Shown in pieces: positions 1 through 64,000 of a stretch of DNA of 64,000 nucleotides. This DNA is from Trypanosoma brucei (Eukaryota). The notes beneath the pieces are model-generated. The model ran no database searches, had not been told where the DNA came from, and saw only the letters and a program-made list of their open reading frames with translations. Position numbers and translations under genes: made by a program. Numbering within the stretch: position 1 is the stretch's first letter; each line of letters starts with the position of its first letter. The stretch spans positions 256,001 through 320,000 of the forward strand of contig CP000069.1 of the NCBI GenBank assembly GCA_000002445.1, given 5' to 3'.

Positions 1-2221
1 TGCCCGCATTATTCAACTGCAGGGCCCACGAGTACACAGCTTCGCTGTTACCATTATTGGAAAGTACGACTGTAGAGCGGGCCACAGGCTCCTCGCTAAA
101 GTTTGAGAAGTGGAGAACCATCTCCTCGCGCGAAAGCGAAACCTCAACAGGAACAGAATCAGCTTGCATTGTAAAGCGGAGCAGGTGCCTACCATTGATC
201 GTTATTTGCATCACCTGCTGAAGTACCTGAACCACTTGACTACGGAACGTTACATCAAAAACTGCAGAGCGACCGGGGGGGATCACTTGTGCCTGTGGTG
301 AGAATGACAAATGCTCTTCATCGGTTGGCATCGTGGCTAGCACCGCGGCGCTGGTGGCGTTGTACAAAAAGAACGGTTTTGTGGCGGTGGAGCCGACCGT
401 TACTCGATGGAATTCCAGGACCTTGACTGGTGCAACAATGCGCAACAGTTCCATGGGCTGAAGCTCCCGCTTGCAGTCGCGACGCTCTGCCGCGTTGCTT
501 GGCGCTTCCTTATAAACTTTCCGTATAAGTGTCTTCACGTCTAGCGTTACAAGTGGGAGATGATCCCCTGCACCCAGTCCACCCATCTCGCCCGCCGAAC
601 GCGACCTTCCAATAGGAGCCACGAGTTCTGGCTCTATCGGGCGCAATCCCTCAGCAGGAACCATGCCAAGGTCCACATCGTCCAGATTGGCGTACGTTTC
701 AGGCGGCGCAGCGGCGACATACGGTTCCGCTACAGGCTCAATGGCCTTCATGGTACGTTCAAAGTCCTGAGGAAGTTTGTCAATGCCACCGATACGCTTT
801 TGCTGCGGTACAATTTTGGTTGCGACACCCACCACCGTCAGCGGAGTGGTCTCCGTGTTGTTGAATACCACGTTGAAGCGCTCACTAAAGTTGCCAAGAC
901 GCCGTGGATGGAACGTCAACCGAACAGGGACGCTCTTCGCAGCACTCACGTTGCCTTCGTCAGGAGAAATATGAAAGTGAGCAATCCGAGGGAATTTAAA
1001 GTACAGCGGAGCGTCCTTGTGACCATTGTGAACTTGCAACACGAAGTCCCGGTAGTCATTCATTGCACATTCTCCGAAGTCGACAACGGTTTGCGATAGC
1101 CATGCCACAGTTGTCGTGGACGTTCCAGTAGCGCGCAATGTGTGAGTGTGTTCCGTTTCCACGAATAGTAGTGAGTACAACCACTCAAATGTTTCATTTA
1201 CAGCAGTTTGTTGGTCTCGACGACACGTCCAACCCGTTGCTTTCTCCTTTGACCTCATTGGGGCAAATATGGCGGTTACGTGTTTCTTTTCCCGCGGCCC
1301 CAGTCTTCCTTGTTGCGGGACGAAGCTAAACGGCGGGATATCCTCCGTGTTCCCATCGCTCAATAGCTGGAAAGCAAAGCTCACAGACTGCCTACTATCA
1401 TTTCTCACAATAAGTTCCATCGTTCGCTTTGCACCGACATATGTCTTGGGGAACATCAGTGAGTGCAACTCTTCGCCTGTGTTCGCATTCAGTAATGTTC
1501 CCCTACAGTCTATAACCTCCACTGTTACCGTTACCGTACGGGTCTTAGCCTCACCGTCGACAGTTACAGTGAGAGGAAACTTGTGGCGGCCGACTAACGG
1601 GCTCAGTAACTCAACCATTACATTTCCTTCGCTGAAGGGCCCAACATCGCAGTTCGCCGTCCGGACCCGGAGGGCAGAAGCTGCAGACTCACCTTCAGGA
1701 ACAATATGTACACGCGCCACACGGCGACCGGGGTTGCGAATGGCCAGTGATTGAACTATTCCGCGTGTGTTACGCTCCACAGTACCGAAGTCCAATGTAA
1801 GGGGAAACTCCACATCGGGGAAACACTTCGCGACAAGTGGAATTGTGATGGATTCTTTATCAGTAAACACAACAAAGCTATCTTCATAATCCTGTGATGT
1901 ATGCGTAAAGAACTCAGCCTCGATCACATGTGTGAGCCCGGGTGCAAGCCGTACAGAGTCGGTTTTAATACGAAATACGGTTTGATTGTTTGGATGGGTG
2001 AAGCGAAGTGCACATATTTCGCGCGACAGATTCCGCACTGTGAAGGGAATGACATATACAGTATCCACGTCGAAATTCGCATAGTATCCCTGAGTTGGAT
2101 GAACATGAATAGATCCTTCTGATGAATTGGAAGTGAGAGTCTGTACGGTATGGCTAATTTGTTTGCGCGGAGTAACCCCATTGGACTTTTTTGTGTCACT
2201 AACCGGCTCTTCCGTTGCCAT
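1..2221 (-). CDS. Partial CDS (N-terminal ~740 aa; C-terminus lies beyond window start). ASH (ASPM/SPD-2/Hydin)-type beta-sandwich repeat protein, probably flagellar/ciliary (Hydin/CFAP65-like).
   Basis: ATG at 2221..2219 opens a minus-strand frame. Translated codon by codon it stays open from 2221 down to 1919 and from 360 down to position 2. It begins MATEEPVSDTKKSNGVTPRKQISHTVQTLTSNSSEGSIHVHPTQGYYANFDVDTVYVIPFTVRNLSREICALRF and ends GNSEAVYSWALQLNNAG. It is absent from the ORF track because it has no in-window stop. The track also shows no stop-bounded ORF in that frame between these points. It carries repeated LDFGxV....L.IRN....F and VVDFGEC..NDYRDFVLQVHNG motifs typical of ASH/PapD-like domains. 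Confidence 0.6.
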   Translation of the reverse strand, partial: MATEEPVSDTKKSNGVTPRKQISHTVQTLTSNSSEGSIHVHPTQGYYANFDVDTVYVIPFTVRNLSREICALRFTHPNNQTVFRIKTDSVRLAPGLTHVIEAEFFTHTSQDYEDSFVVFTDKESITIPLVAKCFPDVEFPLTLDFGTVERNTRGIVQSLAIRNPGRRVARVHIVPEGESAASALRVRTANCDVGPFSEGNVMVELLSPLVGRHKFPLTVTVDGEAKTRTVTVTVEVIDCRGTLLNANTGEELHSLMFPKTYVGAKRTMELIVRNDSRQSVSFAFQLLSDGNTEDIPPFSFVPQQGRLGPREKKHVTAIFAPMRSKEKATGWTCRRDQQTAVNETFEWLYSLLFVETEHTHTLRATGTSTTTVAWLSQTVVDFGECAMNDYRDFVLQVHNGHKDAPLYFKFPRIAHFHISPDEGNVSAAKSVPVRLTFHPRRLGNFSERFNVVFNNTETTPLTVVGVATKIVPQQKRIGGIDKLPQDFERTMKAIEPVAEPYVAAAPPETYANLDDVDLGMVPAEGLRPIEPELVAPIGRSRSAGEMGGLGAGDHLPLVTLDVKTLIRKVYKEAPSNAAERRDCKRELQPMELLRIVAPVKVLEFHRVTVGSTATKPFFLYNATSAAVLATMPTDEEHLSFSPQAQVIPPGRSAVFDVTFRSQVVQVLQQVMQITINGRHLLRFTMQADSVPVEVSLSREEMVLHFSNFSEEPVARSTVVLSNNGNSEAVYSWALQLNNAG

Positions 2222-3369
2222 GATGTTTCAAAATAAGATTTTCCACGCACTGACTAATTTTCCCTCTCCTTTTTTTTCTTCAAAATAAAAAAAATAAAAA
2301 AATTTTTCCTTAGAGCACCTTCTGTTTTTTGAGCTTTTTTCTTTTTTTTGCCACACCCCAGAGACAAACAAACCCGAATATATTTCCTCTTTGTTACCCT
2401 TTGGTGACTTGTGTTCGCTTTTCACTCTACAAATATACACTTCTTTTTTTTTTTTGTGTGTGGATTCCTTCTTATATATTGTCAGTGTTATTTTAATTCT
2501 CCTTTCCCTTCAAGTGGGCGTGCAGGACCTCTCCCGTTAGTGAAGTCCTCCTCACCACCACTTGAAAGCACAGATAACAACCGTAATTGGAGGAGGATAA
2601 AGAGGGAGGAAAAATAAAAAATAAAAAAACAAAAGGAAAAAGAATTATTTTGAAGCCATATAAGGGTGAACTCCAACCGGATTTGATCCAGCTTCACAGA
2701 AGTTATGAAAATCTTAAAGGAAAAACAACAACAACAACAACAACATTAAAGGACCGGAATTGGGGTTGCGATGACAACGCCAGTAACCAAGCAAAGGTTA
2801 CCGCACAAAGAAGAGAGAAGGGAAGAGGAAGGTGGCGTGTGTGCGAGCAAGAAAACTTCTCTCTTATTGTCCTCTTTCTTTTTAGTTGTTAATTTTTAGT
2901 CTTATCATTATTGTTACTCGGAACGCCTGTTACTTTTCTCTCCCATTCTCGCACAAATGGGAGATGTCCAAACACATCGTCACACCTTACCGCTATTACC
3001 TATTCGCTTAAGTTTTGTCCCTCTTCAACATGCAAGAAGGAAAAGAAAGGGTCAGAGCTATAATTCTCGCTCAAAACACATTCCTTAATGTAGCACCTTT
3101 CTTTTTTTTTTTTTTGCAAGGGTCTCAACATAAATGTTTCTCCATTCATTTGCAGCTCACTTGCACTCTTTTCCCCTACTTCTTTCCTTCCTTCCTTCTT
3201 TCCTGTACTCACTGCTCAAAGCTGCTCCTTTTTTTTTCCTTTTTCTTTTTGTGATTTCAATATCCTTCATACCGTGTTCTGTTTCAACCATCAAACACAC
3301 ATCGAAATGCAAAAGGCAGTAAACAAAACATTTTTTTTTGTTGTTCGTTTTTTCCCACCCCCCGCCGAT

Positions 3370-5574
3370 TTATCGGCAGCGCAGCGGAAAGACATCAATT
3401 TGAATATCCCGCGATGTTGTGATCGCATGCGCCACGCGGTCCCTAATCATTGCCTCCTTTCGGCGACTTTCATCAGTGCGTGGGGGGGCGAGGTGTGCGG
3501 TAATGGTGCCGAGGGATGGTGCCGCCGTGACAAGAGCCCACCGCGCATAACTTGTGAGTACTGCAATGCAATCCACAATTGTGAGTTCCGCTTCCACTTC
3601 TTCACGAGTAACCGCATTGCCATCCTGGCGGTTGTGGTTTGCAGCTTGTCTAAAACTATCGCTTTTGCCCGCGACAGTACATGAGGAATTGGGTGTGAGG
3701 GCTGCCATAAGTGTAATATCTGCTACCGCACACAGCACTTCAACAGCACCGAGTGCACCAGCGGAAAGGGCGTCTAGAGCTGAGTTTAACAGCGCTGCAC
3801 CAAAGAGTTTAGCCTCTCGCCTAGCATTGCTTTTGTAGTTGCCGTCTCCACTTTTGTTGAAATGAGATCGTGTGGGACCGCCCCACTCGAGTAGTCGCAA
3901 ACCTCCAGCAGCAAGCGCCGGCTTCACAGCAAGCAGTGCGGCGACGCTCAGACGAACACTCGGGTTTTCCACGTGCAAGGCAAGTAAAATAGTGACAGGA
4001 TGAAGGGATTGAGCGATGGCAATGTAACGCAGCAGTTGCTTGTAGTACACCTTCATTTTTGAATTCGCCTGAATGCTATCGAGGACATCGTGATTGTACA
4101 CCCCATTCTTCTGCGATACGTAACGGCAGTCACGGACGATGAGGGTGGGCGGTCCCTTCACGGTACCCTGTAAGAAATTTATCACCTCACGCAGCTCCTG
4201 CTGGTGCTCTTCTTCCTCACTCTCATCCACTTTCCGTTGCTGCTGCTTCAGTAACCATGCATAAAGCGATTCTTCACCTCCAGTTTGGGTATGCCCGCTA
4301 AATGTAACGGAATCTTTGCTTGACTTGGCTCCTCCCTTGTTTGCGCTATCATCAGTGCACACCATCGCGACCGCCTTTCCATACAACACACATACCGTAG
4401 ACCCCACGGCTGTGAGACATGTGTGGACATCTTCTCCTTCTCCTTCTCCTTCCTCTTCCTCTTCCTTTTTCTTTTTCTTCTGGTCATCATGGTTGCCATT
4501 TCCACTTGCTTGTCGTCCCTTCAGGGAGGGCAAACGCACTTCGCGGCCGGCGTCGGCTGCCATTAAATTTTTAATTATAAGCGCACCATCTTCGTTAGCG
4601 GTGGTGAGGGCCCACGCTTCTCCAGCGGTAGTGTACGTCAAGTCCATTGCTTTTGGTGGAACCGTTATGTTTTCTGCAGTAAGGGACATGGACTCTAGGG
4701 AAAGTGCCAAGGTGGTCCCACTTGTCTTTCCCTTCTTACCTTTGAAAACAACAATCAACTGCCGCAGCGACCAATTAAAGGCGCAACAGAAAAACTTTCC
4801 TGCATCTGGTGAGACTTTCAAGCCCCCAACTTTGGTACGCTTCAGTTGCACAGCTCGTGTGTCGGAGACCGCCAACAAAACCGCCTCCAGCTTCCGTTCC
4901 TTCCTGTCAAATGAGGCCACGCAAATGTAGCGGTCGCCTTCATCTACAATACTTGTTGGGTGAGATGCTCCCATGAAATACCACAAATTATCAGCGCTAA
5001 CATCGTTTGACGGCGTTGTCGTCGATATCGATTTTCCCTGTGGGAGTGCTGTGCGACCGATAAGCGGCAATTTCTCCTCCCCGGGATTACTTGCCGGATC
5101 AAGGGCAAAAAACAATGCCTCTGCACCGGTGCGGACTACCAACGTTGTGCCGAAGAATACCGCCATTTCTTCAATACCATCCAAACCCTTTACAGCGGGG
5201 TCAAAAACACTTTCCTCACCCTTTTTTCCCTTTTTTGTTTTGCCATCAACACGTTTTTGTTGAGGCATGTCACCGAAACTGCAACTGCGGAAGCGTACGA
5301 GCCCCGATTGCTCGTAAAACACACCACAACGCTCCAGTGAGGCTCCAGGCGGGTGCCATGGCGCACAACAGCCCCAATGGGAGGACAACTCAACACTATG
5401 AAAACCTTTAGGTGCCGTTACTGTTGCCGTTGCCGTTACCGCGTTAAATAATTGCGAGAGCGGAAAGAAATAAATGGCACTCGGACCATACGCCGCCATC
5501 ACAGCAGCGTCTAGCGGTAAAAGACACTCACATGTTGTGGGTAGTTGTAACAACTCCATCATGTGTCGCTTCAC
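3370..5574 (-). CDS. Hypothetical conserved protein, 734 aa. N-terminal half looks beta-rich (propeller-like). There is an internal acidic/basic low-complexity linker (KKKKKEEEEEGEGEGED). The C-terminal half looks alpha-solenoid.
   Basis: Complete ORF in the six-frame track. Codon composition matches neighbouring genes. A purine-rich plus-strand stretch at 5640-5720 (a polypyrimidine tract on the coding strand) lies just upstream. No recognisable catalytic motif. Confidence 0.7.
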   Translation of the reverse strand: MKRHMMELLQLPTTCECLLPLDAAVMAAYGPSAIYFFPLSQLFNAVTATATVTAPKGFHSVELSSHWGCCAPWHPPGASLERCGVFYEQSGLVRFRSCSFGDMPQQKRVDGKTKKGKKGEESVFDPAVKGLDGIEEMAVFFGTTLVVRTGAEALFFALDPASNPGEEKLPLIGRTALPQGKSISTTTPSNDVSADNLWYFMGASHPTSIVDEGDRYICVASFDRKERKLEAVLLAVSDTRAVQLKRTKVGGLKVSPDAGKFFCCAFNWSLRQLIVVFKGKKGKTSGTTLALSLESMSLTAENITVPPKAMDLTYTTAGEAWALTTANEDGALIIKNLMAADAGREVRLPSLKGRQASGNGNHDDQKKKKKEEEEEGEGEGEDVHTCLTAVGSTVCVLYGKAVAMVCTDDSANKGGAKSSKDSVTFSGHTQTGGEESLYAWLLKQQQRKVDESEEEEHQQELREVINFLQGTVKGPPTLIVRDCRYVSQKNGVYNHDVLDSIQANSKMKVYYKQLLRYIAIAQSLHPVTILLALHVENPSVRLSVAALLAVKPALAAGGLRLLEWGGPTRSHFNKSGDGNYKSNARREAKLFGAALLNSALDALSAGALGAVEVLCAVADITLMAALTPNSSCTVAGKSDSFRQAANHNRQDGNAVTREEVEAELTIVDCIAVLTSYARWALVTAAPSLGTITAHLAPPRTDESRRKEAMIRDRVAHAITTSRDIQIDVFPLRCR

Positions 5575-6765
5575 TTAATAGGTGACAATATACATTTTAT
5601 TTATATTTGTGTAGATTCATGTGCGATGGAGTTGTTGTTTTTTTTTTTTAAAGAAAAAAGAGTGAAAAGAGGAAAGGAAGAGTTTGTAGTGTGTGGGAAA
5701 AGTAGAGGAGAATGAAAAAAAAAACACGGAGAACATAAAGCAACATAATACCATATGTAAGCCCACACATTACCATCGCGCAAGGTTCAAGTATTGGAAG
5801 GAGGGGGGGGGGGGAAACAAAAAAAGCAGGTGCACGGGAAAACCAAACCAAACCAAATCAAACCAAATCAAAAAAAAAAAAAACACCCCAAAACGAAAAA
5901 TGTTGATAATCGTGGCGACTGGACGGAAGAAGCGAAACCAAAGCGCACATGCACACACAAAAGGGGGGAAAAAAATACGTAAACAAACGTTGATTTTACT
6001 TACTCCGTGTTTTATCTTTATCTTTTCTTCTTTTTTTTTAAAAAAAAAAGCAAATACGAAAAGGGAAAAGTAAAATGTGCTCGTTGGAGTAACATTGACA
6101 ACAGCACTAACAAATAGGAGGAAAAGATATGATAATAAAGAGGGAGGGGGAAAAAAACAACAACAGGAATTCTCACTTGTTACTTAATAATTATCTTCAT
6201 TATTACTTTCTGTTCTTATTATTTTTCTTTTCTGTTCTCTTTCTCTCTCTCTCTCTCTCTCTTCATGCCTATCTCTTCTTCCCTTTTTTCTTTCCTTATT
6301 CCTGCGACCGTCTGTCTACTTCACTATTAAAAAGTTTTCTTTTCTTTTCTTTTTTTTTTTCCCCCCTCCTGTTCCCATTCCCATCTTGTCTTCATTTGCC
6401 ATTGCTTCTTTCTTTCTTTCGCTTCTTTTATTTTTTTTTCTTCTTTCGTTGAATTGTTCGTCCGCATATGTTGCCGGCGCCACCTTGCTGTTAGTTTCAG
6501 TTTTGGTTTCTCCCAAATTAAATCCCGTGCGCCTTAAAACTTTTTCCTCATCCATTCTTTTTTTCCCTTTTTCCCTTTTTCTCTTTTTTTTTTTTAAAAT
6601 AAAAACTTCTATCGTGCCAACACAAAGTACATATGATTATATTTACACAAATATTGACAACTACAAAATGCCAAATGAGCAACAAAACACACAAAGAAAC
6701 TCACAAGCGGGGAGGGGGAGGGGCGCACGGCTCATTTTTCTCACTTTTTTTTTTTAAAAAGAAAA

Positions 6766-6766
<1 letters not shown>

Positions 6767-6798
<32 letters not shown>
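6767..6798. repeat. (TTA)n trinucleotide microsatellite, about 10 repeats. Related (AAT/ATT)n runs recur at 7027-7051 and 7149-7199.
   Basis: ttattattattattattattattattattatt. Confidence 0.9.
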
Positions 6799-7249
6799 TT
6801 GTGTTCAGCTCGCAATGACAATGATAATCATGACGATGCTCACCATAATAATGTTTTAAATTACAATAACAATAGCAGTAACGGTACCATTGTTAATGTA
6901 ATTGTTTCTGTTTCTCATCGTATCGCCTGACATGATGAAGGGCGTGAAATAATCACAACTCAAAAAGGGATCAAAATCAAATATTTAAAGCAATAAACCA
7001 CCAACCACCAACCCCAATGACAACACTAATAATAATAATAATAATAATAATGTGCGTGCATATAAGTATGAATTGTATGCATAACATTTGTAAGTGTGTG
7101 AAATATGTAATTGTGATTACTGTCATTTGGTTTCCACCTGTCTTTCATATAATAATAATAATTATTATTATTATTACCATCATTATTATTATTATTATCA
7201 AATATTTTCTGTTCCCGTTTCCCTTCCACCACAATACAAAAGATTATGG

Positions 7250-7420
7250 CAGAAAAACCAAAAAGAAAGAAAAAAAAAAGAAAGAAAGAAAAAGAAGGAA
7301 AACTTAAGTGTAAATGGATAAGTAAGTAAGTAAGAAGGAAAAAAAAAAGGAAAGAAAAAAAAAAAGAAAGAACTCGACAAGACAAGAAGACAGAAAAAGA
7401 ATGAAAAAACAAAAAAAGGA
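7250..7420. repeat. Homopurine.homopyrimidine tract of about 170 nt, (GAAA/AAAG)-rich and almost free of pyrimidines on the plus strand.
   Basis: cagaaaaaccaaaaagaaagaaaaaaaaaagaaagaaagaaaaagaaggaaaac...ggaaaaaaaaaaggaaagaaaaaaaaaaagaaagaa. Confidence 0.8.
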
Positions 7421-10031
7421 ATATTCAAAACCATCCGGAGAATCCGATGGACGCTTCGCAGAAAACGAACAAGAAGAAAAGAACAAAAAGAAAAAGGGGA
7501 GGGGAAAAAAAAAACAACAACAACAAAGAACAATGCACAAATAAGAAACCAAAAATAAAAAAATTACAAAAAAAAAAAAGAAACCAAATACCCCCACGTG
7601 AAGTTGAGGCATTTAAAACTAAAATACACACAGCCATACGCATAAAAAAAAAAAGAAAGGAAAGAAAAAATGGAATCAGCACAAAAATAAATTCAACAAC
7701 AACAGCAGCAAAAACGCTAAGAAATGTTCGCACAAACATAAACAAAAACATAAACATTTATAAATATATATAAATAAATGTGTGTATTTTGTTGTTATGA
7801 AAGGCCAGCACCGCCACTTCATAATTTTCACGCGGCTGACGAGGCACACAAAATACAACAAATTTGCGCTCCCGACTTTCTTTTTCTTTTTTTCTTTTTT
7901 AAAAAAAGAACTTAAACTTGTCTTTATTTTTTTTTTTCCCCTCTCTCTGTCATTGTTCCACACACATATTTTCTTCTCTTTTCCCTTTTTTAAATTTAAT
8001 TTTCCCACATCCCGAAGATAAACACAACACAACACAACACAACAAACAAATGCATATGATTTCATTCATCACTGCATTTGTTTATTTTTATTTTTATTTT
8101 CCACTCGTAATGGTGCGCATCCAATGAAGTTTCCCCTTCTTTTTTTCTCTTCTCTTTTCTTTTCTTTTCTTTTCTTTTTGTTTGTTTGTTTGTTTCCCCA
8201 TTCAGAACAATAATAGTAATAATAATAAAGGGGGAGAAGTAATAAAATAAATGGCAGCAGAAACGAGATTCGTAACAAAACCACCACCACCACCTCCACT
8301 TCGAAGTAAAATGAAATGATTATGTTCTTGGAGACACGGAAAAAAGAAAAAAAAAGAACTTGAAGTGTGACATGACATGACATGACGTGACGGCGAGTGT
8401 GTTTTATATATTTTTTAAATTTTATTTTATTTCATTCACTTTTTAGTAATTTTATTTGTGTTGTTTGCTTTCTTTTTATTTTTTTCTTTCAAGAGAAAAA
8501 AAAAGTGTTTTGTGAGTGAAGGAAAAAAAAAAAAGAAAAAAAAAGGAGGGGTGTGTGTGTGGGAGAGTTGGAAATTAAAAAACAAGCACAAAAATAAAAG
8601 AGTAATTTAAATAAAACAAAATCATATGTTTTTGTTTTATTTGGTTCTGCATGTTGTTGTTGCCCTCACTTGACTTTTGATTTTTTTTCCTTTTAAAAAT
8701 ATAATTTCCTTCGCTTTTTGTGCTTTTTTCCCCCCCTTTTTTTTTCCACCCACTCCTCAATTTAATAATTTAATTTGCCTTCACCCAACGACACGAAACG
8801 AAAGAAAATATTTTTTTTTTAAAAAAAAGCACAAAAACAACAATAAAATTAAATAAAAGATGAAAGCAAGAATAAAACACAAACACGCACATGCACACGC
8901 ACATGCACAAACAAAAAGGAAGAAGGATTAGTCGTAGGAAAATATAAATATAAATAATTTTTATATAATTTCATGTAAAGGTATGATGAGACCGAGCATT
9001 TCAAACAAAACAAAAAACAAAGCTCTATTCTCTCTTCTTTTTTTTTTAAAAAAAAAATTATTTCATTTTATTTTCCCATTGAACAAAATAAAACAACAAA
9101 AGTAAATTAAATACAAAAACAAAATAAAACGAAGCTAAACGAAATGAAACGGAAAGGACAACGATGAAGAGATATGGAATGAGGAGGGAAGGAGGGATTA
9201 GTGTAAAACAAAGTAACAAACAAACAACCAACAAAAAAGAAAAAAAAAAAAAGGACAAAATCAAATAAAACAAAAAAGAGGGGGAAAAAGATACGATCAA
9301 TTGCAAAACGGACGAGCAAATACAAGATAGAAGAGAGAAAGAAAAAGAAACAAAACTAAACAAATTTTCTTTCTTTCTTCTTTCTTCTTCTTTAAAAAAA
9401 AAACACACACACACACATACACATACGCATTTATCATATAAATACATGTATACATATAAATATATATATATATAAATATATATAAACATATATACAAAAA
9501 TATGCAACAAGAACAATAAAGAATGCGTAAAATGGAAAAACGCCCTTCACACATCTCAATGCATATCAGTAGAAGCTCTCACAATCATGTAAGTATATGT
9601 GAACATAAATAAATATATTTATATATAATAAAGATGTGTGTGTACATGTGTATGTGTGCGGAGATAAGCTCGCGATTCCCAATCGTGGCTTGAAGAAACT
9701 GAAAGTATAGGAAGAAGTAAACGCAAAAAAAAAAAGAAAAAATCCAACAACTAAAATCAAAAAGTAAAAACGAAAACACCACCACCGCCACCAACGTAAA
9801 ATGCCGTTGGGAAATTAATATAATTCACGCGACAACGAGTAATTGAATGGCCACGACACGACACGACAAGACAAGAGAAGAGAAGAGGAGAAAAAGGATA
9901 AACTTAACAGAGAAAAAGAAGGGGGGGGGGAAAAAAAGAAAATAAAATAAAAAGAAAGAACAACAACAACAGCGTTACGACAAAATCATCATCAAAGGGG
10001 AAGGAAGGCATTGACCGAGTGCATACAAACG

Positions 10032-10034
<3 letters not shown>

Positions 10035-10072
<38 letters not shown>

Positions 10073-10080
10073 GTATATAT
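10035..10080. repeat. (AC)n dinucleotide microsatellite followed by an (AT)n/(TATG) run.
   Basis: acacacacacacacacacacacacacacatatatatatgtatatat. Confidence 0.9.
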
Positions 10081-11495
10081 GCATGTATATGTGTGATCTC
10101 TGTTTGTGCTTCCTTTGAAAAGGCTAAATAAATAAACATTTGAGTGGGTTGTCTCTTTTTCCTTTTTCTCTCTTTCTCTTTTACTTTTACCCCCTTCTTC
10201 CCTCTTTTGTGTGTGGGATTTCTTACAGCAATGCTGCGCAACATAAGTTCCTTTCAACTACTTCCCGTTATCATAAGTCCTTTCCCTTTCAATTAATCAG
10301 TAAGTCACATATACATATACAAAAGGTGCATGCACAAAGTCATTCACACTTGCTTTTTTTCTTTTCTTTCCTCTTGTGTCGTTTCTCTCTCTCTCTCGCT
10401 TTTTCTCTATTTCTCCTCTTTTTTTCGTTTTTCGCTTCCCCTTCTCCCACAAAAGCGTGTGAAAACAAAAACAAACAGTTTACCACCGCCATCATCGTTA
10501 GCGGCATTGAAATTTAGAGAATTATTACTTTTATTATGGTAAATTTGGCCATACAAATAAATGCACGTTTATGCATATATATATAAGGCGGTAGATTAGG
10601 AGGAGGCATCAATTGATACATGCAGCAGACATAAATAAATATATACAAACAACCACAATCATATACACACATATATACATATATGTATACATGTATACGT
10701 GCATTAAAAACCACAATCATGAAACAAAAAGTAGAGAATATAAGGGGGAGAAAGGGGTAACGACACCAGACGTGATGATGATAATAATAATTAGTGTGCA
10801 TCAAGGAGGGCATGGAAGAAGTGGGGGCAGAAGTATTTGTGTACATGTACGTGTGCATACGTTATATAAATATATATATACATATGCATGCATGCATGTA
10901 ATGGGAATTGAATAATAGTAACAAGAAAAAAAGATAACTACTGTGCGGAAGCAACAAATGTACAAACGTACTGCCACACATATACGCACACATACATGTA
11001 CAAAACTGTGCATTTCCCCTTTCTTGCACCTCCGTGTTTGGCATGTTACCATTACTGTTGTTATTGACGTACGCCTCAGTGAACATTTGCTGGCCCCTTT
11101 CACTCTTTTAAAATAGCGTAAAAGAAAAAAGGAAGCCCCCTCCATTTCTTTCTTTCATTCTTTCTCTGTGTTTCATCTGACTTGCACTTCGAGACATATT
11201 TCCATCTACTAGGATATATGAATGTACTGCACCGGAAGTGTACGTAATGGTGATATCCACACATAAGGGACTCTCAACGCCGCCTCTCTCCACCTTCCCC
11301 ACACCTCCATTAGTTGCGTTTCTGATAATCCTTCTTGCCTAATATATCAGGCGTTTATGATTACTATTATTATTATCATCATCATCATCGTCACCAATAC
11401 ATTTTCTTTCTTTTGCCCTACATTTTCTGTATCACATGGATCTACCCCCCTCTTTTCTTTCCCTTCTTCCTCACTGACAGCTTTCGTATCCTCCT

Positions 11496-13700
11496 TTAGG
11501 CATTTTGGGGACTCACGGTGAGTTTTAGCATCTTCACTGTGGCCTTGGGAAGGGCAAAATCGCCTCCCTCAGCACGCTGCTGCAGTTTCCGGAGCTGTGG
11601 AATGGCCATTTCTCGCACGCTACAAAACTCGTCACAAGCTTCAAGCACTAGTTGTAACAAGTCCTCCACGTAGTCATCTCCTTCGCCATTCTGCCGTGTA
11701 TTCAACAACCCATCAAGCACACCTTTTACAAATGGTATCCAAAAACTTTCGGTGCAGCCCTCTACTTCGCTACACAACAAATTTAACCACATCGACTCAT
11801 ATGCTGGGAGCCTCATGAGGGTCATTACAGCACGAATTTCTCCCGCTCTCAACAAGGATAGTAGTGTTTCCTGCTCCACTCCACTGCTGCGGACGGTTGC
11901 CCGCGCGGAAAGCGAAGGAGAAGCTGCTGGAAGTGAACAGCAACTATCAGGGCGCAGCGAGTTATTAATTACACTTCCAGTCGACGCAGCCGGGGAGCCT
12001 GGAGGAGGGGCGGAGAGGAATGTTGGCTTTTGCATATAGCCAATAATCGCGGGTGTGGCGCGTGGCGTCGGCCGTAAAATAAGACGCTCCAGTTCTTCAG
12101 CGTACTTTTCATACACATCGGCAGCGGGCGGCGGAAGGCCACGACGCTCATTCGCGTCTTTAGGCAAACCAGTCACCGACACCAACTTACCCTTCGGGCT
12201 ATCGCGACCGTACACAACAGCTGTCAGCTGTCCACCGTAAACGCATCCTGTGTCAATGCCATATGCGAAGGGAAGTTCCTGCAACCCTGCACGGGCATCA
12301 TGACCGAAGACAACACACTCCGGTCCCGTCCATAACTCGCCCCAAGGCTGACCCCTGGAACCCTTTACAACTGCTCGTAACCTTTGCTTTTCGTTGCGCT
12401 GCTGTTTACCGCCACAATTGTTGTTATTATTATTACTACTCTCAGTGTACCGTTCTAACCGTCTTAGGTGCATAATTTCATGCACATTTTGTTTCTCGAG
12501 GGAGTTTTCAACGTTTAGACCGGCGTGTACAACGATAACATTATATTGCGGAATCCGCAAGATGTGTGGTAACGATCGAATATAGTCCTCACAACCCTGT
12601 GGGAACGTGCTTGCGAGTCGCATTACAGGATCCACTTCCTCTTGCTGAGAAAGGGCCTTACCTTTAACACGCGCAATGCAATTTAACAGTGTAAAATCAT
12701 GATTGCCCAATACGCCAATAGCCCCCTTTGCCTGCACAAGCTGCACGACGGCAAGGGAGTCGGGTCCCTTGTTCACCAGATCCCCCACGTGGATGAGGCA
12801 GTCTTTTCCCTGCTGAAACTCAACTTTCAACAACAGTTCTTCCAATTGCTCAGGGCAGCCGTGGACGTCACCCACAATAATGTAGCGATAATCACACGGG
12901 GGGACGGTGCGGATGATGGGTTTGTGAGCGTTGACATTATCAATTGGGTCAATAAGCTTAGGGTTTGAGGGATCACCGGAGACAAGCGTGGCAAGTCGAA
13001 CCGCATCGGGTCCCCCTTCACGATCAACCACAACCATCGGCTCCACTGGAAGAGTCGGCACGCAACGGGGAGGAGAAGTGACAGAAGAAACATTTGCTGA
13101 AGGGGCTGCACGCATCAACTGCTCTACAGTAACTGAAGGCTGCTCAGTAACCCCAACGGAGGCACTCGCTAACGCTAAAGCTACGGACCGCGGGACGGCG
13201 GAGATGTGAGACGTCTTTTCTCGCATTTCATCAGGCAGTTGGTGTGTTCTCGGCGAGGACCGGAGTTTTCGCGCCGCCTTACCAGCGCTTCCTTCCACAC
13301 CGCTACGGTGAGGTGCTTGAGTCTCAATTGGTTTGTCGTTACCGCTGTTGGTGCTACTGTTGTTACTGCTGTGCTTCATACTGCGACTATTGTTATTGTT
13401 ATTATTATTATTATTGTTGCTGCTGCTGTTGTTGTTGTTTCCACTACCGTCAGAGCCAATAATGAGGCCTCGCAACGGTCCTTCATTTTCTGCCGGTGAC
13501 CCTGTTGGTTGCCGCTTCTCCATGAGGGATGCAAAGGCTGAGGCCACGTTCGTGTTGTTGATGTTGGTGGTGGCGGTGGTGGTCACATTAGCAATAGTGC
13601 CGGGGGACATAACTCCTTGACGAAACGTCCTTCCACCCACCCGAGCGCCTTCACTCAACTTGAGCGAGCTTAACTTTTCCAGTAAAGTGCTTGAAGTCAT
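11496..13700 (-). CDS. ALPH1: ApaH-like PPP-family metallophosphatase with long N- and C-terminal extensions. Matches the trypanosome mRNA-decapping enzyme ALPH1 architecture.
   Basis: Catalytic core YIIVGDVHGC ... HVGDLVNKGPDS ... GNHD ... VVHAG, the hallmark metallophosphoesterase motifs of ApaH-like phosphatases. It is 734 aa, with a poly-Asn/Ser tract in the N-terminal extension and a long C-terminal domain. Identification as ALPH1 rests on established kinetoplastid literature and needs BLASTP confirmation. Confidence 0.8.
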   Translation of the reverse strand: MTSSTLLEKLSSLKLSEGARVGGRTFRQGVMSPGTIANVTTTATTNINNTNVASAFASLMEKRQPTGSPAENEGPLRGLIIGSDGSGNNNNSSSNNNNNNNNNNSRSMKHSSNNSSTNSGNDKPIETQAPHRSGVEGSAGKAARKLRSSPRTHQLPDEMREKTSHISAVPRSVALALASASVGVTEQPSVTVEQLMRAAPSANVSSVTSPPRCVPTLPVEPMVVVDREGGPDAVRLATLVSGDPSNPKLIDPIDNVNAHKPIIRTVPPCDYRYIIVGDVHGCPEQLEELLLKVEFQQGKDCLIHVGDLVNKGPDSLAVVQLVQAKGAIGVLGNHDFTLLNCIARVKGKALSQQEEVDPVMRLASTFPQGCEDYIRSLPHILRIPQYNVIVVHAGLNVENSLEKQNVHEIMHLRRLERYTESSNNNNNNCGGKQQRNEKQRLRAVVKGSRGQPWGELWTGPECVVFGHDARAGLQELPFAYGIDTGCVYGGQLTAVVYGRDSPKGKLVSVTGLPKDANERRGLPPPAADVYEKYAEELERLILRPTPRATPAIIGYMQKPTFLSAPPPGSPAASTGSVINNSLRPDSCCSLPAASPSLSARATVRSSGVEQETLLSLLRAGEIRAVMTLMRLPAYESMWLNLLCSEVEGCTESFWIPFVKGVLDGLLNTRQNGEGDDYVEDLLQLVLEACDEFCSVREMAIPQLRKLQQRAEGGDFALPKATVKMLKLTVSPQNA

Positions 13701-14352
13701 ATTTATTTACCCGCCCCCGGTTGCAACCCGATATGCAATTCCTGAATCTATTCAAATCGTTGCTATCCCCTTCTTTCCTTCTCCCTACACAAGCACTAAT
13801 GCACAACTCTTTTCTTTCCCTTTTCCCTCTTTTTTATTATATGTATACGTGTGTCGTAGTGGCTTTTACTTATTATTTCGTTTACCGGTTTTATGCTGAT
13901 GCTTTTATTATTACTTCTTTTCTTTTTGTTCGACCCGTTGCCACTCCCTTTCTTTAATTTTTTCCTTTCTCTTACGTTTTCTTTCGCTACCGATCAAACG
14001 CCCCTCCAAAGAGACTTCCCCGTTCCTTTTCTTCTTTTTTTTTTCTTAAATATCTTTGCTACTCTTCTTCCCTTCCACAGCTCTATAGAAGTAAATAGCA
14101 ATAATAATAGTAATACTAATAGCGATTATGATAAACTACCACCACTCCTCTATCCTTTTCCCCTTCTTTCTTTCTTTCTTTCGTCGTCTTCTTTTTTTGC
14201 CACTGCCACTACTGTTGCTGTGACCTTCGCAATAATCAAATCAGGAGAGCAGTGAATTCCTTCTCTCTCTCTCTTTTTTTTCTTTTTTCCTCCCCCCTTT
14301 ATCCTTCACTTGCCTTGGTACAAAGCTCTACCTTATACGAGTACGTGTATGT

Positions 14353-14396
14353 ATATAAATATATATAAATATATATAAATATATAAATATATAAAT
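14353..14396. repeat. Tandem repeat of an 8 to 10 nt AT-rich unit (ATATATAAAT)n.
   Basis: tatataaatatatataaatatatataaatatataaatatataaat. Confidence 0.85.
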
Positions 14397-16857
14397 GATA
14401 TAGCTGAAGTAACCGTTATTTGAACTGTTCTCAAAGCCGCTGTTGCCTCGAGGTCAAATGGCGCCTAATCTCTTTTTTTTTTTCCTCCTTGTTTCTCCCC
14501 TTCTTCTATGCACTTTTCACCACTGCACTGAACTGAAACTTCTTTACACCTTCAGTTGCTCTCTTCCCTTTTTTTTTTCCTTCTTCTTCTTTTTTCTTTT
14601 ACTCGCCCTCCTCACTTTTGTTAATGTTGCCGTATTGTTCCACCAAAAAGTCAGCAGAAGACGAACAAACAAAAACAAAAATTACAAAAAAAAAATAAGC
14701 AGAAAAAAAAAGGGGTGTGAGTTGAATTAAATCACCCGGTCTAACAGGCGATAGAGTGATGATGGTGATGACTCTCCTTTTCTTCTTCTTCCTTTTTTTT
14801 TATTTTTACTTTTTCTTGTAACGCCTTATATCAATCAGCTTCAGTATGAAAGAAGCGTAAGTTTGATTGATCAAAGGAAGCAAAACGGAAACAAACGGAC
14901 CAAACAAAGAAAAAAAAACAAAAAAGCAAAGGAAGTGGCGAAACAAACCAGAAAACAAAGGAAGAAGAGAAGATGTAAGTGCTAAAGCGAGATTTTTTTC
15001 TTTTCTTTTCCAAAACTTCCCTGAAGATTGTTTTTTTTTTTAAAAAAATATATAAACCAATATATAAATATGTTTATATATTTCACTTGAATTCGTCAAA
15101 CAACAACAACAACAAAAACAACGAAGAATATACACAAATATACACAACTCCTTCTCTTGATTTTGGATCAAAGCTGCAATCCCTTTTCTTCCTTTTCTCC
15201 TCTACTATTTAATTTACTGCACGTGTTGCTTCCGTTCTACTTGTCAAATGAAAAATAAAAAAAAAAAGGAAAAGAAGAAAAACGAAAGAGAAAAAAAAAA
15301 TAATAGAAGCCGATCCCCAGGAGCAGTCGATCTTTTTTTTTTCTTTTTTTTCCTTTTCTTTTTCCTTTTCCTTTTTTTAAAATTTTCCTTCTAACTCCAC
15401 GTCAAACCACCAAATCCAATAGTAAACGGCCGCACACACAAGTACAGAAATCAGTTGACTAACTTTTTTTTGTTTTTTCTTTTGTTTTTTTTGTTTTCGC
15501 CTCCGTACGAACTTTTTAGTTGACTTTCTTTCCACTTTTTTTTTTAAAAAAAAGTTCTTCTTCTTCCTCCTCCTTCCTTCTCCTCCTCTTTTTTTTTGTT
15601 ATTCGTTGATATTTCCTAAACGACTTCTTGCGCTTCCACTCCACTCCACTCACTTAATTAATTACTTTTTTATTTTATTTTATTTTTCTTCTTTACTTCC
15701 CGTGTTTGAAAAGTGAAGAAGCAAATAAGTAAATAAATAAATAAATGAATGAGTGAATAAATAAACAAAGAAATGGCACACAAGAAATGCAGATGGAAGG
15801 TGTAAATAACTAAGATAAAATAAAGTAGTCGAGAGAAAGGACAAGAAAAAAAAAAAGAAAAAAAGAAAAAAAACAGAAAAAGTCAGTCAGTCAGTCAACA
15901 ATAACAACTGACAACAACAACGCTACCGCCAAATGAGTTTCCCTGAGGGATTACGGAGTCGTTGTGAAACAAAAACAAAACAAAACAACAACAAAAAAGT
16001 GATCGATTTTGAATGAAGAAGAGCAGAACTTCAACCGCCTTTTCCTCTTCTTCTTTTTCTTCTTTCTTTCTTCCTTCCTTCACTTTCTTTATATATATAT
16101 ATATATAAATGGTATAAAAATCAGTATATCCCTTTTATTATTTTTCTTTTTCCTTTTTTTTTTTTTAAAAAAAAGACCTCTTGTGCTAGAACTTGTTTTT
16201 TTTTTTCGGTGTCACACGTAAAACCGCTCCTTTTTTCTTTTCTTTTTTTCCTTTTCTCCACCCCCTTTTTTGGCAAGTGAAGACAGAAAAGAAATATATA
16301 TATATATATATATATATGAAAAAAAGAGCGGTTAGCGACTAACAACGAAAGCAACAACAACAAGAAGAAAGGAAAAAAGAAAAGAAAATAAAGAGAGAAA
16401 GTGAAAATAAACGAAAAAAAAACTTTAAAAAGTTTTGTGTTGCGTGTGAACTCTTTTTTTTTTTCCTTGTTTGTTTGTGTGTGTGTGATGCGCTATGATA
16501 AAAGTAATGATGGAAAGCAAGAGAAGAAAGGAAAGAACCAATACGAATAGGAATAAGAATGAGAATGACATGAAGTAAATTGAAGTGAACAGAAGAAATA
16601 TAAAGTGAAGAGACAACATTTAAATGACAGTCATTTGCTCGTGACTCACTCATTTTAACGTAACGCCGGAAAGCGATCGGTACTCAAATGAATTAAATAA
16701 ATTAAAAAAAAATTTCTGAGCGCTGCCGGTTAATATTTTTAAGTTCTCGTCGGTACCGCCATATGCTCCGCGCGAGGTGGGAGAGAAAAAAAAAGAGAGA
16801 GAGAGAGAGAGACGGGAGTTAAAAATTCAAAAAAAAACAACAGCGGTGGAGTGGGAA

Positions 16858-16887
16858 TATGATGATGATGATGATGATGATGATGAT
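16858..16887. repeat. Pure trinucleotide microsatellite, (ATG/GAT) about 10 repeats.
   Basis: atgatgatgatgatgatgatgatgatgat read directly. Intergenic. Confidence 0.95.
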
Positions 16888-17655
16888 AGTGAAAACCACA
16901 TCAACAGTAACAGCACTTCACCCCACCCCACTTCACTTCACACACATATATATTTAACTGATGGTGGTGACATGTTGTTTTGCAAGCAAAATAAAATAAA
17001 AAAAAAGAAGAGGAGGAGAAGCGTAACTTCACAACTCGTTACCTCTTGTGGGGCCCTCTCCCGTCCCCCCCCCGCTCACCGCACGAGCGCCCGCCGCAGC
17101 GCTTTGCGGATACAAAAAAGGTGCAAGAACCAGATAAACAGCAACACCAACAAAAAAGAACAAGAACAAGAACAACAACAACAACAACAGCAATAATAAT
17201 AATAATAGTAAGCAGACAAATAAACAAAACAAAAAAAAGGTGACAAAGTCATTGGTATTTTCATGCCGCCACCAGCACCGACTACTTTTCCTGCTCGTCA
17301 CTTATCCCTCACGGTTGCACGCCAGATATTGGTGGATATTGCAGGCATCGCAATTCCAAACCCCGTCACTCCCCAGTTCTTCATGGCGGTATTGTTATTA
17401 TTATTGTTATTATTATTATTCCTTTTTCCCTCCTCACTTGTGGGTGATTTGTGATTTTGTTCCCTCCTTTGCTGCAGATTTCGCTCCCAAAGAACGTTCT
17501 TAAAATCGCACCACACACACCTTTTTTTTTTTTGGGGGCTTCCCATTATATTTTCATCAGCTGCTGCCGGCATACCCACTATTTTCCAACCTTCGCCATT
17601 CCAGTCCACCATATAAACCAACAAAACACATGTATACAAATAAGCACGTGCAGAG

Positions 17656-20600
17656 CTACCACAAGTAAAGCAACTCCGCAACCGCCATGTCTTTCAACTC
17701 TCCGCCATATTCCGCCCACACGTGTTCCAGCCGCTCATCCAACAGCGAAGCTTTGCGCTCCACCAGTAAACGTTCCTCAGATGTTAGTGCCGCATCGGGT
17801 ATTTCTACTAATCGTCGAAGCAACACGAGTTCCCCCACCGCATCTACAGATACAAAACTTTGTTTCATTAGCACTCGGGTTGGACTCTGGAGGGCAGTTT
17901 CTGCTTCGTAACTCACTGTGTGATATGTACGCTGCAGTCCACATGAAGGACTTTCACCAAGCGCCACATGGGATCCGCGGCGCGAGAGAGAAAATGTTGT
18001 GTCATATAGCTCCGTCGCTCTCTGTTCCAGCCGAAGCAAAACCCCAACAAACGCTTGTGGAATTTCCCTCGCACAGTGCAGTGCTCCATCAGCACAAGGC
18101 AGCAGTAGAGAAGGTCCCACTACTCTCAAGGCAGTGGGCCGCCCGTGCCAACATACAAAAGGTACTTGACGGTAGCGCCATGGTGTTAATTCGGATGGAC
18201 GGAAACTTCCCCTAGAGCCGCCATTGTCATGAATGATGTTGTTGTTGTTGTTGTTTTTGCCATTGGGATGCAAGTGATGGCGAGATCGCTCTCGCTGAAC
18301 AGATACGCGCTGGATGCAGGATGGAAGTCGCATGCACCGCGTGATAGAGCTTCGAAGGCCGCCATCTGCGCCAACAATACCCGCTGCAACGGCCGTGCTG
18401 TTCTGGCCATTAACCTTTGGGTTCTTTAAGCTGAATATGACAACATTGCGATTGCCATCCACACGAACAAACCCGTCAGCAAAAGTAGTTTGCGAGTGAA
18501 TGTTGGCAAAAGGCGTGGGCTCCAAAGCACAATGCCGTAGTGAGAGATCATCCTGAAGGCACTGAGTCAAAATAACATCCCCTAATGCAGCAACCGGCTC
18601 CGGGCAGTGAGTGCTATTGGGGCTCTTATCTGAATTACTTTTACTGCTTTTCGACACAAGTCGCATGTACCGCGTTCCCCAAGAGTAAAGGCTACAAGAA
18701 AGGAAGGGATACTGTAGGGCCACGGTCGTGCAGGCAGGTGTGCACGATGTGGAGCACATCAACGATAGCGTGGACCCAACAAGGCGGAATATCAGCACCA
18801 TGTCGAGCGCTGCCACAGCAATGAGATGCACATCCCCTAAACTCTGAACCGACAGATCAACTACTCCTCCATTGCCCTTCAACTGGGGGCCGACAATATC
18901 GCCTGCTGTCGAGATGCGCAGCGGACGCGCCTGAACGACGATCAGCCGACCGAGCACCGTGTTGGCCCCACGGCCAGCAGTGGCCGCCTCCTTGTCCACA
19001 GCGTTGGGGGCATCAGAGGATAAAATAACCGTGCCTACAATAAAATCACCACTCACTTCTCCTCCTCCTAATGACATTAAAGGCTCCATACACATAGCAA
19101 CTTCATCCTGTTTCATGGCCATCGCATCCACCACGCGGAACGTATCGACGTCGACTGTTGAAATAAACGAGGCCTGTTCACCCCGATCTAGCATAGCAAC
19201 GATAATATTGCACTGATGCAAGTAAACTGCTTTGGTAAGGCTGTGTGAAGGAGACGTTACTGATGGAAGCCGCATGGAGTGTGTAAGTTGGTACACCACA
19301 GGCCCGCGCAGTAGAACCCCACGGCGGCGAAGATCACAAGGGGGGTCGCTGATGGGCGACGCGGCCTTTCCACTTGTAGCAACTCCCAGCGCTAACGCCA
19401 AATGCGACGGTTGGGGAGGAGGGACCAATTCGGTGATGGATCGAAGTGATATGCCGTCGAAGTCAGCGAGAAGAAGTAAATAAAAGGAGTGAGCGGGGAG
19501 GTATACCACGAGTCCACAGTGCAACTGAGGTAAGAGCATACCGCCATCTGTATTAGCGCTATTGTCACCCGGATGAGGCGCGAGGGCAACAGCCAACTGC
19601 TCTCCACTGGACGACATGCCGTCCAGGGACACGAGCTCAACAGAGCCAGCACGCAAGCTTGCAAAATCAAAGTGAGGACCGCCAGCCGCAGCTGCGCCAT
19701 GTGTTGCAATGCTAAGACAGAGATCCGCAACGAATGGCGCACCATCAACGTCCTTCAGTGCAGTCAGAGACGGGGGTCCCTCCATGGAACACTGAAGCAC
19801 GACAACCCCCTGGTCCAGCAGCACCAGTCCCATTCCTACCTCATGTACCCCACCATCGCAGCTCTCCGCGGTGCGTTTTGTAATGAGGAAGCTGGATAAA
19901 GCAACAGCGTCAAGGTGAAAAATATGGTAACGATTCCTTAACTCTCCCCTCACGCCACAATCTAGCATCCAAACCCAAACCTCATGTGACCAGAGACAGG
20001 CTGCCACGCACCAAAGCGTGCTATTGCAGCAACCGCTGTTAGATTCGCTCGCTTTCCACGTCGTCACATGTGACACATCGCTGGGGAGGGTCTCAAGCAG
20101 AACCACGTATGTATCGTTGACGTTAGCAATACTAAAAACGGCAAACTTCCGGCCGTATGCAACAGCGAGCCATTTATCATCCCCAAAGCACGCGTGAGAG
20201 GCACTAGTGAATTCGGGTAAAACATTTGGAAGTCGGATCCACTTCCCTGAAAAGTTAATACGAGTTGGAGTGCATTGCGCAAAAAAATGTGACGACGGCG
20301 ATGACAACTCCTGTGCGTCAGGAACACAGTACACAGCCAAAGTTGGTTCGTCGAGTATCAGGTGCTGTACATCGTTCACTTTCTCCAACTGACTCCCGCT
20401 TCCGCGCAGAAGGACAGTGTTGATGGCTGTAGTAATTACAACATAGAATTCCAGCAGAGTGTGCTCCGGTTCCTTGTCCTGAAGCCGATTTCCAACAGCG
20501 GTCGAAAGTAAGAACATTCGCTGAGACCCCGCAAAGGTGGCGCGGACACGCAGAACCGCTCCGATCCCTGGCGACAGACGCTGTAGCACTCCCTTTGCAT

Positions 20601-22161
20601 ATGAAACGATGATGTCAGCTGAAGGCCCGCCACATGCAGACGTCATGGCACCGTTTGAAAGCAGTGCACCCACTGTGCAACGGGTTTCAAGGTCGATAAC
20701 GTATGAGTCAGCCACTCCGTCACTCAACATGATGTAACGCCGCGTGGTGTTGTGAGGTTCGAAGGTGACTGTCGACTCGTGCGGAAGTGGCACCGCGGCG
20801 GACGGACGGAACCCACTGGGGAGACCACTAATGTGAGCGAGTGGCCAATCACATCCTTCGCAATCCCCCACGAGAAGATGGGGCGCATCCTGAACCACCA
20901 CAGGTCCAGTGGCCCGCGCTACTGATCCCAACGGGAACTCTGTCAGATTACCATTACTCAAAAGAAGCCACAACACATCGCTGTCGGTGTTGCTTACTTC
21001 ACTTTCCCCTGTTCCGTCTACACTCTCTAATACCTGAAATGGCTGCCGCCGTTGGTGCACCACACCCGCGATGGGTTGCACAGCACTCTGGGCAAGTCTC
21101 ACTACCTTACAGATTTTCATCACTGGACCCTTGTCAACGCTGAAAACTGTAAGTTTGTGCGTGTTTCCGAGTCTAGCCAGCACCAACAATGTTTTGTGAA
21201 GCGACAACACTAGGTAGGGCGAACAGCTTGGCATGGGATATTTATCATCGAAGATTTGGTCGAATTTGGGTCTATTAACCATACACAGGTCTAGGCAATC
21301 GCTGTCCACTGACGCAAACGCAAAACTGTCCCTCTTTTCAACGCACTCCGACTTCACAGTTGTCGGTGACGCAACGGATAGAAGGGCAACCGAAACATCG
21401 TTACTATTACACACATGACTAATGGCCGAAACGCTAACAGGAGGCATCCCACAGCGAATGCAAGGTTCCGGCCGCTCCTGCTTTTGCTTCTGCTCCACCA
21501 ACTCCTGAATGGTGTAGCGTTCCAAAAGCTCTTCATCCGATTGTTCCAACACATCACGCTTGAAGGCAGCCGTGGGGAACGTCTGCTGCGCCACGCTACC
21601 TGGGACGTCAAAAACCCATTTCGTTTGCGCCAGCTTCTCAGCTCCCTGCGAAGTGGAGGGAAAGTTGATGCTGACACAATACCGACCTCCACCCGTGGCC
21701 GCACACTGAACCACGAGCCCATCGCTACTACACGCCAGTTGCGGGGTGTGAACTGGCTGCGAGCAACGACCAGAAAAGTCTGTGGAAAGTGAAGTACGGT
21801 GCAGCACTATCCACGCATTGTTGTGATGCAGGGGATCTTTCGCAACCCAAGACAGGGGGTCGACGGGTAGGTTTGTTTGATAACGTGCAACCACGAGTCT
21901 GTGGTCTTGCGTGACGACAGCAAAGCACTGATGGGCGCAGGCCACCATAGAGATGGGTGTGTTGCCTAAATGCATCTCATCCCCCGTAGCGGAGAAGTAA
22001 CATCTCTCTATATCATCGTCGCTATCTGCCCGCCACACCGGTTTGTAGACGTGAATGGAGGTCCCAACAGCTGCGAGGAGCACAACGCCGCCGCCAATAA
22101 GCGAAAGGGGGCACACAATGTGCGCCACAGTGGAGGGAACTATCTGACGTGTGGCCAACAT
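17656..22161 (-). CDS. Large hypothetical protein, 1501 aa. N-terminal hydrophobic segment (signal anchor, IVCPLSLIGGGVVLLAAVGTSIHVY), then a long mainly beta-rich region. No recognisable catalytic motif.
   Basis: Complete 4.5 kb ORF in the track. Antisense ORFs within it are short. It contains a poly-Asn run (NGKNNNNNNIIHDNGG). Confidence 0.75.
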   Translation of the reverse strand: MLATRQIVPSTVAHIVCPLSLIGGGVVLLAAVGTSIHVYKPVWRADSDDDIERCYFSATGDEMHLGNTPISMVACAHQCFAVVTQDHRLVVARYQTNLPVDPLSWVAKDPLHHNNAWIVLHRTSLSTDFSGRCSQPVHTPQLACSSDGLVVQCAATGGGRYCVSINFPSTSQGAEKLAQTKWVFDVPGSVAQQTFPTAAFKRDVLEQSDEELLERYTIQELVEQKQKQERPEPCIRCGMPPVSVSAISHVCNSNDVSVALLSVASPTTVKSECVEKRDSFAFASVDSDCLDLCMVNRPKFDQIFDDKYPMPSCSPYLVLSLHKTLLVLARLGNTHKLTVFSVDKGPVMKICKVVRLAQSAVQPIAGVVHQRRQPFQVLESVDGTGESEVSNTDSDVLWLLLSNGNLTEFPLGSVARATGPVVVQDAPHLLVGDCEGCDWPLAHISGLPSGFRPSAAVPLPHESTVTFEPHNTTRRYIMLSDGVADSYVIDLETRCTVGALLSNGAMTSACGGPSADIIVSYAKGVLQRLSPGIGAVLRVRATFAGSQRMFLLSTAVGNRLQDKEPEHTLLEFYVVITTAINTVLLRGSGSQLEKVNDVQHLILDEPTLAVYCVPDAQELSSPSSHFFAQCTPTRINFSGKWIRLPNVLPEFTSASHACFGDDKWLAVAYGRKFAVFSIANVNDTYVVLLETLPSDVSHVTTWKASESNSGCCNSTLWCVAACLWSHEVWVWMLDCGVRGELRNRYHIFHLDAVALSSFLITKRTAESCDGGVHEVGMGLVLLDQGVVVLQCSMEGPPSLTALKDVDGAPFVADLCLSIATHGAAAAGGPHFDFASLRAGSVELVSLDGMSSSGEQLAVALAPHPGDNSANTDGGMLLPQLHCGLVVYLPAHSFYLLLLADFDGISLRSITELVPPPQPSHLALALGVATSGKAASPISDPPCDLRRRGVLLRGPVVYQLTHSMRLPSVTSPSHSLTKAVYLHQCNIIVAMLDRGEQASFISTVDVDTFRVVDAMAMKQDEVAMCMEPLMSLGGGEVSGDFIVGTVILSSDAPNAVDKEAATAGRGANTVLGRLIVVQARPLRISTAGDIVGPQLKGNGGVVDLSVQSLGDVHLIAVAALDMVLIFRLVGSTLSLMCSTSCTPACTTVALQYPFLSCSLYSWGTRYMRLVSKSSKSNSDKSPNSTHCPEPVAALGDVILTQCLQDDLSLRHCALEPTPFANIHSQTTFADGFVRVDGNRNVVIFSLKNPKVNGQNSTAVAAGIVGADGGLRSSITRCMRLPSCIQRVSVQRERSRHHLHPNGKNNNNNNIIHDNGGSRGSFRPSELTPWRYRQVPFVCWHGRPTALRVVGPSLLLPCADGALHCAREIPQAFVGVLLRLEQRATELYDTTFSLSRRGSHVALGESPSCGLQRTYHTVSYEAETALQSPTRVLMKQSFVSVDAVGELVLLRRLVEIPDAALTSEERLLVERKASLLDERLEHVWAEYGGELKDMAVAELLYLW

Positions 22162-23232
22162 CTCTACCCACTCACTTGGGGATGAGGAGGGCCGCCCCTA
22201 TACAATCACGCACTAACAAGACACCAAACACACACACACACACACAGAAGGTACAAACCAAAGAAAAGAAAGAAAAGGGGAAAACAAGGGTGGTGTGGTG
22301 GCTACTGACTACCTTCCCTCTTCACACTTCTTCCTGTGTGTGTGGGCGTGTATGCCCTTTATTGCCTCAGGGGCTTATTGTTCTACTGGTGTTGCTAGTT
22401 AGAGGCAATAATATGTAAGAGAGAGAGAGATGAATATATGCATGCACTGACATGTAAAACAAACGCGTGGTCATACGGGAATATATGTATATATACGTGC
22501 CTGGTCACACCCCCGACTGACACCTGCTCGTATGCGGGTACGGTTGTGCTCGAGTTGTTGGAATTGCAGTTTGAGATATACGCTTGAAGAACAAAAAAAA
22601 ATCAGTGAAAAAAAGGGGGTGTGGGGTGTGAGAGATCATAAGGGGGGAGGTATTGGAGCTGCAAGTTATTCCTATACTCACTGGAGATTGGCATACACCA
22701 GGTAATAATTTTTTTTTTTAAAAAAGCAGTTTATGGGTTAGGAACCGCGTTTGTTTTGCATCAAAAATGAGAAAAAAAATGAAGGATGGATGAATCTGGA
22801 AACAGTGAATCGTTTGCTCCCAATACTCAAGTGTTGATCCCTTAAACACGCTCCTACTGTACTACTACTACTTCCGCTCGCGCACGTTGCATGTATTTAC
22901 CAAGTTTGGCTCTCTTCCTCATTCACCTAACGTGGAAAATATTTTCTACAGTTATGATAACATTACAACATCAGCAGGAAAAGATAGGCAATCCAAATTG
23001 TCTCAGCGGCAGTGTAGACCGCTCGCACAATCCTTCGCCAGCCTCTCCGCTACCCCTTCCCTTTTCAGCAAGAATTCCGCTTTCCCCTAACTTTACCGCT
23101 GCCGTGTACGTCACTTGATTCACTCCCTTTTTCCCCCTTTTAAGGACCTTAACTTTCTCAACGAGCAGAAAGAGAACTAATGTGCAAAAATATATAATAA
23201 AAAAAAAAGTGTCACGACTCCACCTCAAGCAG

Positions 23233-25362
23233 TTAAGTGCGGACCCAACCTCTACGTACCATAATGCCGGCGGCTGTGGAGGCCACACTTTCGTGACTCA
23301 ACACGGACGTCATGGAAGAACTGCTCAACTCGGTGTATGGAAATGCGGATTGTGTCGCCTCTTCATCTGACCGGACGCTGTGTGGGCCGTGCACGCAACT
23401 CGTCTGATGCCCAGTACTGAATAGCGTGCTTCCGAGCACATCTGCCCTCGTGCTTCCACGCCATGTCTGCGACGCCTGAGATTCTTGTCTGGCAGCAGCG
23501 GCGTCCCCATCATCTTCGTCTCCATCTTCCACACCGTCCCTGTCCGCGTCCACAACACCTCCAGTGCTGCTACTCTCCACTGCGCTTGTACCCACGCGCC
23601 GACGCCTCGGGATTGACGAAGACAATGCACCATTTTGAATGAATCGCAACATTTCCTTCGTTAGGGGCAGGCGTGGCTCGGACTCAAAACCAAGTTCAGA
23701 CACCGTTGCAGCGGTGTCGGTGTCACACCCTGTGTTATCGTCATCGAAGACGCTTTCGCTCTTGGCTAGCTCTGCCTCACTAAGATTCGCGGCATCCACA
23801 GATACCGTAGACGTCGGGAGGGGAATGTCCTGCAGAAGTTGATTGACAGCGTGGTGAGTAAGGGTATTAGGAGGATCTTGCGCCCGGTAATCCAGCCACA
23901 CTGGACCTGCGTAACGGTGCAGAGTGCCATCTCTCGTACAGAGCAGATCGACGGGCCGGCGCCCGCGACAACAAGGCGGTGCTACGAAGAAAACGAAGCG
24001 TTGCTCAGCAGTGGCACAGGCAAGCAGCGTTCTGCTAGAGCCGGTACCGAGTGAGACGACGTACGGTGCACAATCGGGATCGAGATAACTCACCGAAAGC
24101 CATACTGGAGTCTGGCAGCTGGTAGAAGCAACCAATGGGACATCATGATGGATGGTGATATGTGGCTCCTGAGTCGACAGCTGCTGCGAAGTCGAGGACG
24201 GGGCTACACGAGTAGGGGACGTAGGCAACGATGCCAATGACCCGTCCCAGATAGCAACACCGTCATGAGCACCGGACTTCTGCAGCTTCAAGAAACGCAC
24301 CTGCCGCTTCAACTCCTTCACTTGTGCCTCAAGATGCAGGTGAGGTACCGATGACCCTTCCGCTTCCTTGCTTGATGCTGCGCTAAAAGAATCCATAGGT
24401 CCATTCCCTGATGCCGACGGTGGTGCTTCAGACACGGCACCGCGTGCCGACGGCTGCAAATGGGAAGGACCCGCCAGCTTGCTTGACGTCTCACTGCTCC
24501 TTCCTCCCTGGCAAGAGGGCGTCGGACTGTCTGATTGATTACGCGGAACTGCGGTCACAGGTGGTAATGTGCGGCCAACAATTGTACCGAACGGGCCTTC
24601 GCCACCCTTATGTCGCATCACCTGAAACCGAACGCCCCGATTACCGTCAGGCTTCTCATTAGTAATCGCTGGGAGAAGAAACGCAGTAAAATCTGCGGCC
24701 TCGGCAGTGCTGTTGGTGTCGTCGGGTTGTGTGCCTGTGGATGCGGCCTCGCACTCAATCCACCCACTGAGACTTGCAACCCCTTCAGGGTCGGGCACAA
24801 AACCGAAACCGAGCATAAGCTCTACAGCGTGGCAAGCGCCCTCCGTTTCAACAAGTCGGCGCCATGCAGTGGAGCTCATATAAACATATGCCGGATTCTG
24901 GCACTTTTCAGAAACATGCATGGAACAGTCTTTTTCATTTGACGGTATGTAATGCAAAACACTGCGCCAACAGGTATCGAGGTCCGGTGGTTGCGGCAAT
25001 TGCGAGGACCCTGTTTCTTCGTCGGAGGGGGAATGGAGATCCATTTCCTTCCTCTGCCTCGCCTTCAATATTCTCTTTTGCCGGTATTTTTTCTTATTTT
25101 GTTCTTGCTTCCTCTTTTTCCCCCCCTTTCCGCTACTTCCCTCGTTAATTCTTGTACCGCTATTTTTATCGATCCCGCCTGGTTTGGAGGTGGAAGCTGC
25201 GAGCAGAGGAAAAAGAGGCAACAGAAGGAGAAGAGGCGAAAAAAGTTTATGCATCGCCGTTGATGATGATGATGGCCACCGGAATAATAACAGAGGCAAC
25301 ATAGAAATAGAAGCGGCATCCGAAGCGTCTTCGCGCCGCGGGGATGGGAAAATAAACGCCAA
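23233..25362 (-). CDS. Hypothetical protein. Longest ORF is 709 aa, but the functional start is probably Met107 (ATG 25044..25042, MDLHSPSDEE...), giving about 603 aa.
   Basis: Complete ORF in the track. Its first 106 codons are encoded by the CT-rich polypyrimidine tract (25180-25254) followed by a purine-rich stretch. This is the usual trans-splice acceptor region, so the apparent signal peptide MHKLFSPLLLLLPLFPLLAAS is likely an artefact. Confidence 0.65.
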   Translation of the reverse strand: MAFIFPSPRREDASDAASISMLPLLLFRWPSSSSTAMHKLFSPLLLLLPLFPLLAASTSKPGGIDKNSGTRINEGSSGKGGKKRKQEQNKKKYRQKRILKARQRKEMDLHSPSDEETGSSQLPQPPDLDTCWRSVLHYIPSNEKDCSMHVSEKCQNPAYVYMSSTAWRRLVETEGACHAVELMLGFGFVPDPEGVASLSGWIECEAASTGTQPDDTNSTAEAADFTAFLLPAITNEKPDGNRGVRFQVMRHKGGEGPFGTIVGRTLPPVTAVPRNQSDSPTPSCQGGRSSETSSKLAGPSHLQPSARGAVSEAPPSASGNGPMDSFSAASSKEAEGSSVPHLHLEAQVKELKRQVRFLKLQKSGAHDGVAIWDGSLASLPTSPTRVAPSSTSQQLSTQEPHITIHHDVPLVASTSCQTPVWLSVSYLDPDCAPYVVSLGTGSSRTLLACATAEQRFVFFVAPPCCRGRRPVDLLCTRDGTLHRYAGPVWLDYRAQDPPNTLTHHAVNQLLQDIPLPTSTVSVDAANLSEAELAKSESVFDDDNTGCDTDTAATVSELGFESEPRLPLTKEMLRFIQNGALSSSIPRRRRVGTSAVESSSTGGVVDADRDGVEDGDEDDGDAAAARQESQASQTWRGSTRADVLGSTLFSTGHQTSCVHGPHSVRSDEEATQSAFPYTELSSSSMTSVLSHESVASTAAGIMVRRGWVRT

Positions 25363-25897
25363 TTAAGAGGAGAAAAAAAAGTTCATGTGAGGAAAGAGAA
25401 GTAACTGACGGAGGGAAGAAAACACTGTGACCTACCGAGGCGCGATATGACGACAGCAGTTTGTTAACCTCGACTGCACATGCGTGTAACTGCTGTCAGA
25501 ACCTCCTTCTCCCCCCCAAAAAAAGAAGACAAGTTACGGCAAGAAAGCGCAACAGCACTAAGCGCGACTCTCTTACTTTACACGCATTTCATTCTTTCCC
25601 TTCCCCTTTCCTTTAGCTTTTCCTCTTTCACCTCATCAGTTTCTTCTGTCGGAGCACAAAGCCGACTTCTCAAACCTGATGGAGAGAAGCTAAAAAAAGA
25701 TGTATACCACATTCTCTTACTCCCTTCATTCTCATCCGCGAGCCCCAACTTTAAGAAATCAGTTGGGCACTCCTCGACCCTCCAACTAACTCCCTCCAAC
25801 CAATAAACGTTGTGTACCTCTTAAGGCACCAACGCAACCAGAATTCGTCATGCCCTTCCCATTACTCCACACACGCACAAACGACCCCCAAAAGGGG

Positions 25898-26989
25898 TCA
25901 CGTTTCTGTTTTTATCTTCTTCACACACGCCTGTTCGACCTTTCCCACACCGCTACGCTTTTGTGCCCATGCGAACTGACCCTTCATGGCGGTCTTTCGC
26001 CGCTCATCATGTGCCTCCATCGCCACTTTTATCAAATCGAGAACCCTGGGAGCAAGAGTACCTGCCGCCTCGATGCATGCATTAAGATCCTTCAGATGAA
26101 TACTACAACCCTCAGCCTTCACTACAGTGCAGACTTGACCCTCTGCGTTGATGGCAACAACAATTGACGATGCCGCCGCGAGGGATTCCGCTGTTGTGGG
26201 ATCGACTACTACACCCAGCGGCTGCGGGGAAGTCCCATCAATAGCAAATGCACTTGCAGTATCGATGGAATTCCCAACTCCAGAAGAAGGTTGGGGACCA
26301 GATGACGATCCCGTTGCGGAAAGCGCACGCTGATGATTGAGCGCCTTTTCGCGTTCAGTTGGAGCCATCGTAATGGCAAAAGTGAATGGCAACGGCGTGT
26401 GTTGCACGGACAGCGGGACTGGCTCCCGCTCGTGTGGTGGGTGCACAATGACAGAACTTCCTCGTACGGTGAGCTCCGGACGCCGGTGATGCATGAGTAA
26501 AGCGATAACAGCCCACACGGCTGCATCATTGCAGTTCCCTTCATCATTCATGATCGTGACATCAACTGTAAGGCTCCAGACTTTCTGGCCGGGAAGAACG
26601 CAGAGACCCGCTGTGTCAATGACACCTCCCGTCCGTACCAGGCGCTCGAGAAACGCGACTAAATTTTTTTGAGTTGAGCCGTCTGCTGCGGGACTGTCCC
26701 TCTCCGTGTGAAGTCGCCGAACGGAGAAGTGTAAAAGACCATGTTTGGGCCGCTGCGGCGTGGGCTCCACAAGTGCAGTTGCGATAGCGGCCGTAACTAC
26801 GGAGCCGCCACAACGGACAACTACAACATCACGTGAGAGCAGCGGAAACTCAACCGAAACTTCCCGCATCTGTTGAGCGGTGCGCTGATCGGGGCGCAGA
26901 CCCGCGAGCCAAGCGGATTTCGTAAACTCAACTTCTCGCTGAGTGAGTGCGGGGCTGGCGATGACTAACGCTGCTCGTTGGTACTGCAT
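25898..26989 (-). CDS. RRP45: Exosome non-catalytic RNase PH-like subunit, RRP45 (EXOSC9) orthologue, 363 aa.
   Basis: Strong similarity by eye to the RNase PH domain of human EXOSC9. The motif GLRPDQRTAQQMREVSVEF...CGGSVVTAAI parallels LRLDGRQ...GTDYGCCIVELG. The motif GQKVWSLTVDVTIMNDEGNCNDAAVWAVIALLMHHRRPELTVRG...PHEREPVPLSVQHTPLPFTFAI parallels GEKVWQIRVDLHLLNHDGNIIDAASIAAIVALCHFRRPDVSVQG...PEERDPVPLSIHHMPICVSFAF. Confidence 0.85.
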   Translation of the reverse strand: MQYQRAALVIASPALTQREVEFTKSAWLAGLRPDQRTAQQMREVSVEFPLLSRDVVVVRCGGSVVTAAIATALVEPTPQRPKHGLLHFSVRRLHTERDSPAADGSTQKNLVAFLERLVRTGGVIDTAGLCVLPGQKVWSLTVDVTIMNDEGNCNDAAVWAVIALLMHHRRPELTVRGSSVIVHPPHEREPVPLSVQHTPLPFTFAITMAPTEREKALNHQRALSATGSSSGPQPSSGVGNSIDTASAFAIDGTSPQPLGVVVDPTTAESLAAASSIVVAINAEGQVCTVVKAEGCSIHLKDLNACIEAAGTLAPRVLDLIKVAMEAHDERRKTAMKGQFAWAQKRSGVGKVEQACVKKIKTET

Positions 26990-27274
26990 GGCGTAAAATC
27001 ACACGAAATAGCTCACAGTAGCTCACGCCTCGGGTCTTTTCCTTGTTTACCCCTATCTTCACTTCCTTTTTGTCATTAGGCATAGGAACCCGTTGAAAAG
27101 AACAATAACAAACAGTAACAGTGGAAACTCTTTTTTTTTTTTCAAAAAAAGAAACAATTAAAATGTACGTGAGCGATGTGTCGTATACGTGCGGATTTCG
27201 GCGGCCAGTTGCACATTTCAGCTAACGCTATTCACACCCCCCAAAAGAAAAACCAAGAGCCCATATGTTTCCAG

Positions 27275-28474
27275 TCACTCATCGTTCCCGATTTCGTACG
27301 CCTCAACGGCAAAATCCTCATCTTCATCTTCCAACATTTGGCTCTGCACCACTCGCATGGGAGTCAACCCACCGCCGTCCTCCAGCTCCTCCTTTGACCA
27401 CACCTTACTTGCTACAGGGCCGTTCAACAACTCCTCCTTGCGGCATCGTTCCTCAGCCTCAAGCACCTCAGCACTGCGAATGCGACGGTCGTGCTCCGCA
27501 TCATATGCCGTAATATCTGGCTTTGCGAGAAAAACTCCCAAGTGTCCGCCACGAGGCAGATCATTGCACATGCGGCTAATGTTATCGTAGTGATCATCGC
27601 ATTCATCAGCTTCTCCTTCCGAGCCCACTTCTTTTGTTTCCGCAGCAGCAGCAGCAGAGGAAGCAGCCGCCTCCTCAGCCTCTACGGGGTTTAAGCGCCT
27701 CCAGCCCGATATTGACGGCGCCTCTCCTCCTGTGGATTTCCTTCGGCTGTACAATGGAAGGATGCCGTCTACAGCGACACCAGCACCCAATTCCATGGAG
27801 TTCCGCGTCTTATTTTCGATGCGCTCCATTCGTGCCCGGTGCTTCTCCCGTAACCGTTCGCGTTCCTCCTCGAGCCGCTCATCCTCCGGCCGGCGGGAGT
27901 TGCTTTGATACAAAAAGTAGTGCTGCATTAACATCCGCATGGCGAGACGTGTGTCACCTTCAACGAGGCGTCGCTCCTCATCAGCGATCTGCGCCTCGGA
28001 GTGTTGAGGCTCTTCACGTTCTGCTGGACCACTTTGATCAGTACCATCAGATTTGCGCTCAACGGTTTTTACACCCGTCCGGGCATTCGCGAGTGGTGCA
28101 GTTGCTGAGCGCGGGCTTTTGTTGCCGGGAACCTCCTGCTCTTTTTTGCCATTCCTATTATGACCACCATTTCCAGAGGTTTCCTTAAGTAATGATTTTG
28201 CTGAGCTCCTTGTTCCGTACAAAATATGGCTGCAACTGAAATGCCTCAGGTATATGGCAACTATGGGAAATGGCAGTTGATGACTGCATATTCTTTTCGC
28301 GGTGCGAAGGCGCGTGCAGCTTGACAGCTGCCACATTACGAATATGGTTCTAATCGCTACCAATGTGGTCAATGTTTTTCTTTTTTTTTTCTTTTTTCTT
28401 TGAGACACGGTTTTGTGTGTGTGTTGTCTCCTCGCTTCTCCTTCTCTAAGCGACGTTACTCTTTCCGTGTTCAC
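27275..28474 (-). CDS. Hypothetical protein, about 399 aa, with charged coiled-coil-like regions (EERLEEERERLREKHRARMERIE) and an acidic C-terminus.
   Basis: Complete ORF in the track. A purine-rich plus-strand tract at 28540-28620 (polypyrimidine on the coding strand) lies upstream. The first ~40 codons run through low-complexity sequence, so the true start may be downstream (for example Met47). Confidence 0.6.
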   Translation of the reverse strand: MNTERVTSLREGEARRQHTHKTVSQRKKKKKRKTLTTLVAIRTIFVMWQLSSCTRLRTAKRICSHQLPFPIVAIYLRHFSCSHILYGTRSSAKSLLKETSGNGGHNRNGKKEQEVPGNKSPRSATAPLANARTGVKTVERKSDGTDQSGPAEREEPQHSEAQIADEERRLVEGDTRLAMRMLMQHYFLYQSNSRRPEDERLEEERERLREKHRARMERIENKTRNSMELGAGVAVDGILPLYSRRKSTGGEAPSISGWRRLNPVEAEEAAASSAAAAAETKEVGSEGEADECDDHYDNISRMCNDLPRGGHLGVFLAKPDITAYDAEHDRRIRSAEVLEAEERCRKEELLNGPVASKVWSKEELEDGGGLTPMRVVQSQMLEDEDEDFAVEAYEIGNDE

Positions 28475-31400
28475 TTCCCTTCCCTTCCTTTCACTTGAAC
28501 GCCGACACCACTGCTGTGCAGGATTCTCTGAGAAACACAGGGACGACTCCAGACGACCGGAGAGAAAAAAAAAACAAAAAAAAAAAAGAAAACAAAGGCA
28601 AAAACACCAACACTAACACCAACCGCAACTACAGGTGCCACCAATAACCCGAGGAAAAAGAGAAAGAAAGCGAGAGATGAAACATTCAAAATTAATAGAT
28701 GGGTGAAAACAGTTCATTAGTATTTAATGGCACCATCAAAGGAATGCCACACAAACGTACCCATAAGGGCTTCATTACGTCCCCCCCCCTCAAAAAAAAA
28801 AAAGAGAGAGAAAAAACTCGAAGGGCAACACTTCGAGTTGAGAATTGCTGGGCTTCAAAACGAAGCAAAAAAAAAAAGAAAGGAAAGAAGACCAAACAAA
28901 TGTTCGATCTCGCACATATGGCAGCCTCCTTCCACCCACTTGAGGTTACTGAGACTGCTTCTTTATTTCAGAATAAAAAACAGTGAAGCGATAGCAATTT
29001 GTTGTTATTATTATTATTGTTGTTTTATTATTATTTCATTCATTCACTCACTCGACCTTTTTCTTTTCCAACACATTTTTAGGAAACTCTCTTCGAATGT
29101 TTTTTTTTTTTCACATCACTTGGTCATCACCCAACTTTTTTCTTGTTTCGGTGAGTCGCTTTTAATGCTCTTTTTCACATAACATATCTTGTATTTCTAT
29201 TTCTATTCTTCCTTTTTCTTTCTTTCATTTATTCATTCATATAAATAAATAAATAAATATATATATATATATATATATTTCGGTGCATGAATATTCACAC
29301 GAATTATGTGCACAAAACCTGTAAATAAATAAATAAACAACAAATAGAAAATAAAAAAGGAACCAAAAGAAGGAAAACATAAAACAAAAGAAGGGCAGGG
29401 GATTGGGGGAAAAGGGAGGTCTGTTGAAAAACTGTCCACATGTCTTAAAAGTAAAAAACAACAAAAAACAACAAAACAACATTAAAAACTGTAATGTCAA
29501 CATCACGTGTTTAAACTCTCCCTTCACCTCCCCCCCTTTTTTTCCCCCTCATCAACATCCAATTATTGGCTTCATATTTATTTATTTGTACATCTAAGCC
29601 TTGAAGAACAAATTAACAAACAAATAAATGAGTAAAACATGAAAAAAAATCCCATATTATATCATATAAATAAATATAAATATATAAATAAATACAAATG
29701 AAACAATAATATTTGTAAAAAAAAAAGGTAAAACAAAAATTAAAATCAATACGAAAACATTTGCATACTTATTCACAAAAAACATCATATCAGCAGCGTA
29801 GTGGTATGATGGGGAGAGAAGTTCTTTTTTAATTTTTATTTCCCACAATCGCGACAACCATTTAAAAGGAAAAAAAAAAAACAACAACATCAACAAATCT
29901 GGAGATAAATCATGAAAGAAGAAAGAAGAGGAAAACAATGGGGAAGACCGGCATCAAAAATAAAAGCAAAACACAAATTAACAAACAACAAAAGTAAATG
30001 AAACGAATCCGTTTTGATTTATCATTTTGTCGTTTTGCCTTTTTTTAACAGAATTCTTCACGTCTTTTTTTTTCTTTTTCGTGGTGCCCATATTATTGCT
30101 ATTATTAGCAATTAGCATTCGTTTTCTTTTATTGTTGTTATTGTTCTGAAATAATTTAAAATACTTTTCGGTTGTCAACACCTTTTTTCTCGTTGTAATA
30201 AATAAATAAATATATATATATATATGTCGAGATTTATTTTTGGTGTTTTTGCCGGAAAAAAAAAACTGTAAAAAAAATTAAAAAAAAACCGAACGAAATG
30301 AGGGAAAATATCCGCGAGCAAAAAAAATCTTTCGGTTGCCTTTCGTCTTTTTTTTTTTTTGCCTCCCCTTTGAAACAAAACTAAATAGAATGACTATATG
30401 GAGATTAAAATTAAAAAAAAAAAAGCAACAACAACAACACCAACAAAAAGGGAGAATTAAAAAAAGAGAGAGAAAGAAAAAAAAGGAAATAAGGGGAATT
30501 CTCGAATGACAACGTCACCACGTGAAAGTAAAATAACAGTTATATAAAAGAAAAATAGTAAAGAACAACAAAAACGAAAACAAAAGAAAAAAGAAAAAAG
30601 AAACGGTCCCACGACGCGTAAACATTCATAAAATAAATGGGTATATCACCATATAAATAAAAATATTTGAAGATGAAATTATGTAGGAGAATTTGTTTGT
30701 TTGCGCACCACGAGTTTGTTATGTCCATCATCACGAATTTATATAAATACTGACTCCACCTTTTCATCTCTTTTTCTATTTTTATTTTTATACATTTTTG
30801 TGTATTTGTAATATATCCCCCTTTTTATTAGTACTTTTCTTACAAGTTTCAAAATATAGACAACTTTATATATATATATATATATATTTGGTCACTGTTA
30901 AGTAATAAGTGTCTCCAATGCCCCAGCAGGGAGAATCACACGTAAAAAACAAAAAACAAAAAAACAAAAAACAAAAACCAACAACAGTGAACAAACATAA
31001 CAGGAGGAGTAAGGAAGGTTTGACCAATACAAATAATGATGAAAATAACAATAAACTTAAAATCCATCTATAACTTTGTTCCCATCTCTCTTATCACATA
31101 AATACACACAAGTACACACAATAACAACAACAACAACAAAAGAAGAAATAATAATAATAATAATAAAAATAATAGTGATAGTAACAGTAATTATAGCGGT
31201 AGAAAATTACCACCACTACCACCATCTCCCATATTTTCTGCATTTTTCGCGTAACGGCTGCGTGACAAAATGAAAAGCTTCAAGCTTCCGTCAAGTGACT
31301 TAAAACATTCATTCAAATGCCATGATATTTCGAGCGATTATATTTCCTCTTATCTTCTCTTCTCTCCTCTCTTCTATTCTATTCGTTTTCCTTTTATTTA

Positions 31401-31661
31401 TTTATTTATCCATCCATCCATTCATCCATTTTATTAAATTCATTTCTTTTTATTTTTCGTTTCACGTGGAATGAAATTATAGTGCAAAAGGAATGGAACA
31501 AAAGCAAAACCCCAAATGGCCCCCCCCACTTCCTTAATTCATTTATTCCCCTTCCTTTTCACACATATAAACACAAACATAAATATAAGCACATAATTGA
31601 ATATATAAAATATGTAATGAAACATATCATAATGGAACACACAAACACACACACAAACTCA

Positions 31662-31663
<2 letters not shown>

Positions 31664-31696
<33 letters not shown>
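31664..31696. repeat. (CA)n microsatellite, about 16 repeats.
   Basis: cacacacacacacacacacacacacacacaca. Confidence 0.9.
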
Positions 31697-31698
<2 letters not shown>

Positions 31699-34235
31699 AA
31701 CAAACAAATGGCCGACAGAAAAAAAAAAAGAGAAACTGTAACGCAAAGGAACCATATAATAATATAAAAAAGTTGAATTTAATTAAAAATAAAGCAAAGC
31801 AAATCAACTCAAAAAGAAAAAAAAAAACACAAGCGCTCATGTGTGGAAACACATTCAGTCATAGTCATAAGTTGAAAGGTGAGATGGCGATGGTAACAAT
31901 AACAATAAATATTAATAACAGCAACAACAATAGCATACATACACATCTATACATACATGGCTTTATTTTTATTTCATTCGTTCTTCCGTTTGTACGTTCA
32001 TGTGTGAGTGGGTGTGATTTATTTGTTTGTTTATTTATTTGTTTACTTCTGATGAACTAAAACAACTGAATGACGGTGGAGAGGAGGAGGAGGAGGAGGA
32101 GAGGAGGGGGGAAACACAACAGAAGAAATTAAATGCGTATGGGAACGCACAACAACTTGCATAAATTGTACATCAACTCTCAGTAATAATAACAATTGGA
32201 GGAAAGAACAAAGAAAAAAGAAAAAAAAAGCGAAAAAAACTGAAACGAAAACACGAACTTCCGGCAGACGCATCAATGCAAATAATCACATGGGACCCAC
32301 CAAATCACTCGTGTAAAAAGTTGGAGAAAACAACGACAAAACAACCAAGTGGAAGATAATACTGGGAAGAAAGAATAACAAACACAAAAACACACACAAG
32401 CGAATATAAATAAATAAATAAAATCGGTTGTACACTCTCAGATCTTACTTTTCTTTCTTTTCTTTTCCCCCTCTTGAGTATTTGTCCTCCTCTTGATTCT
32501 AAACAACTTTTATTTTATTTTATTTTATTGCGTTGCTCGATTTTGCTCCCCTACTTTCCGTTTCATCTTTTTTTTCTTTCCTTTTTTTTTTTGTAGGGGG
32601 ATTACACCCCTTTCGTGTCGCTCAGGCACTCTTTTTTTTTTTTTCCATTAATCGTTATTACTACCAATACCACCAATTCTTTTTTACTCATTTATTCAAC
32701 AAATTGTGGTGTCATTCTCATTCTCATTCTCATTCCTTTACTTTTACTTTATTTTTATTTTTCTCGCTTTCTCTTCTGTTCATCCCTTTTCACACACTTT
32801 CATGTTCACTTTATTTATAATTGTCTTTCCATACTTAAAAGATAAAAACAAACAAACAATCAATCATCAACAACAAACTCAGTCTTACTCGTTATTTATT
32901 TATTTATTTCATTCCGTTTTGCTTTGGAATCACATCCCCTCTGTACGGTCAAGTATTTTTTTTTCAAATATATATATATATATTTTAAAATATATTTCTT
33001 TTTTTCTTTGTTTCCTTTCCCCTTCTCTTACTAATTGACTGATTAATTTATTCATCATTTTACTTCATTGGCTTTGGTTTCCCTCCTTGTGCGTATTTAT
33101 TTGCGTTCAGTGCCATTAACAGGACCGCAGGCGTTTTTCTTTTCTTTTTCTTTTTTTTTTTTATTCCACCTCTTCTTTTCTTTCATTTGAGTTAAAAAAT
33201 CTCATACAAAGAAAGTTAAAGTATTATTATTATCATTATCATTTTAACGAAAGCAAATAAAACACAAACACACACACACACACAAAAAGACAGAAAAAAA
33301 ATCAACGAAGAAAGAAAAAAAAACAGCACCAACTAAAGATTTAGAAAAAAAAAAGAAGGTTAAATATATACATAAATATAAGTGATGAACATATAAAAAA
33401 AAGCGCATGAATAAGCGGGTCAAATTAAAGGGAAGGGAAGTAGAAAGTAACAAGAAGGAGAGAGAGAGAAAAAGGAAAAAAAAAAGGAAGTGCTACAAGA
33501 CTAAAGAAAATATTTTTTCTTTACAAAAAAAAAGATTTAAAAAAAGGTAAAAAGAACAACATCGTGAGAAGGAAGGTTTTCTTTTCCTTTTAACTTAAAA
33601 TAATAATAATAACAATAATAACAATTATTATTTAGTATTTTTTCCCCTCTAACATATATATATATATATATATTCTTTATTTTCTTTTTTTTCTTTATAC
33701 ATAGGTATTCTCATTCTTCTAATCTTTCCTCCCTTCACGTACACACACACACACACAACAAAACAAAACAAAAAGAACAATAAAATATCAGAAGTAATAA
33801 ACGGATGCCAACGCATCAAAGCAGTAAACAAGGAAAAAAAAATGAGAGAGAAGACGGAAAACACCGTGAATGAAATAAAACAATACACACATGGCAATTC
33901 AAAGAAATAATGATAGTAATATTAAATTTTTCTTTTTTTTCTTTAAAAAAAAAACGGCAATGGCAACAACAACAACAACAACAAAAGATCAAATGCATGA
34001 GTGAGCACACATGAAGCGGGAAACACACACACACACACCCCATAGGAACACACATATGCATAAAAATGAAAACAAAACAAAAGCAAAAACAAAACGAAAC
34101 AACAAAACAAAACAAAAAAAAGGAAAAGGAAAGGAAAAAAAAAGGGAAAAGGAAGAGGGGCGCGCCACCGCAGAGAGTGATGAGGCGCTCAGGAGAAATA
34201 TTAATAAATAAGAAAGAACCAAACACCAACCCCAA

Positions 34236-35303
34236 AAAAAACCCTAATTTTTATATATTTAAAGAAATATAAACCGGAACAAACAATTTAAAAGGAAGAG
34301 AAAAAGAAAAAGGAAAATTTGGACGAATGAGTGTGGAAGGACTTGCGCTGCTTTTGCATGCCTCTTCCAATACAAACACCCCAACGCACAAATACACACA
34401 CATATTAATATTAATATTAATATATATATATTCTTTCCTGAAGATGCCCCCCCCCAAACAACCCCAATTCTCCTCCCTTCCTCCTTTTTTTCCTTTTGAT
34501 CTTCCAATCAACAAAGGCACACAAAAACAGCAGATATAAACACAAAAATATAAAAGAAAACACAAACATATGTGCGAAAATATTGGACACATATAATGAT
34601 ATATTTCCTTCATTTTTCTTGTTGAAATATTCGTGTCTGTTTAGCCCCGTTTTTTAATTCATTCTCTTTTTAACACCATTCATTACTTTTATTACTATTA
34701 TCAGGTCGCCATCTATTTTCTTTTTTATTTTCTGCTTCTGTTTTTCCTCCTTCTGTGAATTATTGAAAAAGTTAGTGGATTAAAAAGAAAAAAATTAGAA
34801 ACTTTAATACCAACAAAAGCAGGCGTAATAATCACAAACACACAAACACACGCAGTTACATGTACATATATATATATGAAACGTAACAAATGGAAGGAAC
34901 AAAACAAATGAACACAAAACATCAGACATCGAAACCAAAACAAAACAATAAAAACAAGAAAACTATCTAAAAAAAAGAAAAGGAATAAAAGGAGTGATGT
35001 GTTCGGTGTCGCATAACGACGAATGGAGGGGGGAAATATACGGCCGGGATGAGAGAATAGCAATAAATGAAAAAAAAAAACAATTGAAAAGAGAAAAAAG
35101 AAAAAAACAGGCCGTAAGCACATTACTTGTCTTTGTTGGAGGAAAAAAAAGCAAAAAAAAAGAGATGGAAGTTGGGAAAGAGAAAAAAAATTCTCACCAT
35201 CGGAGTGGTGGAGCATGTTCGTTTTTTCTTTCCTGCTGATTTAACTTGATTTGTTTCCCCCTCCTTTGGTTTGTCCTGTTTCATCCTAAAATCTCATAAA
35301 CAT
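34236..35303. repeat. Left copy of a roughly 1.08 kb inverted repeat pair (partner at 58141..59233).
   Basis: By-eye alignment of the reverse complement of 34236-35303 to 58141-59233 shows roughly 97% identity over the full length, with only scattered substitutions and small homopolymer-length differences. It is also visible as near-identical ORF-track translations on opposite strands (34725..35216 minus vs 58246..58734 plus; 34251..34613 minus vs 58857..59054 plus). Confidence 0.9.
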
Positions 35304-35831
35304 ATTTATGTATACACTTATATATATATATATATATACGCGTGCGCATGCGTGTGTTTGTGTTTTACTCTATTCATTCATTTTGCTTTTTGTTTGTTTT
35401 TGGTTTTGGTTTTTCACCATACATCATGATCACACCAGTTGTTTGTTTGTTTACTTTTTTATTATTTTTCATTCCTTTCTGTTATTTTGCTTGTTTGCTC
35501 CTCTTTTACTACTGCCGTAGCATCACTTAGCCTTCACTGTATTGCTTTCTACTGTACACTTCTCGTCTCTTCTACTCCATTCTTCCTCTCTCTCTCTCTC
35601 TCTCTTTTCCTTCATCTTTGCGTATCCCAAGCTTACAGAAGTAGGCCACGACAGTAATAATAATAATAATAATAGTAAACAAAACTTGAGGTTAAAAGGA
35701 GCAGCGTATCTCATTTCTTCGGTTCCTTTCCCTCTGGCGCCTCCACCTTCCTTTTATTATTCATTCCTCATATTTCGTAGAAATCGCATAGCACTTAAAC
35801 GAACAGACGCATGGTACTCAATCCAAGTCAT

Positions 35832-36677
35832 TTAACAGAAGAGATACGACTCCTTTGGAACTGCAGGGCTCAATGGGCGTTCATATCCCGGACCCGCCTG
35901 TCGTGAGCGACGCGCTCCGTTCCGCTGAAAAGCCAAAGCGGCCTCCACATCAATGACAGAATCGCCACTACTGCTTTTAGAACAGTGTCCCTCATCTTCA
36001 CCAGCGCGGCACGATGCTTCCACACAATCCTCAAGGGGATTTTGTCCACTTGTTGGAGCTGAGAATCCCCACAGCGGTGGTTCACTAATGGAAAAGAACT
36101 CCATCATGGCTTCTTCATCGGGGTCAATGCGGTGGGGACGCTCGCGGAATGTAAGCAAAGACGATGGGATATGGGCAGGTGGTGAGGGCTTCCGTACCGT
36201 CATCTTTCCAACAGAAGACCGCCGCAATTCATATGAAGGCGAGGGGACAACACTTAAACTGCCTGCATGACGCTCACACATCTGGTCTGGAGGAACTCCT
36301 GGGCAATGCGGTAGCCGAATGGGCGATAGCGACGGGCAGCTGTTGCGGGCGGCATCATCATCCCTGGAAACATTGGCGTAACGACGAAGTGGATGCTCGC
36401 CACTTGTTGGCAAGCGCTCCAACCATCTTCTGCATCCGTGAGTTTCAACCGTCCTCACCGATGTGGGCGCCTCGGTGTTGCTGTGATGAGTGGCATTTTG
36501 CATGCGCGCTGCATCACCCTTTACGATATCCGGCCCGAAGTGGTCGTGGTGAGCTGCACACTTTGACTCGATACAGTTCATAACTACTGCAATACTATTT
36601 TCTTTCTTTACACTGTGTTTTTTTTCCCCCTTTCGTGAAGCCTGCTTCTTTTTTTTTTTTTTGGGGAGCAACAGCAC
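35832..36677 (-). CDS. Small hypothetical protein, 281 aa by longest ORF. Alternative start is Met33 at 36581, MNCIESKCAAHHD.
   Basis: Complete ORF. The N-terminal KKKKKK is encoded by a poly-T run on the plus strand. A polypyrimidine tract on the coding strand lies at 36790-36860. Cys/His/Pro-rich, with no known motif. Confidence 0.55.
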   Translation of the reverse strand: MLLLPKKKKKKQASRKGEKKHSVKKENSIAVVMNCIESKCAAHHDHFGPDIVKGDAARMQNATHHSNTEAPTSVRTVETHGCRRWLERLPTSGEHPLRRYANVSRDDDAARNSCPSLSPIRLPHCPGVPPDQMCERHAGSLSVVPSPSYELRRSSVGKMTVRKPSPPAHIPSSLLTFRERPHRIDPDEEAMMEFFSISEPPLWGFSAPTSGQNPLEDCVEASCRAGEDEGHCSKSSSGDSVIDVEAALAFQRNGARRSRQAGPGYERPLSPAVPKESYLFC

Positions 36678-37741
36678 GTTACTGGATGTGTGAATGTACC
36701 CAGGTGTTCTCTGTTTTATTTGTTTTTAATATCAGCGAGGAGATGCAGGTGTTAGCGACCTTTCAGAATTTTTTTTACAAAAAAAAAAGCTTCCCCCGTG
36801 GCTGCTGAATGACAAGCAAAAGAAAGAAAAAAAGAAAAGAAAGCAGTTGGGACAAGCGACACTCGTCTTCTTTTCACCAGAAAACGCAAACTTCGACTAA
36901 ACGTAATGAGAATGAGTAGTCCAAGTCTAAATAAGCTGCTTTTTCCCCCTTTTTGTTGGTGTTGATTCGGTTCTCTTCCACCAGTGGAATGGACGTAACG
37001 CCGAAAATGGTCGGATTCACTGATAAAGCACCAGCCGTGTGTTCTCACGGAAACTTTTAACAAAAAAAAAATGGTGTTTCAGATTTATTAATTCACTTTA
37101 CCTCGATTATTTTCCTTTCCTTCCAACTTTTTTTTGTTTTTCTTCCTTTCCTTTCCCTCCCAGTGTTCGTTTTTCTCCCAGCTCACCTCATTCCTCCCTC
37201 ACTATTTTTGACAATCAATTCTTTCTTTTCTTCTTTCCTCGCTGTCAAAAATAATTAAGCTGCGAAAAGAAGGAAAAGAAAAAAAAGAAGAATAGTTCCC
37301 CTCAACTCCTGTATCATCCTCAATTACGTCAGAGGAGTGTGTGCGCAACAAAGTGGGAAACAAAGAGGGAAAGGAGAAAAGTGTCATGTAACGTCTGAAT
37401 GCGCTGCACCCCTAATATATATATATATATACGTTTATGTATAATATTTTCAGTTCCCTCTGTGTGTGTGTGTGTGTGCGTCTTGTTCCCCCATCCTCTT
37501 CGTCTTGTCGGTGTCATAACCATTTACAACTTCAAACGTACTTTGCTTCCCCCTTCCCCCGCCCTTCACAAAGACAGGGACAAAAAGAAACACCCTATAA
37601 GGAGCAAACGTAACCAAAATAACACACACCTAAAACAAATAATGAAAGAAAATAGTGATGAGAATGAGATACGGGGCAACTTAAGGTTTAGGTAAGCTGA
37701 GGAGAGGGGGAAAAAAGAAAAAAGAGGAAAATACAAAGGGT

Positions 37742-40642
37742 TCAGTTCAAAAGCACTGCCATCATTTTGGCTGCTTCCACTTCCGCCTTTTGCAAGACTT
37801 GTGTAGTATTGGCAGCGGGGAACCCCGACTGGGCTGCCGACGGCTTTCCACCCCCTTTCCCTACGGCTGTTTTGGCCCAACTGACTGCGTCCAGCTTCTT
37901 AGCAACGAAGGCGGGGGGAAGAGAAACAAGTGCAAGTGCCTTACTTTCATCACTCCCCACAAGAAAAAGCCCCACATCTCCCGAGACTGCCTTGGAGAAT
38001 CCGTCTGCATACGCTTGCAATGCCTCGCGGTCGGCGCCGGTGTCAGTGAGATGCCGCACCAACAGCGGCCCCGCAGACGCATCATACGCCTCCGCCGCGG
38101 CACGGCCAGCTTCCGTTGCCTTCTCTTTCATCTGCGCCGCCTGTGCCTTGAGAGCTCCGAGGACATTTTTGATGCTCCCGTCAATTTCTTCCCGCAGTGT
38201 GTTCTTGACGACGAGGGGAATCGCGCTGTCACCCACTTTCTTGTTCAGCACTGACAGACTTTTCGCCACGGCATCGGAGGCGGGGCGAGACATGATTTCC
38301 CGGTACTCCTGCTGAAGTGCTTTACCACCCTCTTGTGCCTTACGGGCGGCGTCACGTGTTGCGACGACCATCCGCCGAATACCTTTCATAAGGGATTCCT
38401 CAGAAAGAATAACAGCCAACTGCGCATCTTGCGTGTTGGAGAGGTGCGTCCCACCGCAGAACTCGGTGGAGTACGCCCTCCACTCTTCGCTCTCTGGCTC
38501 TGCGATAAGTTTTTCAACTGGGACCCCGACAGATATAACGCTGACGGGGTCCGGGTACTTCTCCCCAAACATGTGTCTCAGGCCTGCGATCCGGCTGGCA
38601 GCATCCAATGCGATTTCTTTGCGATATACCTCTAATCCTTGTTGGATTATTTGATTGATAAGCTTCTCAACCTTGATGAGATCCTCCAGGCTAACCTTGT
38701 TATTGTAGCTGAAATCAAACCGCAGCATTTCAGGTGTGACGAGCGACCCCTTTTGGTTCACCTCCATGAAGTTATCCTTGGCCTCCTCCTCCAGAACACG
38801 GCGCAAACACCAGTTAAGAATGTGCGTGGAGGTGTGGTTCGCGGCGATAGGTAGGCGCCGCTCGTAGTCCACTTGCAACTCCACTGACGCCGTGACGGGA
38901 ATGGGTGCAGCTGCCCCATCCTCCACTGACCTCATACCACCCACGTGCACGATGTATCCCCCTACATTGTACACCTTCCTCACATCAAATATAGCGTCCG
39001 GTGCGGCGACAATGCAGCCCGTGTCATATATTTGGCCACCAGCCTCGGCGTAAAAGTTTGTAACATCAAGTATAATACCGATATCCTCGGGGCCCATTTC
39101 AGAATCAGGAAGAAGCACGTCCACGAAGCTGCCACTTTTCTTGTCGAAAATGGCTTTCACCTCCGCCACATGCTTTTTCCACGTGTATTTGGCCGAATCA
39201 TCCGTTGGGGAGACACCGCCAGCCTTAAGCTCTTCTAACTGGTGCACGTCAATGAAGGTCTTTGCCGCCGCCACGCGACCAGAGCTCAATTGGCTAGCCT
39301 TCATCGTGGCGTGAAAACCTTCAAGGTCGACACTCATGTTGGCCTTCTCCGCAAGAAGGCTGGTTAGGTCAACTGGAAAACCGTAGCGGTCGTGCAGTAT
39401 AAAGGCATTTTCACCGCTGATGACATTGTTAACTGCCTCTGCCACAGCCTTGTTAAAGTGCTTTAGTCCAGTTTCCCATGTCCTAGCGAAGGATGTTTCT
39501 TCATCTGCCAGCACGCCTTTGATACGCTGCACCGTTCGCGGCTCTTGTATGTGTTTGAAGAACGGCCCAAGGGACGAGACGACCGAATCCACGAGTTGAT
39601 GGAAGAACCCCACTTTCGCGCCAAGAAACTGAACTCCATAACGCACGGCACGCCGGATGATGCGACGCAACACAAAGCCCCTTCCGACTGAGTCCGGCAT
39701 GGCACCATCTGCAAGAGCCACTGTGAGGCAGCGGATATGGTCTGCCACGGCCCGGTAGGCCACTGTGGCGTCGCACGTATCGTGGCGTACCTCCGCATAG
39801 GACTTCTCAAACCCAGTTACTTTCTGGATGGTGTCAAACAGAGGTGTCCACGCGTCTGTGTCATAATTCGAGTCTGCGCCTTGCAGTATAGATGTAAGCC
39901 TCTCTAGCCCCATCCCAGTATCCACGTGCATCTTAGGAAGTGGAACAATAACACCACCCGCGCGACGCTCGAACTGCATGAAAACAAGGTTCCAAACTTC
40001 GAGAACCATGGGATCGTCTTTGTTCACCAAGTCGGCTGCATCTCGGCCTCCAATTCGGTCAAAATGGATCTCCGAGCACGGCCCGCATGGACCCACGTCC
40101 CCCATTTCCCAGAAGTTGTCCTTCGCATTTCCAGCGATGACGCGGCTGGCTGGAAGCAACTGCAGCCACAACTGTTTAGACTCTTCGTCAGCCTCTATGC
40201 CATTCGCGGGATCACCTTCGAAGTACGTCGCGTAAAGGCGATCTTTGGGAAGTTTGTACACCTCAGTGAGAAGTTCCCACGACCACAGTATTGCCTCCCG
40301 CTTAAAGTAATCACCAAAGGACCACGAGCCCAACATCTCAAAAAAGGTGTGGTGGTACGTGTCGCGGCCCACGTCGTCCAAGTCGTTGTGCTTTCCACCT
40401 GCACGGATACACAGTTGCGAGTTGACAGCACGGGTGAGGCGACCAAAGTCTGTGTTGGGGTCTGCGGTACCAAGAAAAAGGTTCTTAAACTGGTTCATTC
40501 CCGCGTTGGTGAACAGTAACGTGGGGTCGTTGTGGGGGACCACCGCGCTGGATGGGACAAAAGTGTGACCCCGCTGCTCAAAAAAACTGACAAACTCCTG
40601 CCGCACCCGATTAACAGGCCATTCAGTCACCGCTTTTGTCAT
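37742..40642 (-). CDS. AlaRS: Alanyl-tRNA synthetase, about 966 aa from Met at 40642..40640. The track ORF extends in frame by 41 codons to 40765.
   Basis: Class II AlaRS hallmarks: FTNAGMNQFK, the N-terminus MTKAVTEWPVNRVRQEFVSFFEQRGHTF, the editing-domain motif (HTSTHILNWCLR) and the C-terminal DHHA1-like region. The 41-codon upstream extension overlaps the polypyrimidine tract (40690-40770). Confidence 0.9.
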   Translation of the reverse strand: MTKAVTEWPVNRVRQEFVSFFEQRGHTFVPSSAVVPHNDPTLLFTNAGMNQFKNLFLGTADPNTDFGRLTRAVNSQLCIRAGGKHNDLDDVGRDTYHHTFFEMLGSWSFGDYFKREAILWSWELLTEVYKLPKDRLYATYFEGDPANGIEADEESKQLWLQLLPASRVIAGNAKDNFWEMGDVGPCGPCSEIHFDRIGGRDAADLVNKDDPMVLEVWNLVFMQFERRAGGVIVPLPKMHVDTGMGLERLTSILQGADSNYDTDAWTPLFDTIQKVTGFEKSYAEVRHDTCDATVAYRAVADHIRCLTVALADGAMPDSVGRGFVLRRIIRRAVRYGVQFLGAKVGFFHQLVDSVVSSLGPFFKHIQEPRTVQRIKGVLADEETSFARTWETGLKHFNKAVAEAVNNVISGENAFILHDRYGFPVDLTSLLAEKANMSVDLEGFHATMKASQLSSGRVAAAKTFIDVHQLEELKAGGVSPTDDSAKYTWKKHVAEVKAIFDKKSGSFVDVLLPDSEMGPEDIGIILDVTNFYAEAGGQIYDTGCIVAAPDAIFDVRKVYNVGGYIVHVGGMRSVEDGAAAPIPVTASVELQVDYERRLPIAANHTSTHILNWCLRRVLEEEAKDNFMEVNQKGSLVTPEMLRFDFSYNNKVSLEDLIKVEKLINQIIQQGLEVYRKEIALDAASRIAGLRHMFGEKYPDPVSVISVGVPVEKLIAEPESEEWRAYSTEFCGGTHLSNTQDAQLAVILSEESLMKGIRRMVVATRDAARKAQEGGKALQQEYREIMSRPASDAVAKSLSVLNKKVGDSAIPLVVKNTLREEIDGSIKNVLGALKAQAAQMKEKATEAGRAAAEAYDASAGPLLVRHLTDTGADREALQAYADGFSKAVSGDVGLFLVGSDESKALALVSLPPAFVAKKLDAVSWAKTAVGKGGGKPSAAQSGFPAANTTQVLQKAEVEAAKMMAVLLN

Positions 40643-40689
40643 CCGTGTTAGTAATGTCAATTCTCGGTGCAACGTTGCGGTGCTTGGAA

Positions 40690-40770
40690 TACCAACTTGA
40701 AATAAAAAAGAAAGAAGGAAAGAAGGCAGAACGAACGAAGTAAATAGGAAGCGGAAATAAAGCAAGAACG
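40690..40770 (-). promoter_or_regulatory. Polypyrimidine tract (on the minus strand). Putative trans-splice acceptor region for the AlaRS mRNA.
   Basis: The plus strand is purine-rich (gaaataaaaaagaaagaaggaaagaaggcagaacgaacgaag...), so the coding strand is pyrimidine-rich. It lies 50 to 130 nt upstream of AlaRS Met40642. Confidence 0.5.
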
Positions 40771-41015
40771 ACCAGTTAGAGGAGGAGCAAAGGCCACTAA
40801 ACGCTTGCCAATGAACCTACATACTTCACTGCTTCCTAGCGCTGTAGAGGGCAATCAAACTGGGGAAGATGGTTGGGGAGGCAACTGCTGGCGAAAAGGA
40901 AGAATCAAATGGCGCTGAAGGCTAGACAAAGACGCCTCTCCTCAACCCCCAAAATTTTGACTCCCTTCTGCTTTTTCCAACTGAAGGAGCCCACCCCGGT
41001 CCAATTCTCCCCTAA

Positions 41016-41016
41016 G

Positions 41017-41057
<41 letters not shown>
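41016..41057. repeat. (AC)n then (AT)n compound microsatellite, lying just 5' of the dephospho-CoA kinase stop (in its 3'UTR on the minus strand).
   Basis: acacacacacacacacacatatatatatatatatatatatat. Confidence 0.9.
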
Positions 41058-41087
41058 CATGCATACATGTATTGCTGTGCACTCATC

Positions 41088-41816
41088 TTAGAATACGATG
41101 CGGAGGCAACAGTAAACAACCACAGCACCTAAACTAACACCAACGGCCAATGCGCCCGACAGAGCAAATGCCACCCGCCCACCTGACTGTTGTTGCATCC
41201 AAGCAACCGTGTCGGCTACGGAGTGTTCCAATTCACTAAGGCTCTCCTCGTTATGTATCACACGATCGGCACGTTTGCACTTTTCCGATATGGGCATCTG
41301 TGCATTTATCCTTTGCAGTGCTTGCTCCCGCGTAAGCCCGTTACGTTTGGCCATTCGCTCAACCTGTTGCTCTTCACTACACGACACAACTACCACCCGG
41401 TCAACGAGCCATGTGTAAATGTTGGATTCATAAAGAAGCGGTACATCGAGGACAACGAGGAGGGGCCCTTGTCCCCTAAGCTGCTGGCGCAAGCTCTGCC
41501 ACCACAGACCAATAACCATCTTCATGGTTGCACGAAAAATGGGAAAATTCATAATTCGTGCGAGGGCACGACGCGCGCTGGGGTCACTGAAAATGATACT
41601 GCCAAGTGCAGCACGGTTAACTTCGCCAGATTGTGGATCAACACAGTTAGGCCAGCGCCTTGCAATCTTCCGTGTGCACGGCATGAATGGGCGTTGTAGC
41701 TCACGCACTACAAGGTCCGAGTCTACGACAACAATGTGATGACTTTCTTTCAGCAGTAATGAAACGGTCGACTTTCCGCACGCGATCCCCCCGGTGAGAC
41801 CGACGAGTAGCATGGC
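41088..41816 (-). CDS. Dephospho-CoA kinase (CoaE family), about 242 aa from Met17. Longest ORF reaches 41864. It carries a C-terminal hydrophobic tail.
   Basis: P-loop LVGLTGGIACGKST at the extreme N-terminus is typical of DPCK. The last ~25 residues, VAFALSGALAVGVSLGAVVVYCCLRIVF, form a predicted tail-anchor. Confidence 0.8.
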   Translation of the reverse strand, partial: AMLLVGLTGGIACGKSTVSLLLKESHHIVVVDSDLVVRELQRPFMPCTRKIARRWPNCVDPQSGEVNRAALGSIIFSDPSARRALARIMNFPIFRATMKMVIGLWWQSLRQQLRGQGPLLVVLDVPLLYESNIYTWLVDRVVVVSCSEEQQVERMAKRNGLTREQALQRINAQMPISEKCKRADRVIHNEESLSELEHSVADTVAWMQQQSGGRVAFALSGALAVGVSLGAVVVYCCLRIVF

Positions 41817-42194
41817 GACCCCCTCGATAGCGCTAGCATGTTTGAAAGGGAAAGCGCAAAGCACCCAAGCATGTGTGCAGCATTTGGTTCCGTGAGTGGT
41901 GGAAGGGATGGAGTAAGAAAACGGAAGAAAACAACAAAGAGGTGAAACAGGTTAGTCATAGCTCAATGCCAAATTAAGTAACATAATGAGGGAGGATTTG
42001 CGGCGGTAAACACACCCTCAGCACCGCACGCCAGTGCGCACAAAGTTAGAATTCGCGCACAACAAACGCATGGAGCGTTGATAGACTTTTTTTTAAAAAA
42101 AAAGAAAAGAGGCTAAAAGTACGAATGAAACTAACGGATGCAGGAAAGGACAGCGACTCATCGGGAACGTCGAGGGGTGTCGCGAGACAACTCT

Positions 42195-42764
42195 CTAATT
42201 CTTACCAGCGGTGGACTTCGCCTTTGTCTTGCCGGAAGCAACCCTGGCCTTGCGTGCAGCACGGGCCTTCTCGACACGCTTTTTGGCAGCTGGCGTGCTG
42301 TCCACTTTCTTAGCGTTCTTGAGAAGCTTCTTAAGTGCAACCTTGTGCCACGAGACGGGGTTCTTTTTGTCGTTTTCGTCGAAGATCTTGCGTGCCCAGT
42401 AGGCGCGAGACCGCTTGGCAACACGCAGTTGGTAGCGCTCGAAATCAGTCGATTCGGCAAAAGCCTTCTTGGCTGCGATGCGGACAGCAGACTTTGTGGC
42501 GGCGTACTTCTCAAGGACCTTCTTCGACTCGAGCGCCTCCTTTAGTGCCTTGGTGCTGCAGTTACGAGAGATGGAGACACAGAACTTCAGAGGCTCGACG
42601 TTCTTTAGGTTTTGCACGTGACGCCACATCTTTTGCTCGCAAGGATTCTCCACTAAGACGCGGTTGGCGTCAACGATGTCGACTATCACACCGACACGGT
42701 TCTGCCTGGGACCGCGAAGGATGCGCACAAGGCGGCCAGCACGGATGTAGTTTGCCTTCACCAT
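42195..42764 (-). CDS. RPL14: 60S ribosomal protein L14 (eL14), 189 aa, with a Lys/Ala-rich C-terminal extension.
   Basis: The N-terminus MVKANYIRAGRLVRILRGPRQNRVGVIVDIVD is the conserved eL14 KOW-like motif. The basic tail is AAKKRVEKARAARKARVASGKTKAKSTAGKN. Confidence 0.9.
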   Translation of the reverse strand: MVKANYIRAGRLVRILRGPRQNRVGVIVDIVDANRVLVENPCEQKMWRHVQNLKNVEPLKFCVSISRNCSTKALKEALESKKVLEKYAATKSAVRIAAKKAFAESTDFERYQLRVAKRSRAYWARKIFDENDKKNPVSWHKVALKKLLKNAKKVDSTPAAKKRVEKARAARKARVASGKTKAKSTAGKN

Positions 42765-43468
42765 TTCGCGTTGCCGTATGCGGGTGCGCTTTTCCTTGGT
42801 GTCAGAAACCTCTTCCTTTTCCTCTTGTCATCATGGTCAATAAAAGCGGTAGGACATATCATGAAAGAGGGAGTGGGTTGACAGGAGAATGGTTTAAGTT
42901 GTTATCAGGCAACAACTTACAGGGGCGCTCTGTGGGTGGAGTCAGAGATGACATCCACGAGGGAAAGGCAAGTGCATTGCGGGGCCCTAACCGGTTAGTG
43001 CGGGTCGTGAAGTTTTTGCATTGTTCCCCGTTTATTTTTTTTTCCCCCTTTGTTCGATGAACGTGTCCATCACTGTTTCACGAGAAAAGAAAGAAAAATA
43101 TAAGAATTTGCACGGGGTTGCACTTCCACTCTCCAAAAAAAAAACCGACGAGCCAGAATATGATCACAAACCCCGTTCCACAGGTGTATGCAGGCACATA
43201 CACATACACACGCAAAAGAAAAAGCAGCGACACGCTGAAGTACAGCATGTATGAAAGTAGCCCATATCGAATTGGCAAGCGGATGGGGGTGGGGGAGGAG
43301 AGAGCAACGAAACGGGACGGCTGAAATATGTGCAGCAAGAGAAAAAAAAGAACCAAAGTATGCATGGGACGGTAATGCGAGCACGCATTCTCAACATACC
43401 CTTTTGGACACTTTTCCCGTTTCCAAACCTGTCATGCTGTTCTTCCTCAATCCTTTCACCTTCCCCCC

Positions 43469-45256
43469 TCAAACCATTGGAAGCTCCAGGAAGGTGATAG
43501 AAGCGCCTGTCATTAGAAGGCTTGATGTGTGCAGGGAATCGTACAGAGAATATGTTTCATACACATAAAAGGCCACGTTAAATCCCGTACACGGGTGGAT
43601 CCGGTCCAGAGTACTCAGCGACACCAATGCAGCCCCTATTGGTACCGTGTCTCCATCATATGGACGTACCTCTGCGAGGTTCAGGCGCAAAAATTGCTGA
43701 CATTTCGCACCAGGCCACTTCCATAGCTCAAGTTCATCATCCCACTGAAGGCTTCCACTCGCACTTTGATATTGGGGCTGCGTTTCACTCGTTACCACTT
43801 TCCAACCCTGTTGATCTAGTAGTGTAATACTCACTTGAAACGCCGATGAGGCGCTCGCAGCAAATTCAGAAACCATTGGAAAGCCACGAATAGTCCCGAG
43901 CCGTAGAATGCACCGGCATGTTTTCTGCGAAACGTCTACCGCTGGCGCATCAAAAGGAAGCATTGTAACACCACTTTGTGGACCCTGCGAATGAGCACTG
44001 ACCGGTTGCACCCCTTGGGTAGATGAATCGGCACTCACGGGGTAAACCATGCTGTTGCCGTTGAGGGCGCCAACGATAGTGACAGCCTCAGCAATGAATG
44101 GTGTACCGTCTTCCAAGTCATGTGTTACCGCACCTCGTGAGCCATTCTTGTGCCTCTGGACGCTAGGCCGGAAGACAGGGAGAAGGCTCAGGAGCAGTGG
44201 AAACTCATCCGAGGGACTGAAGTGCCTATTGGTAATACACGCTGCGTTAAGCCAGTAGTGATACGGCGTATCTATGGCATTTGGTTGAGGGGTGGAGCTA
44301 TGGACATTTATGATAATTGGCGCAGAAACGGGCCTGGGCCCGTTAACAAGAAGCTGTAGGTGCAATTTTTTCATACAAGCACATTCGCCAATGGTCCACG
44401 TGGCAGTGAAGTATGCACGTTGCTGAGGGCGCACTGTGACGACATGAGCTGGTTCTACAGAGATGTAAGCACAAGCGTCGTGCAAGGGCAGCAATTGCAT
44501 TGCGAGCGCTGTATCAACTGTAGTGTTCATAACAGAAATGACATTGGTAACAACGTAGCTTCCCTCATCGTTGAGCATAAAGGAAGGAAAATAGAAGTCT
44601 AACGTGGAGACCCGGACCGACCCAAAGTCATACTCCAGTGGGGTGATGCCGTCCTCACGACGACCATCCCACTCACTGCTACGGACCTCCACCTCTGCAA
44701 TAGCGTACACCGTCTCGGAATCAATTGCGGCTTGTGTTGGGAACAGGTACACAGGGTATTTGGTATAATGCTGGTTCTCTCTCAAAATGGCAGTGCTGTT
44801 GAGCATCCCCACGCCATAAGTTACGTGACCCTCTTCTCCCCCAACAACCTCCAGCACCAACATCAACCCCTGAGAGCTAGATATGTTAAAGCAGGCGGCA
44901 TCGCTACAATTCGCGCTATCACCACTGGTACTAGCAATGCCATTTCTAATCTCTTCAACGTGCATGTGACGCGTGTCGTTGTCATCCCAACCGACGCCTA
45001 TCCAGCCCGGGTTGGCCGAGATGGGTTTAAGACTCGTCCTACCTACGTGTACAGACTCATTTACTACACGAATACCAATGGGCCGATGAGATCCCCATTG
45101 TTTTCGTACTCGCGCCAACCTCAGAGTTACCTCTTCCACTGTGTCGATGAAAAGGAGGCGGCTAATGTACAGTCTGTACATTTTCGAGTTAGTGGTCCAT
45201 GAGCATTCACACTGAGACACGGACGAAATCTCAGGAGGGGATGCAGCATTCATCAC
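43469..45256 (-). CDS. Hypothetical protein, 595 aa, beta-rich, with no recognisable catalytic motifs.
   Basis: Complete ORF in the track with complex, non-repetitive sequence. Antisense ORFs are short. Confidence 0.7.
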   Translation of the reverse strand: MMNAASPPEISSVSQCECSWTTNSKMYRLYISRLLFIDTVEEVTLRLARVRKQWGSHRPIGIRVVNESVHVGRTSLKPISANPGWIGVGWDDNDTRHMHVEEIRNGIASTSGDSANCSDAACFNISSSQGLMLVLEVVGGEEGHVTYGVGMLNSTAILRENQHYTKYPVYLFPTQAAIDSETVYAIAEVEVRSSEWDGRREDGITPLEYDFGSVRVSTLDFYFPSFMLNDEGSYVVTNVISVMNTTVDTALAMQLLPLHDACAYISVEPAHVVTVRPQQRAYFTATWTIGECACMKKLHLQLLVNGPRPVSAPIIINVHSSTPQPNAIDTPYHYWLNAACITNRHFSPSDEFPLLLSLLPVFRPSVQRHKNGSRGAVTHDLEDGTPFIAEAVTIVGALNGNSMVYPVSADSSTQGVQPVSAHSQGPQSGVTMLPFDAPAVDVSQKTCRCILRLGTIRGFPMVSEFAASASSAFQVSITLLDQQGWKVVTSETQPQYQSASGSLQWDDELELWKWPGAKCQQFLRLNLAEVRPYDGDTVPIGAALVSLSTLDRIHPCTGFNVAFYVYETYSLYDSLHTSSLLMTGASITFLELPMV

Positions 45257-47442
45257 TAATTCACGAATGTCCTTTGCAGCTCTGCTCTATCGTATGTATT
45301 ACCGTTGCTCTCCTGATTCGAATCCCTTTCTCCCTCCTCGCCTACTGACCCCACTTTACGTCCTTCGTGAAGGGAAGTATCGCAGGGTCACAACTGGCAG
45401 CTGTGCCAAGCGTCAGCTCCGACTGATATCTTGAAAGAAAATCCGTCCTGTTGATACGTAAAAAAAATGAAGGGATAAATTGTTAATTGAGTGTGTGTCA
45501 CAGAAACATGTGAACAATCCAACACGTACATGTGCTTCCATTAGCGGATGCCGTTCATGCGGAGTCGTCATTTTCACGCAAAAGTAGCAAGATGAGTTGC
45601 TGGTAGTGAATGGTGAATGGTAAATACAACAGCGCAGTTAAACCATTGGTGAGACGCCACACCGTTCCACGCGTGCAGAGAATGTTTGTGCCCAGAGCAG
45701 GGGGAACAAACGGTAGATGAACGTCACTATATTACATTCTTAACATCCACCAATCATATTGTCGTTAAAACGGCACTGGTGAAGGTGACAAAACGACCAG
45801 GTTTTCTATGGAAAGGGACGACACGCCAAGACCAGTGTCGCAGGGACTCACATTCCTCTTGCCCAGTCTCTCGAACGAACATGACGGAGAATGGCATAAG
45901 GAAGCGTGGCCCCAAAGGTTGATGCATGAAACTAGGAGACGCCAATGAAAAAAAGAGAGCAGACTAGAAACCAGGTGGTTACAGGGAATGAGTGAGAGCG
46001 ATTGTTCCTGTGTATTAAACCCGCGTGCTCAATGTCGTTAGATGTGCCTACCCGCCGATAAACGCCAATAACGGCGACAATTCCGTTAGGATGCCAGACA
46101 CAAGTGTCCACGAGCTACCACAGCACAAAATTATGCAGGGCATCAAAAGCGTGATATGCTTTCCGTTCAGAAGCGGAGGCTTTGAGGGACCATTAGCACA
46201 ACCGTTTTCTTTTCCTGCCGATGCTGCCTTGTGCACACCAAAAGACAAGCGACTTCAAGGTGGTCTAAGGCGCAGCCATAACCTCTGCAGATTTTATGGA
46301 GTTGTTAAGGGTGCATGCCGCCCCCTTCCCTTAACCCCAACTAAAAGCAGGGGTATACTCCAGAGTCCCCAGAAGTTTGCAGTAACGGTGGAGATATCCG
46401 AGTGCATGAGCACTATTCTCTTCCTGAAGAGGACCCATAAACCAATCCATTCGCGTCAAAAGAGCACGCCTAGATTATGTAAAACACCTCCAACTTGCGC
46501 ATACGAACACCTCCATATTATATAAGAGGTATGGACACATCATCAACTCTGGATTCACGCCGGCAGATCCTAACGAGAGAAATTCATCACCAGAGACATA
46601 GCAGGACCGATCCCACGCACATCACTTCCCCCCTAGTTCAGTATAAACTAAACAGAAACATTACGAGAGCGCATTACTATAAAAACGAAAATAAATACAT
46701 GTGTTTTGTCACATAAACAGGAATGAAGAGAGATGTCCGGAAGTTCGCTCAGCCTTCGGTGTCAGGTGGCTGAGGCAAAACCGGGTGTGGTACTGGAGCG
46801 CGGGGACAAATACGAACACAAGTACGCTCTGACACTTTATCGGTACTAAGGGAAGAGGGAAAGAAGACCACGTTTGAGTGCATGTAATCAAATGTACAAA
46901 CATTACCTCAATCCTCACGAATAACCCACCCGCCGGCCATTTGCAGCCCGACAACAACCCCTTTAGAAAAAACAAACAAACAGCGAAACGAGTCTTCCGC
47001 GTGCGTTACTACTAACTCCCCACCAACTACCATGAAAAGAACCGCATGTGCTACGACTGCGGGGAGCAGTCAGTAATGCTTGCGTGCAGTTTCACACCTG
47101 CCATGGTCGCAGCCCATGCCCGTGTGGGGATCCCCCCTCGAGATTACCGCGGACTCAAGACAGTCATCATTCGCACAAATTTCGCACGAGTATAGGTGAT
47201 AGGTCCATAAAAGCGAGACGGGTCTGAAGGGAAATTCTTTCCAACTACTGATTCTCACATATCCTCCATTTCAAACCCCAGCGTCCACGAACGATCCACT
47301 TGCACGCAGAATATGTGAAGAGTTCATCTTACCGAAGCTGACAAACGACCGGCGTCTACAGGGGCAATAACACAGGGTACACTCCCCGGGACATATACTA
47401 CATTCGCCGTCCACGATTTCTCTACCGAATTAGAGGCAACGA

Positions 47443-50400
47443 TCACTCCTGCGCAGTGTCCGGCGCTTCCTCGTCTCTAGTGACAAAACCTCCTTCTTCA
47501 GTGACCGGTGCGTTGCCCTCACTCTCACCTGTAGCCTCAGGTCCTTGACTTTCACCATATTCAACACGTTTTTGACCCCCTCCAGCCACTGCGTCGTGTT
47601 CGCCTTCTCCACGCGTAGCAGTCGTCTCGGCCGATAAGAATTGATGGCTGGCGGTATAGCGGTTGAAGACTGCTAAGTTTCCAAGAGAGATGGAAATTTG
47701 CCTCATCTCTGCATCCGTCAAGTCGAAGTTTTCAAATTCATCGATCACCATTTCCGGAATGTCCCCACTACTATCACTGCAAGAGTCAGCTTCCACGTGT
47801 ATATTACCACCTTCCATCACCCTCGACGACCCCGCTTGCTCACCGGTTTCCGAAAATTCACTCTCAGAACTGTCACCTACCACCGTGTTTCCGCTTTTGA
47901 AACTCGCCAGAGGATATCCTATAGCATATGCGATGGCGCATGACAGCTCCTCCGGAAACAGGTCTGCCCGCACCCTATTTATTGAGAGGGCGAGGTAATA
48001 GTCCATGCACTCACGAACATCTCGAAGGCAGGTTGCCACATCAACATTCGTCAAATACATCTTCTTACAATTGTCGAAAAATAGCGCCGCCATGTTTTCA
48101 CTTTCCTTTTCCCCGTTTGGCACATAAGGAAAAACAGGCGTCATCCTACTTTCATGATCTGTAAAAAGTGATGGTGGAATTTCTTTTACCGACTTGACGG
48201 TAAGCTCACGGAGACATAAGGCGAGCTCTACGGGGGTCACCGCTGTGGCATCAAATATCGTGAGGTTGGTCTCAAGGAACATACGTTCGTTAAAAAATAT
48301 AAATGCCCGGTCTCCATATTTATTCTGCCTTTTCCTTGCCAACACAGATGTTGCCGCTAGTTGACAATGCTTGTCATCCCAACAAATAATCTCGGGTTGG
48401 CCTCCACTCCTTTTACTCCGGTACTCCAAAGAAGCGATCCGTGGATAAAGCGACCAAAGAACGACCAAGCGGATCAATCCTAGATTGTCAGAATGTCGAG
48501 AAGCAAATTTCACTGGATTTTTCGTCCTCCGTAGCAACGCAGAGTTCTCAACAAAACGTAGCAGCTGGTTTTTCGTGCGACTTATGGACCGCAGCACCGC
48601 TTGATCAGCGAAATTATGTATTGCATATTCTGGGCTGCACCCAGAACGTTTCCACCCATCAAAGAGTTTAAGGACGGACATGTGGTCCGAAAGAAAACCG
48701 TTGTCAATGGCGTCAACCGCTTTCTGGAGGTCACCCCTTTGATTGGGTGTATTTAAAAAGGGTGATTTCCCCGAAAGGAAGGCCGCGATTGTCGCAACCG
48801 GATCCAAAACACCAAAACAGGCAGCAGCGAGCAGCATTTTGCCCAATAACGGATGAACAGGCAACCTTGACAGCGCTCTACCAAGACTCGTCAACTGTTC
48901 AGCTTCAGGCGTGAACGCACCAATATCCTTCAAGAAATTAGTGGCATGTTTTGTTGAATATTCTGAGGGCACGTCAAGTGCACGGCTGAGAACCTCTACG
49001 CACGTTTCCTCTGGTCTTAAAGCCTTTGCAAGCAGGCAAACTTCCTCCAAGGGGGTTCTCATTATTTCCGGTGGGAGAAACTCAGGTAAAGCCTCATAGG
49101 ATGACCGCGGAAGGAGGTGAATACACACACCTGGTCGGCAACGCCCGGCTCTACCACGACGTTGCAAGCCGTTGGCTCGGCTAATGAATTCTGCTGTTAA
49201 GGCCGACGTGTTTGCTGCGGGATCGTAAGATGAAACTTTCGTGAGGCAACTGTCAACAACATAGACGATGTCGTCAATTGTTATACTCGTCTCGGCTATG
49301 TTAGTTGAAAGCACTACCTTCCGGTAGCCTTTGGGGGCACGGTAAAACACCCGCCGTTGTTCTTCCGCGGTCAGACTAGAATGCAGCTGTAGGACGGACA
49401 ACTCCCTGGACACATTTGACATTCGAATCATGTTTGCCACACGAGATATGGCCTGCCACCCCGGAAGGAAAACAAGTATACTCTCTGACAGATGTTGGGA
49501 ACTTCTGTGAATATGTCCTATAAGCTTAACCACTATGTCGTACGGTACATGGGCCTGTGAGTCAAAGCCCAGTTTCGTGTCAACGGCTTCTTTTATCTTT
49601 TCGTACACCGAGCGCTTTGCCATATCTTCAGTATTGTTACCCGTACTCTGCATTGAAAGTGCATTATTTGGCAATTTCATAGAAGCAAGTGTTGAAAGTG
49701 GCATTTGGAGCCACTGTAAGACATCTTCCATGTAACATTCTCTCACGGGATGCAGTGTCCCTGGTATCTTGATAACTGGTATTGTTTCACCAACGGTAAC
49801 GCCTGAAAAGTACGATATTATTTTCTCAACTTGTATTGTGGCGGACATGACGACTACCTTTATGTGGTTTGCATAGGCCCCTGGATTCCGCCGCTGATCA
49901 ATAATTCGGTCGCGGAGAAGTAACAAGCAAAAATCTGTTTCGACGTCCCTTTCGTGCACCTCATCCACAATGAGACAAGAGACATCGGAAAGCTGTGGAT
50001 CCGTGCGTAGACGACGCAGGAGGATTCCAGTGGTCATGTAAACAATTCTCGTTTCACTGCTTGTTATGTTGTCAAATCGGATGATATATCCACAACTGTT
50101 TCCACACGCTTCACCACGCTCCTCAGACACCCGCTGTGCAACGGAAAGGGCGCTGACCCTTCGCGGTTGGGTACACACTATCTGTAGATCTTTGTTGAAT
50201 ATCCCTGCATCGTACAACATTTGAGGTATTTGAGTAGTTTTACCGCATCCTGTGTCACCACTAATGACAACGATATCGCTTATCTTTACAGCATTGAGAA
50301 TAGCGCCCTGTTGTCGGAAAGCAGGCAATGTTACCCGGAACCTTTGCAACTCCGCATACCGGTGGCGGGGCACTTTGCTAGTCGGGACGTTCCCCAACCC

Positions 50401-51198
50401 GGGTTGCACGACGGTTAACTGTCGACCCCCCTGGCGCTGCTCTCCCCTCAGCTTCAAGTCGCGGAACATCCGCTTAAGGAGTGGCCCCACCAATAGATTG
50501 ATGTTCGAAACTTTAGGTCTGATGTATTCATCAGGAAGCCTCTGAGCCCCTTGGTAACCCTCTGTCCTCACTCGAACCCCGTTAGCAATCAAAAATTGCC
50601 TTCCCTGTTCTTCGCTCGTTTTGTTGAATTTTCTTAGCGTCAGGAAACGCTCGTTCTGCGACCCTGAAGATTTATGGAATAAACCAAAAGTGTGGGCGAA
50701 CTTATGCACCTGCTGGCGACCTGCAGCAGACAGTGTTGGGGGGAACGAGAGCTCATGAGCGGTGGGATCGTCCACAAAGGCCTTTACCATACTTTGAAGG
50801 TGCTTTTTCAGACGCTTAAAATTCTCAGGGAATCCAATACCTTTTTGATTGTCGACAATGTCCAACACGCCGCGCTTTGTGTCGGAGTTATCGGACGCAG
50901 GCATATTCTCGCACTTTTGTCGAGAATCATTTCCCCTAGGTAAGGAATTGGTGAACTCCTGCTGAACTGGAGCACGTGGCAACAAAACGGGCGGCCACCA
51001 AACACCACCGGGCATCGGAAGTGGATGACCGTACATCGGGGCAGGTGGGAAGAAGCCCGGTGAGCACGCAGCCCTAACGGAGGCATGGGGCAACATTTGT
51101 TGCAGTTGTGAGGCCTGAGGGCTGCCACCCATCGGGAAGCGACGTATGTTCGCATCAACTGTTTGATGCTTCCCGCCTTCGCATCGCTTCTGGTTCAT
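47443..51198 (-). CDS. ATP-dependent RNA helicase of the DEAH/RHA family with an N-terminal R3H domain, 1251 aa.
   Basis: The R3H-like segment is VLDIVDNQKGIGFPENFKRL...LSFPPTLSAAGRQQVHKFAHTFGLFHKSSGSQNERFLTLRKF. Helicase motifs are ISGDTGCGKTTQIPQ (motif I), LIVDEVHERD (motif II, DEVH) and VVVMSATIQ (motif III). A downstream HA2/OB-like region is followed by a Ser/Glu-rich acidic tail. Confidence 0.85.
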   Translation of the reverse strand: MNQKRCEGGKHQTVDANIRRFPMGGSPQASQLQQMLPHASVRAACSPGFFPPAPMYGHPLPMPGGVWWPPVLLPRAPVQQEFTNSLPRGNDSRQKCENMPASDNSDTKRGVLDIVDNQKGIGFPENFKRLKKHLQSMVKAFVDDPTAHELSFPPTLSAAGRQQVHKFAHTFGLFHKSSGSQNERFLTLRKFNKTSEEQGRQFLIANGVRVRTEGYQGAQRLPDEYIRPKVSNINLLVGPLLKRMFRDLKLRGEQRQGGRQLTVVQPGLGNVPTSKVPRHRYAELQRFRVTLPAFRQQGAILNAVKISDIVVISGDTGCGKTTQIPQMLYDAGIFNKDLQIVCTQPRRVSALSVAQRVSEERGEACGNSCGYIIRFDNITSSETRIVYMTTGILLRRLRTDPQLSDVSCLIVDEVHERDVETDFCLLLLRDRIIDQRRNPGAYANHIKVVVMSATIQVEKIISYFSGVTVGETIPVIKIPGTLHPVRECYMEDVLQWLQMPLSTLASMKLPNNALSMQSTGNNTEDMAKRSVYEKIKEAVDTKLGFDSQAHVPYDIVVKLIGHIHRSSQHLSESILVFLPGWQAISRVANMIRMSNVSRELSVLQLHSSLTAEEQRRVFYRAPKGYRKVVLSTNIAETSITIDDIVYVVDSCLTKVSSYDPAANTSALTAEFISRANGLQRRGRAGRCRPGVCIHLLPRSSYEALPEFLPPEIMRTPLEEVCLLAKALRPEETCVEVLSRALDVPSEYSTKHATNFLKDIGAFTPEAEQLTSLGRALSRLPVHPLLGKMLLAAACFGVLDPVATIAAFLSGKSPFLNTPNQRGDLQKAVDAIDNGFLSDHMSVLKLFDGWKRSGCSPEYAIHNFADQAVLRSISRTKNQLLRFVENSALLRRTKNPVKFASRHSDNLGLIRLVVLWSLYPRIASLEYRSKRSGGQPEIICWDDKHCQLAATSVLARKRQNKYGDRAFIFFNERMFLETNLTIFDATAVTPVELALCLRELTVKSVKEIPPSLFTDHESRMTPVFPYVPNGEKESENMAALFFDNCKKMYLTNVDVATCLRDVRECMDYYLALSINRVRADLFPEELSCAIAYAIGYPLASFKSGNTVVGDSSESEFSETGEQAGSSRVMEGGNIHVEADSCSDSSGDIPEMVIDEFENFDLTDAEMRQISISLGNLAVFNRYTASHQFLSAETTATRGEGEHDAVAGGGQKRVEYGESQGPEATGESEGNAPVTEEGGFVTRDEEAPDTAQE

Positions 51199-51413
51199 GA
51201 CAGGACCAGTATCTATAACAAGAACAAAGCAAGCAACGAGCCTCTGCGCGCCTTCCTTTCCTTTAACAAGGGGAAAGGATCAGAAAGGCAGACAAAAATT
51301 CAGCAGAATTCGAATGAAAACAGAGGGCAGATGTTGGCGGTGTCACAAGCAAACGCGGTAAAGAACTTATCACAACATCTACACAATTAGCGCTCGATAC
51401 ACACGAGAAACAC

Positions 51414-52538
51414 TCACAAGTCGTCTAGAACATCGTTCTTTCCCTTAGTGGTTTGACGCTGGTTGTACTCCTCGACGGCATGTTGTAGCTCTTCCAAAAA
51501 CAGTGTGTCATTTAAAAAATCTTCCAGCGTTCCGTTTCGTCGAGCGTCAGACGCAAGAACCTCATGTAGCACAACCTCTTCCTCGACACCGTCACCAGAA
51601 CTATAGGAAGTCACAGTTATCTCGAGGGCAGCGATGTTTCCGTACATCCAACGGCTCATGCCCACGTCTATAGCAATCACGCTGCCTCCACAAAAAGTTT
51701 CCACTCTCCCTGAGCGTTGGGGAGTGTGACCCACAACCACCCGTTTTACCCCCAGTGAAGCGAGCGCTTTTTTTGTATCGGCACAACGACCATTTGAAGC
51801 ATCAAGGAACATCTTTCGGGACCACAAAGGACCGGTTGAACCCAAAAGGATATGACCAAAATTTTTTGTACGTATCGCCTGCTTGGCTTCCCGGTTTAGC
51901 CTCTCAATTCCATCGGAAACAACATGTTCGTCAATGCCAGCATGAACAAATAAGGTATCGGCGACAGCATACGCTACTGTGAAATTTTCTAAAATAAATC
52001 CTCCGAACGTGCCGTCGAGTTCAAACGCGCGCTTGCGCAACGCCCTTGTCAAAAACCCACCCATAGATTTTGAATGGACATAATGAAAGTGACCCTGAAG
52101 ATTTAGAAGCTCGTGATTTCCCATAAGCAGAACTACTTTGTCATCAGTGTAGTTCGTGCGCACCTCATTAAAAAGCGAAACAGCCATCTCAAGTACCTCC
52201 AAATCTTCCTCACCTCTATCAATCAAATCTCCAGTTTGTATTAGGGTTGTCCGCAATCGTGTGCCGTATTCCCTAAAGAAGTTACCTTCCTTAGTCCCCC
52301 ATCTGGGCTTCCACACCACTTGTTTACTACTGTTAGAACGTAGGCTAATGACGCCGGACATCTCAAGGATTTGCCGAAAACGCTCGGCATCTCCATGCAC
52401 ATCTCCGACGGCCACAATACGGTGTATTTCAATGGGAATGACATTCCTGCTAAGGGGGTTTGCGTCTACATTAGCACAACATCGTATGCCCAAATGTGCA
52501 ACCAGAACTAGCGAAATTAACAAGTATTTCCCCACCAT
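51414..52538 (-). CDS. Shewanella-like (bacterial-type) PPP serine/threonine phosphatase with an N-terminal signal peptide, 374 aa.
   Basis: The signal peptide is MVGKYLLISLVLVAHLGIRCCA. Metallophosphatase motifs are AVGDVHGD, GDLIDRG, GNHE and VGHTP. It is the first (5'-most) gene of the minus-strand transcription unit in this window. Confidence 0.8.
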   Translation of the reverse strand: MVGKYLLISLVLVAHLGIRCCANVDANPLSRNVIPIEIHRIVAVGDVHGDAERFRQILEMSGVISLRSNSSKQVVWKPRWGTKEGNFFREYGTRLRTTLIQTGDLIDRGEEDLEVLEMAVSLFNEVRTNYTDDKVVLLMGNHELLNLQGHFHYVHSKSMGGFLTRALRKRAFELDGTFGGFILENFTVAYAVADTLFVHAGIDEHVVSDGIERLNREAKQAIRTKNFGHILLGSTGPLWSRKMFLDASNGRCADTKKALASLGVKRVVVGHTPQRSGRVETFCGGSVIAIDVGMSRWMYGNIAALEITVTSYSSGDGVEEEVVLHEVLASDARRNGTLEDFLNDTLFLEELQHAVEEYNQRQTTKGKNDVLDDL

Positions 52539-52599
52539 TAAAGACGGCTAAAGTATTAAACTGTCTGGTACACAACACGATATTTTGTGTCAATACGAA

Positions 52600-55500
52600 A
52601 CACCTTAGATATTAGAAGTCGAGAAGGACATCATACGAGAACTGAAGGCAGGAGAAGGTTGAAAACACAAAAACAGCCCACAATCAGACAAATACTGAGT
52701 GAACAAGGCACCATTAGCACAGTTCGTAATGTCCTTAACGTAATAGGGATGACTCCTTTGCTGACACAAACACATGGTCGAAGACAAATCATTGCACAAG
52801 ATGCGCACCCCTGGCACTGGAAAGGCGCTAGTGCAGTTACCTGGACTGGGGCTCTCTCTCTCCCCCCCAAACGAAACCAAGTTGTTGAGCAGCATCAGGT
52901 GTTGAGACTCACACACTCATTATTGTTCGGATGCTGGCACATGTCCATAATCACAAATAATAAAAAAGTTATCTGTCACCACCTTCAGAGGCCATACCTG
53001 CCGACATTTGTTTCCTCATTTTTAAAAAGTTCCCTCGACATAAAAGGAGGATTTAAGCACGGAGGTGTTGTTACAATTGGAGCCGGGGCTAGTTGCACCC
53101 GGCTCGAAAGTGATGTGACCGACAAACCTCCGACTACGGCCCTCTTATGCAAACAAAGCACCACGGGCATGGTACAAGTAGTCAAGTGAAGCTCTAACAA
53201 TAACAATCATAATAGAGTATTACTGTATCTATTTGGTTCTTCGCGAGACTCTCGGCATCACTTGCGAGCACAGAAAAACAAGCGGAAACCCATAGCATTC
53301 TCAGCATTTAACATGCTTCCAAGGGCGGATCTTTTGATGTGCATTCATTTAAATAAGAAAAGATCCCAGATCGTGCGTTCATGACACATGGTGACGTTGG
53401 CAATAGCCAGCTAAGCCGGAGGACATGGTTCATTTTTGTATTTCGACCCTTTCAACTTAAAAAAGAATTAGCACTCTATGACCGCGGCTAATCACGGCGA
53501 AAACACAAATTCATTTCATTTGATTCATTTCTTAGCGCGCTCTTCACCCATGCGCCCCCACCTCTGCGCCACTCCCATTTCGCACTATTCTTAGTGGTGT
53601 AAAGGTTGTGGGGGTGGGTCGTTCCCCAGCAACACATCCTGGGCTTACAAACAGGGTTATGGGCTAAAAATGCACTCCAGCGACCGTGTGAACCGAATCA
53701 ATTGCCCACAGCTCGCCGGAAGTTTGCAGCTTCCGACGGAACTTGCAAACGGAGAAAGCCGTCCGGACGACAACCAGTAAATATGTCACTAGGGGCGGAC
53801 AAACAAATAAGTAAAGGTTTCTACCACTTTCATTCACTTTCCACCCCTTTCCCCACCGCGTTGCTCAATCTGTCATTATATCAATATCCGGCATCACCTG
53901 CACAGCGACGAGATGTGCTCAACACCGTTACACTTGACGGATCGCAGTGACACGGGTGATTGACTCTCGAGCTCGCAGTTGGTGGCATTAGCGGCTGTCC
54001 CGCGTTATTGTTCACTAAACGGGGTCACTGATCTCCCTGACGCTCCTATCAATACGCATCAGAGGACAGCGTACATCGGCCTTCTTTTTCTTTGGAAACG
54101 GAAAAGGTAAACGAGGAAAGAACGAAGATGATAAAATCTGCGGGTTCGCAAGTGGATTTATGGAGCAGAACCAATTTGCTGACCTTCAATATTGTTCACC
54201 TCCTACAGCAAAGCGGAAACGGCATTACATCTCCTGCCTTAGCTATTCAGTGAGAGTTTGTTCCACTACTGGTGAGAGAATGGATCATTCCATTGTTCTC
54301 CCTTGTTGTGTATGATGTAGTGCGCTTATTTGTTTTTCGAGACACCCATTCAATTGATACCTTTTTAGGCGAAATAATCGTTTCAATCTTTAGCAACCTT
54401 ACTTTGATGCTTTCTCTTCCTCCCTCTTGCTATTCTTTTCGTTGCAGTCAAGTGATCACGCGGAAAATGAATCGATTGATGCAGGGCTTTTGTTTCAGTT
54501 GCAGCCGGCTTTGCCTAAGCATGGTGGCATGAACAATGGAGCGACAACACCTCTTTCACGTCGTGTGCACTTCGACCGTACATTCTCTGAACTTTCGTTG
54601 CATTTCCCCTTCTTTATCAGTGAACAATTCTCACCATACGCTTGACTGGAACATTTTGGAGGTGATAGTGTGATGTTACGCAATACACAGCCGAATCCAA
54701 ACACTCTATTAGCGTTGGGCTCGTGTTAACGGCTTCCGGTGAACGATCAGTACTATCTGAATATCACCCTCGGGAAGCTGATCGAGAGTGTTGCCATGTG
54801 CCACAGCAGTATAATATCCGTATTTCAGGCAGGTTCTTCCCCCTTTCGTTTGTGCAGGTAACGCAAAGAAGTGTTTCAACCCTCTTTCTAGAAGGTGTGT
54901 CAGAACATTTCTTTGCGTACTTGTGGTGTCGGGAGAACACGACCCGCCGGAGTTCCTCTGTATGTTTTGGAAGTGATGCCCTCCCCAGAGTGTTTTGTGC
55001 TTCCTATTCTCTTCTATACCACCACAACCGTGAAGTTGTCGATGTGCCACGCCAGGCGTAACCGCGGCATAATGTTGCTCTCGCTATTCTTTCCCTCTGT
55101 TTTTTCACTTTACCATTTATTCTGCAGAATGAAAAGCAGCGAATCGTTCCGTTGGTACTGCCTTTTTTGTTGCTAATTTTGGTGCGCATTTCTATATACG
55201 TCGCGACCCTCCCTCTCCACTACTGTGGGGCCCTTTTTTTTTGTGACAGCAATGAAAGAGACAATGGCTCGGCGAAAATTGTCGTTCTCCTTCGGCTTTT
55301 TGGTCGCTCCATTACAGTGCGGAAAACCGTTGAAAATTCGCTTTCAACTGCCATACCTTCCGCACGGCAACTGCATGTTGCTTTGCCTGTTCCAAGGAAA
55401 TAATCCATCGTTAGTTCCTCATTCCTCAGTGGTATTGAGGTTCTGGTCCTTGGTGAATCGTCCAGCATTTCCATTTCACCTATCTAAACATGCCAGTCAA

Positions 55501-57800
55501 ATTTCCTGAGTCTTATCACCTTTCTTATTCTTTGCGCTTTTCATCACCTATGGCATCTGCTTTCAGCACCCAGATGCTGCACAATCGGAGGAGGACATCC
55601 TCGCTAACAAGAGGTATTCAACTTTACGTGGTTTCTCCAATCTGTCAAAATTATCGTAACGCCCCCCCTTTTCATTGCGCTTTTACACCTGGCGTTCCTA
55701 TAGGAAAAGCTGCCTCTGCATCTGCTCAAAGAAGATGCTTTTTTACTTAGAGGGATAGGGAGGGGGCTAACACTCTCCTGAATGCAACGCCTGCTCCAGT
55801 TATGAGCGTGGCTCCTTTTTGTATGGCCTCCTCATTCGCTGCCTTTGGCAAAGCAGACATCGTGTGTGCAGCTTGCGCACGCATGCGACCACGAATATTG
55901 CGGTGTGGAGGTGACGGCAAATACTAACGGAAAATCGCGGCACAGCAAATTTCCCCATTGCGTAACACGTCAGCGATGTGACCCGATCTCAGTGATCCCT
56001 CTCTCCAACCCTGCTCTATAGGTGAGACGGCCCCAGCCGCAGTAGTCTTCGTGGTTCTTTTGTTGCCCCCTTTGTGAACTTCACTACTTCGAATGACTAA
56101 AGCACTAGGCTAATTAGCTTCGGTCACTTCCCCCTACATTTTCGTAATCCGTGTGGAGGTTATGGGCGTCGGCACGCCTGATCCCAAGGCACACAAATCT
56201 CTTTTCCTCAGTTAATACGTCCAAATAGTGTTGCGTTAAGCACTGGGTGACACACCCTACTCGTTACTCTTGCATATCGTCGACATTTTCCAGATCCATG
56301 TCATTGGGCGTGGTCGTGGGATCCTCTGAAAAGAGCCTACCGCGAAACTCCGAAATGCTACCTCGTCTTCTGTTGAGGGATTACACCCCAACCGTGTATA
56401 AGATTGGCATCTGAGCCAACCCTTGCGATGTTCTGCAGGTTACGGATACAGTTTCTAACCACGTGTCGCCAATCTCCACTTGGGGTCTTGAAGTGAACAA
56501 CAACTGTCGCATCCACTTCGTCGGCTGGAAATATATTTTCCAGCGATCTAGCGCCAAAATCATACGTGCATGCTCTACCGGGCTCAATGTTATCAGATAG
56601 CTCAGAAACATCACTACCGCCTCCCCTCCTCCTTGCCCGCCGGCTTATTACACCAAGCGGCTGTGCCATAGCACTCGTTGATGGGCACTTGAAGCCCTGG
56701 CCGCTGTGGCTAAGGTGAGGCGTCCCGTTTATTCTTCAGTTTCTCAGTGTCTTTCTTTCCATTAGCTTGCAGGGGCCGCCTGTTACGGTCACTGGCCGCG
56801 GTCGCGCCACCTATGTCGCAGCCTTGTTTGTCTCCAAGGTCGGTGTTAAAATGCCCTTCCCTCCGCCGTTTCGCCATGGCGTTGGGCCCAGCGCACCAGT
56901 TATTATTTCCAGGGAGGTCCTGTCCCTCTTTCCGCTCGAGATCCTGCAATTTATCTCCATGCTTATGATCCGCCCCCGGTGCCGCCCCTTTAGCAAATTC
57001 ACTTACAGCTGACTTTCGTTTAGCTCGCGATGAGAGGGCATGACCGTGCGGTTGTTTGCTGGCGGCGATCCGCTATTTGGGGGGTGGGGGCGGATCGGCC
57101 TCTCTGTGGGATTCTTGGAGAGTAGCTCTGTGGGTACGCTCGCCTCCACTCCGCTCGTTGTTTCTCCTTTTCGGTAGGCGTTGACTGGTCGCCGGTACCC
57201 GCGTGCGCGGCGCGTCTCCGCTCCGGACTCACCCTGGTCAAGCGAATTGACACCGTTTCGAGTGCTGTTGGGGGTTAGGTGCCCAGAGGGCCGTTACCGC
57301 CCTTTGGCGGGTGTGGCGGGGTCGCTTCAGCTTCCTTACGGGCTCGGAGCAGTGCCGTTGCCGAGCGGTACGCTTGTACGCATTCTGCGGGGTGGTAAAA
57401 CCCTTTGTTTTCATTGCATATTGGCCCATGATCACGAGGGTTGATGGTTGTAGCAAAGGGACGGTGCAATTTAAGCGCGCGCGCAGGGGGACCATATATC
57501 AAAACATATCTGTGAGTTTAAACGACTTCACAAGTGCTGCTCCTAGTGATTTTTTAAGTACCTGGGGAAGTATTTGGGTCCTCGAGCCGGTAAGTGTGTT
57601 GGGTTGCTCCCCCTACTGTGTGGTTCTTGATCCCCTAGTGGTGCGGATAAATGGACGCCTGACTAGAGAGACCGGCCGTAGCGTTGTCGTTCTTTTGACT
57701 TTCTTTAGATCTGACAAGATGCCACTTGTTCAGTTGGGTGCGCTGACTGTTTGACTTCTGCCTCACGGCCCCAACAATCCCTGTGACAGTTAGAAAAAAA
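52600..57800. other. ORF-poor block of complex, non-low-complexity sequence about 5.2 kb long. Candidate degenerate retroelement (ingi/DIRE-like) or decayed pseudogene(s). No intact coding capacity.
   Basis: Base composition and k-mer complexity look like coding DNA, unlike the pyrimidine/purine-tract intergenic regions elsewhere. The longest ORFs are 60 to 200 aa in all six frames, with no recognisable motifs. Its size matches ingi-family elements (about 5.2 kb), but no RT or endonuclease motif was recognised by eye. Confidence 0.3.
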
Positions 57801-58140
57801 AACTGAGGAAATCTTATGCGAGACATGATGTCGGGACGATCATTCATTACCGATTACCGACTCAGTAGCATTGCCGTGTCGGTATATCGGACAACTTTAC
57901 CGAATCAACCCTCTGTACGAAAACTAAAGACCCAATAAATCACCTATCTTGCAAATCCGTGACGTTCGTCGTTTAGATATTTAATACTTCTCGTTACTAA
58001 ACACGACACTCTTAGGACTGCAGAAGCATAACATTTTACATAAAAGCCAACAGCCCCCCCCAAAAAAAAAAATTAAATTGAAGTCGTTGCCCTAGCAAAA
58101 GGCGAAAACAATGCCAAACTCTAAGAAACTTGCAGATATA

Positions 58141-59233
58141 AATATATTTATGAGATTTTAGGATGAAACGGGACAAACCAAAGGAGGGGGAAACAAATCA
58201 AGTTAAATCAGAAGGAAAAAAAAACGAACAAGCTCCACCACTCCGATGGTGAGAATTTATTTCTCTTTCCCAACTTCCATCTCTTTTTTCTTTGCTTTTT
58301 TTTCTTTTTTTTTCCTCCAACAAAGACAAGTAATGTGCTTACGGCCTGTTTTTTTCATTTTTCTCTTTTCAATTGTTTTTTTTTCATTTATTGCTATTCT
58401 CTCATCCCGGCCGTATATTTCCCCCCTCCATTCGTCGTTATGCGACACCGAACGCATCACCCCTTTTATTCCTTTTCTTTTTTTTTTTAGAGAGTTTTCT
58501 TGTTTTTATTATTTTGTTTTGGTTTCGATGTCTGATGTTTTGTGTTCATTTGTTTTGTTCTTCCCATTTGTTGCGTTTCATATATATATATATGTACATG
58601 TAACTGCGTGTGTTTGTGTGTTTGTGATTATTACGCCTGCTTTTGTTGATATTAAAGTTTCTAATTTTTTTCTTTTTAATCCACTAACTTTTTCAATAAT
58701 TCACAGAAGGAAGAAAAACAGAAGCAGAAAATAAAAAGAAAAAAGAAAAGAAAAGAGATGGCGACCTGATAATAGTAATAAAAGTAATGAATGGTGTTAA
58801 AAAGAGAATGAATTAAAAAACGGGGCTAAACAGACACGAATATTTCAGCAAGAAAAATGAAGGAAATATATCATTATATGTGTCCAATATTTTCGCACAT
58901 ATGTTTGTGCTTTCTTTTATATTTTTGTGTTTATATCTGCTGTTTTTGTGTGCCTTTGTTGATTGGAAGATCAAAAGGAAAAAAAAGGAGGAAGGGAGGA
59001 GAATTGGGGTTGTTTGGGGGGGGGCATCTTCAGGAAAGAATATATATATATTAATATTAATATTAATATGTGTGTGTATTTGTGCGTTGGGGTGTTTGTA
59101 TTGGAAGAGGCATGCAAAAGCAGCGCAAGTCCTTCCACACTCATTCGTCCAAATTTTCCTTTTTCTTTTTCTTTTCCTTTTAAATTGTTTGTTCCGGTTT
59201 ATATTTCTTTAAATATATAAAAGTTAGGGGTTT
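58141..59233. repeat. Right copy of the inverted repeat pair, ending about 0.8 to 0.95 kb upstream of the adenylate cyclase CDS.
   Basis: Same alignment as above. The boundaries are where similarity decays, at about 58141 (tttatgagattttagg) and about 59233 (aaatatataaaagttagggg). Confidence 0.9.
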
Positions 59234-60004
59234 CGTTGTTGTTCTACGCGTTGCCATTTAACGTTGCTACGTTATTTTCTTACATATCAAATCTTCCAGT
59301 GGTAATTCTTCCCTTGTATGCCAACAGGAGTGCGTAGACCTGCATTATCTTTTAAAAAATACATATTACCTTCTTACGTGTTAACTTTGTGAAACATAAC
59401 CTATGCGACATGATCTTTTCGAATGGTGGATATGCAAATGACTCTGCCCCAATGCCATGTGTCATGCTGTCCAGCACTCAGTGTTGGTGGTGACTTTATG
59501 AGCACCGCTTTAACTATTGTTTGGCAGTGCATTCCTTGTTTTTATGAAGTCAGGTTGATGCGCAGTGGTTGTCGTTATTTCTTTCCCTCATATATATACG
59601 CATGTGCATATTTCAGTATTTAAATACGTATGCTTACCTTGTTTGAGGTTCTATCATATTTGAAAAACATTTTTTTATTTTTGTTTTGTCTACCTCACTT
59701 TGATGCTATATTTATCCACTACGGCACAGCAGGTGGCACCTTCCTCACACAGTCCCATGGAGGTTTATTTGCGATTGCCCAGGAAGTGGAACAGGAGGGG
59801 GAATATGGGAGTTAGGCGATGCGTCACAATTGCACTTTGCCGCTCTTACGGTGAGTTAACCGAATATTCTTTCGTGTGTGAACCGTAGTATTTCCACCCT
59901 CCCAGGGTTGAGGGTTTAATATTTTGATTATGTCGCGATTGGTGACTTTCTATTTCTGTCCAATACGTCGCCGGGCATGATCTGCATATGTATTAAGCGC
60001 GCCG

Positions 60005-63000
60005 ATGCCACTTTACTGGTTTCTATTTTCCCTCTTCGATATTCTTCTCGAAGACACAAGATTTCACATACGAATAATACCACACATTCCCGAAAATATG
60101 TGCCGGCAGGAAGGTGGCGGCAGAGGATGTGTGTACCCTCATGGAAACTGCAGGCGGAACCTTACCGCAAGGAGCCCTGCAGGGCGTTACAGCATGTACA
60201 AGCACTCACCTGTCATTACTGCTATGTCACTGCTACACTTGTTGCCTTTGCTACTCATGTGGATGCCACCTGTGTGCGCGGATGACAGTGCTGTGACGGT
60301 AAATGTGCTATCCATGATGTACAATTCGGAATATTACGTTGAGAAAGTGAACGCCATCAATGCCGGCTTTGACGCATCACTGAGTGCCCACGGTTGGAAG
60401 ACGGGCTCCGGTGCGACAATATCTGTCATCCGTCCCCCATCGTACAACACCACAGCTGAGGACATATTTCAGCTGGGGGCGAAACAAAGTGAAGGGAAGT
60501 TATTAGTTGTATTTGGGCCCCTGGGTACTGACCCTGTCGTTTGGGTTCGTGATAAACTAAAGGAAAATGATCTTGTTGCCATCGCTCCTATTGCGTACTC
60601 CAGTGAGGTCCGTGGTTGGAACCCTCACCTCTATTCAATAAGTGTCGAACCCAATGCTGAGCTCCTCGCCCTCATTCGATACGCTGTTGTTTATCTGGGT
60701 CTGCCGCGTGTAGGTTTGATGTATGCGAAGGGTAATGGGTTTGACAAGGAGTCATATGAGTTTACCATGCGAATAATGGAAATGATGGGCCGCAAGCCAT
60801 GTGGAGTGTTCGCTGTGGAGAGCAGTGGGGGTCGGGACGTCTTGGAGGGTGAATTGAATACCAAGTGGGGGCAATTTGTTGCTGCACGTCCGCAGGCTGT
60901 ACTGCTATTTTCATCGCTAGAGGAAGAAACCACCGGGTGGTTTGTCAAGAAGATAGCACAGGACAACCGCACTATGGACATGTACCTGCTCGCCCCTTCC
61001 AGTTTTCAACATTTTCTGATCAAAACATGGAGCGATGCGCTGGTGTCACTTAATCGTACGTTCACTCCTGGACAGCTGATCACAACTGGAACAGTGCCAC
61101 TCGCTAGTGACAATCGGTCCTCGATGGTTCGGCACTTCCAGCGTGACATGGACAATTACCTGGATACAAACAGTGACTGGAAGGGCTTTGCGAAACCTGA
61201 ACATTACCTTAAGGACGACAAATTAGGGGAGATGATGGTGTTTGGATGGCTTGCGGGAGAAGTTCTGTTTGAGGCCCTAAACAACGCTCCACAACTGACA
61301 AACCGTACTTCATTCATGGAATCTCTGTACAAGCAGCGTCGCTACGTGATTGATGACTTTGTGGTTGGTGACTTTGGTGGTGAGTGCGATGAGGGCGCTG
61401 CATTACAGGGTGCCATGTGTAATTGCAATCAAGGTGGCAGCATGGCGCATATGAGAGTTGTTGATGACAGCCTCAGTTTGAAGCCTATGAAAAAAGGCTC
61501 TGTGACGTGGAGTGTATCGGAGTGCTCAAGTGCTAATGTGCAGGTGAGCGCACCGTTAATCGGACTGTATGTAGTCCTTACGGATGATAAAGTTGCACAA
61601 CGTGCGAGCATGAGGTGGTCGTTGGGCGCTCGGAGCCTCGAGGAAGCGGATGATGTTGATAAGAGAATATTTTTCCATTCCTTAAAGGTTAATTTAAAAA
61701 ATTTAACGCAATCACTTGAACAAGTAAGGGACACGAAGGCTGTAGCTGCAGTTCTTGGTGTTGTTACCGCTGATATTCTGAGCGTGCCGAATATGACTTT
61801 CATTGGCCCTATTCCATTGTTCCCCCGGTTGAACAAGTTCTGGAGAAACGTGATCCATCTGCAACCGCTACTTGCGCAGCAGCTATATGTGCTTGCTGTA
61901 TACCTCTCCAACACCTCTTCCTTGGGAGTGAAGGCGCTTGTTCGCGGGAGTGAAGCATCTGAGGTTGTAGACACGCTTGATAAGTCATTGGTTACGTTTG
62001 GTGTGTCGCTTGATTCCAGTAAGACACTTGGTGATGGTGACCCGATATCGTCATATCTCTCGGGTAATGGAGATGTGTTTTGTATTGGACTCACTCCCCC
62101 TGACGTTGCTGCGGTTGCGCGGCACCTTCAGACCCACCTCAGGGCACGTGTATTCGTTCCATTCAATGACATTTTGTTGTTTTACCAGGAGTTTGTGGCT
62201 GCATTTAATGCGAGTAAAGAGTCTATTGCCAGCTCAGAGCGGCTCCTATTCGCGACGAGTTTCCCACACTGGGCAAAGAAGAACACGAAATCAGATATGG
62301 TTGCGAGATTTCATCGCCATGTAAATGAATCGCATTGGGATCCACTAACGTTCCTGGGCTTTGCTACCACTCGGCTGCTTCAGGTTGTTATCTCCAATAT
62401 GAAGAAAGTGAATGCAGAGCTGCTGGCAGACCGCATTTACACGGAGTCCAACATCAGAGTGGATGACGTGCGATTTGGACCCTTCAGTGATGCGGAATGT
62501 GTTTCTGGTACGAGTGTTTCGGCAAATGAGTGTGCCTCAAACTTTGGAGCCACAAACATTTCTGTATGGTCGATGGCGCGTGTGCTGAATTCAAGCTTGC
62601 CCAGGACACAGGTTGGGATGACACCGTCTATGGACTATGTTATTCCGCAAGAGGGTCAACTCACACAGTCACAGATAGCTGGAATAATTTCTGGGTGTGT
62701 ATCCGCCTTGTTATTATTTATTGCCCTTGGTGTGTTCCTACACATCTCCCTGCGGAACGCTCGTAACAACAACCGTGCACCCAAGGAGCCAACGGACCCC
62801 GTGACACTAATATTTACTGACATTGAGAGCAGCACTGCGTTGTGGGCTGCACACCCTGATCTGATGCCCGATGCCGTCGCCGCGCATCATCGTATGGTCC
62901 GTTCACTGATTGGGAGGTATAAGTGCTACGAAGTTAAAACTGTTGGGGATTCGTTCATGATAGCGAGTAAGAGTCCTTTCGCTGCCGTCCAACTCGCACA

Positions 63001-63829
63001 GGAATTACAGCTGTGTTTCTTGCATCATGACTGGGGAACAAATGCAGTTGATGATTCTTACCGTGAGTTTGAGGAGCAGCGTGCGGAGGGAGAATGTGAG
63101 TACACACCACCAACCGCGCATATGGATCCTGAAGTGTACAGTCGTTTGTGGAATGGCCTGCGTGTACGTGTTGGAATCCACACCGGGTTGTGCGACATCC
63201 GACACGATGAAGTGACGAAGGGATATGACTACTATGGGCGGACTCCAAACATGGCAGCAAGGACGGAGAGTGTAGCAAATGGTGGTCAGGTGCTGATGAC
63301 GCATGCGGCGTACATGTCGCTGTCAGCTGAGGATCGTAAGCAAATTGATGTCACTGCACTTGGTGCTGTCGCACTTCGCGGTGTGAGTGATCCGGTTAAG
63401 ATGTACCAGCTGAATACCGTGCCTAGTCGTAACTTTGCTGCATTGCGGCTGGACCGCGAATACTTTTTTGATGAGGGCGAGGATGGCACGACAACCTCCA
63501 CAAGCGACCACAGTTCTTCACGTGCGGAGCTGAGTGAATCAGCTCAGATAATTGCAACTGCACTACAGTCGCTGTTAAGCACGTTCAAGACAGCGCATCG
63601 TGAGAAGTTGTTGCTGCCGTATTGTGAGCGTTGGCGTGTGCCTCTTCCCCGTAAAGCTGCATCCGAGTGGGATGACGCCTACTGTGAGGAAGTGGTGCGT
63701 CGCATTGCAGTTAAGGTTGGGCGTGTCGCTGACCATGGCGCTCATAGTGGAAGTGAGTCTTCAAGTACGCAAGGCAGTTCATCAATTATTATCGTCCCCT
63801 TTTACGACATGCACCTTCAGGAATACTAA
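60005..63829 (+). CDS. GRESAG4: Receptor-type adenylate cyclase (GRESAG4/ESAG4 family). Longest ORF is 1274 aa. The likely functional start is downstream, either the first AUG after the predicted splice acceptor at 60098 or the signal-peptide Met at 60194 or 60224.
   Basis: Architecture is a signal peptide (MSLLHLLPLLLMWMPPVCA), then a large extracellular periplasmic-binding-protein-like domain, then a single TM helix (IAGIISGCVSALLLFIALGVFLHI, about aa 890), then a class III cyclase catalytic domain (LIFTDIESSTALWAAHPDLM...YKCYEVKTVGDSFMIASKSPF...VRVGIHTGLCDIR...YYGRTPNMAARTES). A polypyrimidine tract at 60018-60052 lies inside the longest ORF. Confidence 0.9.
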   Translation: MPLYWFLFSLFDILLEDTRFHIRIIPHIPENMCRQEGGGRGCVYPHGNCRRNLTARSPAGRYSMYKHSPVITAMSLLHLLPLLLMWMPPVCADDSAVTVNVLSMMYNSEYYVEKVNAINAGFDASLSAHGWKTGSGATISVIRPPSYNTTAEDIFQLGAKQSEGKLLVVFGPLGTDPVVWVRDKLKENDLVAIAPIAYSSEVRGWNPHLYSISVEPNAELLALIRYAVVYLGLPRVGLMYAKGNGFDKESYEFTMRIMEMMGRKPCGVFAVESSGGRDVLEGELNTKWGQFVAARPQAVLLFSSLEEETTGWFVKKIAQDNRTMDMYLLAPSSFQHFLIKTWSDALVSLNRTFTPGQLITTGTVPLASDNRSSMVRHFQRDMDNYLDTNSDWKGFAKPEHYLKDDKLGEMMVFGWLAGEVLFEALNNAPQLTNRTSFMESLYKQRRYVIDDFVVGDFGGECDEGAALQGAMCNCNQGGSMAHMRVVDDSLSLKPMKKGSVTWSVSECSSANVQVSAPLIGLYVVLTDDKVAQRASMRWSLGARSLEEADDVDKRIFFHSLKVNLKNLTQSLEQVRDTKAVAAVLGVVTADILSVPNMTFIGPIPLFPRLNKFWRNVIHLQPLLAQQLYVLAVYLSNTSSLGVKALVRGSEASEVVDTLDKSLVTFGVSLDSSKTLGDGDPISSYLSGNGDVFCIGLTPPDVAAVARHLQTHLRARVFVPFNDILLFYQEFVAAFNASKESIASSERLLFATSFPHWAKKNTKSDMVARFHRHVNESHWDPLTFLGFATTRLLQVVISNMKKVNAELLADRIYTESNIRVDDVRFGPFSDAECVSGTSVSANECASNFGATNISVWSMARVLNSSLPRTQVGMTPSMDYVIPQEGQLTQSQIAGIISGCVSALLLFIALGVFLHISLRNARNNNRAPKEPTDPVTLIFTDIESSTALWAAHPDLMPDAVAAHHRMVRSLIGRYKCYEVKTVGDSFMIASKSPFAAVQLAQELQLCFLHHDWGTNAVDDSYREFEEQRAEGECEYTPPTAHMDPEVYSRLWNGLRVRVGIHTGLCDIRHDEVTKGYDYYGRTPNMAARTESVANGGQVLMTHAAYMSLSAEDRKQIDVTALGAVALRGVSDPVKMYQLNTVPSRNFAALRLDREYFFDEGEDGTTTSTSDHSSSRAELSESAQIIATALQSLLSTFKTAHREKLLLPYCERWRVPLPRKAASEWDDAYCEEVVRRIAVKVGRVADHGAHSGSESSSTQGSSSIIIVPFYDMHLQEY
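60018..60052 (+). promoter_or_regulatory. Polypyrimidine tract with a downstream AG. Putative spliced-leader acceptor for the adenylate cyclase mRNA.
   Basis: The sequence tttctattttccctcttcgatattcttctcgaag is followed by the first in-frame AUG at 60098. Confidence 0.4.
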
Positions 63830-64000
63830 CCTTGTCATTGATGATATTCGTAGAGTAGCAGTAACATACCGGATTTCTGTTGGGTCGCCATTATTACGAT
63901 GAAGCCGTTGCCCATCGGCCGATGGCTCGCAATGTAAATGAATGTTATATGCATTAATAGTGCCAGCGTTTAGTGACGTTCATGCTTATTTCAACAATAT

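What the first reader, a model, noticed from the sequence alone, without database searches (positions are those of the whole stretch)
34236..59233. About 1.08 kb, about 97% identical inverted repeat pair bracketing 23 kb that spans the strand-switch region
The two copies (34236-35303 and 58141-59233) are in opposite genomic orientation but in the same orientation relative to local transcription (minus-strand unit for the left copy, plus-strand unit for the right copy). The left copy sits in the middle of a 7.3 kb gene-free low-complexity interval. The right copy ends about 0.8 kb upstream of the GRESAG4 adenylate cyclase CDS. Identity this high implies very recent duplication or ongoing gene conversion. 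Inverted homologous segments flanking a divergent strand-switch region are a substrate for recombination-mediated inversion of the intervening 23 kb, which holds the 5' end of the minus-strand unit plus the putative transcription start region. Alternatively the element could be a conserved UTR or regulatory module shared by two transcripts, or a dispersed repeat family member.
Basis: seen in the sequence. Interest (0 to 1): 0.75.

Follow-up and report, generated by a model that had tools for sequence, protein, structure and literature searches.

The report
Non-coding inverted duplicate flanking a strand-switch region
A real 1.1 kb stretch of non-coding DNA is present twice, in opposite orientation, on either side of a transcription start region on Trypanosoma brucei chromosome 6; it behaves like an ordinary, strain-variable low-copy repeat, and no assembly examined shows the DNA between the copies flipped.

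Summary
Window 34238-35309 and 59233-58138 form one colinear inverted repeat: 1100 alignment columns, 95.2% identity with gaps, 98.0% counting substitutions only. It is the only long repeat in the window. The window is T. brucei TREU927 chromosome 6, positions 256001-320000. The left copy lies between Tb927.6.690 and .680. The right copy lies between the divergent strand-switch region and the Tb927.6.760-800 GRESAG4 array, 39 bp from the array's repeat boundary. The unit is non-coding: its ORFs shift frame between copies, have no homologues, and match no RNA family. Both sites are occupied in four T. brucei-group assemblies, so the duplication predates their split. It is therefore not "very recent": the two copies differ as much as alleles of one site do. 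The right copy is dimorphic. It is long in TREU927 and apparently in T. equiperdum OVI. In T. b. gambiense DAL972 and T. b. equiperdum IVM-t1 a 779 bp centre is missing between 13 nt direct repeats. A mosaic OVI right copy hints at occasional exchange between the two sites. The 22.8 kb between the copies has the same orientation in every informative assembly. At least 773 such intergenic repeats were already reported in T. brucei (Ubeda 2014). Verdict: an ordinary member of a known class, of low interest.

The parts
34238..35309 (-). Left copy of the 1.1 kb unit (1072 nt), sense strand = minus. It lies in the 7.4 kb AT-rich interval between Tb927.6.690 and Tb927.6.680.
   Evidence: BLASTN; alignments. 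The orthologous full-length copy is in T. b. equiperdum IVM-t1 at L006 11275-12374. Partial copies, cut by an assembly gap or a contig end, are in DAL972 (L002 15346-15638) and OVI (L007 1461-1612).
58138..59233 (+). Right copy of the unit (1096 nt), sense strand = plus. It lies between the divergent strand-switch region and the first GRESAG4 gene.
   Evidence: BLASTN. The flanks are colinear with DAL972 and IVM-t1. The OVI contig L010 ends inside it.
58379..59157 (+). The 779 bp centre of the right copy. It is present in TREU927 and apparently in OVI, and absent from DAL972 and IVM-t1. Its boundaries are ambiguous by about 13 nt because of the flanking direct repeat.
   Evidence: Orthologous alignments break at window 58378 and 59158 in both DAL972 and IVM-t1. 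The junction reads CAATTGT|TTGTTCC in the short form. OVI reads CAATTG followed by T8, as in the long form.
58366..58378 (+). Direct repeat TTTTCAATTGTTT at the 5' edge of the polymorphic centre (same motif in the left copy at 35078-35090, minus strand).
   Evidence: Pattern positions; junction.
59178..59190 (+). Direct repeat TTTTAAATTGTTT at the 3' edge of the polymorphic centre (same motif in the left copy at 34281-34293, minus strand).
   Evidence: Pattern positions; junction.
35132..35165 (-). Polypyrimidine tract (35165->35138) and first downstream AG (35132) inside the left copy. This is the first such tract after the predominant Tb927.6.690 poly(A) site at window 35577. It is a candidate generic trans-splicing/polyadenylation signal (inferred, not shown).
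   Evidence: Tract scan; sequence 35577->35309 read; poly(A) site from Kolev 2010 Table S13.
58280..58325 (+). The equivalent polypyrimidine tract (58280-58318) and first AG (58324) in the right copy.
35832..36581 (-). Context: Tb927.6.690 (249 aa hypothetical protein, AAZ11633), the gene immediately upstream of the left copy.
   Evidence: Exact protein match.
27275..28336 (-). Context: Tb927.6.680 (353 aa, AAZ11632), the next gene downstream of the left copy.
   Evidence: Exact protein match.
51414..52538 (-). Context: Tb927.6.750 (serine/threonine phosphatase, AAZ11639), the first annotated gene of the minus-strand transcription unit.
   Evidence: Kolev 2010 Table S14.
52725..54089 (-). Context: novel transcript Tb6.NT.32 (chr6 310089->308725). 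It shows that minus-strand transcription starts beyond 54.1 kb.
   Evidence: Kolev 2010 Table S7, with the offset of 256000 derived.
59272..63829 (+). Context: start of the GRESAG4 tandem-array repeat unit (spacer from 59272) and the first cyclase CDS, Tb927.6.760 (annotated ATG 60098, stop 63829).
   Evidence: The spacer recurs upstream of later array copies in DAL972 from the window-59272 equivalent; Pfam; homologues.

Best explanation
The pair is a low-copy, non-coding segmental duplication. About 1.1 kb of T-rich intergenic DNA is present at two sites 22.8 kb apart on T. brucei chromosome 6, in inverted chromosomal orientation but in the same orientation relative to transcription. The duplication arose before the sampled T. 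brucei-group lineages diverged (shown). Since then the two copies have evolved roughly as neutral sequence (inferred). The right copy lost its 779 bp centre in the haplotype carried by DAL972 and IVM-t1, most simply by deletion between the 13 nt direct repeats TTTT[C/A]AATTGTTT (inferred; I put it at about 60:40 against the alternative that a short right copy was re-extended from the left copy by gap repair). The copies probably exchange short tracts occasionally by ectopic gene conversion (suggested, not proven). I find no evidence that the unit encodes a protein or a structured RNA, or that it is required as a regulatory module. Like any trypanosome intergenic segment it carries polypyrimidine-AG signals. 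In the left copy these are positioned to be the signal coupled to the predominant poly(A) site of Tb927.6.690 (inferred). As a pair of homologous inverted segments it could in principle support recombination, but the interval has not inverted in any assembly examined.
For: Real and unique within the window. Organism and locus: all ten window proteins tested match TREU927 accessions AAZ11631-39 exactly. Coordinates chr6 256001-320000 follow from Kolev 2010 Table S13. Non-coding: the 163 and 162 aa ORFs are Phe-rich and run in different frames over about 70 codons, because the indels between copies are 1, 11, 2, 3 and 2 nt. A unit ORF has no homologue among 5.8 billion proteins. TREU927 accession numbers are consecutive across both sites, so nothing is annotated there. 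There are no Rfam matches at gathering score, and only chance-level hits at E<=1, and no tRNAs. Age: both sites are occupied in DAL972, IVM-t1 and OVI. Unit positions 9 and 33 are fixed site-specific differences. Left-right divergence is 13/795 in the centre and 8/228 in the 5' part, against 15/772 and 8/228 for TREU_L versus TeqIVM_L. TREU_R is closer to TeqIVM_L (10/788) than to TREU_L. Flanking orthologous divergence is 0.6-1.0%. Dispensable centre: colinear alignments break at 58378/59158 in two assemblies, with direct repeats at the junction. Not an assembly artefact: TREU_R has private substitutions and right-site-specific states, and OVI independently reads into the long form. No inversion. 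No mobile-element hallmarks. The class is already known: Ubeda 2014 reports at least 773 intergenic direct or inverted repeats in T. brucei.
Against: Genome-wide copy number could not be measured, because no T. brucei genome is searchable by DNA with these tools. A larger dispersed family is therefore not excluded. Both copies share orientation relative to transcription, and the right copy abuts the GRESAG4 array boundary to within 39 bp; this could reflect function or a specific origin rather than chance. The folding energy of the sense strand is lower than that of 20 shuffles (z = -3.7), although segregated U-rich and A/G-rich blocks explain this without any specific structure. Evidence on transcripts comes from one procyclic-form dataset only. 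Only three assemblies are informative about inversion, and DAL972 was ordered against the TREU927 reference. Low-frequency isomers within a population would not appear in consensus assemblies.
Confidence: 0.72

Rival explanations
1. Recombination substrate with real consequences. The two arms recombine, inverting the 22.8 kb cassette that holds the bidirectional transcription start region and eight genes, or generating palindromic or linear products as described for inverted repeats in Leishmania. Because both arms have the same orientation relative to transcription and flank a divergent start region, an inversion would leave every gene co-directional with transcription and so should be tolerated.
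For: In TREU927 there is about 1.07 kb at 98% substitution identity. The geometry holds. Mosaicism of the OVI right copy suggests the two sites do interact. Ubeda 2014 obtained PCR products for predicted rearrangements at four other T. brucei repeat pairs. Jackson 2010 reports 55 and 110 kb segmental inversions on chromosome 10 between subspecies.
Against: IVM-t1 (36.7 kb with no gaps), DAL972 (within one contig) and the OVI right-hand junction all have the TREU927 orientation. In two of four lineages the right arm is reduced to about 244 + 41-76 nt. No read-level data were available.
Confidence: 0.1
2. Functional RNA-processing or regulatory module shared by two transcription units. The unit would supply a polypyrimidine/AG trans-splice acceptor and the coupled upstream poly(A) signal, or a UTR element, or GT-rich start-region sequence, and would be kept similar at both sites by selection.
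For: Both copies have the same orientation relative to transcription. The first polypyrimidine tract after the predominant Tb927.6.690 poly(A) site (window 35577) is inside the left copy, at 35165-35138 with an AG at 35132. The same tract lies about 1.8 kb upstream of the cyclase ATG in the right copy. Table S13's averaged 3' UTR of 3483 nt with dispersion 3229 implies that some Tb927.6.690-assigned poly(A) sites lie about 6.7 kb downstream, so a long isoform could include the left copy.
Against: The 779 bp centre of the right copy is absent in DAL972 and IVM-t1. Between strains the left copy is about twice as diverged (about 2%) as its surroundings (0.6-1.0%) and full of indels, the opposite of constraint. 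Kolev 2010 called no novel transcript over either copy. The predominant Tb927.6.690 mRNA ends 268 nt before the unit. Polypyrimidine tracts are generic in trypanosome intergenic DNA.
Confidence: 0.12
3. Member, or carrier, of a mobile or dispersed repeat family. Either the whole unit is mobile, or the 779 bp centre is an insertion flanked by an 8 nt target-site-like duplication (AAACAATT on the reverse strand, next to an A-run). It would have been acquired at the left site and copied to the right site in the TREU927/OVI lineage.
For: Direct repeats flank the centre, and on the reverse strand the centre ends in A9-11. The centre is a presence/absence polymorphism at the right site.
Against: The centre has no terminal inverted repeats (score 5). 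It shows no similarity to the Pr77 hallmark of the ingi/RIME/L1Tc clade beyond shuffled controls, though I supplied that hallmark from memory. There is no target-site duplication or A-tail at the outer edges of the unit. No coding capacity was found. No further copy occurs in the 64 kb window or in L001, a paralogous GRESAG4 locus. An A-run next to a short repeat is expected by chance in 32% GC, T-rich DNA.
Confidence: 0.05
4. Assembly artefact: the long right copy in TREU927 is a mis-join in which reads from the left copy (or its other allele) were placed between the short right-site homologies.
For: Among the complete right sites, only TREU927 shows the long form. TREU_R's centre is closer to another strain's left copy than to TREU_L.
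Against: TREU_R has its own private substitutions in the centre (3) and differs from every left haplotype sampled. For example it has T where the TeqIVM/Tbg left haplotype has C, and the A in GAACAAGC. It carries right-site-specific states contiguous with the unique flank. The independent OVI contig runs from 15 kb of unique right-flank sequence into the unit and continues as the long form, sharing the GAACAAGC state.
Confidence: 0.03

Closest known systems
Intergenic direct/inverted repeated sequences of trypanosomatids (Ubeda et al. 2014, PLoS Biol 12:e1001868, PMC4028189; Leishmania repeat alignment groups, and the '773 intergenic repeated sequences' those authors report for T. brucei)
   Same: It is a low-copy, non-coding repeat pair on one chromosome, in inverted orientation, lying in intergenic DNA and bracketing a block of genes. 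It is a potential substrate for homologous recombination.
   Different: This pair was not one of the four T. brucei pairs they tested (chr2, chr3, chr6 Tb.6.170-6.230, chr7), and their full list is not available here. In Leishmania many such repeats derive from SIDER retroposons and yield replicating amplicons. Here no retroposon hallmark was found, no rearrangement product has been looked for, and the authors note that T. brucei does not maintain amplicons.
Segmental duplications, indels and inversions that distinguish T. b. brucei 927 from T. b. gambiense DAL972 (Jackson et al. 2010, PMC2854126)
   Same: It is a strain-polymorphic structural difference (779 bp indel) next to a tandem gene array and a strand-switch region, the categories that paper names as the main sources of intraspecific variation.
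   Different: The variants described there mostly involve genes, ingi/RIME elements or VSG/ESAG islands. This one is purely non-coding, small, and not mentioned in that paper's text. The left site falls in a DAL972 assembly gap, so it could not have been compared there.
ingi/RIME/DIRE (and Leishmania SIDER) retroposons
   Same: It is dispersed, non-coding repeated DNA in trypanosome intergenic regions and near strand-switch regions. The polymorphic centre is flanked by a short direct repeat next to an A-run.
   Different: There is no Pr77-like 5' hallmark, no A-tail or target-site duplication at the unit's edges, no ORF remnants, and only two sites seen.
Inverted-repeat siRNA loci of T. brucei (known to me from Tschudi et al. 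2012, BMC Genomics, which I did not retrieve; related discussion is in PMC4721609, found but not read)
   Same: It consists of inverted repeats in the core genome.
   Different: The siRNA-generating loci need both arms on one transcript so that they fold into dsRNA. Here the arms lie in two divergent transcription units, and both are transcribed (if at all) in the same sense of the element, so no hairpin RNA or sense/antisense pair is expected. This is inference from geometry; small-RNA data were not examined.

Membership tests
Trypanosomatid low-copy intergenic inverted-repeat pairs (Ubeda 2014 class) | Two homologous copies on the same chromosome in inverted orientation | tested here: met
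   Single minus-strand HSP, 34238-35309 against 59233-58138.
Trypanosomatid low-copy intergenic inverted-repeat pairs (Ubeda 2014 class) | Copies lie in non-coding, intergenic DNA | tested here: met
   The ORFs are frame-shifted between copies. There is no protein homologue. Nothing is annotated between AAZ11632/33 or AAZ11639/40.
Trypanosomatid low-copy intergenic inverted-repeat pairs (Ubeda 2014 class) | Rearrangement products at the repeats detectable by sensitive PCR | not testable with these tools
   This needs wet-lab PCR or raw long reads. Consensus assemblies show only the parental arrangement.
Trypanosomatid low-copy intergenic inverted-repeat pairs (Ubeda 2014 class) | Listed among the 773 T. 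brucei repeats of that study | not testable with these tools
   The held supplements give only the four PCR-tested pairs; this pair is not among them.
ingi/RIME/DIRE/SIDER retroposons | Conserved ~77-79 nt 5' hallmark (Pr77-like) | tested here: not met
   Local alignment score is 8-9, against a shuffled mean of 8.1 and maximum of 12. Caveat: the Pr77 sequence was supplied from memory.
ingi/RIME/DIRE/SIDER retroposons | 3' A-rich tail and target-site duplication at the element's edges | tested here: not met
   The unit's edges show no duplication or A-tail. Only the internal 779 bp centre has a short flanking direct repeat.
ingi/RIME/DIRE/SIDER retroposons | Many dispersed genomic copies | tested here: inconclusive
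   No extra copy occurs in the 64 kb window or in L001, a non-orthologous GRESAG4 locus. The whole genome is not searchable here.
Invertible DNA segment (both orientations exist) | The alternative orientation of the bracketed segment is observed in some genome or read set | tested here: not met
   IVM-t1 (gap-free 36.7 kb), the DAL972 contig and the OVI right junction all have the TREU927 orientation. Low-frequency isomers were not tested.
Shared UTR / cis-regulatory module | Lies within the mature mRNA of the neighbouring gene | tested here: inconclusive
   The left copy begins 268 nt beyond the predominant Tb927.6.690 poly(A) site, but distal sites exist. No splice-site data are held for Tb927.6.760.
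Shared UTR / cis-regulatory module | Sequence conservation above the local background | tested here: not met
   The centre is deleted at the right site in two lineages. Between strains the left copy is about 2% diverged, against 0.6-1.0% for its flanks.
Protein-coding gene | Reading frame preserved between copies, and homologues elsewhere | tested here: not met
Known structured RNA (Rfam 15) | Match at or above a family's gathering score | tested here: not met
   There are no hits at gathering score. The best permissive hits score 13-21 bits against thresholds of 95-100.

The most novel reading that the evidence does not exclude
The two copies are active recombination partners across a divergent strand-switch region. 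They exchange sequence by ectopic gene conversion: the OVI right copy is a mosaic, and the long right-hand form would have been rebuilt from the left copy. Because both arms face the same way relative to transcription, they could also flip the 22.8 kb cassette that carries the bidirectional start region. That would move eight housekeeping genes from one polycistronic unit to the other without ever placing a gene antisense. Such a 'transcription-neutral' inversion polymorphism would be segregating in T. brucei populations at a frequency that consensus assemblies miss.
Probability: 0.05. Interest if true: 0.55.

Novelty: new member of a known kind. Interest (0 to 1): 0.2.

Why it matters
It matters little in itself. 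Low-copy intergenic repeats are common in T. brucei, and nothing here points to a coding, RNA or regulatory role. The findings have modest practical value. (1) The 779 bp indel upstream of the Tb927.6.760 GRESAG4 array is a clean, PCR-scorable structural marker. It separates TREU927/OVI-type haplotypes from DAL972/IVM-t1-type haplotypes. (2) The pair breaks short-read and older assemblies: the DAL972 gap and both OVI contig ends fall inside it. Variant calls and read mapping in chr6 290.2-291.3 kb and 314.1-315.2 kb should therefore be treated with care. (3) If junction PCR ever showed the inverted isomer, the locus would be a convenient natural test of whether polycistronic unit membership matters for gene expression in trypanosomes.

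Tried and rejected
- Coding gene inside the repeat: rejected. The ORFs are frame-shifted and low-complexity and have no homologue.
- Decayed GRESAG4 or other pseudogene in the ORF-free 53-58 kb stretch next to the right copy: rejected. A six-frame comparison with 25 cyclases and 13 window proteins found nothing.
- General association with GRESAG4 upstream regions: rejected for the one paralogous locus available (L001). Within the array the recurring spacer starts only at 59272, after the unit.
- tRNA, snRNA or other RNA gene at the strand-switch region or in the unit: none found.
- Larger ancient duplication with decayed flanks: rejected. A sensitive BLASTN of 2.5 kb flanks gave only chance-level hits.
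- Copy-number estimate through ORF calls in public protein collections: led nowhere, because no such ORF is called anywhere.
- Exact-protein look-ups for the TREU927 locus itself: these failed because TREU927 gene positions are not indexed. I got round this by using proteins identical in, or specific to, DAL972, IVM-t1 and OVI.
- Splice-site tables: the Siegel 2010 supplements are not held, Nilsson 2010 has no entries for these genes, and the Kolev Table S4/S12 text was truncated before chromosome 6.
- RNA folding: z = -3.7. I judged it uninformative, because it rests on 20 shuffles and the long U-runs can pair with the A/G-runs.
- Metagenome, viral and prokaryote DNA scans: not run, because those collections do not contain trypanosome genomes.

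Full report
**1. The observation**

A self-comparison of the window gives one long match. Positions 34238-35309 align to 59233-58138 in reverse orientation as a single colinear alignment. It has 1100 columns, 21 mismatches and 10 gap openings, giving 95.2% identity. Counting substitutions only, identity is 98.0%. The repeat finder sees the same pair as five ungapped blocks. All other self-matches are low-complexity and 64 columns or shorter.

The alignment runs through complex sequence as well as T-runs. It ends abruptly on both sides, and a sensitive search of 2.5 kb of flank on each side finds nothing further. The arms are 22,828 bp apart.

**2. Where this is**

Ten window proteins were looked up and all match T. 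brucei brucei TREU927 accessions AAZ11631-AAZ11639 exactly. The products include Rrp45, alanyl-tRNA synthetase, dephospho-CoA kinase, RPL14, a DEAH helicase and a Ser/Thr phosphatase. The 1243 aa cyclase heads the Tb927.6.760-800 GRESAG4 array (Jackson 2010).

Kolev et al. 2010 (PMC2936537), Table S13, give the predominant poly(A) site of Tb927.6.690 as chr6 291577, with a 255 nt UTR. That puts the stop codon at 291832, which is window 35832. The window is therefore chr6 256001-320000, and the RPL14 entry confirms this offset. Table S14 of the same paper lists Tb927.6.750->.560 (minus) and Tb927.6.760->.800 (plus) as a divergent pair of polymerase II units. The only novel transcript in the window, Tb6.NT.32, maps to window 54089->52725 on the minus strand.

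- The left copy lies inside the minus-strand unit. It starts 522 nt after the Tb927.6.690 stop codon, within a 7.4 kb interval of about 30% GC.
- The right copy lies between the start region and the first plus-strand gene, 864 nt before the annotated cyclase ATG.

**3. It is non-coding**

Each copy has an ATG ORF of 162-163 aa, but the translations are Phe-rich and low in complexity. They also run in different frames for about 70 codons, because the copies differ by indels of 1, 11, 2, 3 and 2 nt inside the ORF. These ORFs stay open only because T-rich DNA rarely makes stop codons.

A more complex ORF from the unit has no homologue among 5.8 billion proteins. TREU927 accession numbers run consecutively across both sites, so nothing is annotated there. 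There are no tRNAs and no Rfam matches at gathering score. A permissive scan of the right copy gives only hits of 13-21 bits against thresholds of 95-100.

The sense strand folds better than 20 shuffles (z = -3.7). I attribute this to long U-runs pairing with long A/G-runs and do not count it as evidence of structure.

**4. Comparison with other strains**

I recovered orthologous DNA through exact-protein look-ups:

- T. b. gambiense DAL972: L002, L005, L008, L009.
- T. b. equiperdum IVM-t1, free of N runs: L004, L006.
- T. equiperdum OVI draft contigs: L003, L007, L010.

*Left site.* A full-length unit is present in IVM-t1 at L006 11275-12374. In DAL972 the copy is cut after unit position 293 by an N gap that swallows the equivalent of window 30417-35024. 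In OVI it is cut at position 152 by the contig end.

*Right site.* In DAL972 and IVM-t1 the orthologous alignment is colinear up to window 58378 and resumes at 59158. About 779 bp are absent, and these strains retain only unit positions 1-244 and the last 41-76 nt. The junction reads CAATTGT|TTGTTCC. In the long form the missing segment is bracketed by the direct repeats TTTTCAATTGTTT (58366-58378) and TTTTAAATTGTTT (59178-59190).

The OVI contig L010 matches window 42727-58383 at 99.4% and ends inside the unit with CAATTG followed by eight T's. That is the long-form continuation and not the short-form one.

The duplication is therefore older than the divergence of these lineages, and the right copy is dimorphic.

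**5. Age and exchange between the copies**

Substitution differences:

| Comparison | Centre | 5' part |
|---|---|---|
| TREU927 left vs right | 13/795 (1.64%) | 8/228 (3.5%) |
| TREU_L vs TeqIVM_L (left-site orthologues) | 15/772 (1.94%) | 8/228 (3.5%) |
| TREU_R vs TeqIVM_L | 10/788 (1.27%) | 7/239 (2.9%) |

Private changes in the centre number 10 for TREU_L, 3 for TREU_R and 5 for TeqIVM_L. Flanking orthologous divergence is about 0.6-1.0%. Only unit positions 9 and 33 separate all left copies from all right copies. The copies are thus about as different as alleles, which does not fit a "very recent" duplication.

With OVI added, the markers along the first 250 nt are incompatible with a single tree. 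OVI_R has the right-site states at positions 9 and 33, and it shares the A of GAACAAGC with TREU_R only. It also carries the 13 nt deletion and the T7-C-T6 arrangement otherwise found only in the TREU927-type left haplotype.

All four marker combinations occur, so there has been either ectopic conversion between the sites or recurrent slippage. Because the markers lie in poly-T tracts at the end of a draft contig, I rate this as suggestive only.

The polarity of the 779 bp difference is also open. The simplest history is deletion between the direct repeats in the DAL972/IVM-t1 haplotype; these two share an extra derived state, GGGGA. Re-extension of a short right copy by gap repair from the left copy would leave the same pattern.

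**6. Inversion**

Joining L004 and L006 (identical 5165 bp overlap) gives 36.7 kb of IVM-t1 without gaps. It is colinear, on the same strand, with window 26000-63000. The DAL972 contig is colinear from the cyclase through to the start of the left copy. The OVI contig shows the parental right-hand junction.

No assembly shows the inverted arrangement. DAL972 contigs were ordered on the TREU927 reference, so only continuity within a contig counts as independent evidence there. Consensus assemblies also cannot exclude rare isomers.

I note as an inference that an inversion here would keep every gene co-directional with transcription. The arms flank a divergent start region and face the same way relative to transcription, so selection against an inversion need not be strong.

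**7. Relation to transcripts and to the array**

The predominant Tb927.6.690 mRNA ends at window 35577, 268 nt before the left copy. The stretch between them is purine-rich. The first polypyrimidine tract after that site is inside the unit (35165-35138), followed by an AG at 35132. The unit could therefore supply the generic polypyrimidine signal that couples polyadenylation and trans-splicing in trypanosomes. This rests on established knowledge of kinetoplastid mRNA processing plus inference; it is not shown here.

Table S13's averaged UTR of 3483 nt with dispersion 3229 implies additional poly(A) sites near window 29.1 kb, so a long isoform containing the left copy is possible. No novel transcript was called over either copy.

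In DAL972 the spacer that recurs between array copies starts at the equivalent of window 59272. The right copy therefore ends 39 bp before the tandem-repeat boundary.

**8. What it is not**

The unit and its centre lack terminal inverted repeats, outer target-site duplications and an A-tail. They show no similarity to the Pr77 hallmark of ingi/RIME-type retroposons, though I supplied that hallmark from memory. No third copy exists in the window or in L001, a paralogous GRESAG4 locus. The ORF-free 53-58 kb stretch is not a decayed cyclase or a copy of any window gene.

An assembly artefact in TREU927 is unlikely. TREU_R has private substitutions and right-site-specific states, and OVI independently supports the long form.

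**9. Comparison with what is known**

Ubeda et al. 2014 (PMC4028189) report at least 773 intergenic direct or inverted repeats in T. brucei. They also report PCR-detectable rearrangements at four tested pairs, none of which is this one. Jackson et al. 2010 (PMC2854126) name segmental duplications, tandem arrays and strand-switch regions as the main sites of brucei/gambiense structural variation.

This pair fits that class. I found no description of this specific pair or of its 779 bp dimorphism, but I could not check the full repeat list.

**10. Verdict**

It is best explained as an old (pre-divergence), neutral, non-coding inverted duplication. It has a strain-specific internal deletion and possibly exchanges sequence occasionally between its two sites. 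It is a new member of a known kind. Interest is 0.2.

The most novel reading still open, active exchange plus a transcription-neutral inversion polymorphism, has a probability of about 0.05. It would need read-level or PCR evidence.

Noticed in passing
L009 8495-13659 (DAL972 chr6 scaffold FN554969.1, about 132,996-138,160): A 5.2 kb contig bounded by N gaps on both sides repeats 688 bp of the unique sequence upstream of the right copy, the short unit, the spacer and a cyclase CDS annotated as a fragment. Its leading 507 bp is 99.6% identical to the first array member's upstream region. It is either a real extra array member carrying 'unique' upstream DNA, or a redundant or alternative-haplotype contig placed by reference-guided scaffolding.
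   Followed up: partly
L002 15639-15740 (equivalent to window 30417-35024): The DAL972 assembly has an N gap that removes about 4.6 kb of the AT-rich interval, including most of the left copy. Both OVI contigs that reach the unit (L007, L010) also end inside it. The repeat and the low-complexity interval evidently break assemblies.
   Followed up: yes
Relatives of window 60098-63829 (P0004, P0029): Two proteins labelled Schistosoma mansoni (Smp_112590, 1254 aa; Smp_186530, 49 aa) appear among the GRESAG4 relatives. P0004 is 76% identical to the window's cyclase in the homologue search, and P0029 is a member of the 90%-identity cluster. They sit on 17 kb and 5 kb contigs and are almost certainly trypanosome contamination in that assembly.
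   Followed up: no
L006 5488-10001 (IVM-t1): No gene is called where alanyl-tRNA synthetase should be in the IVM-t1 long-read assembly, although the DNA is colinear with the window. Frameshift errors in that assembly are the likely cause.
   Followed up: no
window 59158-63000: The first cyclase gene and its spacer are 94.7% identical to IVM-t1 but 98.1% identical to DAL972, while the adjacent unique DNA is about 98.3-98.8% in both. This suggests paralogue shuffling or conversion within the GRESAG4 array in IVM-t1, or a different array member in first position.
   Followed up: no
window 52725-54089 (-): Kolev 2010's novel transcript Tb6.NT.32 (1364 nt, 2.71 RNAs per cell) lies in the strand-switch region upstream of the phosphatase gene. 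The remaining 54.1-58.1 kb has about 50% GC and no ORF longer than about 150 aa, and no similarity to any window protein or cyclase.
   Followed up: partly
window 34238-35309 compared with L006 11275-12374: Between TREU927 and IVM-t1 the left copy is about twice as diverged in substitutions (about 2%) as the surrounding intergenic DNA (0.6-1.0%). It differs by many indels, including a (TA)n expansion of about 24 nt and an 18 nt TTAATA-repeat deletion in IVM-t1. At least two deep left-site haplotypes exist (TREU927/OVI type and IVM-t1/DAL972 type).
   Followed up: partly
window 6000-11000, 14000-17000 and 28500-35800: The minus-strand unit contains three long intervals of about 30% GC with no genes. 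They share only short microsatellite-like matches. Kolev Table S13 gives Tb927.6.640 a 4.2 kb predominant 3' UTR, so very long UTRs may account for at least some of them.
   Followed up: no
window 58138-59137 (+): The minimum free energy of the sense strand is 3.7 SD below 20 dinucleotide shuffles. This is probably because segregated U-rich and A/G-rich blocks pair with each other, but I did not dissect it further.
   Followed up: no

What the first reader, a model, noticed from the sequence alone, without database searches (positions are those of the whole stretch)
52539..60004. Divergent strand-switch region, 7.5 kb, larger and more complex than typical
Fourteen consecutive minus-strand genes end at 52538 and the next gene at 60005 is plus-strand, so this is a head-to-head (divergent) junction. 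Such junctions are Pol II transcription start regions in kinetoplastids, with H2A.Z/H2B.V and acetylated-histone deposition. At 7.5 kb and with mostly non-repetitive sequence it is atypical. It contains an ORF-poor complex block, a GC-rich island and one copy of the inverted repeat.
Basis: partly seen in the sequence, partly recalled or inferred. Interest (0 to 1): 0.55.

Follow-up and report, generated by a model that had tools for sequence, protein, structure and literature searches.

The report
Ordinary, already mapped trypanosome transcription-start gap
This 7.5-kb gene-free gap is the known head-to-head junction between two gene clusters on Trypanosoma brucei chromosome 6, already catalogued as a transcription start region, and its size and make-up are normal for such junctions.

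Summary
The window is T. brucei TREU927 chromosome 6 (Tb927_06_v4 256,001-320,000). The gap 52539-60004 (7,466 bp) lies between Tb927.6.750 (phosphatase, minus) and Tb927.6.760 (first of five tandem GRESAG4 adenylate cyclase genes, plus).

The junction is already known. Kolev et al. 2010 (Table S14) list Tb927.6.750->.560 (-) and Tb927.6.760->.800 (+) as 'Divergent' Pol II transcription units. The same paper maps a trans-spliced, polyadenylated minus-strand transcript, Tb6.NT.32, at window 54089->52725. The minus unit therefore reaches 1.55 kb into the 'gap'.

'Larger and more complex than typical' is not supported:
- The literature gives 5-10 kb for T. brucei divergent junctions.
- The window holds a 7,357-bp inter-gene gap inside the minus unit.
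- The orthologous phosphatase follows a 6-10 kb gene-free, similarly GC-rich gap in L. mexicana, T. grayi, T. melophagium and T. theileri.

The interior shows no protein, Pfam, Rfam or tRNA signal. It diverges about 2.8-fold faster than its flanks within T. brucei and is not conserved in other species.

Verdict: real, ordinary, already known. Interest is low.

The parts
51414..52538 (-). Tb927.6.750, kinetoplastid ser/thr phosphatase; first annotated gene of the minus-strand unit (left flank)
   Evidence: 100% identical to XP_845198 of T. brucei TREU927; Pfam Metallophos; listed as first ORF of the unit in Kolev Table S14
52539..52724 (-). Phosphatase 5' region: pyrimidine tract and candidate splice-acceptor AG at 52643/52642 on the minus strand
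   Evidence: read from the sequence; acceptor position is a prediction
52725..54089 (-). Tb6.NT.32, a published trans-spliced and polyadenylated transcript of about 1.36 kb; longest ATG ORF is 61 aa
   Evidence: Kolev 2010 Table S7: chr6 310089->308725, minus strand, level 2.71. Offset 256,000 comes from the Tb927.6.740 coordinates. AG at 54091/54090 is preceded by a pyrimidine tract at 54100-54135 on the minus strand. ORFs
54234..54234 (.). Strand-composition switch point: window-wide minimum of cumulative G+T excess
   Evidence: left of it the minus strand is G+T-rich, right of it the plus strand is
54090..56599 (.). Unique, complex, ORF-free block (GC 46.9%); plus strand pyrimidine-rich; inferred inter-promoter valley and/or minus-strand start zone
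   Evidence: composition and compressibility like coding DNA; skews; no Pfam or protein homologue on either strand
56600..57799 (+). GC-rich island (55.9% overall, up to 65%); from 57000 G+T-rich on the plus strand with G runs; inferred 5' part of the plus-strand start region
   Evidence: no unusual RNA folding (z = -1.44 and -0.60)
57790..58250 (+). A-rich stretch with C8A11 at 58054-58072 (a G8 run on the minus strand)
58138..59233 (+). Arm B of a 1.1-kb inverted repeat: AT-rich, UTR-like, low complexity. It holds most plus-strand matches to the published G/T-rich promoter 10-mers, including a G9 run at 59016-59024
34238..35309 (-). Arm A of the inverted repeat, in the long 3' region downstream of Tb927.6.690
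   Evidence: Tb927.6.690 poly(A) sites from Kolev file 29
58382..59157 (+). Core of a segment of about 0.8 kb in arm B that is absent from T. b. gambiense DAL972 and T. b. equiperdum
   Evidence: (about 814 gap columns)
59234..60193 (+). Unique T-rich upstream region and probable 5' UTR of the first cyclase gene; pyrimidine tract and AG at 60019-60054
   Evidence: sequence reading; inference
60005..63829 (+). Tb927.6.760, receptor-type adenylate cyclase GRESAG4; first of the five-gene plus-strand unit (right flank)
   Evidence: Pfam; PMC2854126; Kolev file 22 and Table S14

Best explanation
This is the divergent strand-switch region of T. brucei chromosome 6 between Tb927.6.750 and Tb927.6.760 (Tb927_06_v4 308,539-316,004).

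Proposed mechanism: it works as two oppositely directed, dispersed RNA polymerase II transcription start regions. One drives the Tb927.6.750->.560 unit leftwards. The other drives a short unit made only of five GRESAG4 adenylate cyclase genes rightwards.

Shown:
- The head-to-head gene arrangement.
- The absence of any coding, tRNA or known RNA gene in the gap.
- The published classification of both units as 'Divergent' Pol II units.
- A published processed minus-strand transcript, Tb6.NT.32, occupying 52725-54089. Minus-strand transcription must therefore start to the right of 54135.

Inferred from strand composition:
- The minus-strand start zone lies just right of 54.1 kb.
- The plus-strand start region begins at about 57.0 kb, at the GC/G+T-rich island, and runs through the UTR-like repeat to the cyclase gene.
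- 54.2-57.0 kb is the valley between the two.

No part of the interior is under detectable sequence constraint. What is conserved is the position of the unit boundary, immediately upstream of the phosphatase gene, from Leishmania to Trypanosoma.
For: - Identity of the locus. The helicase Tb927.6.740 CDS at 303443-307198 equals window 47443-51198.
- Catalogued as divergent Pol II units: Kolev 2010 Table S14 and text.
- Tb6.NT.32 coordinates coincide to the base with an AG preceded by a pyrimidine tract on the minus strand.
- No tRNA, Rfam, Pfam or protein homologue. The 209-codon ORF matches only an unnamed 82-aa automatic call at 96% identity, taken to be T. brucei-group.
- Composition: cumulative G+T excess is minimal at 54234. 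G+T fraction is 0.59-0.61 with G runs at 57.0-57.75 kb on the plus strand. This fits the G/T coding-strand bias of start regions in Wedel 2017.
- Size is normal: '5-10 kb', about 10-kb H2A.Z regions, and a 7,357-bp intra-unit gap in the same window.
- Positional conservation: in L. mexicana the phosphatase is the first gene after a 5,979-bp divergent gap. In T. grayi, T. melophagium and T. theileri it follows 6-10 kb with no credible gene.
- No sequence conservation among these gaps.
- Faster divergence inside the gap: 86 mismatches in 5,000 nt against 65 in 10,500 nt in the flanks, TREU927 versus gambiense.
Against: - No chromatin or nascent-RNA track could be read here. The histone marks and the exact start sites at this particular locus rest on published genome-wide statements, not on data I inspected.
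- The composition signals disagree on where the switch lies. G+T excess turns at 54.2 kb, but cumulative GC skew bottoms at about 57.0 and 58.5 kb.
- A G8 run on the minus strand (58054) and a G9 run on the plus strand (59016) sit back to back 1 kb apart. This would fit start sites much further right.
- The plus-strand 10-mer matches lie almost entirely in arm B. Its twin, arm A, sits inside a transcription unit and is not a listed start site, so these matches are weak evidence.
Confidence: 0.88

Rival explanations
1. The true switch point is at about 58.1-59.0 kb. Minus-strand transcription starts near the G8 run at 58054. Most of the 'gap' (54.1-58.0 kb) would then be a long transcribed minus-strand leader or unannotated non-coding transcripts, with the plus promoter at the G9 run at 59016.
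For: - Cumulative GC skew is lowest at 58.4-58.6 kb, and C exceeds G on the plus strand up to 57.0 kb.
- Oppositely oriented G runs sit at 58054 (minus) and 59016 (plus). G runs are by far the most enriched coding-strand 10-mers at the 5' ends of start regions.
- Tb6.NT.33 and .34 are missing from the held copy of the transcript table, so further transcripts cannot be excluded.
Against: - T exceeds A on the plus strand throughout 54.2-57.8 kb. The minus strand is therefore purine-rich and poor in pyrimidine tracts there.
- G+T excess turns at 54234.
- Arm A carries the same G9 run inside a transcription unit that has no listed internal start.
Confidence: 0.15
2. The complex, coding-like block (52.5-57.8 kb) is the decayed remnant of one or more genes or of a degenerate ingi/DIRE-type retroelement. 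It now merely fills the junction.
For: GC of 47-56% and compressibility equal to coding DNA, unlike the AT-rich, low-complexity inter-gene DNA of the same window. The block is about 5.3 kb long, close to an ingi element (own knowledge).
Against: - No Pfam domain at E<=1 in six frames.
- No homologue for stop-free fragments of either strand among 5.8 billion proteins, which include the T. brucei proteome.
- No similarity to any protein of the window, including the cyclase, or to the genes upstream of the orthologous gap in other species.
- Stops are at random density.
- Equally GC-rich, ORF-free gaps occur at the same place in four other species.
Confidence: 0.08
3. Besides Tb6.NT.32, the gap encodes a functional non-coding RNA. 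This could be a long non-coding RNA or an unrecognised small RNA, for example in the GC island.
For: Tb6.NT.32 is a real processed transcript with only small ORFs of 61 aa or less. More than 1,400 mostly intergenic long non-coding RNAs are reported in T. brucei.
Against: - No Rfam match even at E<=1.
- Folding energy of the GC island is not unusual on either strand.
- The interior diverges about 2.8-fold faster than its flanks within T. brucei and has no counterpart in other species.
Confidence: 0.1

Closest known systems
Divergent strand-switch regions / Pol II transcription start regions of T. brucei (Siegel 2009; Kolev 2010; Wedel 2017; Cordon-Obras 2022)
   Same: Head-to-head units. A gene-free gap in the 5-10 kb range. 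Listed by name in Kolev Table S14. G/T strand bias and G runs. No conserved sequence motif. A processed non-coding-looking transcript next to the first gene.
   Different: Nothing essential differs. Local details: the plus unit consists only of five GRESAG4 genes, and the plus side carries a 1.1-kb inverted copy of 3'-UTR-like DNA from 23 kb away.
The orthologous unit boundary upstream of the same phosphatase gene in Leishmania mexicana and in T. grayi, T. theileri and T. melophagium
   Same: The phosphatase is the first gene after a 6-10 kb gene-free gap of GC equal to or higher than the coding DNA. Downstream gene order is the same: helicase, L14e, CoaE, alanyl-tRNA synthetase.
   Different: No DNA similarity in the gap. 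The partner unit differs: MAM33 and others in L. mexicana. In T. theileri the next gene upstream is on the same strand.
Dispersed, bidirectional CpG-island-type promoters of mammals (the analogy drawn by Kolev 2010)
   Same: Broad initiation zone, bidirectional output, a GC-rich segment, no TATA-like motif.
   Different: It drives polycistronic units whose mRNAs are made by trans-splicing. CpG observed/expected is unremarkable here, 0.88-0.93.
ingi/DIRE retroelement remnants at unit boundaries
   Same: Similar length and GC content of the complex block.
   Different: No reverse-transcriptase or endonuclease remnant and no protein-level similarity.

Membership tests
T. brucei divergent strand-switch region / Pol II start region | Flanking gene clusters point away from each other | tested here: met
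   14 minus-strand genes end at 52538; a plus-strand cyclase follows from 60005
T. brucei divergent strand-switch region / Pol II start region | No protein-coding, tRNA or other known gene between the two first genes | tested here: met
   The only feature is the transcript Tb6.NT.32
T. brucei divergent strand-switch region / Pol II start region | Primary (5'-triphosphate) transcripts start here on both strands | tested here: met
   Looked up, not recomputed. Kolev 2010 Table S14 lists both units as 'Divergent'. The text states enrichment at every divergent unit
T. brucei divergent strand-switch region / Pol II start region | Enrichment of H2A.Z, H2B.V, H4K10ac and BDF3 | not testable with these tools
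   No ChIP tracks are available. The literature says all divergent junctions carry these marks
T. brucei divergent strand-switch region / Pol II start region | G/T-rich coding-strand bias and G runs at the 5' end of each start region | tested here: inconclusive
   G+T excess switches at 54234, and 57.0-57.75 kb is G+T-rich with G runs. GC skew points further right. The published 10-mers hit mainly the UTR-like repeat
T. brucei divergent strand-switch region / Pol II start region | Length in the usual range | tested here: met
   7,466 bp here and 6,659 bp in gambiense, against '5-10 kb' in the literature
ingi / DIRE non-LTR retroelement remnant | Remnants of reverse transcriptase or endonuclease coding sequence | tested here: not met
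   No Pfam match at E<=1 in six frames. No protein homologue
ingi / DIRE non-LTR retroelement remnant | Conserved 5' signature of about 79 nt and a 3' poly(A) with target-site duplication | not tested
   No reference element sequence was available in the tools. An A11 run at 58062-58072 exists but has no matching direct repeats
Small RNA gene cluster (snoRNA, snRNA, tRNA) | Match to a known RNA family, or tandemly repeated units | tested here: not met

The most novel reading that the evidence does not exclude
The plus-strand unit served by this junction contains nothing but five GRESAG4 adenylate cyclase genes. The unique GC-rich block at 56.6-57.8 kb could be a sequence-specific core promoter or regulatory RNA locus. 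That would allow transcription-level control of this one gene family, by analogy with the epigenetic silencing of the HpHbR unit (Tb927.6.400-.440) on the same chromosome.
Probability: 0.07. Interest if true: 0.5.

Novelty: already known. Interest (0 to 1): 0.12.

Why it matters
It matters little beyond good book-keeping.

- The junction is one of the roughly 60 divergent Pol II start regions catalogued in T. brucei since 2009-2010.
- The check shows that its length, GC content and complexity are normal.
- The check also shows that part of the gap is a known transcript.
- The useful side results are a clean example of a transcription-unit boundary whose position is kept from Leishmania to Trypanosoma while its sequence is completely replaced, and the observation that its interior diverges faster than its flanks within T. 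brucei.

Tried and rejected
- Hidden gene or pseudogene. Six-frame Pfam scans, tblastn with all window proteins and two searches of 5.8 billion proteins with all stop-free fragments of 35 aa or more found nothing.
- The 209-codon ORF at 52560-53186 (+). An exhaustive HMMER search of 1.84 billion proteins found only an unnamed 82-aa automatic call at 96% identity, taken to be T. brucei-group. Its length is within chance.
- Decayed copy of the neighbouring cyclase, or of Tb927.6.690 whose 3' region is duplicated as arm B. No similarity beyond the 1.1-kb repeat.
- Known RNA families, tRNA, tandem repeats. None found.
- Structured RNA in the GC island. z-scores are -1.44 and -0.60.
- Conserved non-coding elements. 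None found between the T. brucei gap and those of T. theileri, T. melophagium, T. grayi or L. mexicana. Even T. theileri against T. melophagium shares only the gap edges.
- Genes from the other side of the orthologous gaps. None is present in the window.
- The inverted repeat as the footprint of an inversion. Rejected, because the gene order .750-.700 is the same in all species examined.
- Exact-sequence look-ups of TREU927 proteins in the contig index failed.
- Siegel 2009 and Cordon-Obras 2022 are not held in the library, so their locus-level data and promoter motif could not be used.
- The lncRNA catalogue supplements are not held.
- The two 734-aa ORFs at 3370 and 11496 looked like duplicates by length but are unrelated.
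Full report
**Where the window comes from.** The 374-aa protein encoded at 51414-52538 (-) is 100% identical to the 'serine/threonine protein phosphatase, putative' of Trypanosoma brucei brucei TREU927 (XP_845198), carried on a 1,618,915-bp record. The 1251-aa helicase at 47443-51198 (-) is XP_845197. A paper names it Tb927.6.740, an RNA helicase of 139 kDa. Kolev et al. 2010 give its CDS as Tb927_06_v4 303443-307198 on the minus strand. Window coordinate x is therefore chromosome 6 coordinate x + 256,000. The phosphatase is then Tb927.6.750. The 1274-aa ORF at 60005-63829 (+) has two adenylate-cyclase periplasmic-binding-like domains and a cyclase catalytic domain. It is Tb927.6.760, the first of a five-copy tandem array of GRESAG4 genes, Tb927.6.760-.800.

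**The observation.** Every sequence fact in the finding holds.
- There are fourteen consecutive minus-strand genes: thirteen complete ORFs and one that runs off the left edge.
- The space between the phosphatase start codon and the first ATG of the cyclase ORF is 7,466 bp.
- It has no tRNA and no Rfam family at gathering score or at E<=1. Only trivial tandem repeats are present.
- Stop codons occur about once per 25 codons in all six frames.
- The longest open stretch is 209 codons on the plus strand at 52560-53186. With local composition preserved, 9.4% of shuffles reach that length.
- GC is 41-54% from 52.5 to 56.5 kb, 57-65% from 56.6 to 57.4 kb, and 28-37% from 58.0 to 59.4 kb.
- The only repeat is 58138-59233, the reverse complement of 34238-35309 at 95.2% identity.

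**It is already catalogued.** Table S14 of Kolev et al. 2010 ('Putative Pol II transcription units') lists 'Tb927.6.750 - Tb927.6.560, minus, Divergent' and 'Tb927.6.760 - Tb927.6.800, plus, Divergent'. The paper states that 5'-triphosphate RNA reads were enriched at every divergent transcription unit, at the sites previously marked by variant and modified histones. It also states that initiation is bidirectional and spread over a broad region. I could not inspect the ChIP or RNA tracks for this locus. That part rests on the published genome-wide statements.

**Part of the 'gap' is a known transcript.** Table S7 of the same paper lists Tb6.NT.32 at chr6 310089->308725 on the minus strand, 1,364 nt, level 2.71. 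It is among the transcripts described there as trans-spliced and polyadenylated. In window coordinates this is 54089->52725. On the minus strand an AG sits at 54091/54090, directly after a pyrimidine tract (54100-54135). The first transcript base is therefore 54089, exactly as published. This also verifies the coordinate offset. The transcript holds only small ATG ORFs, 61 aa at most. The minus-strand unit thus extends 1.55 kb into the finding, and minus-strand initiation must lie to the right of about 54135.

**The interior is not a hidden or decayed gene.**
- Six-frame translations of 52539-58300 match no Pfam family at E<=1, apart from one meaningless 12-bit hit.
- No window protein, including the cyclase and the gene whose 3' region is duplicated, resembles it.
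- All stop-free fragments of 35 aa or more from the plus strand (54.1-58.2 kb) and the minus strand (52.5-58.2 kb) found nothing at E<=0.01 among 5.8 billion proteins.
- The 209-codon ORF matched only an unnamed 82-aa automatic call at 96% identity from short-read assemblies, taken to be T. brucei-group.
- T. b. gambiense annotation calls two small ORFs in the gap. Against TREU927 they differ by 11 nonsynonymous to 3 synonymous codons, and by 4 to 0. The phosphatase shows 3 to 5 and the helicase 10 to 13. The two small ORFs behave as non-coding DNA.
- The GC island does not fold better than shuffled controls on either strand.

**Is it atypical? No.**
- Length: divergent strand-switch regions of T. 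brucei are described as '5-10 kb' with two oppositely oriented core promoters. H2A.Z-marked start regions are about 10 kb wide. The same window contains inter-CDS gaps of 7,357 bp (28475-35831) and 5,921 bp inside the minus unit.
- Composition: 52.5-57.8 kb is indeed unlike the AT-rich, compressible inter-gene DNA of the window (GC 31-35%). It resembles coding DNA in GC and complexity. This seems to be normal for this boundary. The orthologous phosphatase gene is preceded by a 5,979-bp divergent gap in Leishmania mexicana. In T. melophagium, T. grayi and T. theileri it is preceded by about 6, 8 and 9-10 kb without a credible gene. In all of them the gap has GC equal to or above that of the adjoining genes.

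**Positional but not sequence conservation.** Downstream gene order is the same in all these species: phosphatase, helicase, L14e, CoaE, alanyl-tRNA synthetase. The gaps share no detectable DNA similarity with the T. brucei gap. Even T. theileri and T. melophagium share only the gap edges. None of the genes on the far side of those gaps occurs in the window. Within T. brucei, TREU927 and gambiense differ at 86 of 5,000 positions in 53-58 kb, but at 65 of 10,500 in 42-52.5 kb. The interior therefore evolves about 2.8 times faster than its flanks. This fits lack of constraint, possibly with transcription-associated damage at start regions. The damage explanation is inference.

**How it most likely works.** Wedel et al. 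[quoted passage not shown]
- In this window the cumulative G+T excess of the plus strand falls across the whole minus unit and turns at 54234. That is about 150 nt upstream of the Tb6.NT.32 acceptor.
- From 54.2 to 57.0 kb the plus strand is T-rich but also C-rich, an ambiguous signal.
- From 57.0 to 57.75 kb, in the GC island, the plus strand is clearly G+T-rich (0.59-0.61) with seven G runs of 4 or more bases against two C runs.
- An A-rich stretch follows, then the T-rich, UTR-like repeat arm, then the cyclase.

My reading, marked as inference, has three parts:
- Minus-strand initiation lies just right of 54.1 kb.
- There is a valley at 54.2-57.0 kb.
- Plus-strand initiation runs from about 57.0 kb onward.

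The main rival is that both promoters lie further right, at the back-to-back G8 (minus strand, 58054) and G9 (plus strand, 59016) runs. Cumulative GC skew is lowest there. Against it, the same G9 run exists in repeat arm A, inside a unit with no listed internal start. Only strand-specific primary-transcript data can settle this.

**The inverted repeat.** Arm A (34238-35309) lies downstream of Tb927.6.690. That gene has a main poly(A) site 255 nt after its stop codon and further sites about 3.5 kb downstream. Arm B reads the same way on the plus strand, so it is a displaced copy of 3'-UTR/intergenic-type DNA. T. b. gambiense and the gap-free T. b. equiperdum assembly keep only the outer 244 and 74 nt of arm B and lack about 0.8 kb. 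Equiperdum has a full arm A. In gambiense the arm A region is an assembly gap. The two TREU927 arms are more alike (95.2%) than TREU927 arm A is to equiperdum arm A (90.9%). This suggests gene conversion or rapid indel turnover in low-complexity DNA. The ORFs of 162-163 aa in the arms are frame-shifted relative to each other and are spurious. Gene order rules out an inversion between the arms.

**Verdict.** This is a real feature, correctly recognised as a divergent transcription start junction. It is ordinary in size and make-up, and it is already listed in the literature together with a transcript inside it. Novelty: already known. Interest: low.

Noticed in passing
window 58138-59233 and 34238-35309; L001 4124-4405; L008 9275-10374: The 1.1-kb inverted repeat is polymorphic. 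T. b. gambiense and T. b. equiperdum lack about 0.8 kb of arm B, while equiperdum keeps a full arm A. The TREU927 arms are closer to each other (95.2%) than arm A is to its equiperdum orthologue (90.9%). This hints at gene conversion between the arms.
   Followed up: partly
window 60005-60230: The first ATG of the cyclase ORF (60005) is probably not the start codon. A pyrimidine tract with AG lies at 60019-60054, and a signal-peptide-like N-terminus (MYKHSPVITAMSLLHLLPLLLMW...) begins at the ATG at 60194. The exact 1274-aa product is not in the protein collection.
   Followed up: partly
window 28475-35831: This 7.36-kb AT-rich (31% GC), low-complexity stretch without genes lies inside the minus-strand unit, between Tb927.6.680 and .690. 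It is as long as the strand-switch gap. Published poly(A) sites of Tb927.6.690 lie 255 nt and about 3.5 kb downstream of its stop codon.
   Followed up: no
window 53000-58000 versus 42000-52500 (alignment with L001, L002): Between T. brucei subspecies the strand-switch interior differs at 1.7% of positions, against 0.6% in the flanking genes and spacers. The 3' spacer at 45.3-47.4 kb is almost invariant.
   Followed up: partly
window 59500-62500; L001 1-4200: The 5' half of the cyclase gene is unusually divergent between subspecies, at 2-3% per 500 nt. T. b. equiperdum shows a block of 144 mismatches in 500 nt at 61.5-62.0 kb. This looks like mosaic exchange among GRESAG4 copies.
   Followed up: no
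window 43469-45256; L003 15561-18721; L005 13703-16792: T. theileri and T. grayi have two genes (about 350 aa and about 575 aa) between the helicase and L14e. T. brucei has one 595-aa ORF plus a 2.2-kb coding-like spacer (45257-47442). The 350-aa proteins align to the N-terminal two thirds of the T. brucei ORF.
   Followed up: no
Kolev 2010 Table S14: The plus-strand unit that starts at this junction consists only of the five GRESAG4 genes Tb927.6.760-.800. It then meets the convergent unit Tb927.6.1290-.820.
   Followed up: no

What the first reader, a model, noticed from the sequence alone, without database searches (positions are those of the whole stretch)
52600..57800. 5.2 kb of coding-like but ORF-less sequence. 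Candidate degenerate retroelement (DIRE/ingi-like) or pseudogene remnant in the strand-switch region
This block has balanced base composition and high complexity like coding DNA, yet no frame stays open for more than about 200 codons and the ORF translations have no recognisable domains. Degenerate ingi-related elements of about 5 kb are known to accumulate at strand-switch regions in T. brucei, and the size fits. I could not recognise RT (FADD/YADD), APE-endonuclease or zinc-finger motifs by eye, so this is a hypothesis only.
Basis: inference. Interest (0 to 1): 0.5.

Follow-up and report, generated by a model that had tools for sequence, protein, structure and literature searches.

The report
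Decayed retrotransposon relic between diverging genes
The gene-free block lies where two Trypanosoma brucei gene clusters diverge, and about 3.8 kb of it is probably the badly decayed, non-coding remnant of an ingi/L1Tc-type retrotransposon, which is a known kind of genomic fossil and of modest importance.

Summary
The window is T. brucei TREU927 chromosome 6. Bases 52539-60004 separate a minus-strand phosphatase gene (probably Tb927.6.750) from a plus-strand GRESAG4 adenylate cyclase (Tb927.6.760), so this is a divergent strand-switch region.

GC is 0.40-0.62 with no real ORF. Codon usage is non-coding, changes against T. b. gambiense are 17 synonymous to 56 non-synonymous, and the two longest ORFs are broken in relatives.

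Standard tests for a retroelement failed: Pfam on six frames, the Pr77 5' hallmark, Rfam and repeats. The orthologous region does carry ingi/L1Tc-clade elements in T. cruzi (near-intact L1Tc) and T. melophagium (RT, RNase H, zinc finger).

Using these as queries, I found three weak collinear matches, all on the minus strand:
- RT motifs 1-2 at 56825-56667
- RT core at 56614-56315
- RNase H at 55426-55211

Each RT and RNase H profile match beats every shuffle of the sets run against it. They are the only positive hits for those profiles in the 64 kb window.

Composition and a degenerate A-tract suggest a 5'-truncated relic at about 54082-57880, in the same orientation as the phosphatase cluster. 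Any function is untested.

The parts
51414..52538 (-). First gene of the minus-strand cluster: kinetoplastid-specific Ser/Thr phosphatase (Metallophos), probably Tb927.6.750
   Evidence: Pfam PF00149, E 2.4e-13. It is 100% identical to T. brucei TREU927 XP_845198.
52539..54069 (.). Unique non-coding DNA between the phosphatase start codon and the inferred 3' end of the relic. No retroelement signal.
   Evidence: No Pfam, Rfam, repeat or profile hits. The 209-codon stop-free run at 52560-53186 has an indel in T. b. gambiense and only a self hit among 1.84 billion representative proteins.
54070..54081 (-). Candidate 3' copy of a 12-bp target-site duplication (GGCCGATGTACG). Inconclusive.
   Evidence: A 9/12 match, GTCCGATATACC, lies at 57881-57892 on the same strand. 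About 0.12 such matches are expected by chance in the plausible 5' boundary zone.
54082..54093 (-). Degenerate A-rich tract (AAAGAAAAAGAA), a possible remnant of the poly(A) tail at the inferred 3' end of the relic
   Evidence: Read from the sequence. Its position matches the 3' end predicted from the L1Tc scale (about 54.1 kb) and the point where AT skew and G+T fraction change. This is inferred.
54082..57880 (-). Inferred extent of the 5'-truncated degenerate ingi/L1Tc-related element (DIRE-like relic), about 3.8 kb
   Evidence: The detected domain remnants lie inside it. The sense strand is A+C-rich across 54.0-57.6 kb, as in the T. melophagium element. GC drops at about 57.8-57.9 kb. The boundaries are inferred, not shown.
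55211..55426 (-). RNase H domain remnant
   Evidence: Two-sequence profile (T. melophagium + L1Tc), positions 188-257, 4.9-5.5 bits, i-E 2.8e-3. It exceeds 100 of 100 shuffles (maximum 2.4) and is the only positive RNase H hit in the 64 kb window. It is collinear with the RT hits. A targeted frameshift-aware alignment alone gave p = 0.11.
56315..56614 (-). Reverse transcriptase core remnant (motifs A to C region)
   Evidence: Profile positions 95-194, 8.3-8.9 bits, i-E 3.3e-4. Null maxima were 5.2 (n=200) and 0.7 (n=100). It is part of the frameshift-aware alignment to T. melophagium RT, score 94.
56667..56825 (-). Reverse transcriptase motifs 1-2 remnant (RPVTVTGGPCKLMER ... GQGFKCPSTS)
   Evidence: tblastn against T. 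melophagium RT gave Expect(2) 0.007 in the 5.6 kb search space. tblastn against L1Tc ORF1 aa 683-736 gave E 0.016. Profile positions 3-55, 5.6-6.2 bits.
56826..57189 (-). Possible N-terminal extension of the RT (KGAAPGAD aligned to L1Tc GKAPGPD). Weak.
   Evidence: Frameshift-aware alignment of L1Tc ORF1 aa 578-749 to 57189-56667, score 82 against a null of 59 +/- 5, maximum 69, n=40. It uses seven frameshifts, and the profile for this part is not significant.
57881..57892 (-). Candidate 5' copy of the target-site duplication (GTCCGATATACC). Inconclusive.
58138..59233 (+). AT-rich 1.1 kb segment, a 95% inverted copy of 34238-35309. It is not part of the relic and bounds it on the right.
   Evidence: blastn within the window. 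Bases 58381-59160 are absent from T. b. gambiense and the second T. brucei-group assembly.
60005..63829 (+). First gene of the plus-strand cluster: receptor-type adenylate cyclase GRESAG4 (Tb927.6.760, head of a tandem array)
   Evidence: Pfam PF25493, PF25495 and PF00211. PMC2854126 lists Tb927.6.760 as a GRESAG4 array on chromosome 6.

Best explanation
Bases 52539-60004 are the divergent strand-switch region between the phosphatase-led minus-strand gene cluster and the GRESAG4-led plus-strand cluster of T. brucei chromosome 6. Most of the ORF-less, compositionally balanced block (about 54082-57880) is the fossil of an ingi/L1Tc-clade non-LTR retrotransposon. I infer that it inserted by target-primed reverse transcription, was 5'-truncated (losing Pr77 and most of the endonuclease), and has since decayed neutrally. 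It lies in the same orientation as the phosphatase cluster. It encodes nothing today. It is simply part of the non-coding DNA in which RNA polymerase II starts transcription in both directions. Its balanced composition is the residue of former coding sequence. The remaining 1.5 kb (52539-54080) is ordinary unique upstream DNA of the phosphatase gene. Shown: divergent gene orientation, absence of coding signal or constraint, and RT and RNase H remnants. Inferred: element boundaries, truncation, insertion mechanism and promoter-region status.
For: Source and context. No coding signal or constraint: codon log-likelihood -3.7; 1.1-2.1% substitutions against T. b. gambiense compared with 0.3-0.8% in coding sequence; 17 synonymous to 56 non-synonymous changes, and the two longest ORFs broken in relatives. 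The orthologous region carries clade elements in the same orientation as the phosphatase gene. T. melophagium L003:3-680 is RVT_1 at 118 bits, followed by RNase H and C2H2. T. cruzi L007-L009 carry a near-intact L1Tc with Pr77. Remnant in T. brucei: tblastn Expect(2) 0.007 and E 0.016 with L1Tc. The frameshift-aware alignment to T. melophagium RT scores 94 over aa 3-225 (56825-56158, 49/219 identical, 2 frameshifts, 4 stops). None of 560 shuffles reached 94 (mean 48, one at 91), and 47 real-sequence chunks had a maximum of 68. Profile HMM hits for RT (two) and RNase H (one) are all on the minus strand, collinear, above nearly all shuffled nulls, and the only positive hits in 64 kb; none occur in the T. 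theileri, T. grayi or T. rangeli loci. The predicted 3' end coincides with an A-rich tract and the compositional switch at about 54.1 kb. Literature: divergent strand-switch regions are 5-10 kb and hold two opposed dispersed promoters (PMC11796357; PMC12227686; PMC5579346). Retroelements including DIREs accumulate in such regions (PMC4748587; PMC1868937).
Against: Every individual match is weak, at 5-9 bits and 22% identity. Pfam RVT_1 does not detect the six-frame or the repaired translation. A PDB search with the repaired translation finds no RT. The L1Tc RT core alone does not align at 56614-56158. The endonuclease, C-terminal zinc finger and Pr77 are not detected. The RNase H hit is not significant in the targeted alignment (p = 0.11). 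One block shuffle reached 91, so the null has a heavy tail. The two query elements are related to each other, so their agreement is not fully independent. No T. brucei ingi sequence could be obtained for a direct comparison. No chromatin or transcription-start data were examined.
Confidence: 0.75

Rival explanations
1. The block is plain unique non-coding promoter and strand-switch DNA with no retroelement ancestry, and the RT and RNase H similarities are chance.
For: Pfam and PDB do not see an RT. Scores are only 5-9 bits. The L1Tc RT core does not support the motif A-C alignment. One shuffle scored 91 against the observed 94. T. theileri, T. grayi and T. rangeli have no element within 10 kb. 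A 7.5 kb gap is normal for a divergent strand-switch region.
Against: Three hits from two different domain profiles fall on one strand in the right order and spacing, and are the only positive hits in 128 kb of strand-specific sequence. The alignment covers 223 of 226 residues with two frameshifts. The real-sequence null maximum is 68.
Confidence: 0.15
2. The block is a decayed pseudogene of a cellular gene, for example a former first gene of one of the clusters.
For: Composition is balanced as in coding DNA. In T. rangeli and T. cruzi the opposite cluster starts with MAM33 rather than an adenylate cyclase, so this side of the locus has been rearranged in T. brucei.
Against: There is no Pfam hit in any frame. 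tblastx finds nothing against the rest of the window or the upstream regions of three other species. There is no codon-usage signal. The only significant similarities are to retroelement domains. Calibration shows that Pfam would miss anything decayed beyond about 0.3 substitutions per site, so an old pseudogene cannot be excluded for 52539-54080.
Confidence: 0.04
3. The block encodes one or more functional long non-coding RNAs or other non-coding RNA genes, and that is why it is retained.
For: The region must be transcribed at least in part if transcription starts inside it (literature). The indel rate against T. b. gambiense is low, at 7 gap columns in 5.2 kb.
Against: There is no tRNA and no Rfam family even at E<=1. 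Substitution rate is equal to or higher than in other intergenic DNA. There is no sequence conservation beyond the T. brucei group.
Confidence: 0.05

Closest known systems
[quoted passage not shown]
   Same: It is a non-coding relic with stops and frameshifts. It has residual similarity to ingi/L1Tc-clade RT and RNase H in the canonical order. It lies in a strand-switch region, which is where these elements are reported to accumulate (PMC4748587, PMC1868937).
   Different: It is much more decayed than elements normally recognised by BLAST or Pfam. It shows no Pr77 hallmark, no endonuclease and no zinc finger. It is apparently 5'-truncated to about 3.8 kb. Direct similarity to T. brucei ingi could not be tested.
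L1Tc of T. cruzi at the orthologous strand-switch region (L007-L009)
   Same: It lies in the same intergenic region, upstream of the same phosphatase gene and in the same orientation. The domain order is APE-RT-RNase H-zinc finger.
   Different: The T. cruzi copy is near-intact (ORFs of 948 and 675 aa, Pr77 149/154) and ends about 0.4 kb from the phosphatase start codon. The T. brucei relic ends about 1.5 kb away and has no ORF. Whether the insertions are orthologous is unknown, and independent insertion is more likely.
RNA polymerase II divergent transcription start region (dispersed, GT-rich promoter) of T. brucei
   Same: It is a 7.5 kb gene-free gap between diverging clusters. A G+T-rich, GC-rich stretch (0.57-0.615 G+T at 56.8-57.5 kb) lies on the strand of the plus-strand cluster.
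   Different: The G+T richness coincides with the antisense strand of the retroelement relic, so it may be inherited composition rather than a promoter feature. No chromatin or start-site data were examined.

Membership tests
DIRE / ingi-L1Tc clade non-LTR retrotransposon | Recognisable similarity to the clade's reverse transcriptase | tested here: met
   Frameshift-aware alignment score 94 against shuffles (0/560 reaching 94) and real-sequence chunks (maximum 68). There are two collinear profile hits of 8.3 and 5.6 bits; the 8.3-bit core hit exceeds every shuffle (maxima 5.2 of 200, 0.7 of 100), the 5.6-bit hit only narrowly. tblastn gave Expect(2) 0.007. The signal is weak: Pfam RVT_1 and PDB searches see nothing.
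DIRE / ingi-L1Tc clade non-LTR retrotransposon | RNase H domain downstream of RT, same strand, collinear | tested here: met
   Profile hit at 55426-55211 (-), 4.9-5.5 bits. It exceeds 100 of 100 shuffles and is the only positive hit in the window, about 0.9 kb after the RT core. The targeted alignment alone gave p = 0.11, so this rests on the profile and on collinearity.
DIRE / ingi-L1Tc clade non-LTR retrotransposon | Apurinic/apyrimidinic endonuclease domain upstream of RT | tested here: not met
   There is no Exo_endo_phos hit in the six frames. The L1Tc endonuclease alignment and profile are at null level. This is compatible with 5' truncation.
DIRE / ingi-L1Tc clade non-LTR retrotransposon | C-terminal C2H2 zinc-finger region | tested here: not met
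   The T. melophagium and L1Tc C-terminal queries are at null level, and their best hits are not collinear.
DIRE / ingi-L1Tc clade non-LTR retrotransposon | Pr77 / 79-bp signature at the 5' end | tested here: not met
   The L1Tc Pr77 sequence (PMC1874656) gives a best local score of 21 against a shuffle mean of 22. There are no pattern hits. The T. brucei ingi version of the signature was not available.
DIRE / ingi-L1Tc clade non-LTR retrotransposon | 3' poly(A) tail and about 12-bp target-site duplication | tested here: inconclusive
   AAAGAAAAAGAA lies at 54082-54093 (-) and is followed by GGCCGATGTACG. A 9/12 copy lies at 57881-57892 (-). The chance expectation is about 0.12.
DIRE / ingi-L1Tc clade non-LTR retrotransposon | Loss of coding capacity (stops, frameshifts) | tested here: met
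   There are 4 stops and 2 frameshifts within the 223-residue RT alignment. There is no long ORF.
DIRE / ingi-L1Tc clade non-LTR retrotransposon | Similarity to T. brucei ingi/RIME itself (nucleotide or protein) | not testable with these tools
   No ingi sequence could be retrieved. An attempt with 2A-peptide words failed.
Divergent strand-switch region / Pol II transcription start region | Flanking gene clusters diverge, with a gap of 5-10 kb | tested here: met
   Genes up to 52538 are on the minus strand and the gene from 60005 is on the plus strand, a gap of 7466 bp. The size range comes from PMC11796357 and PMC12227686.
Divergent strand-switch region / Pol II transcription start region | GT-rich tracts on the coding strand | tested here: inconclusive
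   G+T is 0.57-0.615 at 56.8-57.5 kb on the plus strand. This is confounded with the A+C-rich sense strand of the relic.
Divergent strand-switch region / Pol II transcription start region | H2A.Z/H2B.V, H4K10ac and Pol II enrichment; mapped 5'-triphosphate start sites | not testable with these tools
   This requires published ChIP-seq and start-site tracks for chromosome 6.
T. brucei centromere | AT-rich tandem repeat array flanked by retroelements | tested here: not met
   There is no repeat array. The chromosome 6 centromeric array lies between Tb927.6.180 and Tb927.6.190 (PMC1868937).
Protein-coding gene | Open frame conserved in close relatives, with purifying selection | tested here: not met
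   Changes are 17 synonymous to 56 non-synonymous. The 209- and 167-codon runs are disrupted in relatives. The 209-codon run has no homologue outside the T. brucei group.

The most novel reading that the evidence does not exclude
This strand-switch region may be an ancestral or repeatedly targeted landing site for ingi/L1Tc-clade elements, always in the sense orientation of the phosphatase-led cluster: T. cruzi intact with a Pr77 Pol II promoter, T. melophagium degenerate, T. brucei fossil. On this reading the element's internal promoter seeded, or still contributes to, transcription initiation of that cluster. The T. brucei relic would then be a fossil promoter donor rather than inert junk.
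Probability: 0.1. Interest if true: 0.6.

Novelty: new member of a known kind. Interest (0 to 1): 0.25.

Why it matters
The result explains a 'coding-like but ORF-less' block without invoking a new gene: it is mostly the residue of a dead retrotransposon inside a transcription start region. Retroelement fossils in trypanosome strand-switch regions can be too decayed for Pfam or BLAST and still be recoverable with clade-specific queries from syntenic loci and frameshift-aware alignment. That bears on repeat annotation, and on separating inherited composition from promoter signals such as GT-richness. T. cruzi and T. melophagium have sense-oriented L1Tc-clade elements at the same locus. This gives a small test case for the published idea that Pr77-bearing retroposons contribute to the start of polycistronic transcription.

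Tried and rejected
- **Pfam on six frames.** Scanning all six frames with stops as X gave nothing. A calibration with the adenylate cyclase gene decayed in silico shows the test loses nearly all signal at 0.3 substitutions per site plus indels, and all of it at 0.6. It is therefore a weak negative.
- **Concatenated ORF search.** Searching ORFs of at least 50 aa against 5.8 billion proteins returned nothing. It also missed two roughly 92%-identical T. b. gambiense 'hypothetical protein, unlikely' entries that are in the collection. I discard it as an invalid negative.
- **Retrieving ingi proteins.** An attempt using 2A-peptide words failed and used the last protein search.
- **Concatenated query to the representative library.** The 209-codon run alone found only a T. 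brucei-group self hit.
- **tRNA and Rfam.** Rfam was run at gathering threshold and at E<=1. Neither search found anything.
- **G-quadruplex motifs.** None lie in the block.
- **Pr77 hallmark.** Pattern and local-alignment searches were at chance level.
- **Internal repeats and generic target-site duplications.** Only chance-level short matches appeared.
- **Similarity to other species' upstream regions.** blastn and tblastx against T. melophagium, T. theileri and T. grayi showed no significant similarity.
- **Repaired RT translation.** Neither Pfam nor the PDB search produced an RT hit.
- **Other L1Tc and T. melophagium segments.** The L1Tc endonuclease, linker, post-RT and C-terminal segments, and the T. 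melophagium middle and zinc-finger pieces, were at null level or not collinear.
- **Reciprocal phmmer.** The three T. brucei fragments, searched against 963 ORF segments from other loci, returned the expected retroelement ORFs as top hits. This is circular, because the fragments were chosen with those queries, so I give it little weight.
- **Centromere reading.** Rejected: there is no repeat array, and the chromosome 6 centromere is elsewhere.


Full report
**Source and context.** The ORF at 51414-52538 (-) is a Metallophos phosphatase, 100% identical to T. brucei brucei TREU927 XP_845198, on a 1,618,915-bp record that is chromosome 6. The ORF at 60005-63829 (+) is a receptor-type adenylate cyclase. 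PMC2854126 lists Tb927.6.760 as the head of a GRESAG4 tandem array on chromosome 6. PMC11796357 refers to gene 6.740 in the neighbouring cluster. I take the phosphatase to be Tb927.6.750, but that number is from memory. Every long ORF to the left is on the minus strand. Bases 52539-60004 (7466 bp) are therefore a divergent strand-switch region.

**The observation.** It is correct.
- The longest stop-free run inside 52600-57800 is 195 codons, and 209 at 52560-53186. Shuffles give 138 +/- 25, maximum 251.
- GC is 0.40-0.62, unlike the 0.28-0.36 of the long AT-rich intergenic stretches inside the clusters.
- The resemblance to coding DNA stops at composition. A codon-usage log-likelihood trained on the window's genes averages -3.7 in the block, against +10 to +15 in genes and -3 to -5 in AT-rich intergenic DNA.
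- Against T. b. gambiense DAL972 (L002) and a second T. brucei-group assembly (L001), the block is 98.3% identical.
- It has 1.1-2.1% substitutions, compared with 0.3-0.8% in flanking coding sequence.
- Across ORFs of at least 80 codons, changes are 17 synonymous to 56 non-synonymous. The 209-codon run carries an indel in relatives and the 167-codon run a stop.
- The 209-codon run has only a T. brucei-group self hit among 1.84 billion representative proteins.
- There is no tRNA and no Rfam family, even at E<=1.
- 52539-58137 is unique within the window.

**Standard retroelement tests were negative.**
- Pfam on all six frames found no RVT_1, Exo_endo_phos, RNase_H or anything else at E<=1.
- The L1Tc Pr77 hallmark, taken from PMC1874656, has no match above chance.
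- No convincing repeats or generic target-site duplications were found.

I calibrated the Pfam test by decaying the adenylate cyclase gene in silico. At 0.3 substitutions per site plus indels, its 425-, 178- and 146-bit domains shrink to one 23-bit fragment. At 0.6 nothing remains. The Pfam negative therefore excludes only young relics. A concatenated-ORF search of the large protein collection returned nothing. It also missed two near-identical DAL972 'hypothetical protein, unlikely' entries that are in the collection, so I discard it.

**Syntenic loci supplied the right queries.** I fetched the region around the phosphatase orthologue in other trypanosomes.
- In T. melophagium, L003:3-680 upstream of the gene and on the same strand is a clear RVT_1 (118 bits, E 4.5e-34). 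It is followed by a weak RNase H and a C2H2 zinc finger in shifted frames.
- In three T. cruzi assemblies, the gap between MAM33 (-) and the phosphatase (+) holds a near-intact L1Tc in the phosphatase orientation. It has Pr77 at L008 4889-4965 (149 of 154) and ORFs of 948 aa (2A peptide, endonuclease, RT) and 675 aa (RNase H, zinc finger). It ends about 0.4 kb from the phosphatase start codon.
- T. rangeli has only a 2.5 kb gap.
- T. theileri and T. grayi have 8-10 kb of ORF-poor DNA without RT signal.

**The relic in T. brucei: alignment evidence.**
- With the T. melophagium RT piece, tblastn gives two collinear minus-strand segments with Expect(2) 0.007 in the 5.6 kb search space. These are aa 12-58 to 56798-56655 and aa 76-165 to 56611-56396.
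- L1Tc ORF1 gives its best hit at the same place: aa 683-736 to 56885-56712, E 0.016.
- A frameshift-aware protein-to-DNA local alignment that I wrote scores 94 on the minus strand and 51 on the plus strand. It aligns RT residues 3-225 to 56825-56158 with 49 of 219 identities, two frameshifts and four stops.
- The conserved blocks line up, including RPV.(L/V)T....KLMER, GF(R/K).P..S, F..Y......V(D/E)H.R and QG....P(L/I)(L/M)(F/Y).
- Among 560 mono-, di-nucleotide and block shuffles, the mean is 48 and the sd 5-7. One shuffle reached 91 and none reached 94.
- Among 47 other strand-specific 5.6 kb chunks of real sequence, from the window and from the T. theileri, T. grayi and T. rangeli loci, the maximum is 68.
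- L1Tc ORF1 aligns aa 578-749 to 57189-56667 with score 82, against a null of 59 +/- 5, maximum 69, n=40.

**The relic in T. brucei: profile evidence.** I built profile HMMs from the two elements (T. melophagium + L1Tc) and searched the six-frame translations. They give three hits:
- RT positions 95-194 at 56614-56315, 8.3-8.9 bits, i-E 3.3e-4
- RT positions 3-55 at 56825-56667, 5.6-6.2 bits
- RNase H positions 188-257 at 55426-55211, 4.9-5.5 bits

All three are on the minus strand and in the canonical order. The spacing is within about 200 nt of that in L1Tc. The 8.3-bit RT core hit exceeds every shuffle of both RT sets (maxima 5.2 of 200 and 0.7 of 100). The 5.6-bit hit clears the higher maximum only narrowly. 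The RNase H hit exceeds all 100 of its shuffles, maximum 2.4. In the whole 64 kb window these are the only positive-scoring hits of the RT and RNase H profiles.

**Limits of that evidence.**
- Each match is weak.
- Pfam RVT_1 and a PDB search do not recognise even the repaired translation.
- The L1Tc RT core alone does not align at 56614-56158.
- The targeted RNase H alignment has p = 0.11.
- The endonuclease, zinc finger and Pr77 are not found.
- The two query elements are 32% identical to each other, so their agreement is not independent.
- I could not obtain T. brucei ingi, which should be the most sensitive probe.

I put the probability that this is a true ingi/L1Tc-clade relic at about 0.75-0.8.

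**Extent of the relic (inferred).** On the L1Tc scale, RT motif 1 lies about 2.0 kb from the 5' end. The end of the coding region lies about 0.96 kb beyond the RNase H match. That puts the 3' end of the relic near 54.1-54.25 kb.
- There the minus strand reads ...CCAAAGAAAAAGAA|GGCCGATGTACG (54093-54070).
- AT skew and the G+T fraction change sign at the same point.
- A full-length 5' end would fall near 58.8 kb, inside an unrelated AT-rich segment. Instead, the GC-rich block stops at about 57.8-57.9 kb.
- A 9/12 copy of the putative target site, GTCCGATATACC, lies at 57892-57881. About 0.12 such matches are expected by chance, so this is only suggestive.

A 5'-truncated copy of about 3.8 kb (54082-57880) would explain the missing Pr77 and endonuclease. 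The sense strand of this span is A+C-rich, as in the T. melophagium element. The G+T-rich, GC-rich peak at 56.8-57.5 kb on the plus strand resembles the 'GT-rich promoter' signature (PMC5579346). It may simply be the antisense of old coding sequence.

**What the region does.**
- Shown: it encodes nothing and evolves without detectable constraint.
- From the literature: such 5-10 kb gaps hold two opposed dispersed Pol II promoters marked by H2A.Z and H4K10ac, with first genes about 2.7 kb from start sites on average.
- Inferred: the relic is a passive part of this transcription start region, and 52539-54080 is ordinary upstream DNA of the phosphatase gene.
- Not tested: whether the relic, which lies in the sense orientation of the phosphatase cluster like the T. 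cruzi L1Tc with its Pr77 Pol II promoter, ever contributed promoter activity. The patchy distribution among species (present in T. cruzi, T. melophagium and T. brucei; absent in T. rangeli, T. grayi and T. theileri within 10 kb) favours independent insertions into a permissive site.

**Verdict.** DIREs in strand-switch regions are a known kind of feature (PMC4748587, PMC1868937), so this is a new, or at least not evidently annotated, member of a known kind. Interest is modest.

Noticed in passing
window 58138-59233 and 34238-35309: This is a 1.1 kb AT-rich segment present twice in inverted orientation at 95% identity. Each copy is in the sense orientation of its own gene cluster. The copy at 34-35 kb starts about 0.5 kb downstream of the 281-aa gene at 35832-36677 (-). 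Bases 58381-59160 of the right-hand copy are absent from T. b. gambiense DAL972 and from assembly GCA_003543875.
   Followed up: partly
window 56361-56735 (-) and 54723-55061 (+); L002 5806-6180 and 7478-7810: T. b. gambiense annotates two 'hypothetical protein, unlikely' ORFs here (CBH11568, CBH11567). The first overlaps the RT remnant: its N-terminus is the GQGFKCPSTS motif-2 region. It is therefore a chance-open piece of the decayed RT and not a gene.
   Followed up: yes
L003 1-2700 (T. melophagium, JAJSEB010000008.1): This is a degenerate ingi/L1Tc-like element (RVT_1 at 118 bits, weak RNase H, C2H2 zinc finger, shifted frames). It lies 7-10 kb upstream of the phosphatase orthologue, on the same strand, and is not called as a gene. 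Its 5' part lies beyond the fetched locus.
   Followed up: partly
L007-L009 about 4800-9600 (T. cruzi, three assemblies): A near-intact L1Tc with Pr77, the 2A peptide CDAQRQKLLLSGDIEQNPGP, endonuclease, RT, RNase H and zinc finger is fixed at the same position in three assemblies. It lies between MAM33 and the phosphatase gene, in the phosphatase orientation.
   Followed up: partly
L003 4625-5392 (+) and L005 500-838 (-); L003 6850-7677 and L005 4957-5502: Long stop-free stretches upstream of the phosphatase gene in T. melophagium match T. grayi sequence on the opposite strand (46% identity over 113 aa, E 1e-27; and 27% over 214 aa, E 3e-6). They have no Pfam domain and no counterpart in the T. 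brucei window. They may be unannotated conserved genes and an inversion.
   Followed up: no
window 60005-63340 compared with L001 and L002: The adenylate cyclase gene differs by 6.0% from assembly GCA_003543875 but by only 1.5% from T. b. gambiense, while the adjacent non-coding DNA differs equally (about 1.7%) from both. This suggests a different array member or gene conversion in the GRESAG4 array.
   Followed up: no
window 3370-5574 (-) and 11496-13700 (-): Two ORFs of identical length (734 aa) lie 5.9 kb apart and are separated by AT-rich DNA. Only the second gave a Pfam Metallophos hit at E<=0.001. I did not compare them with each other.
   Followed up: no
tool behaviour: A 4701-aa query made of concatenated ORFs separated by X runs returned no hits from the search for homologous proteins. 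Two proteins about 92% identical to parts of the query are in the collection. Negatives from such composite queries should not be trusted.
   Followed up: yes
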